47,164 nt of DNA. Source: Candidatus Bipolaricaulota bacterium. GTDB taxonomy: Bacteria; Bipolaricaulota; Bipolaricaulia; UBA7950; UBA9294. The notes beneath the pieces were generated by a model. The model did not search any database. It worked only from the letters and a program-made list of their open reading frames with translations, and was not told the origin of the DNA. Shown in pieces: positions 1 through 47,164 of this stretch. Each line of letters starts with the position of its first letter. Positions within the stretch are counted from its first letter, which is position 1. A program made the position numbers and the translations under genes. The stretch lies in contig JAGLXM010000283.1 in the NCBI GenBank assembly GCA_023132915.1, positions 1 to 47,164 of the forward strand, given 5' to 3'.

Positions 1-539
1 GCCTCCTCGCGAGAGGCCCGATTGGAGCGAAAGATCCCACGGATCGCTGAGGTGACCATCTTTGCCCCCGGCTTCTTCACCCCACGGAGGGTCATACACA
101 GGTGGGTTGCCTGGAGCCTGACCAGCGCACCGTAGGGATCGAGGCGCTCCATCAGCGCATCAGCAAGCTCGGAGGTTAAACGTTCCTGCAATTGTGGGCG
201 AGCGGCAGCGATGTCAAGAGCGCGGGCGAGCTTGCTCACCCCAACAATCCTGTTTCCCTTAGGGATATATACGATATCCGCTTCGCCGATAAACGGGAGG
301 AAGTGGTGCTCGCAGATCGAGAAGAAAGGGATGTCCTTCACCACTACCATCTCGTTATAGTCCTCCTGAAATAAGACCTCGAGAACCTCCGCGGGATCGC
401 GGTCGATTTTTGAAAAAAACTCGGCGAACATCTTTGCCACCCGCCGTGGAGTATTCTTGATCACCTCCGCGCTCAGATAGCCCGGCCCGATTCCTTGAAG
501 GATCTGACGCATTCCTTCCTCGACTTGCTTATGGTCCAT
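1..539 (-). CDS. folE: GTP cyclohydrolase I (3' end runs off the window)
   Basis: Not in the ORF track; translated by hand from ATG 539: MDHKQVEEGMRQILQGIG...NTPRRVAKMF...FFSICEHHFLPFIG...IVGVSKLAR...PQLQERLT...HLCMTLRGVKK. CEHH, QERLT and HxCMxxRG are FolE signatures. SD AGGAGG upstream. Confidence 0.95.
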   Translation of the reverse strand, partial: MDHKQVEEGMRQILQGIGPGYLSAEVIKNTPRRVAKMFAEFFSKIDRDPAEVLEVLFQEDYNEMVVVKDIPFFSICEHHFLPFIGEADIVYIPKGNRIVGVSKLARALDIAAARPQLQERLTSELADALMERLDPYGALVRLQATHLCMTLRGVKKPGAKMVTSAIRGIFRSNRASREE

Positions 540-556
540 CTTCCCTCCTCCTACAG

Positions 557-585
557 ATGGTAGGAGGCCGCCTTGCCAGGGTCAA
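557..585 (-). promoter_or_regulatory. Putative sigma70-type promoter of folE
   Basis: Minus strand TTGACC (585-580), 17 nt, TACCAT (562-557), directly upstream of the SD and ATG. Confidence 0.55.
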
Positions 586-714
586 CCGGCGTTAGGTGTG
601 CTGGCGCACTTGTTGCCAACCTCTTATTATTGTTCCTCGCCATTTGGTGGGGATAATCAGCCACTCTCGCGCCGGAACTGGCCTGCTCTTGTGAATCAAG
701 CCCTTCTCCCCTTA

Positions 715-1065
715 AGGAAACCAGGAAAGCAACAAAAAGTCCGGCCTCTTGTGCGATAAATTTCCAAAGCCCGTTCTCATAAAAAGTCCCTTTTCTCTTG
801 CAAAGACGCCAGGGAGCAGAGGATCCTTAGTCTTTGTCCCTCTTGTTCGTAGTTCTTCCTGCATTCCTGGTCTCCTCAGCGTTAGGCAGTTGCTGGTGGT
901 CGTAGGCACATCTAAGCCAAGCCCCTTAGGAAACCAGGAGGCCAGGAAAAGCGCTGATTTGTGCATCCTTGTTTTCTCATGGCTCCCTGGATTCCTCATA
1001 ATTATTAGATTCCTGTCTATCCTGTTTTTTCTCCGTCCTTCGCATTCTTAGCGCCTTGGCGAGAG
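715..1065. repeat. Cluster of imperfect inverted repeats (REP-like) in a non-coding gap
   Basis: AGGAAACCAGGA-type unit at 715-737 and 928-950 (+), with inverted copies at 856-876 and 972-996. A second pair lies at 795-815 and 1045-1065. Confidence 0.5.
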
Positions 1066-1100
1066 TCTTGTCGTTTCATCCTTTCTCTTAAGTTACCCAC

Positions 1101-2654
1101 TTAAAAACAGCGAGGAACTCTTTTCATAAGGAATGCGATGAGGTAGATGCCCATTCCGAAGACGAACCCAAGGAGGAGTCCGTTTCCCGTGCGCAAGAGG
1201 GATAAGAGAAGCGGGGTGTGTGCGTGCGCGAACGTATTTAGGATCGAGACTTGGCCGATCAGGCCGAAGAAGATAAGAAAGGGACGCCAACGCTCAGACC
1301 TTTGGCCATGACATACACCTGCTCCAAACAGGAAAAGGAGGGGGTGGCCAAGGAGGAACTCCTTGAACCGCGGTCGGGCGATTAACAGGCTCTCTAACAG
1401 GCCTCGTACTCGTTCCTCTACACCGGACACTAGACCATCGGTGTTCCCGCTTCTAAGGAGGATGAACGTTACAGTAGCGATACTCGCCAGGAGCAGTAAA
1501 GCTCCAAGGAGATCGCGTGAGGAACGAAGGAGCCCTTTTAGCCATCCCCAGCTAGCGGAGCGGGAGTAGATGATCACCCCGATAAACGGCGGGAGGAGCA
1601 GGGCCGTTTTTACTCCCCGGAACTGCGCAACCTTCACCAGGAAGGCAGGGTGGGCGAGGATAGCCCCAAGGAGAGCTCCAGCGGAAAGTGAGATAGCGGA
1701 GAAAAGAAGCAAAAATCGGGCTCCGGAGCGCCATCCGGACCGAACATGCGGTAGCAGAACAAGCCCCCCGTAGGTTGGCGCAAGCAGGGCAAGAAGGAGA
1801 GCATCGATCTGGCGCAGTAATATTCCTCTTACCCCAAGAGCCAAGGCACCCACGTTTAAGGAAAGGAGGAGGCAGGCCAGTGGGAGGTGCCCGAAAAGGT
1901 TAAGTGAAACCAGGAGCACAAGGGCGCTTATCCCCAGGTGAAATACAATTGCAACAGGCCAATCCGGCTCGGGTGGTGGTAGGGAGAGGTTCCCCAGGTG
2001 ATGGCCTCCATCTGCAATCCGCGCGGTCACCTCGTGGTAATACTTTAAGATCTCTTTTGGATCGTCTCCAGGAATGGGGGAGAGGATGAGGGCGCGGATT
2101 CCGCGCTCGCGCACCGCTCGCTCCCACCGCGCGAGGATCGCGGTGCGTGATGTCTTCAAGAGTTCCTCTCGGGGGATCTCATGGCCGCGCACGACCCGAT
2201 GAAAACCGGCGTTCCACAGGTTGCGTGCCAAAGAGGTTTCGGTGAACTCCCGCTGTATAAGAATGCTTCCCTGGTTAAGGAGTTCGATGAGGAGAGGGTC
2301 ATCAGGTGCTAGGTTTCCCTCTTCCCACACGAACGTGAATTGGTCCTTGATCTTCACTCCCTGTGGAAAAGGGCGATCGAGGATAAGCGCGGCCTTAAGA
2401 CCTTGGCGATGGATTGTGGTCGGGGATAGGCCATTTTCTTCACGCAGGGACGAGGCCCGGATGGCGACCGCTCCGATTCCGGCCTCGGCAAGTTTTAAAA
2501 GAGGGATTCCCTTTGTTTCATCGGCCCGCACCAACACGACGAACCCCTTGTTTTTCGCTTCCCAGCGGACGCGGACGAGATCGACCCCCAGTGAAACAGC
2601 AAGTGAGACAGCTAGCATTGCTATGGCGACAATCCACAGGACCCGTTTCATCAT
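1101..2654 (-). CDS. DUF5693-family polytopic membrane protein
   Basis: N-terminal TM, soluble domain ending ...RAVRERGIR..., then many TM helices with RPRFKEFLLGHP and GQVSILNTFAHAHTP motifs. Start moved to ATG 2654 (MMKRVLW). Confidence 0.75.
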   Translation of the reverse strand: MMKRVLWIVAIAMLAVSLAVSLGVDLVRVRWEAKNKGFVVLVRADETKGIPLLKLAEAGIGAVAIRASSLREENGLSPTTIHRQGLKAALILDRPFPQGVKIKDQFTFVWEEGNLAPDDPLLIELLNQGSILIQREFTETSLARNLWNAGFHRVVRGHEIPREELLKTSRTAILARWERAVRERGIRALILSPIPGDDPKEILKYYHEVTARIADGGHHLGNLSLPPPEPDWPVAIVFHLGISALVLLVSLNLFGHLPLACLLLSLNVGALALGVRGILLRQIDALLLALLAPTYGGLVLLPHVRSGWRSGARFLLLFSAISLSAGALLGAILAHPAFLVKVAQFRGVKTALLLPPFIGVIIYSRSASWGWLKGLLRSSRDLLGALLLLASIATVTFILLRSGNTDGLVSGVEERVRGLLESLLIARPRFKEFLLGHPLLFLFGAGVCHGQRSERWRPFLIFFGLIGQVSILNTFAHAHTPLLLSLLRTGNGLLLGFVFGMGIYLIAFLMKRVPRCF

Positions 2655-2823
2655 CGTTCTATACGGTAGCGGCCAATGGCCTCTCAGGCAACGGATGCTT
2701 ACTTGCTTCTCTTTTGCCAATTGCGTCTCACTCGACTAAGCTTAGAGAGTCAGTCGAATTGGTCATTTCCGGATAAGGGAAGGTTCTAGGGAGAAAGGGT
2801 AGAAGCGTAACTAAGGAGGAAAC

Positions 2824-4620
2824 GTGAGCAGAGCGAGTGTGATCTTGTGTGGAGTCCTTTTGATCTTTAGTTTCATTGTTGGATTTGCCTATGACCGAGA
2901 GGCATTCCTCTTTCTGGACGAGATCGAAATCGGGATGAGGGGGATCGGGAAGACGATCGTCTCTTCTAATACGATCAGTGAATTTGCGGTAGAGATCCTC
3001 GGAGTGATCGATGAACCCAAAACCCACTCCGACTTCATCGTCGTTCGGGTGAGCGGAGAGGCGATCGGCCGCTCAGGTGGGATTTCCCAAGGGATGAGCG
3101 GAAGCCCTGTCTATATCGATGGAAAGCTGATCGGTGCCTTGAGTCGCGCCGCCACCTGGTCAAAGGAGATCACTCCGATCGGCTTGGTCACCCCTATTGA
3201 AGAGATGCTCGGCATCATTGAGTCCATAAAGGGTGATACCTTCTCCTTGGGTCCGCGGGAAGAGGCACTCCTGTCGGAGGTGCAACTGGTCGAGCTCGAT
3301 CGACCACCCCACACCGATCTCTTAAAAGGTTCTCCTGACACTATCTTCACCTACCCGGTCTCTTCGCCCCTTTTGGTCACCGGTCTCTCCGGACGGGCCC
3401 TCAAGATCCTGATGGAGGGTGCTGACTCCATGGCAGCCCCCGAGGGTCTCTTAGCGGAGTTCCTCCCGTTGGGGATTCACCCTGTCGTATGCGGGCTCTC
3501 CTCATTTGGTCTGACCCTCAATCCTGTTTCAGGGGGGAAGAGTGGCAGCTTTATCGATGGGGATGCGCTAGAACCCGGCAGTGCGATCGGGGTTGCCCTG
3601 GCGAGCGGCGATGTCACAATCGGCGCGTTAGGAACGCTCACCTACCGAGAGGAGGATGCGATCATCGGCTTCGGCCATCCCTTTCTCTTAAACGGTGAAG
3701 CCGCCTTCCCCCTGACCAGCGCGTATATCTATGACACCATGAAGGCCTACGATGCCTCGTTCAAACTGGGAACCCTCGGTGAGTCACTGGGAGCCATCCT
3801 CGAGGATCGTATCTCAGGGATCGGCGGGTTGATCGACCGGTCGGTGGACTTGATTACCCTGTCGCTCGACGTCTTCGAGCGTGATGCTGGACGTAGTGAA
3901 GACTTTCAGATCGAACTTGTTGATGAACCGCGCATAATGCCTGTACTCCTTCTGGCAAGCGGGTTTGAAGCGATCGATGCGGCTCTCGATCGGATCGGTC
4001 AGGGGACGGTAGAGGTCACCTATCAGATCTTTGGGGATGGGATGCCAACTCCGCTTGAGCGGCGCGACGTCTTCTTGAGTACGAGAGATATCGCCATCTA
4101 CCCGCCCTGGCAGTTGGCGAGTATCGTCTCCCTCCTTCAGTACAACGACTTTCAGGATCCTAAGATAAGTAACATCACCGCTTCGATGCAATTCACACAA
4201 AAGCTAAGCGCGATGCACATCAATCACCTGGAACTTGACCAAATTATCTATGAACCTGGAGACACCATTCACTACCAGGTTGAACTACAAATCTACCACG
4301 GGGAGAAGCGGATTGAAGAGGGTGAAATCCAGATCCCCATTGATCTTATAGCTGATTACATCGTTGTGCGTGCCTACGGGGGACCACGTTACTTGGAGGC
4401 AGGTGAGACGCCTATTGAGTTCGAGGATCTGAGCGAACTGATCGAGGCAGTCGAGGATTTGCCAAGCTACGATACTCTCACTGTCGAACTGTTCGCTCCT
4501 GATCCCTTCTCGCCCTACATCGAGGCGCTGCAAGGGGTGGAGGAAGTGGAGACCGAGCTCACCGGCTATTTCCTCTATGATGAACGAGAAGTAAACGCCC
4601 TTCTCTTACTGCCAGAATAG
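2824..4620 (+). CDS. SpoIVB-like peptidase S55 domain protein, secreted
   Basis: Signal peptide; GISQGMSGSPVYIDGKLIGAL and GFGHPF motifs; SD AAGGAGG before GTG. Confidence 0.85.
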   Translation: MSRASVILCGVLLIFSFIVGFAYDREAFLFLDEIEIGMRGIGKTIVSSNTISEFAVEILGVIDEPKTHSDFIVVRVSGEAIGRSGGISQGMSGSPVYIDGKLIGALSRAATWSKEITPIGLVTPIEEMLGIIESIKGDTFSLGPREEALLSEVQLVELDRPPHTDLLKGSPDTIFTYPVSSPLLVTGLSGRALKILMEGADSMAAPEGLLAEFLPLGIHPVVCGLSSFGLTLNPVSGGKSGSFIDGDALEPGSAIGVALASGDVTIGALGTLTYREEDAIIGFGHPFLLNGEAAFPLTSAYIYDTMKAYDASFKLGTLGESLGAILEDRISGIGGLIDRSVDLITLSLDVFERDAGRSEDFQIELVDEPRIMPVLLLASGFEAIDAALDRIGQGTVEVTYQIFGDGMPTPLERRDVFLSTRDIAIYPPWQLASIVSLLQYNDFQDPKISNITASMQFTQKLSAMHINHLELDQIIYEPGDTIHYQVELQIYHGEKRIEEGEIQIPIDLIADYIVVRAYGGPRYLEAGETPIEFEDLSELIEAVEDLPSYDTLTVELFAPDPFSPYIEALQGVEEVETELTGYFLYDEREVNALLLLPE

Positions 4621-4621
4621 G

Positions 4622-5974
4622 ATGTTCTCCACTGCAAAGATCGCGAAGCTCGTTGATGGGAAACTCCTGCGGGGGACAGGGGAGACGCCGCGCCGGGTGA
4701 TCCATGACTCGCGGCTGGTTCAGGAAGGAGACCTGTTCATTGCCTTTAAAGGCGAGCGGACGGATGGCCATGCGTTTCTAGAAGAAGCGTTTGCCCGGGG
4801 AGCGTGTGGGGCGATCGTTTCAGCTCCCACGGCGATTCCAAAGAGCGGGCGTAACGTGATTTGGGTCGAGGAGTCTCTCCGGGCACTGTGGACCCTCGCC
4901 GCTGCGTGGCGCAAACACCTCCAAGCAACCTTCATTGGGGTCACTGGAACGTGCGGAAAGACGACTACCAAGGCGCTTATAGGCCACCTTCTTGCTGAAA
5001 ATAGAAAGGTTTACACCGCTCCGCACAACTACAACACTGAGATCGGTCTTCCCCTTGCGCTTTTGGCGATGTCCCACGCGGCGCAGGTTGGTATCTTTGA
5101 ACTCGGGGCAAGTGCGCCCGAGGAGATCGCACCGCTCGCTGCCCTCCTTGTCCCACAAGTGGCCATCCTTACCATGGTTGGGCGAGGACACCTGGCTGGG
5201 TTTGGCAGTGTGGAGGAGGTGGCAAGGGAAAAGTGGGCCCTCATTAGCTTGCTTCCTCCCGATGGTACGGCGATCGTCAATGCCGATTCCCCCGAGCTTG
5301 CCCCACTTGTTCACGCGTGGGAGGGGAATCTCATTCCCTTTGGCCTTGAGAGGGGGAAATTACGCGGAAAAATCATCGGAACATTTCCAGGCCTTCGCAT
5401 GGAGATTAAGGAGCCCACACTTCATTTTTCCTCATCGCTTGTTGGAAGGCATAATGCAACTAATCTGCTGGCCGCGGTTGCCTGCGCGCTTCACCTCGAT
5501 ATTTCTCCAAGAGCGATCGAGCGGCGGGTAGCAACGTTTAAGCCCATTCCTCACAGGTTAACCCTTCTTTCCGCTTCGTTCGGCCATCTCATTGATGACA
5601 CCTACAACGCCAACCCCGATTCCACGGCGGCGGCTCTGCGAACCCTGGCTGAGCTTGAATTGCCGGTGAATCGACGATCGTTCGTCTTTGGCGATATGCT
5701 CGAATTGGGCGAAGCAGCGGCGCGCTTCCACCGTGAGATCCTCAGGCTCGCGCTTGGCCTTGGAATCTCCCCGATCTTCCCAGTGGGAGAGCTTGCAAAC
5801 CAGGCAGCGCAGGATGTGTTGGAGGAGGTTCCGCGCAGTACGATTATCTACTCTGACCGCCAGGAATTGGCGGGTTGTATCAGGTGCAGTCTAAAAGGGG
5901 ACAGGAATCTGCTCCTTGTGAAGGGATCGCGGCGACTCGGCCTCGAGGGGTTGGTGGAGAAGCTGACTTCTTAA
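4622..5974 (+). CDS. murF: UDP-N-acetylmuramoyl-tripeptide--D-Ala-D-Ala ligase
   Basis: HDSR..GDLF, GVTGTCGKTTTK P-loop, NYNTEIGLP, DDTYNANPDS, GDMLELG, LVKGSR. Confidence 0.95.
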   Translation: MFSTAKIAKLVDGKLLRGTGETPRRVIHDSRLVQEGDLFIAFKGERTDGHAFLEEAFARGACGAIVSAPTAIPKSGRNVIWVEESLRALWTLAAAWRKHLQATFIGVTGTCGKTTTKALIGHLLAENRKVYTAPHNYNTEIGLPLALLAMSHAAQVGIFELGASAPEEIAPLAALLVPQVAILTMVGRGHLAGFGSVEEVAREKWALISLLPPDGTAIVNADSPELAPLVHAWEGNLIPFGLERGKLRGKIIGTFPGLRMEIKEPTLHFSSSLVGRHNATNLLAAVACALHLDISPRAIERRVATFKPIPHRLTLLSASFGHLIDDTYNANPDSTAAALRTLAELELPVNRRSFVFGDMLELGEAAARFHREILRLALGLGISPIFPVGELANQAAQDVLEEVPRSTIIYSDRQELAGCIRCSLKGDRNLLLVKGSRRLGLEGLVEKLTS

Positions 5975-5997
5975 GGCCATCGTGCTTTCGGTTCTAC

Positions 5998-6022
5998 ATC
6001 AGCGCACGATGCGCAGGCCACC
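5998..6022. repeat. 25-bp direct repeat, copy 1 (duplicate of kdgK 3' end)
   Basis: ATCAGCGCACGATGCGCAGGCCACC, identical to 6888-6912. Confidence 0.9.
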
Positions 6023-6119
6023 GGCAACACCGCACGGCTGACTTGCGGTGTCGAGACAAAAAGGCATGGACTAGTGCGGCACGTTCCTGTAGAGTTTAAG
6101 TGAAATGCATCGAGACTGC

Positions 6120-6250
6120 GTGCAGGGGAAGATCAAAGATGATGCAACAGAGGGATTGGCTGAGGCCATAGCGCTCATCCTTGAGGACAGGCGAGAGGAT
6201 GTTTGCGCAGTGTGCCAGCGGATGCAATACGCGAAACGGTTACGGAGGAG
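6120..6250 (+). pseudogene. HicB-family antitoxin remnant (N-truncated, frameshifted)
   Basis: QGKIKDDATEGLAEAIALILEDRRED, then after a frameshift near 6201 LRSVPADAIRETVT. This resembles the C-terminal half of short HicB proteins. Confidence 0.65.
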
Positions 6251-6255
6251 AGATC

Positions 6256-6540
6256 ATGTTGACCTACAAGGCGATGTACAAGTATCTCGACAAAGGCATA
6301 CATGGCGAAGTGCTGGATTTTCCAGGAGTTATCACGTGGGGCGCAGATTTGGAAGAGACACGCCGGCTGCTGGCAAGTGCCTTGGTGGACATGGCGGAGA
6401 CCAACTTACTACACGGCGAACCACTGCCCAAACCTGATCCAAACAACACAGACCCTGATGCCGATTTGGAAGAACCGATTCACCTGCTACTGACAGCAGC
6501 GACGCGTGTTGCCCTGGTCCCCCAGGGTACAGCACAGTGA
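6256..6540 (+). CDS. hicB: Type II TA antitoxin, HicB family
   Basis: MLTYKAMY...EVLDFPGVITWGADLEETRRLLASAL...GEPLPKP; SD GGAGGAG before ATG 6256; stop overlaps the hicA start (GTGA). Confidence 0.85.
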   Translation: MLTYKAMYKYLDKGIHGEVLDFPGVITWGADLEETRRLLASALVDMAETNLLHGEPLPKPDPNNTDPDADLEEPIHLLLTAATRVALVPQGTAQ

Positions 6541-6725
6541 AAAGGCGTGATCTGCTGCGACACCTGCGTCAGTATGGCTGCCGATTCGTGCGTGAAGGTA
6601 GCGAACATTCGATTTGGGAAAACCCGGCTACGAACCGCCGTACCTCGGTGCCGCGCCATCGGGAAATTCCAGATTACACTGCAAGGCGCATCTGCAACCA
6701 GCTTGTCATTCCCTTGCCGTCTTGA
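6537..6725 (+). CDS. hicA: Type II TA toxin, HicA family mRNA interferase
   Basis: MKRRDLLRHLRQYGCRFVREGSEHSIW...VPRHREI...ICNQL; 62 aa with the conserved His. Confidence 0.9.
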   Translation: MKRRDLLRHLRQYGCRFVREGSEHSIWENPATNRRTSVPRHREIPDYTARRICNQLVIPLPS

Positions 6726-6777
6726 GCGGCAAGATGTGGTCTGCACTCGACACTTTTGTGTGATCATGCTCCATGAT

Positions 6778-6867
6778 CAGGCGGTTCCACGGCATTCTGA
6801 GATCTCAGACAAGCTCGCCCGCAAGATTTGCCGCAACCTTTTAGCGCCAAATAGACCAAGTCCATAG
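6778..6867 (+). pseudogene. HicA-family toxin remnant (C-terminal half only)
   Basis: QAVPRHSEISDKLARKICRNL parallels VPRHREIPDYTARRICNQL of the intact HicA; no N-terminal half. Confidence 0.7.
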
Positions 6868-6887
6868 ATTCTACTGGCCGTCCTATA

Positions 6888-6912
6888 ATCAGCGCACGAT
6901 GCGCAGGCCACC
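6888..6912. repeat. 25-bp direct repeat, copy 2 (kdgK last codons and stop)
   Basis: Identical to 5998-6022; encodes GGLRIVR-stop on the minus strand. Confidence 0.9.
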
Positions 6913-7878
6913 ACCCTCAAGGAGCCGTTCGGTCTCCTCGCAGGTCGCCCAACAAAGGTCGCCGGGGTTGGTCTGCTTGAGGGCGGAGATGGCAACGCCA
7001 TAGCGCACCGCAGCAGCAGGGCCGTCGTGCAGGTAACCGAAAAGAAACCCACCGGTGAAGGAATCACCGGAGCCAACTCGGTCCACGACCTCGATGTCGA
7101 ACTTCGGCCCGCGGTGGATCTTCCCATTGGCGTATGCGATGGCGGTCCAGGTGTTTCGCCACACCGATGGTGTCTCGCGCAAGGTGATTGCTACCGCTCC
7201 GAGGTGGAATTGCTCAGCCAGAGCCTTGGCAACCTCTTCGTAGTTATCCTTCTTGATCCCGAACACCCGCTCTGTGTCCTCCTCAGTGGTGATGAGGATG
7301 TCGGCTGCATCCACCAACTCTGACATGACCTCACGCGCTTTTTCTTGTGACCATAGCAATGCTCGGTAGTTGAGATCGATCGATACCTTGATGCCTGCCT
7401 TCCTCGCTACACGAACCGCCTCTTTTGTCGCCTCGGCCGCTGTGGAAGAGAGGGCTGGGGTGATCCCGGATGTGTGGAACATCTTTACCCCTTTAAAGAT
7501 CGCATCCCAATCGACTTCTCCAGGACGAATGCGTGCGATCGCTGAATCACGGCGGTCATATACCACGGAGTTGGGACGGGGGCTTGCCCCGAACTCCACA
7601 AAGTAGGTTCCCACCCGATCATCATCGGTCCAGACAATGTAGGAGGTATCCACTCCGTGCTCGCGGGCCTTGTTCGCGATCATCCGGCCCAGAGGATTGT
7701 TGGTGAGGCGAGTGACGTAGGCCACTCCAAGCCCTAGTCGTTGCGCAGCGACGGCCACGTTTAACTCCGAGCCTCCGACGTTTATATCGAGCAGGTTTGT
7801 CTGCTCCAGCCGCCGGAAATTCGGTGGTGAGAGGCGAATCATTGCCTCTCCAAACATCACAAGGTCATGGTGGCGCAT
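6889..7878 (-). CDS. kdgK: 2-keto-3-deoxygluconate kinase (PfkB family)
   Basis: FGEAMIRLSPP, GGSELNVA, DLNYRxxLWS, DRVGSGDSF; coupled to eda by a TGATG overlap. Confidence 0.85.
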   Translation of the reverse strand: MRHHDLVMFGEAMIRLSPPNFRRLEQTNLLDINVGGSELNVAVAAQRLGLGVAYVTRLTNNPLGRMIANKAREHGVDTSYIVWTDDDRVGTYFVEFGASPRPNSVVYDRRDSAIARIRPGEVDWDAIFKGVKMFHTSGITPALSSTAAEATKEAVRVARKAGIKVSIDLNYRALLWSQEKAREVMSELVDAADILITTEEDTERVFGIKKDNYEEVAKALAEQFHLGAVAITLRETPSVWRNTWTAIAYANGKIHRGPKFDIEVVDRVGSGDSFTGGFLFGYLHDGPAAAVRYGVAISALKQTNPGDLCWATCEETERLLEGGGLRIVR

Positions 7879-8528
7879 CAGGAATCCTCCCCTCTTGCCT
7901 TCCGAACAGCTTCTACGAGCAGGCAGGCGCGCTCAGTAAGGACTTCATAGCGACTCTCGGCCACCGCCTTCTCGTCCACCAGCCAGCCGCCAGTACACAC
8001 CATTGCGGCTCCGGCGCGGATGAACTCACCGGCGTTGTCGGCGGTGACGCCACCAGTGGGTACAAGTGGAATCTGGGGGAGCGGCCCTCGTATTGCCTTG
8101 AGATAACTCGGGCCCAGAACGCTTGCCGGAAACACCTTCACCATGTCCGCTCCAGCTTCCCAGGCGGTGAGTATCTCGGTCGGGGTCATCGCGCCAGGGA
8201 TGACAACCACCCCATAGCGATGGGCCATCTCGATCACATCGGGCTCCACCGTTGGGGTGACGAGGAACTCTGCCCCGGCGAGGATTGCTTGCCTGGCTGT
8301 AGTTCCATCCAATACCGTGCCCGCCCCCATGGTTACCCCTTCGAGCTTTCCGCCTGCCTCCTCGATTGCCCGCAGTGCCCCGGGCGTAGTCATCGTGATC
8401 TCGACACATTCGAGGCCACCATTGCGTAGAGCTCGGGCGATTCCGACGAGATCCTCGGCTGCCTGCACCCGGATGACCCCCAACACTCCAGCTTCTCGCA
8501 TTTGTACAAGAATTTTCACTTTGTTCAT
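7878..8528 (-). CDS. eda: KDPG/KHG aldolase
   Basis: GVIR, EITMTTPGA, GAGTV, PGAMTPTE, VKVFPA, PTGGV. SD AAGGAG favours ATG 8528 over 8549. Confidence 0.92.
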   Translation of the reverse strand: MNKVKILVQMREAGVLGVIRVQAAEDLVGIARALRNGGLECVEITMTTPGALRAIEEAGGKLEGVTMGAGTVLDGTTARQAILAGAEFLVTPTVEPDVIEMAHRYGVVVIPGAMTPTEILTAWEAGADMVKVFPASVLGPSYLKAIRGPLPQIPLVPTGGVTADNAGEFIRAGAAMVCTGGWLVDEKAVAESRYEVLTERACLLVEAVRKARGEDS

Positions 8529-8591
8529 GGTTCGCTCCTTATTGTTCATTCCTCAGTTCTTTATTGAATGTACTTTAGAACTAGCATAATC

Positions 8592-9143
8592 TTACCGCCA
8601 TTTATCGTACGTTACTATCTCATTTAACTTCTTACGCTTCTTAGGGAGGCTCGGACTGACAGCCTGAACTGGATATCCAAGTGGAAGCAAAATCACCACT
8701 CTGATCTGATCGGGGATATCAAGAATTTTCTTGACTTCATCCTCTTCAAAATCACCTATCCAGCAACTGCCTAGGCCTTCCTCTACTGCCTTAAGTGTCA
8801 TGTGATCTATAGCTATAGCTAGTTCTATAGGATACGCCACTTGGCCACAGGGCATGATACGACTGGTGTCAGTAGCACAAGCAGCTATGACGACTGGTGC
8901 CTGTCCTACGAATTCTTGGCCATGTGCGGTTTTGGTCAGTTTCTGTCGAGTAGAAGAGTCTCTTACTATCACAAACCGCCACTCCTGACGATTGTACGCT
9001 GAGGGAGCCCACCGAGCCGCCCCTAATACTCGCTTGAGTTTATCCTCTTCAACATCTTTGGTCTGATAATTGCGCACAGCATAGCGCTCTTTGATAGCAT
9101 CTATTACATTCATCGCGTTTAGCTCCTTAAAGTTGCTCTTCAT
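8592..9143 (-). CDS. Nitroreductase family protein
   Basis: RYAVRNY, APSAYNRQEWRF, GLGSCWIG, LPLGYP. True start may be the second Met (MNVIDAI). Confidence 0.88.
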   Translation of the reverse strand: MKSNFKELNAMNVIDAIKERYAVRNYQTKDVEEDKLKRVLGAARWAPSAYNRQEWRFVIVRDSSTRQKLTKTAHGQEFVGQAPVVIAACATDTSRIMPCGQVAYPIELAIAIDHMTLKAVEEGLGSCWIGDFEEDEVKKILDIPDQIRVVILLPLGYPVQAVSPSLPKKRKKLNEIVTYDKWR

Positions 9144-9219
9144 GCTTCCGTATCTTATGGAACCTTTCCACCCTCAAATTGCTCCGGTGTGTCCTTTCCC
9201 GTTCTCTATATTCCTTCGG

Positions 9220-9339
9220 CTAAATGGCCTCCGCTACCTGAAGAAGATTATCGGAAGTCGTGGCCCTTATCACCGCTACAACTCCGGTGTCTAACATCAG
9301 TTGAAGATTCTCTTCGGCTGGGTTCATAAATGCGATCAT
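9220..9339 (-). pseudogene. Truncated second KDPG-aldolase (eda-like) 5' fragment
   Basis: Hand translation after SD AGGAG: MIAFMNPAEENLQLMLDTGVVAVIRATTSDNLLQVAEAI-stop, which aligns with AGVLGVIRVQAAEDLVGIARAL of the intact Eda. Confidence 0.7.
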
Positions 9340-9407
9340 CTATATCTACTCCTTCTCGTGTTTATAGACCAAAATTCCATTTCTCACGTGGATCGTTTAA
9401 ATACCCG

Positions 9408-10316
9408 CTAAACTACCAGTTCGGTTCCCACTTTATGTGATATCAGCAAATCTCGAACGCGATTCAGATGCTCTCTGGTGGGTGGTTCAAGACCCTGTAG
9501 CCCGTATTCTCTCCCTAACATCTTGTACTTTGAGACTCCTAGTCGATGATACGGTAAAAGATCCACTCTCAAAGCCAAGACCTCTTTAGTTAGTTCAATT
9601 AACTCATTGATATTCTCCTTCGAGTCATTTATTTTTGGTATTATAGCAAGCCGTATTATTATTGGCATCTTTTTCTGCCCCATTCGTCTAACATTCTCCA
9701 ATATCAGCTCGTTACTTGCCCCAGTATACGCTTTGTGCTTGAGTGGGTTCATGTGTTTAATATCATAGAGTGTTATATCAACATACTTTATAATCTTTTC
9801 TAAATCGCTCCACTGCCCATAACCGCTTGTATCCAATACCGTGTGAATCCCTCTCTCCTTGCATGCTTTAAGAATCTCTCTAGTGAACTCTGGTTGAGCG
9901 AGCGGCTCACCCCCTGATATTGTGACGCCGCCATCAGATGATCGATAGAACGGTATGTCCTTCTCGACCGCTTTTAGAACTTCTTCGACTGAGACCCTTT
10001 GTCCGATAACTGTTAGGGCGTTAGAGTAGCATACCTTTGCACACTCGTTGCATTTCACCTTACACAAATCTCTGCTGATCTTAATTCCTTGCCTTTCATC
10101 TTTTTCCATGGCATTTGCTGGGCATGTCTTTATACATTCCTCGCACCCATCGATATGAAGATTCGCATTGTACATTATCTCAGGCGATGAGCGCTGAGAT
10201 TCGGGATTACTGCACCATACACACCTAAGGGGACACCCTTTTAGAAACACGGTAGTCCTTATTCCCGGCCCATCATCTAGCCGAGACCTTTGTATGTCGA
10301 ATATCAATCCTTCCAT
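9408..10316 (-). CDS. Glycyl-radical-enzyme activating enzyme (radical SAM, ferredoxin insert)
   Basis: DGPGIRTTVFLKGCPLRCVWCSNPES (CX3CX2C), Cys-rich insert, GGVTISGGEP, LLPYHRLG; SD AAGGAGG. Confidence 0.93.
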   Translation of the reverse strand: MEGLIFDIQRSRLDDGPGIRTTVFLKGCPLRCVWCSNPESQRSSPEIMYNANLHIDGCEECIKTCPANAMEKDERQGIKISRDLCKVKCNECAKVCYSNALTVIGQRVSVEEVLKAVEKDIPFYRSSDGGVTISGGEPLAQPEFTREILKACKERGIHTVLDTSGYGQWSDLEKIIKYVDITLYDIKHMNPLKHKAYTGASNELILENVRRMGQKKMPIIIRLAIIPKINDSKENINELIELTKEVLALRVDLLPYHRLGVSKYKMLGREYGLQGLEPPTREHLNRVRDLLISHKVGTELVV

Positions 10317-10343
10317 TCTCCTCCTTCGGATGTATATCGAAGC

Positions 10344-12719
10344 TCAAGATGCTTCAAATTCAGTTCTGCTTAAAATTTCATCCTGAAGTTCTTTGCTGAG
10401 TTGGTTCCATGGAGCAACGTAAGCTGCAACTCTCACCATAAGCTCGGGGTACCTCTCCGGATGTTTTTGGGCTTCCTTTAACACTCTAATATCAACAATA
10501 TTAAATTGTATATGGAATCCGCCAAGGCTCAGATATGTCTTGATCAGCTTCGCGAAGTTTCGAAGCCGTTCTTTACCCGTCAGGGTGTGCACATTAAACC
10601 TCATGTTTAACAAAGTTCCATTCGCTACTAGCGCATGATCCTGTTTTACCATCGATTTCAAGACAGCGGTGGGGCCACTCTTCGCTTGCCCTTGTACTGG
10701 CGAATGCGCATCCGATAAGGGTGCCTTCGCCTTACGGCCGTCGGGGGTCGCACCAACGTATTCTCCAAGGGCATCATGAGATGACACAGAAAAGGTTCCC
10801 GGTAGAAATGGCCCCCCTCTCAGGTTCCTATACCAGTGTACCTCATTGCAGTAATGTCCAACGATCTCGCAGGCCAGATGATCCACTTCGTCTATATCAT
10901 TTCCGAACTTTGGTGGCTCGTTCAATAGCCTTTGCCTTAGCATCTCCCGCTCCTTAAAATCGCTGTTCAGAGATTCGAGCAAAGTTTCCATGCTGATAGC
11001 TCTCTCATCGAATATGAGTCTCTTTACGGCTATTAGAGAATCTGCGGCTGTCGCCATCCCTACTCCCTGGATACCTGTGAAGTTATAGAGGGCACCGCCG
11101 TGATTTACCTCCCGTCCGCTCTCTAAGCATCCGTCCACTAAGATGGATTCCAATGGTTCCGGCCACCGCTCTTTATGAGATAGCTCAACAGCATGTAAGG
11201 CTTGTACCAGCAAGCGAACTCCATTTGCAATTTGTTTCTCAAATGCATCCTTCAATTCACTAAACGACCTGAACTCCGTGGCTTTCCCTGTAGCTGGGCC
11301 TATTTTGTTATTAGTCTCCGGATCAATTCCGTTGTTTAGCGCTAATTCGAGACATTTAGCGAGATTTAGCGAGCCAGCGTTGCTCCATCCCCATGTTTTC
11401 CCAGGGATGGAGTTCTCAACGCAGCCTACGAATGCATAATTTCCCTCCGCCTCTTTTGGGGGTATACCCGCATTGATTAATGATTGGATACCGACATGCA
11501 CATTAAAGAATTTTGGCTTGTTAGTCTTTGGCACGAGCTTAGCTGCCTTGAGCAGAAACTCATCGCTCATCTTGTTCGTCCAGAGCACCGCAACGTCTGG
11601 TTGAGGGAGTCTAACCTCCTCCTCTACTTCGAGCATTAACTCCGAAAGCTCATTTGTGGCGTCCTCTCCCTCAGGAGTTAATCCCCCTAACTCGGGGGGA
11701 TCAGTTACAGGGAAACCAGCATACAATCTTGCGCCTTTATTGCTATACAATTTAAGAATTTCACTACACTTTAACCAAAAGCTGACTAATAAATCTTTAG
11801 CTTCATCTTTCGTTAAGTCGTGTTCTTTAACGCCACTTCTGAAATACGGATATAGATATTGATCCATCCTCCCAAGTGTCACACCGTAACCATTTGAATC
11901 TATATGAAGGATAACATGAATGAGCCACAATCCTTGCAGAGCTTCGTAAAAGGTTCGTGCTGGTTTAGCTGGTACCTGATCAAGCACTTCTACTATCTGC
12001 AGTAACTCTTTCCTCCTTTGCAAATCTCTTTCATCCTCGGCTAGACCTTTTGCAAGTTCCCTATACCGTTTAGCATAAGCCTTGACCGCCTCACAGCAAA
12101 TTAAACACGCTTTGTAAAATATGTTTTTGGAAAATTCCTCTGGGTTCTCTAAGCGCAAGGCGCTCATTCTATCTTTTATCGATTGTTCCATTCCGTTAAG
12201 ACCCTGCCTCAATACTCTTTCATAATTTGGTATGAAGTGACCAACTCCACTAATTAACATGTTTTCAAAACAAATTAACCCCGAATCATTAGCTTTTTTA
12301 GAATCCGCGGGCATTATTGAAAGGGCAAGATCTTTCAGCGTTTTCCCCAACCACCATGGAAGTGTCTCCCGCAACTTTCCTTTGACTTCTGCCGGCACTA
12401 TAAACTTATCTCCAGGCCTTGTTTCATATGTGTCCATTTCATTTAAAATATGATCTACGGCACCTTCCGGGTAAACTGGGGCAGATATAGGTTCAGGCCC
12501 TAAATTCCCTACAATAAGCTCATGAGGTTGAATATATATGGTCATCTCACTTAATATCTTCTTTAATGCCTTAGCTCGTCTTAGTATTTGGGGCTCCCCC
12601 TCAGTAGTCTTATAGATTTCCGTAATAAGTTTCGCTCTCTCTGAAGTAAGCTTGGGCTTTATCAGTCTTGCTAAGATCTTCTCTCTTACTTGTTTAATTT
12701 CTTCTTTTCTTAACATCAT
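10344..12719 (-). CDS. Glycyl-radical-enzyme (PFL2/dehydratase-like) homologue with Gly-to-Ala at the radical site; candidate aminoacyl radical enzyme
   Basis: ILRRAKAL, ELIVG, GRMDQYLYPY, GCVE Cys loop, PKFGNDIDEVD, ATPDGRKA, HIQFNIV. Radical loop reads LMVRVAAYVA (GCT codon at 10424-10422). Confidence 0.9.
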   Translation of the reverse strand: MMLRKEEIKQVREKILARLIKPKLTSERAKLITEIYKTTEGEPQILRRAKALKKILSEMTIYIQPHELIVGNLGPEPISAPVYPEGAVDHILNEMDTYETRPGDKFIVPAEVKGKLRETLPWWLGKTLKDLALSIMPADSKKANDSGLICFENMLISGVGHFIPNYERVLRQGLNGMEQSIKDRMSALRLENPEEFSKNIFYKACLICCEAVKAYAKRYRELAKGLAEDERDLQRRKELLQIVEVLDQVPAKPARTFYEALQGLWLIHVILHIDSNGYGVTLGRMDQYLYPYFRSGVKEHDLTKDEAKDLLVSFWLKCSEILKLYSNKGARLYAGFPVTDPPELGGLTPEGEDATNELSELMLEVEEEVRLPQPDVAVLWTNKMSDEFLLKAAKLVPKTNKPKFFNVHVGIQSLINAGIPPKEAEGNYAFVGCVENSIPGKTWGWSNAGSLNLAKCLELALNNGIDPETNNKIGPATGKATEFRSFSELKDAFEKQIANGVRLLVQALHAVELSHKERWPEPLESILVDGCLESGREVNHGGALYNFTGIQGVGMATAADSLIAVKRLIFDERAISMETLLESLNSDFKEREMLRQRLLNEPPKFGNDIDEVDHLACEIVGHYCNEVHWYRNLRGGPFLPGTFSVSSHDALGEYVGATPDGRKAKAPLSDAHSPVQGQAKSGPTAVLKSMVKQDHALVANGTLLNMRFNVHTLTGKERLRNFAKLIKTYLSLGGFHIQFNIVDIRVLKEAQKHPERYPELMVRVAAYVAPWNQLSKELQDEILSRTEFEAS

Positions 12720-13896
12720 TTCTTTGTCTCCCCGCAGCTAATTCCTGAAAGACTTCTCCCATCCTTTTTACGCCTTTCCGGATGTTCTCAGTTGAGTTGG
12801 CAAAACAAACCCGGATATAGCCCTCGCCTTCCGCGCCAAAAGCGCTGCCTGGAGCTACTGCTACTCGAGCCTTTTCGAGAAGCAACCTTGAAAGATCAAA
12901 CGAAGGAATCCCAAACTGACGAATGTCCACGAAAGCATAGAAAGTCCCCCTGGGTTTGAAGACCTTCAATCCAGGGATCTGAGCGAGTTCTGCGATAAGA
13001 ATGTCTCGTCTACGTTCATACTCCTTGACCATCTTCAGCGGAATTTCCACCGGCAACTCCAGGGCAGCCAAGGCGGCCATCTGGGAAACAGAGCTTGTAC
13101 AAGCAGAGGTATGCTCATGGAGTTTGGCAGTCTTATCTGCAAGTTGTTTTGGTGCTGCCAGATAACCCACGCGCCACCCGGTCATCGCATAGGATTTGGA
13201 GAAGGTTCGTAAGATAACGGTCCTTTCTTTCATTCTTTCTAGGGAAGCGATGCTCAGGAACTTCTTCCCATCGAACACAAGGCTCTCATAGGCCTCATCG
13301 GAGAAAACCAGGAGATCATTCGCCCTCGCTACATCCGCGATTACTTCTAAGTCCTCCCGATCCAGAACCGCTCCAGTAGGATTGTGCGGATAGTTAATGA
13401 GAAGCACTTTTGTATTCTCTGTGATCGAGTTTTTTAAGGTCTCTGTCACAAGTTTGAATTCATGCTTCTGCTCAAGCACAAGCTTTTTATATTTTCCGCC
13501 CGCTAAAAGGACGTGGGCCGGGTAGTTCGGCCAGTGTGGCGAGGGTAGCAGAACCTCGTCTCCTTTATTAAGAGTTACTAACATTATGAGGAGAAGAGCT
13601 TCCATTCCTCCGGCTGTAATGACGATTTCGTCCGGATCGAATTGCACTTCAAGCTCTTCGGTAAGTTTAGCCGCGAGCTTTTCCCGAAGACTTTTGATTC
13701 CCGCGCTTGGCGTATAGTGGGTCATCCCTTTCTTCGCCGCCTCAAATGCAGCTTCTACAATGGGTAAAGGAGTATCAAAGTCAGGTTCACCGATCTCAAA
13801 GTGGATTACGTCTTCCATCTTCCCTGCTAAATCAAATATCTCACGAATCCCTGAATAAGGCAGGTTCTTTGCACGCTGAGATATAAAGCTACTCAT
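12694..13896 (-). CDS. PLP-dependent aminotransferase class I/II (aspartate aminotransferase-like)
   Basis: IGEPDF, NYPHNPTG, SDEAY, SKSYAMTGWRVG. Confidence 0.9.
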   Translation of the reverse strand: MSSFISQRAKNLPYSGIREIFDLAGKMEDVIHFEIGEPDFDTPLPIVEAAFEAAKKGMTHYTPSAGIKSLREKLAAKLTEELEVQFDPDEIVITAGGMEALLLIMLVTLNKGDEVLLPSPHWPNYPAHVLLAGGKYKKLVLEQKHEFKLVTETLKNSITENTKVLLINYPHNPTGAVLDREDLEVIADVARANDLLVFSDEAYESLVFDGKKFLSIASLERMKERTVILRTFSKSYAMTGWRVGYLAAPKQLADKTAKLHEHTSACTSSVSQMAALAALELPVEIPLKMVKEYERRRDILIAELAQIPGLKVFKPRGTFYAFVDIRQFGIPSFDLSRLLLEKARVAVAPGSAFGAEGEGYIRVCFANSTENIRKGVKRMGEVFQELAAGRQRNDVKKRRN

Positions 13897-15146
13897 AGTG
13901 CCTCTTCCTCCTTATAAATACACTGGGCTGCCGACATAGCTCGTTCCACGTCTACATCAGCTCCAAGGTCACGCAGAGCCATGCCAAAAGCGAAAATCGC
14001 GTAAAGTACTTTGTGATATCTCGCAGCTTCTCCCATTGTTCCAAATCGGACGTAGTTCCTACCTATCTGGGATTTGTAGACATCCCACGACATCATGTTG
14101 GCATCGCCTAGGATCACCCTATACTGTTCGAATAGTTGCTTACGGATCTGGTAATCCTCGATACCGTTAGACAAAAAAATCGCGGACACCGCGTTGTCGG
14201 CATACCGATCATCCTGACAGATGTAGCCCAACCCCATCGCCTTTACCGCCGATCGCACTGCCTTTCCCGCGATCTCGTGTCGCGCGATGCTCCTTTCCAG
14301 CCCTTCCTCCTTGAGCTGCTTCAGAGAAGCCCACACCCCTTGGATAATCACAAATGACGGGGATGCCGGATGAGGCGCTTCTTCTAGATGAAACTCAAAC
14401 TTGTTACCACCGGCCGCCCAGTTCTTCTGCTCGGTCCGCGCCATGTTTAGATAATCCTTGCAGGCCAGCAGATTCATGTAGAACCCACGAATCCGCTCCC
14501 TTCGCCCTCGGATCCGTTCCCACGCTCGCGGACTGACCGAGACAAACGTGTTCCCTTGCGGTGCCCCGAGACACTTCTGGCCATTTACCACACACAAATC
14601 AATGTTCCAGTCATCCACACGCAGTTCCTCACTGGCAAAAGAGGAAATAGCATCCACCACGTAAAGAAGGTTTCGCTCCCGAGCTAGCTGCCCAATTTCC
14701 TCCAGTGGATTCGCCACGCCAACGCTGGTTTCCCCGTGAACGACACCGATCCCTTTGAGGTTTCTCTCTTTATCGAGGGCCACTGCAATGACTCCAGGAT
14801 CAACAGGCGTTCCTAACTCGAAGGGGACCTTAACTGGGACCGCACCGGCAGCTTGCGTCATCAAACTCATGATTTCACCAAACATGCCATTGTGTGCAAT
14901 GAGAAAGCGGTCGCCTGGCTCGAGAATCGAGTTCAAGGAAGCTTCTATCCCCGAGGTTCCAGTCCCAAAGACAATTATAATTTCATTCTTCGTACCTAAG
15001 AATTCCTGTAGCAAAGCGAGTGCTTCCTCCTCCATTTGCCAGAATGGCGGAGAATAGATAGTAATAACGTCTTTTCCCAAGGTCCTCTTGCACTTTTCTG
15101 TCAACTCTGTCTGACCGCAGCTCATATTGAACGCTTCCTGATTCAT
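13893..15146 (-). CDS. PLP-dependent aminotransferase class V (alanine-glyoxylate/serine-pyruvate type)
   Basis: GTGTSGIEA, VHGETSVG, VDAISS, GQKCLGAPQG, RFGTMG. Confidence 0.88.
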   Translation of the reverse strand: MNQEAFNMSCGQTELTEKCKRTLGKDVITIYSPPFWQMEEEALALLQEFLGTKNEIIIVFGTGTSGIEASLNSILEPGDRFLIAHNGMFGEIMSLMTQAAGAVPVKVPFELGTPVDPGVIAVALDKERNLKGIGVVHGETSVGVANPLEEIGQLARERNLLYVVDAISSFASEELRVDDWNIDLCVVNGQKCLGAPQGNTFVSVSPRAWERIRGRRERIRGFYMNLLACKDYLNMARTEQKNWAAGGNKFEFHLEEAPHPASPSFVIIQGVWASLKQLKEEGLERSIARHEIAGKAVRSAVKAMGLGYICQDDRYADNAVSAIFLSNGIEDYQIRKQLFEQYRVILGDANMMSWDVYKSQIGRNYVRFGTMGEAARYHKVLYAIFAFGMALRDLGADVDVERAMSAAQCIYKEEEAL

Positions 15147-15162
15147 AAAAGACCTCCCTTGG

Positions 15163-15507
15163 ATACCCCCCAGCTTACTGGGGGAAGGAAAGCGGAGATT
15201 CGCCGTAGGCGAATCTGCTTGTTAGTAGGGGCTACATGAGTTCTATCAGAAATGTCCGGTTGCAAGGTTGGGCGGAGACAATCGCTGCCGAGAATCTCGC
15301 GGGGAGAAGTCCCTTTAACGTCGAGGATAACCCCCTCAACGTCGGAGGTAAGCTCCGACGCTACGAAGAGATGGCCGTAGCGGCGCACCTTGTGTGCGAC
15401 GTTACCTTGGGTGTGATAAAGCAGTACATCAAATTGCACCATGAGGACCAACTCCGCTTAGATCTTTAGGTCTTGCTTTTCAATGCCCCGCAGCTTGCTG
15501 CGGGGTT
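15163..15507 (+). mobile_element. Internally deleted IS200/IS605-family remnant with REP-like hairpins
   Basis: Related hairpins at both ends: CCCCCAG-CTTA-CTGGGGG (15167-15184) and CCCCGCAG-CTTG-CTGCGGGG (15486-15505). Residual Y1-TnpA-like tail VTLGVIKQYIKLH...stop at 15401-15469. Confidence 0.7.
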
Positions 15508-15509
15508 CT

Positions 15510-17411
15510 TTACTCCCTGACGAACTTCTCCTTTAGGAAGTTGAGTCCCAAGTCCTGCAGCTTCTTAGCCGTTGGCACACCAGTTTTCGTATTCCAACCT
15601 CGAAGTTTGTAGTACTCCTCAAGCATTTGGCCTAATTTCTCTTGCGTCAGGGTAGCCTCCCCTCTCTTTAAGCTCGGAGACGGCTCGAACATACGTGGGG
15701 GCAACACATCCAGATCGCGACAAGTTCGACCTTCTCGAAGGTTAAAAGCTCGCTCTAAGGTAACGATCTTTTCTCCTCTGTTTCTGATCTCATCAACTGA
15801 CATGGGAATCCCTGTCGCTGTTCCAAACATTGTCGCTAAGTTCTCAAAATTAATCCTGGTATACGACCAGGTGTCCGTAAACACGCAAATACCTAAGCAA
15901 TCAGACACGGAGTAGATATCTTCATGCCACGCCACCAGTTTAGGTTTTCCTTCCGGGGAAAGGGAGTCCACACCTTTCTCACTTCCACTCACTTCGATCG
16001 CAAGTTGACGGACTTCCGGGGTATACGCGAACTCCGCTAAACATTCCGTTGTTAGATGGTCAGGTCCTCTGGGATTCAGCGCAAAAGCCAACGCATAGCT
16101 CATTGATCCTCGAACATCAATCCCGGTCTGCTCCAGGCCATTCGCTTGTACGGCGAAGCTTTCTGCACCATGCCCGATCTTGCCAGCAGCGATGCGGCTA
16201 CCATCGGCCAACAGATCTCCAATGCCTTTTCGGCACGACATCATTTCTAACAGGGAAAGCATAGCGTCGGCATTCCCCCACGATAAATCTAATCCTCCCA
16301 AATCTTGCCCCTTCAGCAATCCCCGCTCATTACATTCCATCGCAAAAGAGACCATACTCCCAGCGGATACGATGTCCATTCCCATCAAATTACAGATCTC
16401 GTTTCCTTTAATGATCGCTGCGGCATCGGTAATATCACATTTGGAACCTAGCGAAACCAAGGTCTCATACTCTGGTCCAGCAGTATAGGCTCCTTTGTAA
16501 GGCCCGGATCGCACACGGGCGAAGCGGCCACAATGAAAGACACAAGAGGAGCAGGCCTCGGGATGTGCAAATTTTTCAGAGACATATTCTCCACTGATTT
16601 TATACACATCGGGAATAAACCCGTCTTGAAAATTCTTATGCGGGAGGGTTCCCCCTTCATTCGATCCTATAACCCCCTGTGCTGTACCAAACTTAAAGGA
16701 GCGGGTCCAGCAGTATTCGTCTTCGCGAAGAGCTCTGCGAGCAGCTAGTGCTGCCTCCATGAACTGATCGGGATCTGCAACGCTTATATCACCCGTACCG
16801 CGCACCGCGATGGCTTTCAGATTCTTCGAACCCATCACAGCTCCGACGCCACCTCGGGCAGCCGTACGGTAGATGGAGGCCATTATACTGGCGAAATTGA
16901 CCAAATTTTCTCCAGCTGGACCAATCATCGCGACTTTGATCTGATCATCCGCTAGCTCTTCCTTGATCAGTTGATCAGTCATCCGCGTATCCATCCCCCA
17001 GAGATGCTGAGCATCGCGAATCTCTACCTTCTCATCGTCGATCCACAGGTATACAGGATGATCTGCTCGCCCCAATACCACAATAAAATCGTACCCTGCA
17101 AACTTCAGTTCAGGAGCAAAATGAGAACCTACGTTGGCCTTCAAATACAGGTGTGTAGCCGGGGACTTACAGGTAATTGTCATTCGCCCTGAACATGGTG
17201 CAAACGTGCCTCCAAGGGTACCGGTCCCGAAAATCAAGGGATTTTCAGGGCTAAGTGGATCCAGCCCTTTATTCGTCAATTCCCAAAGCAACTTCGCGTT
17301 AACACCACGTCCTCCTAGGTATTCATAGAGGAGTGCCTCTTCCACAGGACGCTTTTCCACTTCTTCATGGGTAAGATCGACCCAAAGCATCTGGCCTGCT
17401 ATGCCGAACAT
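15510..17411 (-). CDS. Aldehyde:ferredoxin oxidoreductase (W/Mo-pterin, AOR family)
   Basis: YLGGRG, KSPAT, ELKFAGYD, IGPAGEN, GAVMGSKNLKAI, CSSCVFHC, GPEYET, RGPDH, YYKLRGW. Start ATG 17411 after SD GAGGTG. Confidence 0.93.
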   Translation of the reverse strand: MFGIAGQMLWVDLTHEEVEKRPVEEALLYEYLGGRGVNAKLLWELTNKGLDPLSPENPLIFGTGTLGGTFAPCSGRMTITCKSPATHLYLKANVGSHFAPELKFAGYDFIVVLGRADHPVYLWIDDEKVEIRDAQHLWGMDTRMTDQLIKEELADDQIKVAMIGPAGENLVNFASIMASIYRTAARGGVGAVMGSKNLKAIAVRGTGDISVADPDQFMEAALAARRALREDEYCWTRSFKFGTAQGVIGSNEGGTLPHKNFQDGFIPDVYKISGEYVSEKFAHPEACSSCVFHCGRFARVRSGPYKGAYTAGPEYETLVSLGSKCDITDAAAIIKGNEICNLMGMDIVSAGSMVSFAMECNERGLLKGQDLGGLDLSWGNADAMLSLLEMMSCRKGIGDLLADGSRIAAGKIGHGAESFAVQANGLEQTGIDVRGSMSYALAFALNPRGPDHLTTECLAEFAYTPEVRQLAIEVSGSEKGVDSLSPEGKPKLVAWHEDIYSVSDCLGICVFTDTWSYTRINFENLATMFGTATGIPMSVDEIRNRGEKIVTLERAFNLREGRTCRDLDVLPPRMFEPSPSLKRGEATLTQEKLGQMLEEYYKLRGWNTKTGVPTAKKLQDLGLNFLKEKFVRE

Positions 17412-17415
17412 GTTG

Positions 17416-17928
17416 TCATTCACCTCTTTCTGATTCCATGGACTGCAGCCGACGCTGAGCAACCTTTCTCACTCTTAGCCGAGCTGCCAATTTCTCCGGG
17501 ATCCACTGCAATGCTCCGGCTGTACAGTATTGGGCACAATAAGGCGTCGTTCCTAGGCTGGAACATAGGTCGCACTTCACCAATTTCCCATGAGCATCAA
17601 GGGAGATAGCTCCTATTGGACAGGCATTCACGCACTCACTGCACCCAACGCACTGCGTGGCATCATACTGGACTACTCCCCCCTCATCTTGAGAAAGAGC
17701 GTCGGTAGGGCAAACCGAAACGCAGGGAGCATCTGCGCACTGCTCGCACAGAATTGGAACGAAGTTCCCGCGGTTATCGTCTCTCCAAACCCGTATTCGT
17801 GAGCGCTCGTAGCTGAAGGCCTTCTCATGGACAAAAGAGCATATGAGCATACAGGTGTTGCAGCCTGTGCACTTCTCTGTATCGATGAATAACATCATGC
17901 GCTCGGCATTATCGGTCGAGATCGCCAT
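17416..17928 (-). CDS. 4Fe-4S ferredoxin subunit (DmsB/AOR-associated type)
   Basis: CTGCNTCMLIC, CEQCADAPCVSVCP, CVGCSECVNACP, KCDLC...PYCAQYC; SD AAGGAGGT before 17928. Confidence 0.9.
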   Translation of the reverse strand: MAISTDNAERMMLFIDTEKCTGCNTCMLICSFVHEKAFSYERSRIRVWRDDNRGNFVPILCEQCADAPCVSVCPTDALSQDEGGVVQYDATQCVGCSECVNACPIGAISLDAHGKLVKCDLCSSLGTTPYCAQYCTAGALQWIPEKLAARLRVRKVAQRRLQSMESERGE

Positions 17929-18127
17929 ATTCCAGACCTCCTTTCCCTGCAAATACAGCTTCTCCTCTTCTTGCTTTCAAGTAACTCCAACACCCGCGGC
18001 AGAAGTAGACCCCTTCCTCACCTGTTGGTGAGGAGACGGCGTGCTCCTTGCACAGTGCCAGGCCGCACAAGTGGCACTGAAAGATCGCAGGGTTTGGACA
18101 CCCGGTTACACCACATTTCCCTTTCAT
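17909..18127 (-). CDS. Small Cys/His-rich putative zinc-finger protein (72 aa)
   Basis: CGVTGC, CHLC, CKEH, CRGC; ATGA overlap with the DUF917 stop and SD GGAGG. Confidence 0.65.
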   Translation of the reverse strand: MKGKCGVTGCPNPAIFQCHLCGLALCKEHAVSSPTGEEGVYFCRGCWSYLKARRGEAVFAGKGGLEYGDLDR

Positions 18128-19251
18128 GAGGTACCTCCTATAAGCTTCTCTACTGGCCGGTAGTCAATCCGTTCACCATATCGGTCTGAAGCGAACGCTC
18201 GGGCACCAGCCTCTGTTTCCAGCGCCTCCCGAAGTCGAGGATGGCACGGAACAGCCACTAAGAGAAGTTCGCGTCCCTCTTTGATGTCGGGGGTCATCAC
18301 ACCTTTGTTCGTGTCAGGGTCAAGGAGCAGTATAAGATCGGGGAAGATTACGATGGGACGTCCGTCAAGGCGAGCACACATCACCTCATTTTTGATCGTG
18401 AGATCTACAGTACGCCCTTTAAAACCGCCCGATCCCTTGACACGCACGTGGGCAAAATAGAAACCACCTCGGTTTTCTCCATTAATAACAGTTACCTTTC
18501 CCCATAACAACGGGAATCCTTCAAGGTGTTCGCTGAGACTTGCCAACTTATCTCCAGGTTGCCCAGTCAACGAAGTAACAAAGCCTCCAAGATCAATTGC
18601 TTTCGTGATCGTATTTGGGATCACAGATCGCTTAAGTTCTGCACCACTCATAGGGTAGTGCGAATTGGCCATCAATCCTCGCTTTGTTGATACCACAAAC
18701 CGGCCAACCTCGTCTGGGAAAAAGATGTCGTTACTCTCCTTTACAATTACAACGGTGCCCTTGGAGTCGACAAGTGGCATGGGCGTGAGTTTAACTCCGT
18801 GCCCAATAAAGCTAGTCATCTGTGTCTCCGGTGCGGCACGTCCCAGGGCATCCCCATCAACCACGGGGATTCCCAGCCGAGCTCCAGCAGAGAGGATTAC
18901 CGGTGTGTTTCCACCGCCCATTTCAAAAGGCACAAGATAATCGATGCGTCGGCCAATAAGTGTTTCCATCTCGCGTAAAGCGCATTCTAATTCAAAGCTG
19001 TGTTCCCACTCATCGACGACCCGATCAAGTGCTCTGTCCTCTGCGACCGATCCCAGGTACCCTCCACTCACCACCAAAGCATCCTCTCCCACCTCTTCAG
19101 GATTCACAAGCTGGTACACTCGACCTTTCGCCAAATCCGCATCGATGATGCTTGCCCCCCATGTATCAGGATCACCTCCTCCTCCTGTGCCCAGAATGCC
19201 CAACCCTCTTAGCATCCATTCGAGTTCTTTGCGTTCGCTGAATTTCCGCAT
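18124..19251 (-). CDS. DUF917-family protein
   Basis: GILGTGGGGDP, EMGGGN, VVDGDALGRAAPE, KNE, FPDLI. Confidence 0.88.
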   Translation of the reverse strand: MRKFSERKELEWMLRGLGILGTGGGGDPDTWGASIIDADLAKGRVYQLVNPEEVGEDALVVSGGYLGSVAEDRALDRVVDEWEHSFELECALREMETLIGRRIDYLVPFEMGGGNTPVILSAGARLGIPVVDGDALGRAAPETQMTSFIGHGVKLTPMPLVDSKGTVVIVKESNDIFFPDEVGRFVVSTKRGLMANSHYPMSGAELKRSVIPNTITKAIDLGGFVTSLTGQPGDKLASLSEHLEGFPLLWGKVTVINGENRGGFYFAHVRVKGSGGFKGRTVDLTIKNEVMCARLDGRPIVIFPDLILLLDPDTNKGVMTPDIKEGRELLLVAVPCHPRLREALETEAGARAFASDRYGERIDYRPVEKLIGGTS

Positions 19252-19261
19252 CCAAACCTCC

Positions 19262-19927
19262 TTATCCGATCTTTACCAAATTCAGATCCTCCACACTTTG
19301 CTTGCCCTCATGAAGGAGCTTTGCTGTATATGCCACCCTTTGCCCAACCCTCCTTGCTGCTTCTAGACCTATGGAATCTTTATACACGGCTTCCCGGGTA
19401 TCTTCCTCCATCTGCCATGCTGCCCCACCAATATAGTCCCCTCCAACGCAGACAAACCCACTACTGAGAAACCAATGCAATATATTTGAGAGGGCGTGTT
19501 CCACGCCTCCGTGGCGATGAAAGCCAATTGCCACTGCTCCCGCTGCTGTCTTTGTCCAATCCGGGGGAGGAAAAGGGAACTCCTTGTCCCATAGCTGTGT
19601 GAACAAGCAGGTGCACCGCTCGAAAAACGCTCGTAGAATAGACGGCACATTAAAAAAATAGACGGGCGATCCGATGATTACTCCATCGGGAGGAGGATCG
19701 ATAAGGGCGTTGGTCAATTCCCTCCAGTCGTCCTTTTTCCAACAGTAGCTCTTTTGTTGTACACAGTAGTCACAGTCAATGCAAGGCTCAATCCGCTTTC
19801 CTGCAAAAGAGAGAAACTCGACCTCAACTTCAAACGGAAATTCCTGAGCTGCCTGGAGTGCCTCTTTAACAAGGATCTCTGTGTTCCCGTGCCGAGGACT
19901 TGCCGCAATACCTAATACTCTAACCAC
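19262..19927 (-). CDS. Flavodoxin-like iron-sulfur flavoprotein (FMN reductase family)
   Basis: ASPRHGNT, PCIDCDYC...C, GSPVYF, RHGGVE. Confidence 0.85.
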   Translation of the reverse strand: MVRVLGIAASPRHGNTEILVKEALQAAQEFPFEVEVEFLSFAGKRIEPCIDCDYCVQQKSYCWKKDDWRELTNALIDPPPDGVIIGSPVYFFNVPSILRAFFERCTCLFTQLWDKEFPFPPPDWTKTAAGAVAIGFHRHGGVEHALSNILHWFLSSGFVCVGGDYIGGAAWQMEEDTREAVYKDSIGLEAARRVGQRVAYTAKLLHEGKQSVEDLNLVKIG

Positions 19928-19962
19928 AAGCGTCTCCTTTATTCCTCAAATTTCTTATGATC

Positions 19963-20232
19963 TTACGGACAGGATGATACACAAATCCTACATCTTATAC
20001 GCTTCTTCTCATCTAGTGCTATTGTATACGTAGCCCTATCTCTTGATAATGTGTGCATCAGGCAGCTATCAATGCAGCAGGGAGCTTCTGCATGCCGTAT
20101 ACATATCATTTCGTTCTTTTCATCCATTTTTATTCTCGAACTTTTTCGCTTAATACACCTATATAAACACTTCATCATCTAATTTAGACAACTAGCACAT
20201 CTGTTGCTGTCTGCGGCTAAACACTTGGATAT
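19963..20232 (-). pseudogene. Decayed 4Fe-4S ferredoxin subunit
   Basis: SD AAGGGAG then ATA; DSNRCASCLN-TAG-MMKC, ICIRHAEAPCCIDSC, EKKRIRCRICVSSCP-stop. Cys motifs eroded, internal stop at 20181-20179, truncated. Confidence 0.7.
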
Positions 20233-20279
20233 TTCTCTCCCTTATTCTGGAACAAACATGCGGTACATCCTACTTCTCG

Positions 20280-21056
20280 CTACCAAAGGCCATCTACTCC
20301 ATATTGCTCCTGCAGCTTCCAACTAAGAATCTGATTATTTGGGGGTCGCTCGTAATCGCCTCTTTTACTATGTCCCCAACCAAAGCGCTTCTTCAATTCA
20401 CATAAAAACTCGGCATACTTGAAAGCTGCTATTATTGGATCGATGACGGGTACCTTTAAGCTTGACTGGAGATCTTGGAAAAAGCCGTATTCCATTGTGC
20501 AACCAGGAATAATCACTTCTGCTAAATCTTCTTCCACAGCTTCCCGAGCAGCCTGGTGCATTCTTCCCATAGTGCGGGCCTTATCCGCCTGCATTTCACT
20601 GACTCTTAAATTAATAGATTTGAAAGAACTTAACCTCAGCTCCATGCCATAATTTCTCACGTTCTCCGCCATTTGAAGAATCCATTTCTCTCGCCCAATA
20701 ATGATAGAGAACTTACTTCCCAAGGTGGCTGCAAGATGCATGGAGGCTTCTGCGGGCGCTACAATTACTATGTCAGCTATTTCTCTTGCCGCTTGTAGCC
20801 CTGGATCATAAAAGCACCCAATAATGGCTGCATCGTACCCCTCTTTTTCCGCCTCTTTGATTTTATGCAAGATATCTGGAATCACCAAGGCTTCATAATA
20901 ACGGTATTCCAAATCGCGGGGCCCTCTACCCGTGGAGACGATCTTAACTTCTGTCCCTTTGCGCTTTCCTTTCTCAAGCAATGCTTCAAACTGCCGATTA
21001 AGGCCATCCAGAGGCAAGCCAGGGTTAATCCATAGAATTCGGTCCTGTACAGTCAT
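20280..21056 (-). CDS. Asp/Glu/hydantoin racemase family protein
   Basis: ILWINP, IIGCFYDPG, IIPGCT, PVIDP; both catalytic Cys present. Confidence 0.88.
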   Translation of the reverse strand: MTVQDRILWINPGLPLDGLNRQFEALLEKGKRKGTEVKIVSTGRGPRDLEYRYYEALVIPDILHKIKEAEKEGYDAAIIGCFYDPGLQAAREIADIVIVAPAEASMHLAATLGSKFSIIIGREKWILQMAENVRNYGMELRLSSFKSINLRVSEMQADKARTMGRMHQAAREAVEEDLAEVIIPGCTMEYGFFQDLQSSLKVPVIDPIIAAFKYAEFLCELKKRFGWGHSKRGDYERPPNNQILSWKLQEQYGVDGLW

Positions 21057-21082
21057 TCTTGCTCCTTAACACTATAGATACG

Positions 21083-22108
21083 TTAGAAACTTTCTATTAT
21101 CTTCGTTAGCTTCGGGTGAACGAACACGCCCTCCTTCTCAATCAATTCTCCATCGAGCTTCACTGTGCCATTGAGCATTACTCCATCAGTATGTCCGGTC
21201 ACTGCCTCACAGGGGTTGACCTCAAATATTCCCAGATGAGGGGGCTGAGCTCCTATACCAACTTCTAGACAGCCGAACACTCTTTCATCTTCCAGAATGT
21301 TTCCGGTGAGTAGTGCCTCTGGGTTCAGGCCATAAGAAAGGTGCGCTAGTTTGTAGATACTCGGATTCTTCCAGCTTTCGAACCAGCGTTGTAATGCCGT
21401 GGCTTCGCTACCTCCGTTAATTGCAGTAACTACTCCTTGCTTGACACTCAGCTTGATCGGCGTGTTGATTAGGCCAATCTTCTCTGGAGGCCAGACGGAT
21501 CCATCGAAGACTAGCGTCCCATCAATCGTCTGGGGGTCTGGATACCAGGAAACCTGACCTCCCGGATACGTCTGTTCCCCCGCCCCAAAGATCCTCTTCG
21601 ATGCGTGGTCAATCCGCTTCCCTTCGATATTGCATGTCAACTTTGTGCCAGCCGGGGTTGTCATCTCCATCTGACTAGCGGCTTCGAGTATTTCGGTCAT
21701 CGCGTTGCCTAACTCTAGGACCTTCGCATAGTGGTCGATGTTCCCGATAATGCGCTTTAGGATCGGGGAAGTAATCATGGTAAGGCAGGCAAAACGTGCT
21801 CCCGCATTGAGCGCGGACAGGAGAGCACGGGTATGGATCAAGTACATCCACGATAGCTCGATTAGGACATCCACCGTCTTCATCGCCTCTGCTAAAGGGG
21901 CAGGAGGTTCGGTGTCCGGCCGCAGGCTGGTCTCATATCTGAACAACGATACTATCCCGCCTGCCACGTGAGCTGCTTCCGCAATCGAGTCGGAAACTGC
22001 ATCCTCCACAAGTGTGTCCGCATAGATCAATACGTTTTCACCCTTTTTGATGTTGCACATGTACTCGGCCACTGTCTTTGCTGCTGATTTCAATTCCCAG
22101 TCAGACAT
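21083..22108 (-). CDS. M29/aminopeptidase-T-like metallohydrolase
   Basis: KKGENVLI, TPAGTKL, PGGQV, DGTLVFDGS, HLSYGLNP, LEDER, HTDG; SD GAGGAGG before ATG 22108. Confidence 0.75.
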   Translation of the reverse strand: MSDWELKSAAKTVAEYMCNIKKGENVLIYADTLVEDAVSDSIAEAAHVAGGIVSLFRYETSLRPDTEPPAPLAEAMKTVDVLIELSWMYLIHTRALLSALNAGARFACLTMITSPILKRIIGNIDHYAKVLELGNAMTEILEAASQMEMTTPAGTKLTCNIEGKRIDHASKRIFGAGEQTYPGGQVSWYPDPQTIDGTLVFDGSVWPPEKIGLINTPIKLSVKQGVVTAINGGSEATALQRWFESWKNPSIYKLAHLSYGLNPEALLTGNILEDERVFGCLEVGIGAQPPHLGIFEVNPCEAVTGHTDGVMLNGTVKLDGELIEKEGVFVHPKLTKIIESF

Positions 22109-22165
22109 CCAATTCAACCTCCTCGTTCAATAATAAAGTCAAAATCCTCTCCAGATCATGCTCAC

Positions 22166-23005
22166 CTACTGCCTTTGGCCACTAGTGTTCTTCAACTTGC
22201 GGGGAACACCTGGTTTCTTGGTGAAAGCTGCTTCCCCTGACGCAGCGAGCAAGTCTGCCGTCGTTACGTTACTCTTACCAGCTGCCTTGTTGCGAAGAAT
22301 TGTAATGGAACCTGTAATATGATTTGAATCATCAGATAATAAAAAAATAGCAAATTCAGCAACATCAGAAGTCTTTAAGCAACATTTCGGATCAGAATTA
22401 GGGAAGAACTTACAGTAATTTTCACTTAAAGTGTCAGCAGGTGCAATACAATTAACCTGGATTTCGTAATCCCGAACCTCTTCCGCTAATCCAACTGTGA
22501 AGTCTTCGAGTGCCTTCTTGGAAACATAGTAGTGGATCCAGCCTGATGGATCTCTAATCTCTCCAGAAATATTAAGTATCTTCCCGCTCTTCTGTTGAAT
22601 CATTCCAGGAAGAACCAGCCGACTGAGGAGTATAGGGGCGCGCAACTGAACGTCGAGAACAAGATTGATCTCTTCAGGCGGAGTGTCTTGCAACGCAGAA
22701 CCAAGATAAAGGCTGTCCTTACCATGCCATACGCCTGCTACGTTTACTAGTATATCAACGCTTCCCCAGGTTTCCGCAACGTCCGCCCATAGCGCGTTGA
22801 TGGCGTCCTCGCTAGTAAGATCAGTAGGGAAGATCCTGGCTTCCCCACCTAATCCGCGGATTGATTCGCGCGTCTCCTTTAAACCCTTGATTGACCGCGC
22901 AACTAGGCCAACTCGTCCACCGTGAGCAGCGATCGCTACTGCAATAGCCCGGCCAATCCCGGTACTTGCTCCCGTAACTAGTGCGGCCTTACCCTTCAAC
23001 TTCAT
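22166..23005 (-). CDS. Short-chain dehydrogenase/reductase
   Basis: TGASTGIG, LVNVAG, YYVSK (YxxxK), VNCIAP. Confidence 0.9.
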   Translation of the reverse strand: MKLKGKAALVTGASTGIGRAIAVAIAAHGGRVGLVARSIKGLKETRESIRGLGGEARIFPTDLTSEDAINALWADVAETWGSVDILVNVAGVWHGKDSLYLGSALQDTPPEEINLVLDVQLRAPILLSRLVLPGMIQQKSGKILNISGEIRDPSGWIHYYVSKKALEDFTVGLAEEVRDYEIQVNCIAPADTLSENYCKFFPNSDPKCCLKTSDVAEFAIFLLSDDSNHITGSITILRNKAAGKSNVTTADLLAASGEAAFTKKPGVPRKLKNTSGQRQ

Positions 23006-23247
23006 GTCCCCTCCTCATTATTGTACGCCAGACCCCAAGGCAAATCCTTTGAGCCATACTACTTCTTTAACCAAGGCAACAATTTCTATCCCTTTGCTTT
23101 GCAAGACCCATCACATCCCTTCCACTTCAGAGAGGCCTCAACGCAACTTTAGAGGATGACCTGCACATTTAGGCATCCTTATCTGTGGTGTCGTACTGAC
23201 TGTAGCAGCACGGCCTTCTACATCTCTCTTCCAACAACTACCTTTGC

Positions 23248-24723
23248 TCATGCTTCGATGTGCGGTCCCAAAGCGTCGCCCATCGCCTTATCTAGGCCAA
23301 CCCTTTGCCAAACGGTTTTCATCTCTTTTACTTGATCCGCACTGAGTGGAAGAGGCGAATGACTTGCCAGAATCTCCTTCACCCGTGTTGCGGCCTGCTT
23401 AAACAAGATCTCTTCACCAGTTGTCGATGGTTGTTCCCTTTGCCAAAGCTTTGAGAGATACAGTTCCTTTCTGAAATTATCAGTGGTATGCCGTGAGGTA
23501 AGATAGTTTCCTGCTGGTCCGATCTGTTCGATTACATCCAAGGCCAGACTATTATCGTTTACAGCGATCCCCTTCAGAAAGTGCCGGAGCATGGTGCAGA
23601 GCTCATTGTCGAGAATCATCTGTTCGTAGCTGACAACCCTTCCCGAAGCTAAGATTCCCGACACCGCGTCATGAATCACCTCTACTCCTCCTAAAGCCCC
23701 CAAAAGGGCTGTGAAACTTTTTTCAAAACCAGCTTGAACCCCCGGCAAGAAGGAGTCCGTAACCCCTCCAGTCCCATAACCAAAAGGGATGTGGTAGTGT
23801 TTACATACTTGTGCAGTAGCCATATTTATCAAAGGAAGTTCTGGTATGCCCAAAAGTTGTTTTCCCGTTCTCGCATCCATGGGACTTGTAAATGAGCCGT
23901 AGACTATAGGGGCACCTGGGGATATACTTTGTGCTAGCGTGATTCCCGCCAAAATTTCAGCATTTTGTACGACTAGAGCACCAGCAAGTGTTATAGGGGC
24001 AGAAACCCCTCCTACTATCCCGCTCACAATTAGAAAGGGTATATTCCGTTTCACGGCTCTCCTCATCGTAACGGTTGAGTATAAAGCGTATCTCAAAGGA
24101 GATATGGGGGTGCAACCGAGTGAGTATGCGGGCACACCGTGGGAACCGTCTCGATCGGAGACAATTTCTCCTAATGTGATTACTTCATCGAGATATTCTG
24201 CGTTATATGTGCTTAAATGCCCATGTTTTCCCGTATTGCTGAGGAGGATGAAAGCCTGGGCGACATCCGATAACTCAGGTGGAACGTCTTGAGCGGTCAC
24301 TTGGTGCTGACAATAGTCCACATTGTCAAGATAGTCAGCTAAAACAGTGAGGTCCTTCATGTCCTTTGCTGTCGCGTTTCGATATGTCTTTGTTTCGTAG
24401 TCCAGTACTTGCGACGCTCCAAAGCCATTCGTGGTTAGCATGCGGCCGTGCCCCAACGTGATACTCTTTTCTGGATCTCGGGCACCAAGAACAACATGTA
24501 GGGGAGCTTTCTCTATCGACTCATTGATGAGCTCGGCCGGAAATTTGACGAGTTCTCCCTGCACGCTGGCTCCTGCTTTCCGCAAGATGTCCCGAGCGGA
24601 TCGATCCTCAAACACGACTCCAACCTGACCGAGCACATACAATGTCGCTTCATGGATTCGCTCTAACTCTTCTTCCGATAGAACGTTGGCCCTACCAAAC
24701 AGTCTTTCCTTATTTTCGTTCAT
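23248..24723 (-). CDS. Trimethylamine methyltransferase (MttB) family, non-pyrrolysine
   Basis: IHEATLYVLGQVGV, ISPLRY, APITLAGALVVQNAEILAG, PGAPIVYG, QAGFEK, SYEQMILDNE, GPAGNYL; no in-frame TAG. Confidence 0.88.
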   Translation of the reverse strand: MNENKERLFGRANVLSEEELERIHEATLYVLGQVGVVFEDRSARDILRKAGASVQGELVKFPAELINESIEKAPLHVVLGARDPEKSITLGHGRMLTTNGFGASQVLDYETKTYRNATAKDMKDLTVLADYLDNVDYCQHQVTAQDVPPELSDVAQAFILLSNTGKHGHLSTYNAEYLDEVITLGEIVSDRDGSHGVPAYSLGCTPISPLRYALYSTVTMRRAVKRNIPFLIVSGIVGGVSAPITLAGALVVQNAEILAGITLAQSISPGAPIVYGSFTSPMDARTGKQLLGIPELPLINMATAQVCKHYHIPFGYGTGGVTDSFLPGVQAGFEKSFTALLGALGGVEVIHDAVSGILASGRVVSYEQMILDNELCTMLRHFLKGIAVNDNSLALDVIEQIGPAGNYLTSRHTTDNFRKELYLSKLWQREQPSTTGEEILFKQAATRVKEILASHSPLPLSADQVKEMKTVWQRVGLDKAMGDALGPHIEA

Positions 24724-24780
24724 CCGCACTCCCTCCTTATGTGCAATTGCTGGTTACCCTTCGCCTGGCAACATTCAATG

Positions 24781-25728
24781 TCATGCCCTTGTCAGACTAC
24801 GTGGGTCGAGGATGTCCCGGATCCCATCGCCCAAGAGATTGAACCCCAACCCCAACAGGAAGATGGCTGCTCCAGGGAAGGAGGCCATCCACCACCAGGA
24901 TGGCATGTACGTTCTGCCGATGCTGACCATCATGCCCCACTCCACCTGGGGTGGTTGAACTCCCAAACCAAGGAATCCCATTGCAGCGACGGCCAATATC
25001 GCCCTTCCAATCTGTAAGGATACCTGAACGATAATGATGTTCAGCGTGTTTGGAAGCACGTGAGCAAAAAGTATCCGTCGATTGGAAGCGCCTAATGCCC
25101 TCGCAGCTTCGACGAAGAATTTCTCTCTTATTTGGATCACCTCTCCCCTAACGACCCGTGCATACCAAGGCCACCAAGGGAGGGAGATCGCCAGTATGAG
25201 CTTAATTGGGCCTCGGCCTGTTGCCACGACGATTGCGATGACAAGAAGCATGTATGGAATCGCCATCATGATATCACCGACCCGCATAATGATTTCGTCC
25301 ACCTTGCCCCCAAAGTACCCGGCCAAGCAGCCTAGGATGATCCCTACCATTCCGGTGAAGAGAGTGACGGCAAGACCCAGTCCCAAAGAAAGCCGCGTTC
25401 CATAGATGATTCGGCTTAGTATGTCCCTACCCAGATCGTCCGTTCCCAGAAGATGGCTTGAGCTTGGCGGTTGGAGCTTGTCGTTGAGGTTCATCGCCTG
25501 GCCGGTGGCATCGGCAGGATACGGAGCAAGAAAGGGAGCGCACAGTGCCATGATTACGAAGACTGACACAATGGTAATACCGATCATGGTCAGAGGAGAC
25601 CGGCGAGCTATGCGCCAGACCTGTTGTCGTCTTGATAGCGACCGCAGGGCCTGATTGCCCCATTTCCGTTTATCGTCGTCGATCTGACTCTGAATCTTTC
25701 TGCAGAACTTCTCTTCATTTTGTTGCAC
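24781..25728 (-). CDS. ABC transporter permease (DppC/OppC type)
   Basis: HLLGTDDLGRDILSRIIYG, FVEAARALGAS, LGFNLLGDGIRD; GTG start after SD AGGAGG. Confidence 0.92.
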   Translation of the reverse strand: MQQNEEKFCRKIQSQIDDDKRKWGNQALRSLSRRQQVWRIARRSPLTMIGITIVSVFVIMALCAPFLAPYPADATGQAMNLNDKLQPPSSSHLLGTDDLGRDILSRIIYGTRLSLGLGLAVTLFTGMVGIILGCLAGYFGGKVDEIIMRVGDIMMAIPYMLLVIAIVVATGRGPIKLILAISLPWWPWYARVVRGEVIQIREKFFVEAARALGASNRRILFAHVLPNTLNIIIVQVSLQIGRAILAVAAMGFLGLGVQPPQVEWGMMVSIGRTYMPSWWWMASFPGAAIFLLGLGFNLLGDGIRDILDPRSLTRA

Positions 25729-25739
25729 AGATACCCTCC

Positions 25740-26762
25740 TTAGTTGTATCGCACCGTTGGGTTGACGACGGCGCAAAGCATGTCGGCCAACAGGTTGAGA
25801 AAGATGACGATCGTGGCACCGAGGATCGTCACTCCCATAATGGCGGGGAAATCCAGCCGAAAGATGGCTTGGACGACATACCGGCCTAACCCAGGCCAGG
25901 AGAAGATAAGCTCCACCAACACGGTCCCACCAAGTAGGAACCCATAGACCATGCCAATTATCATCAAAACCGGGATGAGGGTGTTTCTCAACGCGTGTTT
26001 GACGATTAGCTTAAATGTGCTGACGCCGGTGGCTCTCGCTGTCCTGATGTAATCCTGATACAGGACGTTAATCATTGCAGCACGGGAGATCCGCGTGACT
26101 TGAGCGACGTAGCAGAACGTCAGAGTAACCACCGGTAGTACAAGATGAAGCAGTGCGGATCCGAAGACAGCCCAATTTCGCTGTAGGGCGCTGTCTAACA
26201 GGTACAACCCCGTGATGGGCTTCAACGGATGATTGATTAGTGCGCCGATCGATGCACGACCATCGATCGGGAAACCAATGAAGATGGAAGCGAAAAGGAG
26301 TTGCAGAATTATGGCAAACCAGAACTCAGGCATGGAAATACCGGAGAGAGTGATCACTCGAATCGCATGGTCGAGTAACGTGTCTCTCTTAACCGCAGAC
26401 AAGACGCCGGTTAATATGCCAAATAAAATAATGAGAACTAACGAGATGGTAACCAGTTCCAACGTTGCAGGAAAGTACGCCTTGAGATCCTCGATCACCG
26501 GACGCTTCGAGATGATCGATCTTCCCATGTCTAGTTTCAGGAATAGCCGCTCTACGTATATAGCAAATTGTTCATACAGTGGTTTATCGAGTCCCATTTC
26601 TTCGCGGATGTGTTCTACAACCTTTGGATCCGCAATTCTGCCAGCGGCGATGACTGCTGGGTCACCAGGAACGATATGGGACAGTGTGAACGTGATCACC
26701 ACCACCCCGAATAGTGAGAAAATGGCGAGGCTCAGGCGTCTCAGCAAGTAATGTCCGCTCAT
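25740..26762 (-). CDS. ABC transporter permease (DppB/OppB type)
   Basis: PGDPA, GLDKPL, FPATLEL, DYIRTARATG, FSWPGLG. Confidence 0.92.
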   Translation of the reverse strand: MSGHYLLRRLSLAIFSLFGVVVITFTLSHIVPGDPAVIAAGRIADPKVVEHIREEMGLDKPLYEQFAIYVERLFLKLDMGRSIISKRPVIEDLKAYFPATLELVTISLVLIILFGILTGVLSAVKRDTLLDHAIRVITLSGISMPEFWFAIILQLLFASIFIGFPIDGRASIGALINHPLKPITGLYLLDSALQRNWAVFGSALLHLVLPVVTLTFCYVAQVTRISRAAMINVLYQDYIRTARATGVSTFKLIVKHALRNTLIPVLMIIGMVYGFLLGGTVLVELIFSWPGLGRYVVQAIFRLDFPAIMGVTILGATIVIFLNLLADMLCAVVNPTVRYN

Positions 26763-26792
26763 CAGTACATCCTCATAGTCGATTCACACTCC

Positions 26793-27482
26793 TCATTGCT
26801 CGGCATCCGTTTCCGAGAGAGCCCTCCTCGCGGGCCCAAACGGCGCGGTGGAGTCCGTCAACAGCGCCTTGGTTACCCTCACTGCCGCCCCTGCGTCTCG
26901 TGCATACCCATCGGCCCCGATTTCACGGGCGTACTCTTCCGATACAGGTGCCCCCCCGATCAGCACCTTGACCCGCTCTCTGAGGTCGGCTTTCTTGAGA
27001 GCATCGATGACCTTAGACATCGCGGGCATAGTTGATGTTAGCAATGCCGACATACCGAGAATATCTGGCTGCTTTTCTCTCACCGCTGTCACGAACCCGT
27101 CCGCTGGAACATCGACTCCTAGGCGATGAACTTCGAATCCAGTCCCTTCGAGCATCATGGCTACCAGGTTAATACCGATATCATGTAGATCGCCCTCGAC
27201 AGTGCCGATCACTATCACCCCCTTCGAGACGACTTTGGTTATAGTTAACCTAGGCCGCAACCTGTCCACCGCGCTTTTCATAGCATCGGCGGACAGAAGC
27301 ATCTCCGGAATATAGCGGACTCCTCGCTCGTATTCCTCACCTACCATATCCATGGCTGGGCGGAGCGCTCGGTCGAGAATCGCCTCGGGCTCGTGCATCT
27401 TGAGCGCTTCCTCTGTCAGCTCGGCAGCCAGCTGTTCATCGGCATCGATCACGCTCTGATAAAGCTGTTCTAGTAGTCCCAT
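26793..27482 (-). CDS. Corrinoid (B12-binding) methyltransferase protein, MttC/MtaC type
   Basis: GTVEGDLHDIG (DxHxxG), SALLT, IGGAP, IGADGY. Confidence 0.92.
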   Translation of the reverse strand: MGLLEQLYQSVIDADEQLAAELTEEALKMHEPEAILDRALRPAMDMVGEEYERGVRYIPEMLLSADAMKSAVDRLRPRLTITKVVSKGVIVIGTVEGDLHDIGINLVAMMLEGTGFEVHRLGVDVPADGFVTAVREKQPDILGMSALLTSTMPAMSKVIDALKKADLRERVKVLIGGAPVSEEYAREIGADGYARDAGAAVRVTKALLTDSTAPFGPARRALSETDAEQ

Positions 27483-27503
27483 TAACCTCTCACTCCTCCT
27501 CAG

Positions 27504-28646
27504 TCAGCATCCCGCTGCGATTTCCCTTAGGATCTTGAGATAGCACGTGTAGTTCTTGAACGAAACCTCCGGTGGAACAAAGTGGTCCAGGGCGGGGAAA
27601 TACCCACCCTGAGAAAGCAGAAACGGTATCTTCTTTTCCAGTTCCTCCCGGATGGCCTTCTCCCCCTCGACCAGCGCACGTTTGTCGATGTTGCCGATAA
27701 GGACAAGGTCGGTCCCGTATTCCTTGCGCAGTTCCACGGCGTCCATGCCGGCGGTGACCTCCAGCGGATAGTGTCCGTTGATACCGCTTTCCAACCAAAG
27801 CGGAATTAGCTCTCGCGTGTCCCCGTCGGAGTCGACCAGTATCGTGTTTACCCCCTTCTCCCGCAGCACCCTGTTAATGCGCTTGTAATGAGGCATCATG
27901 AACTCGCGAAATGTCTTCGGCGCGATCATCGAACCTGCCTTGTAGGCCATGTCCTCCCAGTATGTCGCATAGTCTGGCTGCACGTTAGGGAGGATCTTGT
28001 TGAGAATCTCGATAGCGAAGTATTCCAGCCACTCACATATCTCGTGGATGAAGTCGGCGTCTCGATAGTACATTCGGCTCAGCGTCTCCAAACCGAGGAA
28101 CTCCCTCAGGAATCCGAAGAAACTACCCACTGATAATCCCAGTATGTGGTCACGGTTCTTCCACTCCTTGACCCGATCATCCCACCAGGCAGGAAAACGC
28201 GCCGGATCATGCGGATCCAGCCGTTCCTCCTTAAGGCGCTCCCAATCCTCACGGTTTTCAACGGGAAACCTGAGCCATTGCGGCATTCGCTCAGGATGGT
28301 CCTTTAGAATCTTGCATTCCTTCCCCGCCTCGTCGACGACAATCTCCCACCTCTCCCCTGATTGAAGGACCTTCCGCTCGAACGGAGGACTGTAGGGTGG
28401 AGTATAGGGCGGATCGATCCCCCAGCCCAACCCTTGTATTGAAAGGATAACCGGAACGACCTCGACCCGATCAAATCCGAAAAACTCGTGACAGCGTTCA
28501 TAGTCCAGGATTTCCCTGGGAGCGCCCTCTTCGCGAACCCAACGGTGAACCGTCTCCCCCCAGAACCATTGAAAGAAAGAGGGAATTAGCAGGGAGTGTC
28601 TTAGTTCAAAACGCGCCACCTTCTGGAACGTCTCGCGTATGTTCAT
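27504..28646 (-). CDS. Uroporphyrinogen-decarboxylase-fold protein (MtaA/CmuA-like)
   Basis: WEDMAYK, FREFMMPHY, VDSDG, IGNIDKR, YFPALDHFVPP. Confidence 0.8.
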   Translation of the reverse strand: MNIRETFQKVARFELRHSLLIPSFFQWFWGETVHRWVREEGAPREILDYERCHEFFGFDRVEVVPVILSIQGLGWGIDPPYTPPYSPPFERKVLQSGERWEIVVDEAGKECKILKDHPERMPQWLRFPVENREDWERLKEERLDPHDPARFPAWWDDRVKEWKNRDHILGLSVGSFFGFLREFLGLETLSRMYYRDADFIHEICEWLEYFAIEILNKILPNVQPDYATYWEDMAYKAGSMIAPKTFREFMMPHYKRINRVLREKGVNTILVDSDGDTRELIPLWLESGINGHYPLEVTAGMDAVELRKEYGTDLVLIGNIDKRALVEGEKAIREELEKKIPFLLSQGGYFPALDHFVPPEVSFKNYTCYLKILREIAAGC

Positions 28647-28718
28647 GTCAGCGTCCTCTTCCACACAGCGAGGTCATGGGGTGTTCACCACCGGAATTGT
28701 TACATTTGTCGTTTTTAT

Positions 28719-28768
28719 GGGACCGTACATTGCCGCGGCACGGTTAAACCCCGACAATGTACAGTCCC
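28719..28768. other. Long stem-loop downstream of the substrate-binding protein gene
   Basis: GGGACCGTACATTGCCGCGG / CCCCGACAATGTACAGTCCC; 17 of 20 positions complementary, 10-nt loop. Confidence 0.6.
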
Positions 28769-28809
28769 GCCATGCAGGATTCAAAGACTTATTCGATCCG
28801 TCTTTGCTC

Positions 28810-30387
28810 CTACCTATCCAGGTACATAAGATAGAAGTCGTAGATCCCAAAGTTTGCTGGGGTGAATACGAATCCCTTCACATAGTCCCTCATCGCGATT
28901 GCATCACCGATCTGGAATGCCCAGATTCCAAGTGCATCGTTGACGATAATCTCTTGAGCTTGTGCGTAGAGGGCGTGTCTTTGCTCGATGTTCGCGGTGA
29001 GTGCGGCTTTTGTCAGCAGCTCGTTTATTTCGGCATTGGAGTACCCGCGCGGGTAGCACGGGGTGTAGTCGTCCGTGCATTTGAAGTACAAGGTGATGAA
29101 GTTTGTTGCTTCTGGATAGTCTGGCCAATGCTCCACGATGAAGATGTCGACACCCTCTTTTTCGGGCGAAGTGGCCCAAGGACTGAACTGTCCCCAGACC
29201 ATCTCCTCCAGTTTCAATCCGACGCCGATCTCCCGCAGGTTGCGCTGGAATAACTCGAAGATCTGCCGATTCCGGGTCATCGTGTAGTGGACGAGCGTCA
29301 GTGTCAGTTCTCCCGGCGCGTAGCCAGCGGCCGCCAGATCCTCCTTAGCCTTGTCGAGGTCGGTATGGTAGACAAACAGCTGATCGCTGTGCCCGGCGAC
29401 GACGCTCGGCATGGGGCCTTGCAGCTGAACGCTCCCCATCCCAGCAACCTCCACCGCCTCCTCGTACGGGAACGCCCATGAGAGGGCCTTTCGCAGGTGC
29501 AGGTTGTCCATGACGGGGCTAGAGAAGATTGGCAGGTACCACACGACGTTCAGTGTAGCGAGTTCGGCGATCTCAACGCCGGGGGTCGCTCTTAGATTGT
29601 CCAAGTCCTCCGGCTGAGGGAAATCGATCATATCGACCTGCCCTTGCTCCAATAGTAGTTTTCTGGTGGTGTATTCAGGGACGAGTCTCCGGACGATGAT
29701 CTCGATGTGTTTCCCTTCCCAACCACCCCAGTAGTCGTCATTCTTGCTCAGGACCACCCGGTCGCCAGGGATCCATTCGATCAGCTTGTAGGGGCCCGTA
29801 CCAACGAGGTTATTGCTCAACCAGTTTTCTGCCCATGGGTCGTCGCCGGTCGCATGCTCGGCGAGCGCCTTGGGGCTCAGGATGTGCAAGCCGGCCTTTG
29901 CGGTCAGGTTGTAAAGGAACGAGACAGATGGTTGCACGAGGTGCAGCTTGATAGTGTAGTCATCGACAACCTCGACGGCGCTGATCTCAGCTAGCCTAGA
30001 AGAAGGCCCTTTCCCCAGAGCAAGCACCCGCTCTATGTTAACCTTAACGGCCTCAGCGTTGAAAGGTGCCCCATCCGTAAACCCGATTCCGTGCCGCAGG
30101 TGAAAGGTGTACGTCCTCAGATCGTCGGAGACGTCATAGCTTTCCGCAAGCTGTGGAATAATCTCGCTCGTTCCGGGCTTGAAACGCGTTAGATTCTCGC
30201 ACACCTGCATGATGATGTTATTCGCCGTTCCGGAGTCGGTGCCGTGTGCATCGAGGGTGGGAATGTCATAGAACCCTGCACAGGTGAGCATACCACCGTC
30301 TGCCACGGCTACCACCGATATAATCAACCATGAACCAACTAGAATCACTGCCGCTAAACCACTAAACTTAAAGATCCTTCCTCGCAT
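28810..30387 (-). CDS. ABC transporter substrate-binding protein, family 5 (DppA-like)
   Basis: Signal peptide; PQLAESY, YTFHLR..F.DG.PFNAEAVK, GTGPYKL, LRKALSWA; SD AAGGAGG. Confidence 0.92.
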   Translation of the reverse strand: MRGRIFKFSGLAAVILVGSWLIISVVAVADGGMLTCAGFYDIPTLDAHGTDSGTANNIIMQVCENLTRFKPGTSEIIPQLAESYDVSDDLRTYTFHLRHGIGFTDGAPFNAEAVKVNIERVLALGKGPSSRLAEISAVEVVDDYTIKLHLVQPSVSFLYNLTAKAGLHILSPKALAEHATGDDPWAENWLSNNLVGTGPYKLIEWIPGDRVVLSKNDDYWGGWEGKHIEIIVRRLVPEYTTRKLLLEQGQVDMIDFPQPEDLDNLRATPGVEIAELATLNVVWYLPIFSSPVMDNLHLRKALSWAFPYEEAVEVAGMGSVQLQGPMPSVVAGHSDQLFVYHTDLDKAKEDLAAAGYAPGELTLTLVHYTMTRNRQIFELFQRNLREIGVGLKLEEMVWGQFSPWATSPEKEGVDIFIVEHWPDYPEATNFITLYFKCTDDYTPCYPRGYSNAEINELLTKAALTANIEQRHALYAQAQEIIVNDALGIWAFQIGDAIAMRDYVKGFVFTPANFGIYDFYLMYLDR

Positions 30388-30751
30388 TTCCTGTACCTCC
30401 TTGTTGTCTAGATCTGATTTTCGGTTCCAGTACCCGCCTTCGCCTTTTGTGAATCACCTCCTTAACTTGTTGTTGGTCTCTCGTTGCTCTGCAACGGAGC
30501 ATTTCCTATGAATTAACTTTTTCAGTTGTGGTAGTTTCACAACACCAGCAATGTGCGCATTCTTGTTCCTCCGGATCAAGCAGATCTGCCCCTGATTATC
30601 ATCTCAACCTTCACAGGAATACTCTCTGAAGGGTTCAAGAGAAGCGCGGGCATGACTGCTGCGGGTAGCAAATGACTTAAACCTCGCTGTAATGCTCTTA
30701 CTACCCATCTCTAAAACTCCTTGTTACTATCAACCCACGTGTTGTAGGAAT

Positions 30752-31513
30752 TTAGTTCTTCACATAGCCTAATGCCCGCGATATTTCCGTTGCAGTTTTC
30801 GTAACCGTAGCGATCATCTTCTCGGACTCTTCTGAACTATCGAACTCGCGTTTCAGCCCTGTTAGACTGACCGCCCCCACTACATCTCCGCCGTATTCTT
30901 TGATTGGAGCAGCGAAACACTTTATGCCCTCTTCATGTTCTCCATTGTCGATCGCATAGCCGCGTTCCGCGGTCGTCTTGATCTCCTCTAATAATTGAAG
31001 CGGATCGGTGATCGTGTTTGGTGTACGCCTTTCTAGGGTGGCTTCTCGTAGCAGGGACACCACCTGATCCGTGGGTAGTCCACTCAAGAGTGCCTTTCCC
31101 ACCCCTGTACAGTAGGCTGGGGCGCGGCTGCCAATCCTGGACATTATGGGAAGGGTCCTGTGGCTTTCGATCTTGTCGATGTAGACGACGTCTTGACGAT
31201 CCAACACGCACAGGTGAACGGTCATCCGCGTGTCGTCGTTCAGCTCGACGAGGAAAGGATGAGCGGTTTCACGCAGAGGCATCCGACGCAGCAACTGACT
31301 GCCCAACTCCAGGATCTTGTTGCCAAGATGGTAGTGACCATCGCCATCGCTTTGGATATAGCCCATGTCAAGGAGGGAATTGATGTATCTGTAGACACTC
31401 GTCTTGTGGACCCCGATGCGATCCGCCAGCTCGACCACGGTCAGCCCTTCCGCACTCTGAGCCAGCTCTTCGAGAAGTTTGAGCCCTTTTTCCAGGATTT
31501 TCGCATTTGCCAT
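30752..31513 (-). CDS. IclR-family transcriptional regulator (KdgR-like)
   Basis: HTH LADRIGVHKTSVYR; GSRAPAYCTGVGKALL, TPNTITD, GYAIDNGE. Confidence 0.92.
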   Translation of the reverse strand: MANAKILEKGLKLLEELAQSAEGLTVVELADRIGVHKTSVYRYINSLLDMGYIQSDGDGHYHLGNKILELGSQLLRRMPLRETAHPFLVELNDDTRMTVHLCVLDRQDVVYIDKIESHRTLPIMSRIGSRAPAYCTGVGKALLSGLPTDQVVSLLREATLERRTPNTITDPLQLLEEIKTTAERGYAIDNGEHEEGIKCFAAPIKEYGGDVVGAVSLTGLKREFDSSEESEKMIATVTKTATEISRALGYVKN

Positions 31514-31551
31514 AGCGAAAAACGCATCCTTTGTTAGCGTTTACTAAAACC

Positions 31552-31580
31552 ACCATAGCATAAAAAGCAACTCCTGTCAA
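31552..31580 (-). promoter_or_regulatory. Sigma70-type promoter of the IclR gene/cluster
   Basis: TTGACA (31580-31575), 17 nt, TATGGT (31557-31552), with an extended -10 TG. Confidence 0.7.
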
Positions 31581-31802
31581 GGGCAATGTGCCCGTGAGCC
31601 AAGACATCGTTACCAGGTAGAGGAGTTGGTGAGGAGGTGGCTGAAAAAGGCGAAAGATAAAGAAGAAGACAGAGCGCGAGTCGCCTCACGGGAGAGCCCT
31701 TTATGAATCACTACAAAGCGGACCACGACAGAGCGGCTTGTGAATCAGCTTAAAGAAAGGGACATCCCTTCTTAAAATAGGCGCGCGTTGAGTGGAAAGG
31801 CG

Positions 31803-34229
31803 TTAGGCGGATTTTTCCTTTTCTTCTTCCTTTTCCGCCTCTTCCTTCAGCACCTTGCGGATCTGCTCCAGGCGCGTAGCGATGCGGGCAAAGACCGTCC
31901 CTTCCGGGAAGGTGCCGTCTGCTTTCAGAGTTCCGGCAGGGACGCCGGCCAGGATCTCGATCCCCTCTTCCACGGTGGAGACGGGATAGATGTGAAACTC
32001 CCCCTTGTCAACGGCCTCAACAACCTCCTCGGAGAGCATCAGGTTATCGACGTTCTGCACAGGGATCAACACCCCTTGTTCCCCCGTTGATCCTTTTGCC
32101 TGGCAGACCTTGAAGAACCCCTCAATCTTCTCGTTCACCCCGCCGATCGGTTGAATCTCTCCCTTCTGGTTGACCGAGCCGGTGACTGCAATCCCCTGTT
32201 TGATCGGAAGATCGGCCAGGCTGGAGAGGAGAGCGTACAGCTCAGTACTAGATGCACTGTCTCCATCGATCATCGAGTAGCTTTGTTCGAAGGCGAGGCT
32301 GGCTGAGAGGCTCAAGGGTTTCTCCCTGGCGAACCGCTCGCCGAGGAACCCTTTTAGGATCATGATTCCTTTGGTGTGAGTATGCCCGCCGAGCTCGGCC
32401 TCGCGCTCAATGTCGACGATCCCACCTTTGCCGGTATGGACTGTCGCCGTGATCCGCGATGGCTTTCCGAAGGCGTAGTTTCCAAACTGCAGGATAGCCA
32501 GTCCGTTTACCTGTCCGGTCTTCGCCCCTTCGGTGTCGACCAGGATCTGGTCGCGGGCGATCATCTCGCGTATCTTTTCCTCGATCCGGTTGCGTCGATC
32601 GTCACGCTCCTTGAGCGCACGGCGGACGTGTTCGCCGGTGACGTATGGCGATTCCTCGATGCGTGCCCAATAGGAGGCCTCCTTGACGATCGAGGTTAGA
32701 TTCCCGAATTGGCAGGAGAGCTTCTTCTGATCACAAGCGAGCTCTGAGGAGTACTCGACGATCTTTGCCACACCGTTAGCGTCGAACGGGAGCAGGCTTT
32801 CATCCTCCTGACAACGGGCACGTAAGAAGCGCGCGATCTCCTGCTCATGCTCAGGGGTACGCTCCATCTCCGTTCCGAAGTCACTCTTGACGGAAAACAA
32901 CTTGGGGAAGTCCTCATCGTAGTAGTGTAAGAGCTCATAGATCTGGGGACTACCGATTATGATCACCTTCATCCGGAACGGGATTGGCTCCGGCTTCAAC
33001 CCCTCGGTCGTAGAATAGCCAAGCATCTGCAACGGGTCCTCAATTCGGATCTCCCGTCGCTTGATCGCAATCTTCAGCGCCTCCCAACTGAGGCCGACGC
33101 GAAAGAGGTTGTTCGCGTTTAGGACCAGGTAGCCTCCGTTGGCCCGGTGGAGTGAGCCTGGCTTGATCATGGAGAAGTCGGTGACGGCGACCCCCATCTG
33201 CACACGCCGTTCGATCGAGCCGAACAGATTGGTGTAGGTTGCATTCTGCTCAACGATCACTGGAGCGCCCTCAGTCGGCGAGTTGTCAACCAGGACGTTA
33301 ACATAGTAGCGCTTGAATGGATCGGCCTGGGGAATAGGAAACGGGAAAGGCACCTTCTTGGTCCCTTGGTTCCCTCCCCCTTTGAACCCCTCCAGGTGCT
33401 CGACGATGTCGGCCTTGACGTTCTCGAGGAAGGTGGCCACTTTGTCGAGCTCGCCGTAGCGGCCCTTCAGTTGGTTAAAGTGCGGCTCGATCATGAACAG
33501 AACAGCTTCCTTGGCCAGTTTTTTGATCTCTTCTTCTCGCTCCTCTTCCACACGCGTGATCTCCTGCAGGCTCTCCTGAATTAGGGTCTGTACCTCGCCT
33601 TGTCTCTCAAGGATCTTCGCGCGCTCCTCCTCGGAGAGGGCCTCGTACTCTTCCTGGCTGAGCGGTTCGCCCTTCTTGTGCAGCGGGAGGGTATTGATCC
33701 CGATCGGGGTGCGCTGGATTGCGAAGCCATGCTCGCGCGACTTTGACTCCATCTCCTCTAAAAGCTTTGCTCGCTTCTCGCTGTGTCGCTCGTTGATCTT
33801 CTTGCTTCGTGCCTTGAACTCGTCCGACTCGAAGACCTTGGGGATGTCGCGCTTGAGCCGCACGATCAGGTGTTCCATGTCTGTACGCAACTGGCATCCC
33901 ATGCCGGCGGGGAGCTCCAGGTAGCGAGGGCTGTAGGGATTGTCGAAGTTGTGTACGTAGCAGAGGTCTGGAGGCCTGGGCTCATCTTTGCTCACATGGC
34001 TTAAAAAGTACTCTACCGCGGACATCTTCCCAGTTCCTGGTCCGCCGGCCACGTAGATGTTGTAGCGATTCTTGGCGTCCTTGATTCCCAAACCGAGTTT
34101 GAGTGCCGCGATCGCCCGCTTTTGACCGATGATGTGGTCGAGGGGCTCCAGTTCAGCGCTCGTCTCAAAGTCAAATATCGCGGGATCACATGTGTAGCGA
34201 AGCTTTGTTGCATCGAGTTCTTTGACCAT
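31803..34229 (-). CDS. Lon-like protease (LonC/LonB-like, S16)
   Basis: IIGQKRA, GGPGTGK, coiled-coil insert, PGSLHRANGGYL, FEQSY..IDGDSAS (Ser), GGVNEKIEGF (Lys). Confidence 0.9.
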   Translation of the reverse strand: MVKELDATKLRYTCDPAIFDFETSAELEPLDHIIGQKRAIAALKLGLGIKDAKNRYNIYVAGGPGTGKMSAVEYFLSHVSKDEPRPPDLCYVHNFDNPYSPRYLELPAGMGCQLRTDMEHLIVRLKRDIPKVFESDEFKARSKKINERHSEKRAKLLEEMESKSREHGFAIQRTPIGINTLPLHKKGEPLSQEEYEALSEEERAKILERQGEVQTLIQESLQEITRVEEEREEEIKKLAKEAVLFMIEPHFNQLKGRYGELDKVATFLENVKADIVEHLEGFKGGGNQGTKKVPFPFPIPQADPFKRYYVNVLVDNSPTEGAPVIVEQNATYTNLFGSIERRVQMGVAVTDFSMIKPGSLHRANGGYLVLNANNLFRVGLSWEALKIAIKRREIRIEDPLQMLGYSTTEGLKPEPIPFRMKVIIIGSPQIYELLHYYDEDFPKLFSVKSDFGTEMERTPEHEQEIARFLRARCQEDESLLPFDANGVAKIVEYSSELACDQKKLSCQFGNLTSIVKEASYWARIEESPYVTGEHVRRALKERDDRRNRIEEKIREMIARDQILVDTEGAKTGQVNGLAILQFGNYAFGKPSRITATVHTGKGGIVDIEREAELGGHTHTKGIMILKGFLGERFAREKPLSLSASLAFEQSYSMIDGDSASSTELYALLSSLADLPIKQGIAVTGSVNQKGEIQPIGGVNEKIEGFFKVCQAKGSTGEQGVLIPVQNVDNLMLSEEVVEAVDKGEFHIYPVSTVEEGIEILAGVPAGTLKADGTFPEGTVFARIATRLEQIRKVLKEEAEKEEEKEKSA

Positions 34230-34279
34230 CTCTTCCTCCTGACATTAGAATTGTAGCACAGATGAATCGATGGCTGCAA
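34222..34279. promoter_or_regulatory. Putative overlapping divergent promoters for lon-like and PLD genes
   Basis: Plus: TTGACC (34222-27), 18 nt, TAGAAT (34246-51). Minus: TTGCAG (34279-74), 18 nt, TACAAT (34255-50) with extended -10 TG. Confidence 0.45.
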
Positions 34280-35356
34280 TGGCGGATTACGGGAGAGACG
34301 GCTCTCTTTTTCCTCGTTCTATTCGCGGTTGGGGCGGGCCTTATCGCCCAGACACTCGTTTGTCCGGTGATCGATCGACCGGGGGAAAACCGCTATTGCT
34401 GTTGCGTCAAAGAGGCGTTCGCCGCGGCAGAGGAGTCGATCGACCTTTTGCTCTCAAACGCCCAGCTTGATGAAGTACCCCTGTGGGATGAGCTGCTCGC
34501 GGCGGCCTCCCGCGGAGTACGGGTACGCGTCCTTCTTGATGAGAGCGAATGGTCCACCTCGATCACTGAAAAGAACCGGCCGACAATTGAATTTCTTAAG
34601 GTACATGGGATCGAGGCTCGCTTCGATGATCCTGCAGTTACCACCCACGCCAAGCTGGTGATCGTCGATCGGCGGGTGGTAATCCTTGGTTCTTCAAACT
34701 GGAACCACTACGCTTTCACCGATCAGGAACAGGCAAACGTGAAGGTGCAAGACGCGCAGGTGGGGGAAGTGTTTGCGACATACTTTGATAGGTTGTGGAG
34801 GGGGGACCTGCCAGCTGGCGGGGTCAGGCTTGATCTGGGTCTCCTAACCGGAGAGGGTCCGCTCCTTATTCCAATACCGGAGACTGTGGGCACCGCAAAC
34901 TACGCCTCCCTGCTCCTCGAACTCCTCCACCGGGTCAAGCGATCGATCCATGTCGTGATGTACCGGATTTCCTACTATCCGCAGTACGAAGGAAGCCTTT
35001 CAAACGAAATCCTGCACGCTTTGGTCGATGCGGCCGCTCGCGGGCTAGATGTTAAGGTCTTAATCGATGACTGTGCCTTCTATCCTGGCTCGGCCGAGGA
35101 GAATCTGGAAGCAGCGCTTTACCTGCACTTACATGGGGTAGGGATCCACCTTGACGATCCCTCAGAGACCACCCACTGCAAGCTGGTAATTATAGATGAA
35201 GAGACGGTTCTTCTGGGCTCGACGAATTGGAATTACTACGCCTTGGAGAAGAACAACGAGGTCGACCTTGCCCTCATCGGTCTTCCACTCGTTGCTGCTC
35301 CTTATGAGCAGTTCTTCCACGTTTTGTGGAAAGAAGGAAGACGCCTCGACGAGTAG
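34262..35356 (+). CDS. Phospholipase D-family protein with two HKD domains
   Basis: HAKLVIVD...GSSNW and HCKLVIID...GSTNW; N-terminal hydrophobic segment. Confidence 0.88.
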   Translation: MNRWLQWRITGETALFFLVLFAVGAGLIAQTLVCPVIDRPGENRYCCCVKEAFAAAEESIDLLLSNAQLDEVPLWDELLAAASRGVRVRVLLDESEWSTSITEKNRPTIEFLKVHGIEARFDDPAVTTHAKLVIVDRRVVILGSSNWNHYAFTDQEQANVKVQDAQVGEVFATYFDRLWRGDLPAGGVRLDLGLLTGEGPLLIPIPETVGTANYASLLLELLHRVKRSIHVVMYRISYYPQYEGSLSNEILHALVDAAARGLDVKVLIDDCAFYPGSAEENLEAALYLHLHGVGIHLDDPSETTHCKLVIIDEETVLLGSTNWNYYALEKNNEVDLALIGLPLVAAPYEQFFHVLWKEGRRLDE

Positions 35357-35469
35357 AGGGACTCTCCTCTGGCCGGAAATCACTTGAGTTTTCACTCTTT
35401 GAGATCGCTTGGCTCTTCCTAAGGACGATCAGGAGGAACCGAAGGCTTGCCCTTGATTTATCAAGGCGT

Positions 35470-35817
35470 TTACGGTGTTTTACTTGTGTAGCCACACTCA
35501 AGGCAACGCCACTCGATCTCCCCGCTCAGTGGGTACCAACGAACCGGGACCATGCTTCCCCCGCACTCAGGGCAGGGCGCAACCGAAAGGTTTGCTGGTA
35601 TTGCCTCCTTGTCCGGGCCTGTGGCAATCAGGTTCACTGGTTCTTCCATGACCAGGCTGACCTTGCCCATTACGCCTGTAGTGGCATCTGCCAGCTCAAC
35701 CTGCCCTTTAATGTTTATGGTGAGGCCTTGACGGTTGATTTGCACCAAGATAAACAACATCCCAGCCAACAGGCAGATCAGCGTGATAAAGGCGACCGAA
35801 AGTGCGATCTGTCGCAT
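35470..35817 (-). CDS. Small membrane-anchored protein with C-terminal zinc ribbon
   Basis: N-terminal TM; CPECGG...WRCLECG; SD AAGGAGG. Confidence 0.7.
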   Translation of the reverse strand: MRQIALSVAFITLICLLAGMLFILVQINRQGLTINIKGQVELADATTGVMGKVSLVMEEPVNLIATGPDKEAIPANLSVAPCPECGGSMVPVRWYPLSGEIEWRCLECGYTSKTP

Positions 35818-36064
35818 TTTCTCCTCCTTTCCCGAGCGACAGGGAAGGAAAATTTAACTTTCCTTGATAAGAATTGTACCCCACTCAAGACGCTCTGCCT
35901 TTAACGTTAGCGTCTCCCGCGCCTAAGCCACGGGGATCATCCCCATTCTTGAGGTGGAGGACGACGATCCTGGGGGCACTCATCCTTAAGGGCATCGTGA
36001 CGATGATCGGTTCACGTGTCCTCACGAGCTTGTAAGCACCAACGGTACCGCACTACCCGGATGA

Positions 36065-37345
36065 TCATCGTTTCCGGTGGACAAGGAGTGTGCGCCCTTC
36101 GAGGCGTTCAACGATAACTGGGTCACCGGCGTGGATTCGCCCTTCAAGGGAGCGAGCCTCCCAGTACTCACCCTTGATGAACACCTTTCCATCGGGATCG
36201 AGGTCGCTGCGGGCGTTCCCGATTGCCCCTATCATTCCACTCTTTCCGGTGACCGGTTGCCTGCGCTGGATTAGGAGTCCCTTGGAGATGATGAACACGA
36301 ACAGAGCGGTCATTGTCCCCACAGTGAGGAGGATCGTCGACCAGGAAAGGCCGATCGCGCGGTTGTGGATGTTGAACAAGGTGAACGAACCGACGAGGAG
36401 TGAAACCACCCCCCCAGTAGTCAGGATCCCGTTTGTCGGTGTGAACGCGTCTAGGACCATCAGCACGACTCCAAACAGGACAAGCACGACCCCAACAACG
36501 TTTACTGGGAGAATCTGCAACCCGAGGAAAGCGAGGACAAGACAGATCCCGCCGGCGGCGAGGCCAAAGCCGATCCCCGGGTGGAAGAACTCGTAGATCA
36601 ATCCGTAGAGGCCGAGAATGAACAGGATGTAGACGATGTTGGGATCGGCGAGATAACCCAGAAGCCGCTCGCGCAAGCTCGGTTTGACCTCTTTTACGGG
36701 CAACCCAGCTGTCTGCAGCACACGGCCGTCGGGGAGGGTGTAGCCATCGAGGCGCTCCAGCAGTTCATCGAAGTCGGCGACAACCAGATCGATTACCCCC
36801 TCGGCAAGGGCCTCCGAGGCGGTGAGCGAGCTCGACTCACGCACCGCAGCTTCTGCCCACTCTACGTTGCGGCCGCGCTCCTCGGCGATCGACTTGGCGA
36901 AGGCGACAGCGTCATTGGTCATCTTCTCGGCCATCGTTTCGTCCTGATCCTGCCCGCCTCCCATCAGGTCGACCGGGTGGGCAGCCCCGATGTTCGTCCC
37001 TGGGGCCATTATCGCCACATCGGCGGCCAGGGTGATAAGAACCCCTGCCGAGGCGGCGCGTGCACCGGCCGGCCCTACGAAGACGACAATCGGGACCGCG
37101 GAGGCGAGTTCGGCCATGACGATGTCACGCATTGACTCACCCAGCCCGCCGGGGGTGTTGAGCTCGATTACCAAAAGCGACGCCTGTGACTCTTCAGCCT
37201 GGGCGATCACGCGCAGGACTAGGTCCTTGCTCACCGGGTTGATCGAACCGGTCAGCGGAAGGTGGACAATCCCGCCGTTTCCCCAAACGGCGAGGGAGCT
37301 AGTGAGAGTGACTGCGATCAATAGAGTGACTATTCGCCGTTTCAT
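36065..37345 (-). CDS. nfeD: NfeD-family membrane-bound serine protease (long form)
   Basis: LNTPGG, RAASAG, PGTNIGAAHPV, TM bundle, C-terminal GKVFIKGEYWEA OB fold. Confidence 0.9.
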   Translation of the reverse strand: MKRRIVTLLIAVTLTSSLAVWGNGGIVHLPLTGSINPVSKDLVLRVIAQAEESQASLLVIELNTPGGLGESMRDIVMAELASAVPIVVFVGPAGARAASAGVLITLAADVAIMAPGTNIGAAHPVDLMGGGQDQDETMAEKMTNDAVAFAKSIAEERGRNVEWAEAAVRESSSLTASEALAEGVIDLVVADFDELLERLDGYTLPDGRVLQTAGLPVKEVKPSLRERLLGYLADPNIVYILFILGLYGLIYEFFHPGIGFGLAAGGICLVLAFLGLQILPVNVVGVVLVLFGVVLMVLDAFTPTNGILTTGGVVSLLVGSFTLFNIHNRAIGLSWSTILLTVGTMTALFVFIISKGLLIQRRQPVTGKSGMIGAIGNARSDLDPDGKVFIKGEYWEARSLEGRIHAGDPVIVERLEGRTLLVHRKR

Positions 37346-37418
37346 GACGATCTGACATTACCCATTCGTGGCCCTCGGCGCAACTGCTTTTTGCATATTT
37401 CTTCCATATAAATTTCTT

Positions 37419-37446
37419 GTAACTGTTCAGCTAGCTGGACAGTTAC
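37419..37446. repeat. 28-bp near-perfect palindrome
   Basis: GTAACTGTTCAGCT|AGCTGGACAGTTAC, one mismatch, no spacer. Confidence 0.7.
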
Positions 37447-37606
37447 CGACGATCTACTACAGTGAGGAAGACGCACGAGCAATTGATCGGTACACCCCTT
37501 CGCCTTTCACAAAGGCGAGCGGGCATTTATAGCAATACTAAGGCAAAGGAGGTGGTAGAAGAAGAGCAGTCCTTTCGACCCCGAAAGGGTCACTTGCTTG
37601 CGGGAG

Positions 37607-37690
37607 ACAACGAAATGGTAACCCCGGAGCGATCCAGGCGCGCAAAGCCACGGGTCTCAAAATAAAGAGATAGCCGAGCTACCGAAAGCC
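37607..37690 (+). ncRNA. Cyclic di-GMP-I (GEMM) riboswitch
   Basis: GGTAACCCCGGA-GCGA-TCCAGG-CGCGCAAAGCCACGGGTCTC-aaaataaa-GAGATAGCCGAGCTACCGAA follows the GEMM layout: GGYAA, GNRA loop, CGCAAAGC, second stem, RUAGC...UACCG. Confidence 0.85.
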
Positions 37691-37725
37691 TCCCTGGATG
37701 CGCAAAAAACACATTCAGGAGGTAA

Positions 37726-37845
37726 ATGGAAATGAGCAAAGTGCGTCTTGCCATCGCTTATGAGTCCCAGCCTCTTGAAACAGCTTTCTCCCTTTTTCAA
37801 AAAAGCAAAGGCGTGAATACATCCCCCTCACTTAACATGGTTTAG
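37726..37845 (+). pseudogene. 39-codon ORF behind the riboswitch; probably a truncated gene start
   Basis: SD AGGAGGT, MEMSKVRLAIAYESQP...stop; runs 18 nt into the convergent wecB end. Confidence 0.35.
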
Positions 37846-38946
37846 CAGTATTTCAACGATCCGCTCAGCTGCCCGGCCATCGCCAAACGTGCTTATTGCT
37901 TTCCCCATCTTCTCATAGATGGCAGAATTGTCTAACAGCCGCTGCGTTTCTGTGAATATCTTGTCGCAATCTGTTCCGACTAGCCTAGCAATACCTGCTT
38001 CGACCGCCTCCGGACGCTCGGTCTTTTCCCGCATCACAAGGATCGGTTTCCCCAATGAGGAGGCCTCCTCTTGAATTCCTCCGGAGTCGGTCAATACCAG
38101 GTAGCACTGATTCATCAACCATACAAACCGTTCATAGTCTAACGGTTCAATCAGGCTGATGTTCTCTATTCCTCCTAAGATACGATGTACCGGTTCTTGA
38201 ACACGGGGATTTAAGTGTACGGGGTAGACGATCTGAAGATCCTTGTTGTGCTCTGCGATCTTCTGCAACCCGTAGCAGATCTGCTTAAAGCCCTCACCGA
38301 AGCTCTCTCTTCGATGGCCGGTGACCAAGATCAGTCGCGAATCTCCCCTCGATAGCCCCAGATCGCTGAGCCACTGCTGGCGCGCGATCGGGACTTCTCG
38401 ATTCAAGGTGAAAAATAGGGCATCGATCACCGTGTTTCCCGTGACAAAGATGTTTCCGGAAGGGAATCCTTCCCGGAGCAGGTTTGCTTTAGCTTTTTGT
38501 GTGGGGGCAAACCAGAGATCGGACAGAACATCCACAAGCCTCCGATTGATCTCCTCAGGGAAGGGGTTGAACTTATCAGCTGTACGCAGACCAGCCTCCA
38601 CATGGCCGATCTTGATCTTTAAGTAGTAGGCAGCAAGGCTGGCGACAAATGCCGTCGTGGTGTCCCCCTGGATCAATACGATGTCAGGCCCTTCTTCCTT
38701 TAGCACATCCTCGAGCAATCTGAGGGCACAAGATGTGATGTCAAACAGGCTCTGATCTTCGTGCATAATGTCCAGATCACAGTCGGGTACAATGTGGAAC
38801 ACCTCCAACACCTGGTCGAGCATCTCACGGTGCTGTGCCGTGACGCACACCCGCGATTCGATCAGCGCGGACTTTTGCAATTCCTTGATAACCGGAGCAA
38901 GTTTGATCGCCTCAGGCCTTGTGCCGAAAATCGTTAGAATCTTCAC
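37828..38946 (-). CDS. wecB: UDP-N-acetylglucosamine 2-epimerase (non-hydrolysing)
   Basis: FGTRPEAIKLAP, QGDTTT, HVEAGLRT, PFPEE, HRRESFG, TDSGGIQEEA, TERPE. Confidence 0.95.
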   Translation of the reverse strand: MKILTIFGTRPEAIKLAPVIKELQKSALIESRVCVTAQHREMLDQVLEVFHIVPDCDLDIMHEDQSLFDITSCALRLLEDVLKEEGPDIVLIQGDTTTAFVASLAAYYLKIKIGHVEAGLRTADKFNPFPEEINRRLVDVLSDLWFAPTQKAKANLLREGFPSGNIFVTGNTVIDALFFTLNREVPIARQQWLSDLGLSRGDSRLILVTGHRRESFGEGFKQICYGLQKIAEHNKDLQIVYPVHLNPRVQEPVHRILGGIENISLIEPLDYERFVWLMNQCYLVLTDSGGIQEEASSLGKPILVMREKTERPEAVEAGIARLVGTDCDKIFTETQRLLDNSAIYEKMGKAISTFGDGRAAERIVEILLNHVK

Positions 38947-39004
38947 AAAATGCCTCCGCTATATGCTACAGCTTGGCTTGAGGAAAGAGAAGAGAATCTT
39001 CATT

Positions 39005-39490
39005 TTATTTCTCATATGGGAGGAAGAGAGTCTGAACGCTGTAGGATTCGGGCAGCGAAACAACGACAGTGGTGGTCCTTGGCAGGAAGGCATCACTCCA
39101 ACCGGTAAATTCATAACCTGGCGCTGGTTCAGCCTGTAACTTCACCGGGATGCCTTGAAAGTACGAGCCATGCCAAGGGTAGGTCGTTGGTAAGATCGTG
39201 TTTACCCTAATGGAGCCTTCACCTGATGGCGGTTCGATGGTCAGAAGCGCTGTGCCCATAAGCCCGAACTCCTCGATGATGTGTTCTCGTACAAAGCCCG
39301 GGCGCTGTTTTGCAAAGTCTCTAAGCCCTTGAACATTCGCTAACCATTCTTCAAGAGTTCCTCCCCACTCGCTGCTCCAACGAGCCATCTCCAGAGGGAT
39401 ATCAGGCTCGATGATCGACGCAAGCGCATCGATCTTGGCGATGACATTCGCTTGGTGCAGCGTGGTATTCAGCAAGTCCGCAAACCGAGC
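39005..39490 (-). pseudogene. C-terminal fragment of a CotH-kinase-like protein with a terminal beta-repeat
   Basis: RFADLLNT...IDALASIIEP...RW...FAKQRP...HI, then YFQGIPVKLQAEPAPGYEFTGWS; N-terminal part absent. Confidence 0.6.
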
Positions 39491-39687
39491 TTTTCGTGAA
39501 AACATTCAAAATCAGGGCTATCGAAATATATACTTCTGACGGTATAGGAATTGCTATCCCTTCCGCGACAATGCTCATCCATCTCAAGATGGGGTGCTAG
39601 GAAATCGACCACTCTTTCAGCAACCTCCGGCCGCAGCACGTGTTTCAGTTCGTATCGATGCACCGAGGAATATCGTCCGAGTGTCAC
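39469..39687 (-). pseudogene. N-terminal fragment of a VTC (polyphosphate polymerase) domain protein
   Basis: HRYELKH...MDEH...YTVRSIYFDSPD...FHEK, ending after about 66 residues. Confidence 0.7.
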
Positions 39688-41507
39688 GATGAATCACCTA
39701 GCCAAGAGGGCAAAGGATCGAGGAGGGAAAAGAGGGCGGAAAGGTCCGCTTCCCCTTCCCGAAACATCTCCAGACTTGTCACCCCGAGCATCTCAATCAG
39801 GGCGTTGAAGAAGTTCTCGATCCCTGCAGGGGATGCCGTCATAAGCAGGGGAGGCAGCCACTCCTGAAGGGACACGCCAAGCGAGGCGTTGAGCGCGGCC
39901 AAGAACTCCGTGTTGTCTCCGAAAAACCGCACGAGCGCCGCTGTTACAAGCCCTGGATTCTCCTTGCGGACCTCTGCAATTCCCTCACTGAGCATCCTTC
40001 CCAACTCCTGCGGCAGAGCAAGGTACGGATCCCCGACCGGCTCGCTTCCGGATAGCCACTGGATGAGAAGCGGTCTTGCCTCGGCAGGGGTCCAGTTGAG
40101 CTCCACTGTTCCCCCAGCCACCAGCGTTCCTTCCGCAAAGTCAAAGGCCCAGGCTGTCTTCTCGCTTCGCGCGGGGAGGTAGCCGCCAAACTCGATCTTA
40201 TGCGTAATCGTGACCTCGCGATCGAACTCGACGTGCAGCCCGGTCACCACCGCCCCAACCGTATTTGAGAACATCCCAATGCCCGTTCCGTCGCCCTTGT
40301 AGAAGGTCAGTCCCGCTTCCTCCCTTGTGACCGGATGTCCTTCCCTTAGCGCAGTCCGGTGGGCTCTGATGCGGCTTTCCGTGGCTTTCCCGAGCAGGCT
40401 GTAGGAGTAAGGGTCCTGTGGCAGTCCCACCTCTTCCCCCCAGATCAGATAGCCGGCAAACCAGGGCTTGTTGCTCAGCACGGAGAAAGCCGCTGAAAAC
40501 GCGTCTGCTTGCTCGGCCGCATCGGGTGAACCGGGCCACACATAATTCCACGGGGCTTGATTGGCCCCGTCCTTACTCTGGTAGCCCAGCTCCCAAAAGA
40601 CGATCCGTCTGTCATACTGCGCAGAGAGCCGTTCCAAGTCTTTCACGATGTCCTGGCCATTTGCGTCCTCATACCATGCGGATTCAAGTTCTTCAACGGT
40701 GGGATCGTTCTTCCGCGTTAGGTCGAAGTAGGCGCTGATCCCAATGAAATCAAGTGATTGCCAAGGAGACCAGCGAAGAACCCTCTCGTACTCATCACGG
40801 CTGGCCCACCAGTTGGTGAGATAGGAGAGCTTTCCGCTGTAGATCTCCCTCAGTTCGACGATCGCTTGTTGCCATTCATCTTGATAGGAAAGCATGCTTT
40901 CAAACTCCCAACCCAAAAGCATGGCCTCCACGCCCTCTTCCTCGGCGAGGGCCGCGTAGTCTCGGAGAATCTCGCGCCAGTTCTCAAACCATATCCCGAC
41001 GTCTGTGGGCGCCAGATCCCCTACCCAATCCTCGATGACCTTCCCCTCAAATCTCCGTTCAGACTCGACCAATAGATAGGGCAGAAGGACAACACCAAGG
41101 CCGAGTCTATGGGCTTCCTCAATGGCGTGTCCCAAAGTCTGTCGGGAAGGGGTATGACTTGGGTCGGGATGAGGGTTCAATGCGGTCAAAGAGTCTTGAA
41201 CAAGCGGGACGATGAGGCCTACGTGCTGGACCCCTAGGGCGGTCTTAAGCCGTACGAGCTCTTCGGATAGCTTGTCGGAGGCGTAAGCGCTCTGCGTCCA
41301 CCCAAGGTACCAGACGCCCTTAATATCACCCAAGGACAGCAGTGCTTCGAGAGAATGACGGTCAAACGCGGCCGGCTGAGACGACAGTCCGAGTTGACTG
41401 AAAAAGGCGGAAAACATCACCAGCCAGAATGCTGTGCCGACCAAGATCATCCTTATCAACGAACCCACAACGTATCCCCCCTTACTAATCTCCACAGATA
41501 TTCCCAA
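39684..41507 (-). CDS. GH113-like TIM-barrel glycoside hydrolase with an uncharacterised C-terminal domain
   Basis: N-terminal TM; LGWEFE, YSGKLSYLTNW, DFIGISAYF, IVFWELGYQS, EQADAF. Confidence 0.7.
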   Translation of the reverse strand: MGISVEISKGGYVVGSLIRMILVGTAFWLVMFSAFFSQLGLSSQPAAFDRHSLEALLSLGDIKGVWYLGWTQSAYASDKLSEELVRLKTALGVQHVGLIVPLVQDSLTALNPHPDPSHTPSRQTLGHAIEEAHRLGLGVVLLPYLLVESERRFEGKVIEDWVGDLAPTDVGIWFENWREILRDYAALAEEEGVEAMLLGWEFESMLSYQDEWQQAIVELREIYSGKLSYLTNWWASRDEYERVLRWSPWQSLDFIGISAYFDLTRKNDPTVEELESAWYEDANGQDIVKDLERLSAQYDRRIVFWELGYQSKDGANQAPWNYVWPGSPDAAEQADAFSAAFSVLSNKPWFAGYLIWGEEVGLPQDPYSYSLLGKATESRIRAHRTALREGHPVTREEAGLTFYKGDGTGIGMFSNTVGAVVTGLHVEFDREVTITHKIEFGGYLPARSEKTAWAFDFAEGTLVAGGTVELNWTPAEARPLLIQWLSGSEPVGDPYLALPQELGRMLSEGIAEVRKENPGLVTAALVRFFGDNTEFLAALNASLGVSLQEWLPPLLMTASPAGIENFFNALIEMLGVTSLEMFREGEADLSALFSLLDPLPSWLGDSS

Positions 41508-43602
41508 ACACGTCTTCTGCCGGTTTTCCTAGTACACCATACATTTTGTGTATTTTGGGCAGGCCAATCCGCTCCGCGTAGATGCCGTATCCTTGGAACC
41601 ACTCGATGCCTGAAAACACACTCAGAAAGGCTTCCCAGCAATCCGCCTGCTCGCCCAGATCCTCCTTCCCAGAGCGGGGAAAATCCCAAGGATAGATATT
41701 GGTCCCGTCTTTGCTCGTATAGCCAATCTCCCAGAACACGATGGGTTTTCCATACTCATGGTGCAGTGCTTCCAGATCTGCTAGGACGTCCTGGCCTTTG
41801 CGGTCACTGTTCCAAGCAGCCTTGAGGTCCTCTATGGACGGGTCGGCTTCGTTCGTGAGTTCAAAGTAGCCGGTTACCCCAATGTAGTCGAGGTGCCGCC
41901 ATTGTGTCATCTCCTTAACCTGTTGGTACTCAACTCGGTCGGCCCAGAAGTTCACCGAATAGCCAAGCTTGCCGTGATAGATGCTCTTCACTGCGACGAT
42001 TAGCCTGTTCCAGTCATCCGTTCGGTTGCGCAGTGTCGCAAGCTCGGAGCCTAGGAGCAGAACCTCAACATGGGTCTCCTCGGCAAGCGTCGCATAATGG
42101 AGGAGGATCTCACGCCAGTGGTCGAACCACAGTTCGACATTGTTGGGCCTGATTGCTCCTTCCCAACTCCCATCATCGGGGAATAGCGGGGTAAGGAGGA
42201 TCACCCCCATCCCCATGCGATGGATCTGGCGGATCACGTTTCGAAGCGCCTCATCGGACGCGGTCCTCTCGAGATCGCGATGGGGATTCGAGGAGGTGAT
42301 ATCGTCTTGGTACGTGATGGCAAAAAGGCCTATGTAGTTAGAACAAAGCCGCGATTGGATCTGCCATAAATCATTGATCACACTGGATTGCTGATAGCTT
42401 TCCTTGTCCCAACCAAGATACCATACGGCGCGGATGGGAGAATGGTCCTCATCTTCCGAAGAAGCTCCGCTTTCTTGGAGCGCCAGTAACGCCTCCAAAG
42501 TGTCAAACGCGTAGGCATCGTGAGTTGTAGCTGAGAATGCGCCGTAGACAGGAGATTGCCGAGCCGCCTGTTGACTGGGGATAAGCTTCTCCGAAACGAT
42601 TGCACCGGCAAACGCGGCATCCCCCAGTCTGAGCGCCGTTTGCGCGGTCAGAGCGTACACAGCAATGTTCTCCCAAGCCACTAGCGGAGTCCCTGCTTCA
42701 GGATCATAACGGCCGAGTATCTTGCCATTTCTGGCATATTCTTCCTTCACGAAGCCGAGGAAGGCTCGCGCGGCGTCAAGAGCTGCCGAGTCCGGATCGC
42801 TGTGGCCGTAGACGGCGAGTTGATAGGCGATCTGGGCCATGTGAAGCATGCTGCCGTCGCCCTTTTCATACAGTTGCTCAGCCGGAAGATAGTTTTGATA
42901 GAACAGGCCTTGATCTGTTGTCCCCGCAAGGACGATCTCGAGGTTTGCAGCAAGCGGTGCTTCCCAAGATCGATCCCACCAGGCGAGCCCCCTCATCCCT
43001 GCAAAGTTCAGTTGAGCCAGGACCACCCTGTCGCCATATTCCACGAAACTGAAGTCAGGCTTCCAGGCGGCGTAGTAGCGTAGCGTCTTATCTGGGGCGA
43101 GATTATAGGTTTTGAGACCATCACCGATCCTGAAGGCAAGATCCCAGTAGAACTCCTCTCCCCAAAGATCATAGGCCGAGAGAAGCACGTCCACCAGCCT
43201 CAAGCTCTCCCCCGGGTCGTTGGAATAGGTACCCCAGGAGCTCTGCATTGGACGCATGTGGGTATTCAACTTCCAGTGCAAAAGCCCAACAGGTTCTGCC
43301 AAGAAGCAGTTCTTGATCAGCTTCACCTGTTGGTCGAAGAGCTGTTGATCCCCTGAGCCAGTCGCATAATGCATGAGCAGGCTGCTGTTCTGAAGCAGGA
43401 CGTCATGTCCAGCGGCCAGCTCCTCTTGAGGAGTAACAACGGCCCGATATTGAGTATGGATGCCCCCTTGTGCATTCATCATTTTGACCAAGATGAACGT
43501 GAGGGCCTGGTGAACAGGTGAGACCGAAGCCGCAGCGCCAAGGAGCATCGATCCCAAGGAAGACAGGAGGACCAGGATCACAAGCACTCTCTTGGCCGTC
43601 AT
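41485..43602 (-). CDS. Secreted fusion of a GH8-like (alpha/alpha)6 domain and a GH113-like domain
   Basis: Signal peptide from ATG 43602 (ATGA overlap with GT2). N-domain LMHYA..DQQLFD..LLHWK..LRLVDVLLSAYDLW...AYAFDTL; C-domain LGSEL, YHGKLGYSVNFW, DYIGVTGYF, PIVFWEIGY. Confidence 0.7.
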   Translation of the reverse strand: MTAKRVLVILVLLSSLGSMLLGAAASVSPVHQALTFILVKMMNAQGGIHTQYRAVVTPQEELAAGHDVLLQNSSLLMHYATGSGDQQLFDQQVKLIKNCFLAEPVGLLHWKLNTHMRPMQSSWGTYSNDPGESLRLVDVLLSAYDLWGEEFYWDLAFRIGDGLKTYNLAPDKTLRYYAAWKPDFSFVEYGDRVVLAQLNFAGMRGLAWWDRSWEAPLAANLEIVLAGTTDQGLFYQNYLPAEQLYEKGDGSMLHMAQIAYQLAVYGHSDPDSAALDAARAFLGFVKEEYARNGKILGRYDPEAGTPLVAWENIAVYALTAQTALRLGDAAFAGAIVSEKLIPSQQAARQSPVYGAFSATTHDAYAFDTLEALLALQESGASSEDEDHSPIRAVWYLGWDKESYQQSSVINDLWQIQSRLCSNYIGLFAITYQDDITSSNPHRDLERTASDEALRNVIRQIHRMGMGVILLTPLFPDDGSWEGAIRPNNVELWFDHWREILLHYATLAEETHVEVLLLGSELATLRNRTDDWNRLIVAVKSIYHGKLGYSVNFWADRVEYQQVKEMTQWRHLDYIGVTGYFELTNEADPSIEDLKAAWNSDRKGQDVLADLEALHHEYGKPIVFWEIGYTSKDGTNIYPWDFPRSGKEDLGEQADCWEAFLSVFSGIEWFQGYGIYAERIGLPKIHKMYGVLGKPAEDVFGNICGD

Positions 43603-44894
43603 TTTACCATCTCCCCAACTGCATAGCGTTTGGTCTTGACCCAGTGAGGTTTTTTGTGAGCGAGGATGCTCCCCCACCCCCAAATGAGTACCGGAATCCA
43701 ATGATAGGCATAGATCACCGACAGCGGAACCAGCACCGCGATTTTTCTTGCGGGTATCTTTGCCCATAGCAATCCCAGGATCACCATCGGGATGAAGCTA
43801 AAGGAGTTGGCAAGTAGGAAGGCAAGGCCAAAACTGTTCGTGATGGTAACTACTGCGGCAAGGTGAAGAACGGAGAGGAGCAAGGAGGAGACAACGACGA
43901 ACGGGACGATCCAAAAACTGAGATAGTAGAGTAGATCTAGCTTCCTTGCCAAAGGAAGCTTGGCTTTGAGGACCCTTCCTCCCAACACATGTTTCAGGAA
44001 CACCTGCAACGCCCCCCATGCCCAGCGATGGCGCTGCTTAAACAACGCCTTATAGGACTCCACTCCTTCCTGCTCCACCCACCTGTTCAAGAATCGTATC
44101 CTTCCTCCCTGCAGGTGAACCCGGACCCCGATGTCCAAATCCTCGGTGAGAGCGCACTCATCCCAGCAGCCTTCCTCGTGGCGGAGACGGTCGAGGACGC
44201 TTGCGCGGATGAACTGACCGTTTCCCCCGAGAGCCACCGCCCCCGAGGTTCGGTCGCGGACGGTCTGGGTAATGAACGAGAACGTGGTGAATTCGACACC
44301 CTGGAGAGCTGCAAGCAGGTTATGGCCATTCCTGATTCTCACCCCGCACTGCGAAGCGGAAACCGAAGCGTCGCGGAATACCCTCGCAACCTCAGTGAAT
44401 AGGTCTTGCTCCATCGCTCTCCCATCGGCGTCGAAGACTCCAATCAGCCAGTCTTCCGGTTCTCTTTGAGGGAAACGTGCACACAGATGGGAAAAGCCAT
44501 GATTCAACGCGTCTCCCTTTCCTCGCCGCGAACGGGACGCTCCTCTTGACAATAGGAGGACGTTCTCATACACGGTGCCTAGCCTCTCAGCGATCTCCGC
44601 GGTACTGTCGTCGCTGTTATCATCGATGATCAGCACCTCTAATCGGCCGGAATAGGGGAGGGTCAACAGGTTGAGGATCGTCCTTTCAAGCACCCTCTCT
44701 TCATTGAGCGCGGGAATCATGACGGTAATGATTGGGGGATCTTCGACCGAATCGGGAGCGATTCCGTCCGTATTTACCCTGCTTTTCTTCCGATACGAAA
44801 TGTGACAGCCGAGGAAATATAGGCACAGAAAGAGATTGTAAAGGACACAGTAAAAGAGGAAAAAGAAGGTGAGAACGTTGGTTGAAAGTGTCAT
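43599..44894 (-). CDS. Processive GT2 glycosyltransferase (PgaC/YdaM/PssC-like polysaccharide synthase)
   Basis: IPALNEE, IDDNSDD, GKGDALN, FDADG, LTEDLD, QRHRW (QxxRW); flanking TM helices. Confidence 0.9.
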   Translation of the reverse strand: MTLSTNVLTFFFLFYCVLYNLFLCLYFLGCHISYRKKSRVNTDGIAPDSVEDPPIITVMIPALNEERVLERTILNLLTLPYSGRLEVLIIDDNSDDSTAEIAERLGTVYENVLLLSRGASRSRRGKGDALNHGFSHLCARFPQREPEDWLIGVFDADGRAMEQDLFTEVARVFRDASVSASQCGVRIRNGHNLLAALQGVEFTTFSFITQTVRDRTSGAVALGGNGQFIRASVLDRLRHEEGCWDECALTEDLDIGVRVHLQGGRIRFLNRWVEQEGVESYKALFKQRHRWAWGALQVFLKHVLGGRVLKAKLPLARKLDLLYYLSFWIVPFVVVSSLLLSVLHLAAVVTITNSFGLAFLLANSFSFIPMVILGLLWAKIPARKIAVLVPLSVIYAYHWIPVLIWGWGSILAHKKPHWVKTKRYAVGEMVK

Positions 44895-45157
44895 TGGCGC
44901 TTCTCTCCACTCGGAGACCGGGCAAGGTCAGCACCAGGGATTGCGATGGTCTCAGCGATCTCATCGTTTCTTACCGCTGCAATCTCCTCTCCCTTTTCCA
45001 TGCGGGCCACGGCCCAGTACAGAAGCTCAAGGGCCACCTTCAAAACCTCCGTACGCGAGGCGGCTCCCATCAGCCTCTTGAGGCGATCAAGTTTCTTGAT
45101 CGTCTGGTCCGGGAAGATGAACTGGACTCTTCTTTTGGCCATGCCATCCGTTTTCAT
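44891..45157 (-). CDS. Ribbon-helix-helix (CopG-like) small protein
   Basis: KRRVQFIFPDQTIKKLDRLKRLMGAASRTEVLKVALEL; SD AGGAGGAGG before ATG 45157; stop overlaps the GT2 start. Confidence 0.7.
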   Translation of the reverse strand: MKTDGMAKRRVQFIFPDQTIKKLDRLKRLMGAASRTEVLKVALELLYWAVARMEKGEEIAAVRNDEIAETIAIPGADLARSPSGEKRQ

Positions 45158-45179
45158 AATCGCCTCCTCCTTCCAAGCG

Positions 45180-47060
45180 TCATTCCGCGTCAAGTAGGAA
45201 GGAGACCGGGTTGAAGGTCCAGCCCTGTTCCTTTAATCCTCTAACGAGCCGCTCTAACCTCTCGAGCCCCTCGCCCTGCCGCACGTGGTAGAAGAACGAG
45301 GCAAGTGCGCCATGGGGTAAACCAGAGAGCAGCCGCGCTTCGTTCAGAATCCTTTCCACGTCAGCATCGGGAGAGCTCCCTTTGACATAGTCCAGGTTTG
45401 TTGGTACGTACAGACTGTTTTTGACCTCCACCGGATAGGGGATTAGGTTCAGGTCAAACCCCCAGTGCGGGTTCTCATACAACAGATCGAAGTGCCGTTC
45501 AAAAACGGTGTAGGCCTCTTGTCCTGCGGCATAATGTGGCGTCTCCCAGCCGACAAGGTAGGGGCGCAGGCCAGAGAACTCGACCTCCATCAAGGCATCG
45601 GCTACCCGCTGCTCGGCGTAGTCCGCGCCATCTACGGGAGCACCGCTCTTCTCATCCCAGAACTCGTAGTCCGCTGCCGTCTCACCATCGTATTGGTGCG
45701 TCGCCCCATGGAGGACGAACTCTCCCCCGTCCAAAAGGGCGTTCTTGATCTTCACCCTACTATCGCTGTCCCAGCTCAGGCGGGCCTTTTCGCCACCCGC
45801 GCTCACATATATTGGGATCAAAGCCAACGTAAATGGGACGCCTTCGCTTCGCAGGAATCCGGTTATCGCGAGCAACTGCTCGGAGTCCGTGAAGGGACTG
45901 ATATCTTCAAGCCTCACGAGGGCCACCTTCCCCCGTTCAATCCCGTAGACTTCGTTCAGGATGTCGCAGAAGACAAGATGAGCGCTGAACGGGGCGTAGT
46001 ATGCTGTAGGATGGAACCCCACAAAATAGAAGCATTCTCCGTCCTCTAGATGGCCTTCCTGTTTTGCACTGACGATGATCGGAGCTCCATCGACGGCGGC
46101 ACGCACGCGAGCCAGCTCACTGTCGATTACGTCAACAAAGACGCGATCGGGAGAGAACAGCCCATAACCCACGCCGGAATCCAGATAGAGTAGCTCGCCT
46201 CGGGCATTTCCCGCGGAGAGCATCCCATAGCGCAGCCCACACTTAGGAAGGTACGCCTGGACCTTGTCCAGGTGGTAGCCCAGCCAAACGATCTTTTTCT
46301 TAGTTCTGCCCTCGCTTTCAAAGATATCCTCTATGAGCTCTGGGGGAGGGGGCTGGTCATAGTCCGTGGCATAATAGATGAGCACATCAAAATCCGTTAG
46401 GAGGCCCCGGTGATAGGCCTGATAGATGCCTTCTTGGTAGATGACCTGTACTCGAGTCCGATAGGCTGCCTCGAGCCAGACAGAGAGCCTAGAGACAAAC
46501 GGTTCGGTCAACTCTGTACGTCTTGAGGTAACGATAAGCGTCCGCGTCTCCACCTCTTGGCCAAAGATGCTCCTGATGACGAAGCTCGTGTAGGCCTCGC
46601 AGTAGGTCTCCCCGGACTGGGAAAGGAGCATCGCGTGGACCTGATACTCGCCCATATTCCGAAAAGGCTCTCCTGTTACGGGAAGCGTGAGCAAGGACTC
46701 ATCCCACTCGGCCCCCTTGCGCAGGGAAATGCCTCCTCGATGGGTTAGGGTTACAAAGGTTCCGAACGGCTGCCTCATTTCCACTTCCAGGCGCGCGTTC
46801 TCAATTCTGGGTACGGGTAGGTCGGTGTTTACCTTGAGCCACATGAATAGTTGAATAGACTCATCCGGATGATATTCATACTTGTTGGTCGATATCTCCA
46901 TGACGGCCAGAGGCGTTGCCGCATGCACACGATGGGCCGGTGCCTGTGAGAAGAGGAGAAGCAGCGCGATCCCAACTAGCAGAACCAACCGCCTTCTGTG
47001 TTGTCGCGTCCCCTTTCCAGACTCCGTTTCACTTGCGATTCTCCAGATCAATTTCTTCAT
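45180..47060 (-). CDS. DUF2334 / polysaccharide deacetylase-type protein (YdaL/PssB-like)
   Basis: LVRLEDISP, PFTLALIP, LHGATHQY, DYEFWD, WETPHYAA, ASFFYH; N-terminal TM; SD AAGGAGGT before ATG 47060. Confidence 0.82.
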   Translation of the reverse strand: MKKLIWRIASETESGKGTRQHRRRLVLLVGIALLLLFSQAPAHRVHAATPLAVMEISTNKYEYHPDESIQLFMWLKVNTDLPVPRIENARLEVEMRQPFGTFVTLTHRGGISLRKGAEWDESLLTLPVTGEPFRNMGEYQVHAMLLSQSGETYCEAYTSFVIRSIFGQEVETRTLIVTSRRTELTEPFVSRLSVWLEAAYRTRVQVIYQEGIYQAYHRGLLTDFDVLIYYATDYDQPPPPELIEDIFESEGRTKKKIVWLGYHLDKVQAYLPKCGLRYGMLSAGNARGELLYLDSGVGYGLFSPDRVFVDVIDSELARVRAAVDGAPIIVSAKQEGHLEDGECFYFVGFHPTAYYAPFSAHLVFCDILNEVYGIERGKVALVRLEDISPFTDSEQLLAITGFLRSEGVPFTLALIPIYVSAGGEKARLSWDSDSRVKIKNALLDGGEFVLHGATHQYDGETAADYEFWDEKSGAPVDGADYAEQRVADALMEVEFSGLRPYLVGWETPHYAAGQEAYTVFERHFDLLYENPHWGFDLNLIPYPVEVKNSLYVPTNLDYVKGSSPDADVERILNEARLLSGLPHGALASFFYHVRQGEGLERLERLVRGLKEQGWTFNPVSFLLDAE

Positions 47061-47126
47061 TCTTGATACCTCCTTTTTTCTCTTTCTGCTGCTGTAACTA
47101 CCATTACGGTAAAACGATGGCTTTTG

Positions 47127-47135
47127 TGGTATAAT
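47127..47135 (+). promoter_or_regulatory. Extended -10 element pointing out of the window
   Basis: TGGTATAAT (TGnTATAAT) in the AT-rich region upstream of the EPS operon. Confidence 0.35.
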
Positions 47136-47164
47136 GAAGAAGGCACACAGTGAATAACTCAATT

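What the first reader, a model, noticed from the sequence alone, without database searches (positions are those of the whole stretch)
6889..31513. 24.6-kb co-oriented catabolic cluster that I cannot match to a known pathway
Seen: about 21 intact minus-strand genes, many with overlapping stop/start codons, from IclR through transporter, B12 methyltransferases, SDR, hydrolase, racemase, flavoprotein, DUF917, AOR, two aminotransferases, the Ala-GRE and activase, to eda-kdgK. Inference: anaerobic uptake and breakdown of a methylated, nitrogen-containing and probably polyhydroxylated or heterocyclic compound. Steps would be demethylation, ring or amide hydrolysis with racemisation, transamination, radical elimination and aldehyde oxidation, with carbon leaving via KDG/KDPG. 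The cluster could also be a patchwork of several modules.
Basis: partly seen in the sequence, partly recalled or inferred. Interest (0 to 1): 0.8.

Follow-up and report, generated by a model that had tools for sequence, protein, structure and literature searches.

The report
Catabolic gene cluster with alanyl-radical enzyme
This is a real 21-gene breakdown pathway of an uncultured sediment anaerobe whose gene set recurs in related genomes, and here it has picked up an alanine-based radical enzyme of a class whose function is still unknown.

Summary
In detail: 21 co-oriented minus-strand genes lie at 6889-31513, and one listed ORF (15143-15451) is a dispersed repeat, not a gene. The "Ala-GRE" is a member of the alanyl radical enzymes (ARE) described in 2024, which still have no assigned function. 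ARE neighbourhoods beyond close relatives share only the activase (15 of 17 loci) and sometimes AOR (3 of 17). The rest of the cluster is nevertheless not a random patchwork. Fifteen of its 21 families recur co-oriented, without any ARE, in another genome of the same family: MttB, corrinoid protein, URO-D-like, SBP5 transporter, NicX/M29-like, FMN reductase, DUF917, polyferredoxin-AOR, class-V aminotransferase, Eda, KdgK and IclR. Fourteen and nine of them recur in two further genomes. eda-kdgK are native and collinear with a relative. The cassette AT5-AT12-ARE-AE carries a truncated eda of its own, has low GC3, and occurs in 1 of 184 genomes of the phylum, so it looks horizontally acquired. 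My reading is an uncharacterised anaerobic pathway for a methylated, nitrogen-containing, sugar-like or heterocyclic compound that ends in pyruvate + GAP. The radical eliminase extends it. The substrate is unknown, and all the chemistry is inferred.

The parts
30752..31513 (-). IclR-family regulator
   Evidence: PF01614 and PF09339. Best NCBIfam hits PcaR/BhcR/KdgR-like, all below cutoff. 87% identical copy at the head of L021. Promoter-like site at 31580-31552 (site counts not above shuffles).
28810..30387 (-). SBP_bac_5 substrate-binding protein (Dpp/opine/nickel type)
   Evidence: PF00496, 268 bits. Best PDB matches 5u4o and HbpA 6ofq, about 170 bits. Opine binders AgaA and AccA are among weaker hits.
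27504..28664 (-). URO-D / MtaA-CmuA-like protein, inferred methylcorrinoid methyltransferase
   Evidence: PF01208, 53.8 bits. TIGR01463, 26.9 bits, below cutoff. URO-D genes sit next to the binding protein or DUF917 in G132, G176 and G040, and beside MTHFR-MttB in G132.
26793..27482 (-). Corrinoid protein
   Evidence: PF02310+PF02607. MtgC-like, 216.6 bits, below cutoff 370. DLHDIG motif at residue 98.
25740..26762 (-). ABC permease, DppB type
   Evidence: PF00528+PF19300.
24781..25776 (-). ABC permease, DppC type
   Evidence: PF00528+PF12911. No ATPase gene follows it. ATPases of this type lie elsewhere in the genome.
23248..24729 (-). MttB-superfamily methyltransferase with no in-frame stop (non-pyrrolysine type)
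   Evidence: PF06253, 321.5 bits. TIGR02369, 411 bits, below cutoff 525. MtgB structure 2qne, 244 bits. Homologues of 48-56% identity in 4 other genomes of the phylum.
22166..23005 (-). Short-chain dehydrogenase
   Evidence: PF00106. Generic NCBIfam hits only. Not part of the recurrent set.
21083..22117 (-).
   Evidence: 7cn3, E 4e-11. Atlas clusters carrying PF26233 NicX, score 0.98. Paralogues on C8, C201 and C282. 30-31% identical homologues in G132 and G176.
20280..21056 (-). Asp/Glu/hydantoin-type racemase
   Evidence: PF01177. Hydantoin racemase 3qvj, 95 bits, and allantoin racemase 5lfd. 59-60% identical paralogues on C8.
19262..19927 (-). NADPH-dependent FMN reductase family protein
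   Evidence: PF03358. 53-59% identical homologues beside DUF917 in G155, G045, G132, G176 and G040.
18124..19251 (-). DUF917 (S-Me-THD-like) protein, inferred ring or amidine hydrolase
   Evidence: PF06032+PF20906. Thiohydantoin desulfurase models at only 40-64 bits against cutoffs of 440-450. 47-53% identical homologues in the recurrent set.
17416..17952 (-). 4Fe-4S polyferredoxin, partner of AOR
   Evidence: PF13247 and others. The Fd-AOR pair recurs in L073, L075, L078, L096-L098 and L100.
15510..17462 (-). Aldehyde:ferredoxin oxidoreductase family (tungstopterin type)
   Evidence: PF02730+PF01314. Other AOR paralogues (30-45% identity to this one) lie near AREs of three clades: L003, L011, L012 and L019.
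15147..15509 (.). Dispersed repeat spacer (the listed 102-aa ORF is not a gene)
   Evidence: 58 matches across the own genome. 15-20x depth spike with many joints and loose ends. No Pfam, NCBIfam or Rfam match. L020 has a Flavin_Reduct gene at this spot.
13893..15146 (-). Class-V aminotransferase (AGXT/PucG/BhcA-like), AT5
   Evidence: PF00266. PucG 3isl, 146 bits, plus serine/alanine-glyoxylate aminotransferases. 4-nt overlap with AT12.
12694..13896 (-). Class-I aminotransferase (aspartate aminotransferase-like), AT12
   Evidence: PF00155, 247 bits. 26-nt overlap with the ARE gene. Absent from the ARE-less versions of the gene set.
10344..12719 (-). Alanyl radical enzyme (GRE homologue with Ala766 at the radical site)
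   Evidence: PF02901+PF01228. RVAAY, Cys433-Val-Glu435, His161. Falls in the Ala clade with DgARE. Glycerol dehydratase 1r8w, 646 bits.
9408..10316 (-). Radical-SAM activating enzyme
   Evidence: TIGR02494, 352 bits, above cutoff 174. CX3CX2C motif at residue 28.
9220..9339 (-). Remnant of a third Eda-type aldolase gene (39 codons)
   Evidence: Aligns with the N-terminus of the eda fragment that follows AE in L018/L020: score 115. It scores 79 against the L019 eda, where 500 shuffles of the peptide gave a mean of 24, sd 4, max 43.
8592..9143 (-). Nitroreductase-family flavoprotein
   Evidence: PF00881. Follows AE also in L019 and L021. Paralogues paired with DUF6092 on C8 and C313.
7878..8549 (-). 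KHG/KDPG aldolase (Eda)
   Evidence: TIGR01182 above cutoff. Only copy in the genome. Collinear with G152.
6889..7878 (-). KDG-kinase-like PfkB kinase
   Evidence: PF00294. KDG/KDGal kinase models at 315-375 bits, below equivalog cutoffs. Only copy in the genome. 72-77% identical and collinear in family members.

Best explanation
The stretch is one catabolic locus built on a gene set that recurs in this phylum without any radical enzyme. The set comprises:
- binding-protein-dependent uptake;
- MttB + corrinoid protein + URO-D-like methyl transfer (removal of an N-methyl group to a folate-type acceptor);
- DUF917, a hydantoin-type racemase and a NicX/M29-like enzyme (opening, epimerising or hydrolysing a cyclic or amide-linked nitrogen compound);
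- flavin reductases;
- a class-V aminotransferase (amine to carbonyl);
- a tungsten-type aldehyde:ferredoxin oxidoreductase with its polyferredoxin (aldehyde to acid);
- KDG kinase plus Eda aldolase (2-keto-3-deoxy acid to pyruvate + glyceraldehyde-3-phosphate);
- control by an IclR regulator.

In this lineage only eda-kdgK are clearly native. A horizontally acquired cassette, AT5-AT12-ARE-AE, which once carried its own eda, has been spliced in between AOR and eda.

The ARE is a member of the alanyl radical enzymes. It keeps the thiyl Cys, the Glu and the His of the diol-dehydratase type. It most likely performs a radical 1,2-elimination (loss of water, possibly ammonia) on a hydroxylated amino- or oxo-acid intermediate. 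The resulting carbonyl compound would then be taken on by the aminotransferases, AOR and Eda. In this way the cassette widens or shortcuts the older pathway.

Shown: the gene families, their recurrence, the mosaic composition and the class membership of the ARE. Inferred: every chemical step, the substrate class (an amino-sugar-acid-like, opine-like or heterocyclic methylated compound) and co-transcription.
For: Recurrence without an ARE:
- G176 carries, on one strand over about 22 kb, MttB-IclR-NicX-like-Flavin_Reduct-FMNred-DUF917-URO-D-SBP5-permB-permC-2 ATPases-ZnADH-ATC_hydrolase-Fd-AOR-class V AT-eda-corrinoid protein-kdgK. That is 15 of the window's 21 families.
- G132 has 14 of them, plus MTHFR next to URO-D-MttB.
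- G040 has 9 of them, with a CUT2 sugar-type transporter.
- A shorter backbone, DUF917-FMNred-transporter-Fd-AOR-eda-AT5b-kdgK, is seen whole or in part in G155, G172, G157, G152 and G045.

Native anchor: window 2800-8504 is collinear with G152 (SpoIVB-like, Mur ligase, kdgK, eda). eda and kdgK are 72-77% identical to those of family members, against 43-59% for AOR, Fd, DUF917 and FMNred.

Acquired cassette:
- GC3 is 0.43-0.49 for NTR, AE, ARE and AT12, against 0.65-0.67 for eda and kdgK. Genome GC is 0.546.
- The ARE occurs in 1 of 184 genomes of the phylum. The 10 other GRE hits all read RVAGY.
- A truncated eda follows AE in the window, L018, L020 and L022.
- A truncated kdgK lies just upstream of the ARE in L019.
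- An ISL3 transposase fragment lies just upstream of the ARE in L021.

Close ARE loci (87-93% identity): all 5 keep ARE-AE next to an Eda gene and a class-V aminotransferase despite rearrangements.

ARE chemistry:
- Best solved relative is B12-independent glycerol dehydratase (E 8e-193).
- Cys433 is invariant, and Glu435 and His161 (GD His164) are at least 90% conserved in 45 AREs.
- Different AOR paralogues sit near AREs of three clades.

Class membership: Fu et al. 2024 (sections 5, 8 and 9 read).
Against: - No transcript data are available.
- Promoter-like and terminator-like sites are no more frequent than in shuffles.
- No motif is shared between intergenic regions.
- Gaps of 242-364 bp and a promoter-like site at 20049-20021 allow several transcription units.
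- The relatives' loci hold two IclR genes each (G132, G040), so the recurrent set may be two or three adjacent operons for different compounds.
- The transporter has no ATPase genes here.
- Racemase-like matches in G132, G176 and G040 are weak (24-29% identity).
- The URO-D genes of the relatives resemble the L021 type, not the window's.
- The ARE of L021 is split into two frames, so the cassette can decay.
- ARE neighbourhoods in other phyla point to TRAP-imported carboxylates, not to this gene set.
- All relatives compared are kin from one phylum and are not independent.
Confidence: 0.5

Rival explanations
1. Patchwork: several independent units that merely lie side by side. These would be a betaine or methylamine demethylation unit with a transporter, a hydantoin/cyclic-dipeptide-type unit, an ARE-AOR unit, and the organism's general KDG kinase/aldolase pair. 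Each would serve a different substrate.
For: GC3 falls into three blocks. There are six gaps of 145-364 bp and a promoter-like site before FMNred. The genome holds at least four other loci with racemase + DUF917 + nitroreductase + peptidase + SBP5 transporter and no MttB, AOR or eda. These match the hydantoin-type clusters noted around cyclodipeptide-oxidase genes (PMC11055893, one passage read). eda and kdgK are the only copies in the genome. G132 and G040 have two IclR genes within the set.
Against: The same families turn up together again in G176, G132 and G040 in different orders, and in G176 all on one strand. URO-D is wedged between binding protein and permease in the window and in G040. 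MttB replaces the ATPase position directly after permC in the window. The class-V aminotransferase sits between eda and kdgK in five relatives.
Confidence: 0.25
2. The ARE cassette is a recent passenger with no role in the host pathway: a mobile, possibly decaying insertion.
For: Present in 1 of 184 genomes of the phylum. Low GC3. A transposase fragment and a split ARE in L021. A dispersed repeat and truncated eda/kdgK genes at its borders.
Against: The ARE is intact in the window and in L018, L019, L020 and L022. Ala, Cys, Glu and His are conserved. The cassette is translationally coupled to two aminotransferases. It always lands beside Eda-type aldolase genes of three different lineages. The whole stretch is found almost unchanged in contigs from runs of several studies.
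Confidence: 0.1
3. A specific version: the locus degrades a 2-amino-2-deoxy-aldonate-type compound (glucosaminate-like) released from a methylated or peptide-like conjugate. The ARE plus aminotransferases would replace the PLP-dependent DgaE step that yields KDG/KDPG.
For: L021 has a split ARE. It carries a DgaE-family lyase (257 bits, cutoff 385) plus a RidA-family gene in the same IclR ... eda-AT5b-kdgK frame. G006 has IclR-AT5b-RidA-SBP5 transporter-amidohydrolase-DgaE-like. The backbone uses a monosaccharide-type (CUT2) transporter in G155, G045 and G040. The kinase and aldolase are of the KDG/KDPG type.
Against: No step has been tested. DgaE-like and AT5b genes co-occur, so they are not simple alternatives. 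Nothing explains MttB, DUF917 or the flavin reductases. I know of no natural methylated glucosaminate conjugate (recalled, not searched).
Confidence: 0.12

Closest known systems
Alanyl radical enzymes (AREs) of the aminoacyl radical enzyme class, e.g. DgARE of Desulfoscipio geothermicus DSM 3669 (Fu et al., JACS 2024, PMC11528403)
   Same: PFL-like fold domains. Ala in place of the radical Gly within RVxG[FWY]. Conserved Cys. Adjacent radical-SAM activase. 54% identity to DgARE and the same Ala clade.
   Different: A separate subclade (12 of 138 tree rows). Its neighbourhood is two aminotransferases, AOR, Eda and KdgK. The DgARE locus instead has a TRAP transporter, LarA-like, Fe-ADH, 2-hydroxyacid dehydrogenase and AOR. 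No ARE has a known reaction (review PMC13450708, passages read).
B12-independent glycerol dehydratase (Clostridium butyricum, PDB 1r8w) and 1,2-propanediol dehydratase (5i2a)
   Same: Best solved relatives (646 and 598 bits). Cys433-x-Glu435 and the His164 equivalent are kept. The roles of these residues come from review passages.
   Different: Ala instead of Gly at the radical site. GD His281-Ser282 become Tyr-Gly, Tyr339 becomes Thr, and His446-Asp447 become Ser-Asn. That these GD residues bind glycerol is recalled, not taken from a call; if so, glycerol is unlikely to be the substrate.
MtgB/MtgC-type glycine betaine:corrinoid methyltransferase systems (MttB superfamily without pyrrolysine; Desulfitobacterium hafniense DSY3156, PDB 2qne)
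   Same: An uninterrupted MttB homologue, a corrinoid protein with DxHxxG, and a third methyltransferase-like gene.
   Different: Only 244 bits to MtgB and below all equivalog cutoffs. The third component is URO-D-like. No activase is in the cluster; RamA-like genes lie on C162 and C46, below cutoff. The genes are interleaved with an ABC transporter.
Semi-phosphorylative Entner-Doudoroff end steps (KdgK + Eda) and the Salmonella D-glucosaminate route (DgaE + DgaF)
   Same: A kinase/aldolase pair with a 1-nt overlap. Eda scores above the TIGR01182 cutoff. A DgaE-family gene lies in the sister locus L021.
   Different: No sugar-acid dehydratase of the usual kinds is in the window. A class-V aminotransferase is embedded between eda and kdgK in relatives.
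Hydantoin-type gene clusters around cyclodipeptide-oxidase-like nitroreductases (Nat Commun 2024, PMC11055893)
   Same: Nitroreductase-family gene, PF01177 racemase, DUF917 and transport genes together (one passage read). The genome has at least four such loci.
   Different: The window lacks the small DUF6092 partner and AroM. It adds MttB, AOR, aminotransferases, ARE and Eda-KdgK.
Taurine/isethionate pathway of Bilophila (aminotransferase, reductase, GRE IslA, aldehyde handling; PMC6386719, seen only as title and abstract in a search listing)
   Same: The logic of removing an amine by transamination and then using a radical eliminase next to a hydroxyl group.
   Different: No sulfonate genes. 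IslA is a distant relative (353 bits). The end product here goes to an Eda-type aldolase.

Membership tests
Alanyl radical enzymes (AARE class) | PFL-like and glycine-radical domains | tested here: met
   PF02901 684.5 bits and PF01228 88.8 bits.
Alanyl radical enzymes (AARE class) | Ala in place of Gly in the RVxG[FWY] fingerprint, not a sequencing error | tested here: met
   RVAAY with codon GCT. The same residue is in 77 of 121 top clusters. All four Ala codons are used across the 24 ARE loci read, of which 19 are full-length and L002, L008, L010 and L021 are partial or broken. An independent contig (X8) covers 9886-11408 with 1 differing letter.
Alanyl radical enzymes (AARE class) | Conserved thiyl-radical Cys | tested here: met
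   Cys433 is invariant in alignments A1 and A2.
Alanyl radical enzymes (AARE class) | Adjacent activating enzyme with CX3CX2C | tested here: met
   TIGR02494, 352 bits, above cutoff. CPLRCVWC at residue 28, 27 bp downstream of the ARE.
Alanyl radical enzymes (AARE class) | Falls in the monophyletic Ala clade with DgARE | tested here: met
   94 Ala and 44 Gly rows are separated by one branch, SH-aLRT 92. Quick IQ-TREE on 138 rows; three proteins under 700 aa were left out.
Alanyl radical enzymes (AARE class) | Forms a stable alanyl radical on activation | not testable with these tools
   Needs anaerobic reconstitution and EPR, as done for DgARE (PMC11528403).
GRE 1,2-eliminases of the dehydratase type | CxE motif on the Cys loop and the His that protonates the leaving hydroxyl | tested here: met
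   C433-V-E435, and H161 aligned to GD His164. Both are at least 90% conserved in 45 AREs. The lower ARE clade lacks both.
GRE 1,2-eliminases of the dehydratase type | Demonstrated elimination from a vicinal diol or amino alcohol | not testable with these tools
   No substrate is known.
Non-pyrrolysine MttB methyltransferase system | MttB fold without an in-frame amber codon, a cognate corrinoid protein, and a methylcorrinoid:acceptor methyltransferase | tested here: inconclusive
   MttB and the corrinoid protein are clear. The third gene is only weakly MtaA-like (26.9 bits against cutoff 235). The activase is encoded elsewhere and scores below cutoff.
KDG kinase / KDPG aldolase pair | Scores above curated family cutoffs | tested here: inconclusive
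   Eda passes TIGR01182 (195.7 against 156). The kinase reaches 315-375 bits but stays below equivalog cutoffs of 440-700.
Cyclodipeptide-oxidase-associated hydantoin-type clusters | Nitroreductase pair (large subunit plus small partner) with racemase, DUF917 or AroM, and transporter | tested here: not met
   The window has the nitroreductase, racemase, DUF917 and transporter, but no DUF6092-type partner and no AroM. The paralogous loci on C8 and C313 do have them.

The most novel reading that the evidence does not exclude
The cassette AT5-AT12-ARE-AE gives the first physiological setting for an alanyl radical enzyme. In this setting it would be a radical dehydratase or deaminase acting on an amino- or oxo-polyhydroxy acid, and its product would be fed to a tungsten AOR and an Eda-type aldolase. 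The gene set into which it is spliced would be an undescribed anaerobic pathway of seep and subsurface sediment bacteria for a methylated, nitrogen-containing, sugar-like compound (an N-methylated amino-sugar acid, opine or heterocycle).
Probability: 0.25. Interest if true: 0.85.

Novelty: new variant of a known kind. Interest (0 to 1): 0.62.

Why it matters
Aminoacyl radical enzymes were described in 2024. As of a June 2026 review (PMC13450708) none has an assigned reaction. The authors of the original paper wrote that neighbourhood clustering gave no clear lead.

This locus narrows the search for one ARE subclade. The ARE is translationally coupled to two aminotransferases. It always sits beside Eda-type aldolase genes. 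It lies inside a recurrent gene set with a dedicated binding protein and regulator, both of which can be screened for ligands.

Independently of the ARE, the recurrent set has no described pathway. The set is MttB, URO-D, DUF917, flavin reductases, AOR, class-V aminotransferase, Eda and KdgK. A library search for papers naming three or more of five related terms (MttB, hydantoin racemase, AOR, KDG kinase, glycyl radical) found none. DNA of this locus is held in sediment metagenomes of several studies, which suggests a real but unknown substrate in such habitats.

Tried and rejected
- RNA evidence: no RNA holder was listed for 12000-21999, so co-transcription could not be examined.
- Promoter and terminator scans gave counts equal to shuffles.
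- A search for a shared operator among nine intergenic regions gave only scattered 12-mers.
- Rfam gave no match in 6500-32000.
What lies more than 10 kb upstream of the ARE there, including whether MttB is present, therefore stays open.
- Contexts of the intermediate AREs P0007-P0014 (57-72% identity) could not be fetched, apart from L001 and L011.
- My earlier reading was that the MttB-racemase half is specific to the window, because synteny with L018 and L022 breaks at 19927. I dropped it after searches showed the same families together in other genomes.
- Ideas considered and left without support: hydroxyproline betaine, ectoine or hydroxyectoine (the EutA-like hit in L021 scores only 90 bits against cutoff 318), ergothioneine, purine or allantoin, trigonelline, rhizopine, and glycerate or threonate dehydration.
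- Earlier notes of this scan on this genome: none near the finding.
- Supplementary tables and figures of Fu et al. (ARE lists, neighbourhood figures) were not seen. They may already include relatives of this ARE.

Full report
**What is there**

The window is the whole of contig C205 of a 2.49-Mb metagenome-assembled genome (354 contigs, 91% complete, 7% contamination). Between 6889 and 31513 the ORF list shows 22 minus-strand ORFs of at least 100 aa. Pfam and NCBIfam name 20 of them. In order of transcription they are:
- IclR
- SBP_bac_5 binding protein
- URO-D/MtaA-like protein
- corrinoid protein (DLHDIG at residue 98)
- two Dpp-type permeases
- MttB homologue without an internal stop
- SDR
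- a 344-aa protein
- Asp/Glu/hydantoin racemase
- FMN_red
- DUF917
- polyferredoxin
- AOR
- a 102-aa ORF
- class-V aminotransferase (AT5)
- class-I aminotransferase (AT12)
- PFL-like glycyl-radical-type enzyme
- its activase
- nitroreductase
- Eda
- a KDG-kinase-like PfkB kinase

The 344-aa protein is NicX/Peptidase_M29-like (7cn3, E 4e-11; Atlas 0.98). The 102-aa ORF is not a gene. The 363-bp AOR-AT5 spacer is a dispersed repeat with 58 matches in the genome, and it shows a 15-20-fold depth spike with many joints in metagenome contigs.

Five of 20 junctions overlap, and six gaps measure 145-364 bp. There is no ABC ATPase gene in the cluster, although 18 matches of that type lie elsewhere in the genome. 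Contigs from runs of three studies bridge the largest gap at 19927-20280, so the assembly is sound there.

**The radical enzyme**

The glycyl fingerprint reads RVAAY, with the Ala766 codon GCT at 10422-10424. This is a known class. Fu et al. 2024 (PMC11528403; sections 5, 8 and 9 read) described alanyl, seryl and threonyl radical enzymes. They showed radical formation for DgARE of Desulfoscipio geothermicus, listed 17 AREs, and found no shared neighbours other than the activase. A June 2026 review states that no AARE function is known (PMC13450708, passages). A library search for 'alanyl radical' or 'aminoacyl radical enzyme' lists no functional paper.

Of the query plus its 120 best clusters, 77 carry Ala and 42 carry Gly; two lack the C-terminus. 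In a tree of 138 rows one branch separates 94 Ala from 44 Gly rows (SH-aLRT 92). All four Ala codons occur across the loci.

The best solved relative is B12-independent glycerol dehydratase (E 8e-193). Cys433 is invariant in 45 AREs, and Glu435 and the His164 equivalent (His161) are at least 90% conserved there. GD His281-Ser282, Tyr339 and His446-Asp447 are replaced by Tyr-Gly, Thr and Ser-Asn. A second, lower ARE clade lacks both the Glu and the His. The genome also has an ordinary RVAGY enzyme on C89.

**Neighbourhoods of ARE homologues**

In 17 loci from species genomes (40-63% identity), window proteins were sought by tblastn at E 1e-10 or better and over 50% coverage. The results were:
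- the activase in 15 loci;
- AOR in 3 (L003, L011, L012);
- IclR in 2;
- SDR in 3;
- a ferredoxin in 1;
- none of the other families in any locus.

For Pfam I passed 110 of 201 ORFs from 13 loci. I left out L009, the short loci, the ARE/AE ORFs and far flanks. TRAP transporters turned up in 7 loci. Fe-ADH plus 2-hydroxyacid dehydrogenase plus AOR turned up in 3. LarA-like, GntR-FCD, an IlvD/EDD fragment, an enolase-superfamily gene and CoA-transferase plus hydratase also appeared. The theme there is imported hydroxy-carboxylates.

Five metagenome loci with 87-93% identical AREs are closer to the window:
- L018 and L022 read ...ATPase-Amidohydro_2-Flavin_Reduct-FMNred-DUF917-Fd-AOR-repeat-AT5-AT12-ARE-AE-eda fragment/PALP fragment-RraA-like-eda-kdgK.
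- L020 is the same from AOR on.
- L019 reads AOR (another paralogue, 45%)-MoaD-like-eda (66%)-AT5b-kdgK fragment-ARE-AE-NTR-eda (97%).
- L021 reads IclR (87%)-RidA-SBP5-EutA/Amdase-like-permeases-Amidohydro_2-DgaE-family lyase-URO-D-ISL3 fragment-ARE split in two frames-AE-NTR-eda-AT5b-kdgK.

In the window, a 39-codon remnant of a third Eda-type gene follows the activase (9220-9339). It aligns with the eda fragment of L018/L020 with a score of 115. It scores 79 against the L019 eda, where 500 shuffles of the peptide gave 24 ± 4.

**The turn in the analysis**

I searched the 184 species genomes held for this phylum. The class-V aminotransferase AT5b was found in 47 genomes at E 1e-60 or better. 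I extended the eight best loci:
- G155: DUF917-FMNred-CUT2 binding protein-permease-Fd-AOR-eda-AT5b-kdgK.
- G172: permease-Fd-AOR-eda-AT5b.
- G157 and G152: eda-AT5b-kdgK.
- G045: IclR-ATPase-DUF917-FMNred-binding protein-permease-Fd-AOR-Flavin_Reduct-AT5b.
- G006: IclR-AT5b-RidA-SBP5 transporter-amidohydrolase-DgaE-like-PALP.

The G152 locus is collinear with window 2800-8504 (SpoIVB-like, Mur ligase, kdgK, eda). The window's eda-kdgK are therefore native, and an AT5b gene between them has been lost.

The ARE itself occurs in only 1 of the 184 genomes. The ten other GRE hits (37-41% identity) all read RVAGY.

MttB homologues of 48-56% identity occur in four other genomes. I extended three of them:
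- G176 has, on one strand over about 22 kb, MttB-IclR-NicX-like-Flavin_Reduct-(weak racemase-like)-FMNred-DUF917-URO-D-SBP5-permB-permC-two ATPases-ZnADH-ATC_hydrolase-Fd-AOR-AT5b-eda-corrinoid protein-kdgK. That is 15 of the window's 21 families. ARE, AE, AT12, NTR and SDR are lacking.
- G132 has 14 of them. MTHFR lies beside URO-D-MttB, and an Octopine_DH-domain gene and an aldehyde dehydrogenase are also present.
- G040 has 9, with a CUT2 transporter.

**Composition**

Genome GC is 0.546. GC3 values fall into three blocks:

| Block | Genes | GC3 |
|---|---|---|
| Low-coordinate end | eda, kdgK | 0.65-0.67 |
| Middle | NTR to MttB | 0.43-0.57 |
| (lowest part of the middle) | NTR, AE, ARE, AT12 | 0.43-0.49 |
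| High-coordinate end | permC to IclR | 0.60-0.69 |

Identities to family members are 72-77% for eda and kdgK but 43-59% for AOR, Fd, DUF917 and FMNred. The 23 kb upstream of eda therefore looks like a xenologous, itself mosaic, version of the same gene set, with the ARE cassette as its most foreign part.

**Other copies of parts of the set in the same genome**

Contigs C8, C313, C201 and C294 carry racemase, DUF917, nitroreductase + DUF6092, AroM, peptidases (M20, M24, M28, NicX-like) and complete SBP5 transporters. These match the hydantoin-type clusters noted around cyclodipeptide-oxidase genes (PMC11055893, one passage). RamA-like genes lie on C162 and C46, below the family cutoff.

**How it most likely works**

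Shown: the families, their recurrence, and the insertion history. Inferred: the following chemistry.
1. A methylated nitrogen compound is taken up by the binding-protein system.
2. One methyl group is passed by MttB to the corrinoid protein and on, probably by the URO-D-like protein, to a folate. The MTHFR neighbour in G132 fits this.
3. DUF917, the racemase and the NicX/M29-like enzyme open or trim a cyclic or amide-linked part.
4. An amine is removed by transamination.
5. An aldehyde is oxidised by AOR with its polyferredoxin.
6. The carbon leaves as a 2-keto-3-deoxy acid through KdgK and Eda.

The sugar-type transporter in three relatives and the DgaE/RidA genes in two point to an amino-sugar-acid-like core. 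The acquired cassette adds two aminotransferases and a dehydratase-type radical eliminase. I take it to convert a hydroxylated amino- or oxo-acid into a carbonyl compound that the older enzymes can finish.

AOR paralogues of different lineages lie beside AREs of three clades. This is the best single hint that ARE products are aldehydes.

**What weakens this**

- There are no transcripts.
- Promoter and terminator signals are no better than chance.
- No shared operator was found.
- Several gaps are large.
- Two IclR genes occur in relatives' loci.
- Racemase-like matches in relatives are weak.
- The window's URO-D protein is of a different subtype.
- The ATPases are missing.
- The ARE in L021 is decayed.
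- All comparisons are among kin of one phylum.

**Verdict**

The ARE is a new member of a known class in a new setting. The surrounding gene set is a recurrent, undescribed pathway whose substrate remains unknown.

That agrees with the AOR link.

Noticed in passing
window 15147-15509: The spacer between AOR and AT5 is built from a dispersed repeat (units of about 100-180 bp, hairpin-rich). It has 58 matches on more than 30 contigs of the same genome and very high depth in sediment metagenomes. No Rfam family matches it.
   Followed up: partly
window 9220-9339 (minus strand): A 39-codon remnant of an Eda-type aldolase gene lies directly after the activase. The same remnant, fused to a PALP fragment, follows AE in L018, L020 and L022.
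   Followed up: yes
proteins P0002-P0091 and loci L001-L022: The Ala clade is much larger in metagenome protein collections than the 17 AREs listed in 2024. 77 of the 121 best 90%-identity clusters carry Ala.
   Followed up: partly
alignment A2, e.g. P0048, P0055, P0059, P0065, P0088: A second ARE clade keeps the Cys but has lost the Glu of CxE and the His164 equivalent. It is unlikely to be a dehydratase of the glycerol-dehydratase type.
   Followed up: no
L015 (Firmicutes bacterium UBA3567 contig) 1745-13358: Three GRE-family genes lie in a row (two with Gly, one with Ala), with two activases and transposase fragments between them.
   Followed up: no
L021 9535-12350: In one close relative the ARE is split into two reading frames near residue 472-482 and is preceded by an ISL3 transposase fragment. 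The truncated product is on record from four contigs (P0026).
   Followed up: partly
own genome contigs C8:15500-35000, C313:1-8000, C201:26500-38591, C294:1-4000: Four further loci combine hydantoin-type racemase, DUF917, nitroreductase + DUF6092, AroM, peptidases and Dpp-type transporters. C8 also has hydantoinase A, a creatinase/prolidase-type M24 enzyme and a proline-racemase-family gene.
   Followed up: partly
window 24781-30387: The ABC transporter has a binding protein and two permeases but no ATPase genes. The URO-D-like and corrinoid genes lie between the binding protein and the permeases, and MttB sits where the ATPases would be expected.
   Followed up: partly
own genome C89:1546-2547 and C279:313-2772: The genome also encodes a canonical RVAGY glycyl radical enzyme fragment (C89) and a second activase with a GRE-like gene of 35% identity (C279). 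Both lie on short contigs.
   Followed up: no

What the first reader, a model, noticed from the sequence alone, without database searches (positions are those of the whole stretch)
10344..12719. Glycyl-radical enzyme without the glycine: candidate alanyl radical enzyme
Seen: a full-length 791-aa GRE fold with an intact GCVE Cys loop, whose radical loop reads VRVAAYVAPW instead of RVxGYS. The codon at 10424-10422 is GCT (Ala) and the residue after Tyr is Val rather than the usual Ser. An intact activase starts 27 bp downstream and neither gene shows decay. Established: the Gly is essential in PFL, CutC, HypD and relatives. As I recall, GRE homologues carrying Ala/Ser/Thr radicals (aminoacyl radical enzymes) have been reported, with substrates unknown to my knowledge. 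Inference: this is an active alanyl-radical enzyme, and its unusually rich neighbourhood could reveal the reaction. Caveat: GCT is one base from GGT.
Basis: partly seen in the sequence, partly recalled or inferred. Interest (0 to 1): 0.95.

Follow-up and report, generated by a model that had tools for sequence, protein, structure and literature searches.

The report
Alanyl radical enzyme with its activase
This gene really does encode a glycyl-radical-type enzyme whose radical glycine is replaced by alanine, but such alanyl radical enzymes were described in 2024, so it is a new member of a known class whose substrate is still unknown.

Summary
ORF 10344-12719 (-) is a full-length 791-aa PFL-like enzyme with Cys loop GCVE and radical loop RVAAYVAPW. 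GCT at 10424-10422 encodes Ala766. An intact radical-SAM activase starts 27 bp downstream.

The Ala is not an error. Contigs from 3 other studies carry the identical codon. 75 of the 117 full-length homologues among the 120 best also read Ala. dN/dS against a 93% relative is 0.19.

The protein falls inside a 75-row all-Ala clade (support 100). That clade includes the Desulfoscipio geothermicus protein (54% identical), the organism whose alanyl radical enzyme (ARE) was shown by EPR (Fu et al. 2024). It is therefore a new member of a published class, not a discovery.

The closest solved structures are B12-independent glycerol and propanediol dehydratases (TM 0.96-0.97). The catalytic Cys, Glu and His are kept. 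Four pocket residues shared by both dehydratases are changed.

Context adds something. The low-GC3 ARE-activase pair sits at the 3' end of a two-aminotransferase operon. Three related genomes have that operon without any ARE, and one of them also has the ABC-transporter, DUF917 and aldehyde:ferredoxin oxidoreductase genes.

I infer a 1,2-eliminase acting on a hydroxylated intermediate of amino-compound breakdown. The substrate remains unknown.

The parts
10344..12719 (-). Alanyl radical enzyme (ARE), 791 aa, PFL-like plus glycine-radical domains
   Evidence: ORF. Pfam PF02901 and PF01228. TIGR01774 at 777 bits against a cut-off of 678. AF2 model with pLDDT 96.3. TM 0.96-0.97 to glycerol and propanediol dehydratases.
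10422..10424 (-). GCT codon for Ala766, the site that is the radical Gly in canonical enzymes. It sits at the tip of the hairpin formed by strands 761-763 and 768-770.
11415..11423 (-). Cys433-Val434-Glu435 (CxE) of the Cys loop
   Evidence: Cys is invariant in 118 of 118 aligned rows.
12237..12239 (-). His161, aligned with His164 of glycerol dehydratase
   Evidence: The role of His164 is taken from review PMC13450708, section 27.
9408..10316 (-). Radical-SAM activating enzyme, 302 aa. It has CX3CX2C at residues 28-35 and a ferredoxin-like Cys-rich insert.
12694..13896 (-). Class I/II aminotransferase (AT1). Its stop overlaps the ARE start by 26 nt.
   Evidence: The nearest solved structure is the P. 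horikoshii aromatic aminotransferase 1dju, at 2.3e-95.
13893..15146 (-). Class V aminotransferase (AT5) of the AGXT/PucG type. It overlaps AT1 by 4 nt.
   Evidence: The nearest solved structure is PucG 3isl, at 9.8e-42.
15147..15509 (-). Structured intergenic copy of a dispersed repeat. The 102-aa ORF called here is probably not a gene.
   Evidence: Fold z-score -4.73. 58 matches across the MAG. No Pfam hit. Atlas recognition 1228, which is low.
15510..17952 (-). Aldehyde:ferredoxin oxidoreductase (15510-17462) and its 4Fe-4S partner (17416-17952)
18124..19927 (-). DUF917 / S-Me-THD-like protein (18124-19251) and FMN reductase (19262-19927)
20280..24729 (-). Asp/Glu/hydantoin racemase, a NicX/M29-like 344-aa protein, an SDR (22166-23005) and a non-Pyl MttB-family methyltransferase (23248-24729)
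   Evidence: The SDR is 64% identical to the SDR next to a 62% ARE in L017.
24781..31513 (-). Two ABC permeases, a corrinoid protein, a URO-D-like methyltransferase, a family-5 solute-binding protein and an IclR regulator
6889..9143 (-). Genes downstream of the activase: nitroreductase (8592-9143, low GC3 like the ARE), KDPG/KHG aldolase (7878-8549) and a PfkB kinase (6889-7878)

Best explanation
The gene encodes a functional alanyl radical enzyme, a member of the ARE clade of the aminoacyl radical enzymes.

How it most likely works (inferred by homology):
- The adjacent radical-SAM activase cleaves SAM and removes the C-alpha hydrogen of Ala766 at the tip of the C-terminal hairpin. This leaves a stable backbone alanyl radical.
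- During turnover the radical passes to Cys433 of the GCVE loop, and the thiyl radical abstracts a hydrogen atom from the substrate.
- Glu435 and His161, the counterparts of Glu435 and His164 of glycerol dehydratase, then assist a 1,2-elimination of a group next to a hydroxyl-bearing carbon. The product is a carbonyl compound.

The enzyme is not a glycerol or propanediol dehydratase, because four pocket residues shared by those two enzymes are replaced.

Inferred from context: the ARE-activase pair is a horizontally acquired add-on to an older island for breaking down an imported amino compound. That island comprises an Opp/Dpp-type ABC transporter, DUF917, an FMN reductase, FeS-AOR and two aminotransferases. 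The ARE probably handles a hydroxylated intermediate whose carbonyl product goes on to the aminotransferases or to the aldehyde:ferredoxin oxidoreductase. The substrate is unknown.
For: Shown here:
- Full GRE fold.
- Ala766 is confirmed in contigs from 3 other studies.
- Ala occurs in 75 of 117 full-length homologues among the 120 best, down to 41% identity.
- The query sits in an all-Ala clade of 75 rows with support 100, which includes P0023, the D. geothermicus protein at 54% identity.
- dN/dS against L016 is 0.185 for the ARE, 0.204 for the activase, 0.155 for AT1 and 0.090 for AT5.
- The activase has CX3CX2C and passes the TIGR02494 cut-off.
- Cys433, Glu435 and His161 are kept.

From print:
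- The D. geothermicus ARE forms an alanyl radical with its own activase. AAREs resemble GRE eliminases most closely (PMC11528403, sections 4 part 1, 8 and 9).
- The roles of Glu435 and His164 in glycerol dehydratase come from PMC13450708, section 27.

Context:
- AT5, AT1 and the ARE overlap one another, and the activase follows after 27 bp.
- Three same-family genomes have AT5 (67-69%) - AT1 (61-63%) - IclR and no ARE.
- One of them (G128) also has SBP5 - ATPase - FMN reductase - DUF917 - FeS - AOR next to it.
- GC3 is 0.43-0.44 for the ARE, activase and nitroreductase, against 0.60-0.73 for flanking housekeeping genes.
Against: - No radical, activity or expression was measured for this protein. 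No RNA run holding the sequence was listed.
- The eliminase assignment rests on three conserved residues and on overall similarity.
- Four positions where the two diol dehydratases share His, Ser, His and Asp read Tyr278, Gly279, Ser446 and Asn447 here. The chemistry could therefore differ.
- The context link is weak in other organisms. The 63% homologue in G184 has different neighbours, no activase within 668 bp, and no MttB in its genome.
- The 62% homologue in L017 is frameshifted and sits among gene fragments.
- The synteny with L016 reflects close kinship, not independent conservation.
- The related genomes run the island without any ARE, so the ARE may be functionally unrelated to it.
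Confidence: 0.75

Rival explanations
1. The Ala is a sequencing or assembly error, or a very recent inactivating G-to-C mutation, in an ordinary glycyl radical enzyme.
For: GCT is one base away from GGT.
Against: - The codon is identical in contigs from 3 other studies.
- All 13 closest homologues, at 57-93% identity, read RVAAY.
- 75 of 117 full-length homologues read Ala.
- Val768 and Trp443 co-vary with the Ala.
- dN/dS is 0.185.
- The same assembly calls RVAGY in its other GRE.
Confidence: 0.01
2. It is a genuine ARE, but its chemistry is not a 1,2-elimination. It could, for example, be an isomerase of the PflD/YbiW kind or a decarboxylase.
For: - PflD and YbiW structures are also close matches: 4.6e-164 and 8.6e-143, and TM 0.93-0.97.
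- The NCBIfam model with the second-best score is the PflD-type PRK09983, though far below its cut-off (630 against 1109).
- Four residues shared by the diol dehydratases are changed.
- 27 of 76 Ala rows lack the CxE glutamate, so the clade is chemically diverse.
Against: - This protein keeps Glu435 and His161.
- Its best sequence and fold matches are glycerol and propanediol dehydratases.
- Decarboxylases are much more distant: 2y8n at 7.9e-62 and TM 0.91/0.83.
Confidence: 0.17
3. It is an alanyl-radical version of a glycerol or 1,2-propanediol dehydratase, and the aldehyde:ferredoxin oxidoreductase oxidises the aldehyde it makes.
For: - The closest solved structures are 1r8w (41% identity, TM 0.96) and 5i2g (38%, TM 0.97).
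- An AOR is encoded 2.8 kb upstream.
Against: - His281, Ser282, His446 and Asp447 (glycerol dehydratase numbering) are shared by both diol dehydratases in the alignments. Here they read Tyr, Gly, Ser and Asn.
- The Gly-bearing homologues that carry the H-S ... H-D signature form a separate group.
- No microcompartment genes or other diol-utilisation genes are present in the window.
Confidence: 0.05
4. It is a non-catalytic or decaying GRE homologue that happens to be retained next to its activase.
For: The 62% homologue in L017 is frameshifted and lies among gene fragments. The G184 homologue has no adjacent activase.
Against: - This copy and its activase are intact.
- Both are under purifying selection.
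- Near-identical sequence occurs in runs of 8 studies.
Confidence: 0.02

Closest known systems
Alanyl radical enzymes (AREs) of the aminoacyl radical enzyme class, exemplified by the ARE of Desulfoscipio geothermicus DSM 3669 (Fu et al., JACS 2024, PMC11528403)
   Same: - GRE fold, RVAAY loop, conserved Cys and an adjacent radical-SAM activase.
- Both sit in the same all-Ala clade (support 100).
- P0023, named by NCBI as a D. geothermicus glycyl radical protein, is 54% identical.
   Different: - They belong to different subclades. The pocket signature differs at Tyr278/Leu, Gly279/Ala, Ser446/His and Met706/Val, and the loop ends APW rather than ALF.
- At 54% identity the two need not share a substrate.
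- I could not see Table S1 of the paper (supplements are closed). I therefore cannot say whether this protein, or its 93% relative, is among the 17 AREs listed there. I also assume, but have not confirmed, that P0023 is the enzyme the authors studied.
B12-independent glycerol dehydratase (C. butyricum, 1r8w) and 1,2-propanediol dehydratase (R. inulinivorans, 5i2g)
   Same: - Best sequence and fold matches: 8e-193, and TM 0.96-0.97 at 41% and 38% identity.
- Cys433, Glu435 and the His164 equivalent are kept.
   Different: - The radical residue is Ala, not Gly.
- His281, Ser282, His446 and Asp447 are replaced by Tyr, Gly, Ser and Asn.
- No diol-utilisation genes lie nearby.
Taurine to isethionate to acetaldehyde route (aminotransferase, reductase, then the GRE IslA). 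Recalled from general knowledge as an analogy of pathway logic only.
   Same: An aminotransferase, a short-chain reductase and a GRE-type eliminase are encoded together, and the GRE yields an aldehyde.
   Different: - IslA is a distant match (7kq3 at 2.4e-104, 28% identity).
- I could not test for sulfonate-binding residues.
- The aminotransferases here belong to other classes.

Membership tests
Aminoacyl radical enzymes, ARE clade | GRE fold (PFL-like barrel plus C-terminal radical domain) | tested here: met
   Pfam PF02901 at 2.3e-205 and PF01228 at 4.2e-25. AF2 model with pLDDT 96.3. TM 0.96-0.97 to solved GREs.
Aminoacyl radical enzymes, ARE clade | Ala in place of Gly in the RVxG[FWY] fingerprint | tested here: met
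   RVAAY with GCT at 10424-10422. The codon is identical in contigs from 3 other studies.
Aminoacyl radical enzymes, ARE clade | Conserved catalytic Cys in the Cys loop | tested here: met
   GCVE at 11426-11415. Cys is present in 118 of 118 aligned rows.
Aminoacyl radical enzymes, ARE clade | Adjacent radical-SAM activating enzyme with CX3CX2C | tested here: met
   ORF 9408-10316 lies 27 bp downstream and carries CPLRCVWC. TIGR02494 scores 352 bits against a cut-off of 174.
Aminoacyl radical enzymes, ARE clade | Falls within the monophyletic Ala clade that holds the characterised enzyme's organism | tested here: met
   FastTree of 176 rows gives an all-Ala clade of 75 rows with support 100, which holds both the query and P0023. 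The radical-loop column was not removed from the alignment.
Aminoacyl radical enzymes, ARE clade | Stable C-alpha alanyl radical after activation (EPR) | not testable with these tools
   This needs anaerobic biochemistry.
GRE 1,2-eliminases (glycerol and propanediol dehydratase type) | CxE motif and the His164-equivalent acid/base | tested here: met
   Cys433, Glu435 and His161 are present. Their roles come from PMC13450708, section 27.
GRE 1,2-eliminases (glycerol and propanediol dehydratase type) | Pocket residues shared by both diol dehydratases (His281, Ser282, His446, Asp447 in glycerol dehydratase numbering) | tested here: not met
   The alignments show H-S and H-D in both 1r8w and 5i2a. 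The query has Tyr278-Gly279 and Ser446-Asn447. That these residues bind the substrate is recalled, not checked in print; search found no source.
Glycyl radical enzymes in the strict sense | Catalytic Gly in the fingerprint | tested here: not met
   The residue is Ala766.
Named GRE equivalogs of NCBIfam (HypD, CutC, HpfG/HpsG, PflD-type, indoleacetate and 4-HPA decarboxylases, PFL) | Score at or above the curated cut-off | tested here: not met
   All fall below their cut-offs. Examples: HypD 590 against 1100, CutC 534 against 1050, PRK09983 630 against 1109. Only the subfamily model TIGR01774 passes.

The most novel reading that the evidence does not exclude
This locus may be the first ARE context that points to a class of substrate. 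The ARE-activase cassette has been grafted, with overlapping reading frames, onto a two-aminotransferase operon. That operon belongs to a conserved island with an Opp-type transporter, DUF917 and an aldehyde:ferredoxin oxidoreductase.

A short-chain dehydrogenase and an MttB-family methyltransferase recur, whole or as fragments, beside a 62% ARE in an unrelated high-GC organism.

The boldest reading not excluded is this. The ARE is a new radical 1,2-eliminase acting on a vicinally substituted alcohol or 2-hydroxy acid. That substrate would be made by transamination and then reduction of an imported, possibly N-methylated, amino compound. The reaction would release a carbonyl product for the AOR or the aminotransferases.
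Probability: 0.2. Interest if true: 0.65.

Novelty: new member of a known kind. Interest (0 to 1): 0.35.

Why it matters
Aminoacyl radical enzymes were reported only in 2024, and a June 2026 review states that none has an assigned function.

This member adds three things:
- A well-supported environmental example. Near-identical sequence occurs in sequencing runs of 8 studies; the listed runs are labelled cold seep, hydrothermal vent, subsurface, sediment and marine metagenomes.
- Evidence that the Ala clade is much larger and more varied than the 17 sequences first listed. 75 of the 117 nearest full-length 90%-identity clusters carry Ala, and 27 of 76 Ala rows (the query included) lack the CxE glutamate.
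- A tightly coupled operon that gives a small set of candidate substrates to try.

It does not change what is known about the radical chemistry itself.

Tried and rejected
Searches for more ARE loci with context
- Most attempts failed.
- The genome-contig scan returned 1 locus.
- The metagenome scan used generic GRE patterns. It returned 80 loci, of which only L016 (93%) and L017 (62%) carry Ala in the query's subclade.
- No ARE was found in 183 other genomes of the window's phylum. Ten of them matched at E <= 1e-150, and all ten read RVAGY.
- In 34 genomes of G184's class, only G184 matched at E <= 1e-200.
- In a sample of 401 genomes of G184's phylum, only G184 and two others matched at E <= 1e-200, the two others at 42-43% identity. 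I did not read the radical loops of those two (L107, L108).
- I could not reach the D. geothermicus locus.

Structure
- The first AF2 job used the 14-row alignment and gave pLDDT 54.1. It was discarded.

Unknown neighbours
- The 102-aa ORF at 15143-15451 has no Pfam hit and a low Atlas recognition score. I now read it as part of a repeat, not a gene.
- The 344-aa ORF has no Pfam or NCBIfam hit. The Atlas suggests a NicX/M29-like protein at 0.98. This is a lead only.

Literature
- 'alanyl radical' together with 'glycyl radical enzyme' found only the 2024 paper.
- 'glycyl radical enzyme' with 'aminotransferase' and 'aldehyde ferredoxin oxidoreductase' found nothing relevant.
- 'thiohydantoin desulfurase' gave 0 papers. 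'DUF917' gave nothing useful.
- 'glycerol dehydratase' with Asp447 and His164 turned up no source for the pocket residues beyond the review.

Expression and regulation
- No RNA run holding the sequence was listed.
- Promoter and terminator scans were at chance level.
- Rfam found nothing near the operon.

Other points
- MttB is not needed by all close AREs. G184, which has a 63% ARE, shows no MttB match at 1e-20.
- Considered and dropped as unsupported guesses: specific substrates (glycerate, sulfolactate, 4-hydroxy-2-oxoglutarate precursors, 2-hydroxyethylphosphonate, norcarnitine).
- I did not use complex prediction, because an enzyme with its activase is a textbook pair.
Full report
OBSERVATION

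The window holds an uninterrupted 791-aa ORF at 10344..12719 on the minus strand, and a 302-aa ORF at 9408..10316 that begins 27 bp after it. The reverse-strand read of 10500-10300 shows gtg aga gtt gca gct tac gtt gct cca tgg. This translates to VRVAAYVAPW, with GCT at 10424-10422. Positions 11426-11415 translate to GCVE.

Pfam finds PFL-like (2.3e-205, residues 6-650) and the glycine-radical domain (4.2e-25, residues 669-770). The downstream ORF is a radical-SAM protein with ferredoxin-type cluster motifs. It passes the curated cut-off of the GRE-activase subfamily model TIGR02494 (352 bits against 174). It carries CPLRCVWC at residues 28-35.

IS THE ALANINE REAL?

Near-identical sequence is held by 20 listed runs from 8 studies. 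Their labels include cold seep, hydrothermal vent, subsurface, sediment and marine metagenomes.

I laid the contigs of four runs from four studies on the gene. None of the four was marked as a possible source of the window.
- X3, X10 and X11 each have contigs across 10422-10424 with no differing letters.
- X12 has a contig across the codon with 46 differences. The 38 listed differences lie at 10926-11078 and the other 8 were not shown. X12 therefore neither confirms nor contradicts the codon.

Among the 120 best hits in the 5.8-billion-protein collection, all 13 closest (57-93% identity) read RVAAY.

I aligned the 117 full-length hits with the query. Three hits shorter than 700 aa were left out: P0025, P0046 and P0117.
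- 75 carry Ala and 42 carry Gly.
- Ala rows reach down to 41% identity, and Gly rows reach no higher than 46%.
- Trp443 separates the two groups in the same way.

Against a 93%-identical relative from another metagenome (L016), dN/dS is 0.185 for the enzyme, 0.204 for the activase and 0.155 and 0.090 for the two upstream aminotransferases.

The same assembly encodes an ordinary GRE with RVAGYSDYF, split over contigs C279 and C89. The Ala is therefore not a systematic artefact.

WHAT IT IS

The class is in print. Fu et al. (JACS 2024, PMC11528403; I read the outline, section 4 part 1, and sections 8 and 9) report GRE homologues with Ala, Ser or Thr in place of the radical Gly.
- They list 17 AREs.
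- They state that these enzymes form stable C-alpha radicals on the cognate residue when activated by their partner activases. The D. geothermicus ARE is among the enzymes whose EPR spectra they show.
- They find each type monophyletic and closest to GRE eliminases.
- They state that functions are unknown.

A review of June 2026 (PMC13450708, passages found by term search, and section 27) still says no AARE function has been elucidated. My two literature searches for later functional work found nothing further.

P0023 is named by NCBI as a D. geothermicus glycyl radical protein. It is 54% identical to the query and reads RVAAYVALF.

I built a FastTree of 176 rows: the query plus hits of 700-900 aa with a recognisable loop, ids up to P0185. 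The loop column was left in the alignment.
- The query and P0023 lie in one all-Ala clade of 75 rows with support 100.
- Three more Ala rows (P0048, P0049 and P0057) are adjacent to that clade on the unrooted tree.
- One Ala row (P0136) is sister to three Thr rows.

The query's own subclade is P0001-P0007. Its sister group is P0008-P0013 plus P0031. The protein is therefore a new member of the published ARE clade, in a different subclade from the characterised enzyme's organism.

FOLD AND CATALYTIC RESIDUES

With a 124-row alignment, AlphaFold2 gives pLDDT 96.3 and pTM 0.94. Ala766 lies between strands 761-763 and 768-770, and Cys433 between strands 429-431 and 435-437.

Foldseek ranks the C. 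butyricum B12-independent glycerol dehydratase first (1r8w, TM 0.96, 41% identity). The R. inulinivorans propanediol dehydratase comes next (TM 0.97, 38%). After these come PflD, the N-methyl-hydroxyproline dehydratases, CutC, HypD, HplG, IseG/IslA and HpsG. The decarboxylases and succinate synthases are furthest. The sequence search of the PDB gives much the same order.

The review assigns roles in glycerol dehydratase to Cys433, to Glu435 (which deprotonates the C1 hydroxyl) and to His164 (which protonates the leaving hydroxyl). In the alignment these correspond to Cys433, Glu435 and His161 of the query. All three are present.

Four positions tell a different story. Both diol dehydratases share His-Ser (281-282) and His-Asp (446-447) in the alignments. 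The query reads Tyr278-Gly279 and Ser446-Asn447. That these residues contact the substrate is my recollection, and I could not confirm it in print.

No NCBIfam equivalog reaches its cut-off. Only the broad subfamily TIGR01774 passes.

The reading is therefore eliminase-like machinery with a different pocket.

NEIGHBOURHOOD

All genes from 31513 down to 6889 lie on the minus strand. In order of transcription they are:
- an IclR regulator
- a family-5 solute-binding protein
- a URO-D-like methyltransferase
- a corrinoid protein
- two ABC permeases
- an MttB-family methyltransferase with no in-frame stop
- an SDR
- a 344-aa protein (NicX/M29-like by the Atlas)
- an Asp/Glu/hydantoin racemase
- an FMN reductase
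- a DUF917 / S-Me-THD-like protein
- a 4Fe-4S protein
- an aldehyde:ferredoxin oxidoreductase (AOR)
- a 363-nt gap
- a class V aminotransferase (AT5), nearest to PucG and the alanine/serine-glyoxylate group
- a class I aminotransferase (AT1), nearest to the P. horikoshii aromatic aminotransferase
- the ARE and its activase
- a nitroreductase
- a KDPG/KHG aldolase
- a PfkB kinase

AT5, AT1 and the ARE overlap by 4 and 26 nt.

The 363-nt gap is not a gene.
- Its ORF has no family match.
- It folds with a z-score of -4.73.
- It is one copy of a repeat with 58 matches across the MAG.

The repeat also ties this contig to the rest of the genome. AT5-AT1-ARE-activase is therefore the tightest unit.

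THE ARE LOOKS LIKE AN ADD-ON

AT5 has 67-69% identical counterparts in three genomes of the same family (G146, G144 and G128).
- In all three, AT5 is followed by AT1 (61-63%) and then by an IclR gene, with no GRE.
- In G128 the divergent neighbour operon is SBP5 - ABC ATPase - FMN reductase - DUF917 - FeS - AOR.
- None of these genomes has an ARE. At E <= 1e-150, G146 has only a 38% RVAGY enzyme, and G128 and G144 have nothing. Their completeness is about 89-90%.

GC3 points the same way.
- It is 0.43 for the ARE and 0.44 for both the activase and the nitroreductase.
- It is 0.44-0.47 for the SDR, the racemase and MttB.
- It is 0.60-0.73 for the flanking housekeeping-type genes.

I infer that the ARE-activase pair was acquired horizontally and grafted onto an existing catabolic island. 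The nitroreductase, SDR and MttB may have come with it.

There is some support for a travelling gene set. L017 comes from an organism with 62% GC. It carries, in order:
- a KDPG-aldolase fragment
- an MttB fragment
- an intact SDR (64% identical to the window's)
- an ARE (62%, frameshifted)
- an activase (46%)
- a DUF917 fragment

Against a fixed gene set, consider the 63% ARE of G184.
- It sits after a D-2-hydroxyacid dehydrogenase, an SDR, a LarA-like racemase, a GntR regulator, a Zn-dependent alcohol dehydrogenase and an IlvD fragment.
- It has no activase within 668 bp.
- The G184 genome shows no MttB match.

The synteny with L016 reflects close kinship and carries little weight.

MECHANISM AND CONFIDENCE

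Membership in the ARE clade is shown. Formation of an alanyl radical on Ala766 by the neighbouring activase, and relay to Cys433, are inferred from the characterised relative and from conservation. I consider them likely.

A 1,2-elimination assisted by Glu435 and His161 is the best-supported chemistry, at about even odds. An isomerase-type or other reaction is not excluded.

The context suggests that the substrate is a hydroxylated intermediate of the breakdown of an imported amino compound. The aminotransferases and the SDR would act before the ARE, or the aminotransferases and the AOR after it. I rate this at about one in five. I could not name a substrate.

VERDICT

The finding is a new member of a known kind.

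Its value lies in three things:
- the operon context
- the evidence that the Ala clade is much larger than first listed
- the clade's chemical heterogeneity, since 27 of 76 Ala rows lack the CxE glutamate and 32 lack the His

Supplementary tables of Fu et al. were closed. I cannot say whether this sequence is already among their 17 AREs.

Noticed in passing
window 15147-15509: A 363-nt intergenic element between the AOR and AT5. It folds far better than shuffles (z -4.73) and is one copy of a dispersed repeat with 58 full or partial matches on many contigs of the MAG. L016 has the same element at the same place, 91% identical. No Rfam family matched. It explains the spurious 102-aa ORF.
   Followed up: partly
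window 37607-37686 (+): A c-di-GMP-I riboswitch aptamer (Rfam RF01051, 50.5 bits against a gathering score of 35). It lies on the plus strand between the minus-strand NfeD and UDP-GlcNAc 2-epimerase genes, with no obvious plus-strand gene after it.
   Followed up: no
window 23248-28664: A non-pyrrolysine MttB-family methyltransferase, a corrinoid protein and a URO-D-like methyltransferase are interleaved with the genes of an Opp/Dpp-type ABC transporter that has no ATPase gene in the window. This suggests uptake and demethylation of an unidentified methylated amine. The nearest solved structures are 2qne and a glycine betaine methyltransferase (9yce, 5.5e-71).
   Followed up: partly
protein P0136 (representative library): An 808-aa homologue with RVAAYSAYF is sister to three Thr-bearing rows (parent support 99) and lies outside the main Ala clade. 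This fits an Ala intermediate on the way from Gly to Thr, or a second origin of Ala.
   Followed up: partly
G184 (L101, L103, L106): One genome (Firmicutes bacterium UBA3567) encodes three Ala-loop enzymes with different Cys loops: GCVE, GCVT and GCVA. It has about ten GRE-type genes in all, three of them in tandem on contig C22.
   Followed up: partly
L033, L061, L092 (metagenome loci): GRE homologues with Thr at the radical position (RVSTYSAYF, RVATYSAFF, RVATYSAYF) turned up among the 80 metagenome loci.
   Followed up: no
L017 1-5987: A high-GC contig with a decayed version of the island: fragments of KDPG aldolase, MttB and DUF917 around an intact SDR, a frameshifted 62% ARE and an intact activase.
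   Followed up: partly
G000 contigs C279 and C89 (L003, L004): The MAG also has a canonical GRE (RVAGYSDYF) with its own activase. The gene is split across two contig ends, and the C279 copy runs into an unrelated reading frame and a transposase-like ORF at its end.
   Followed up: no
L058 3194-5556 and 10001-12343: One canonical Gly enzyme (39% identical to the query) among the 80 metagenome loci also has an FeS-AOR pair (43% and 38% identical to the window's) about 4.4 kb upstream.
   Followed up: no
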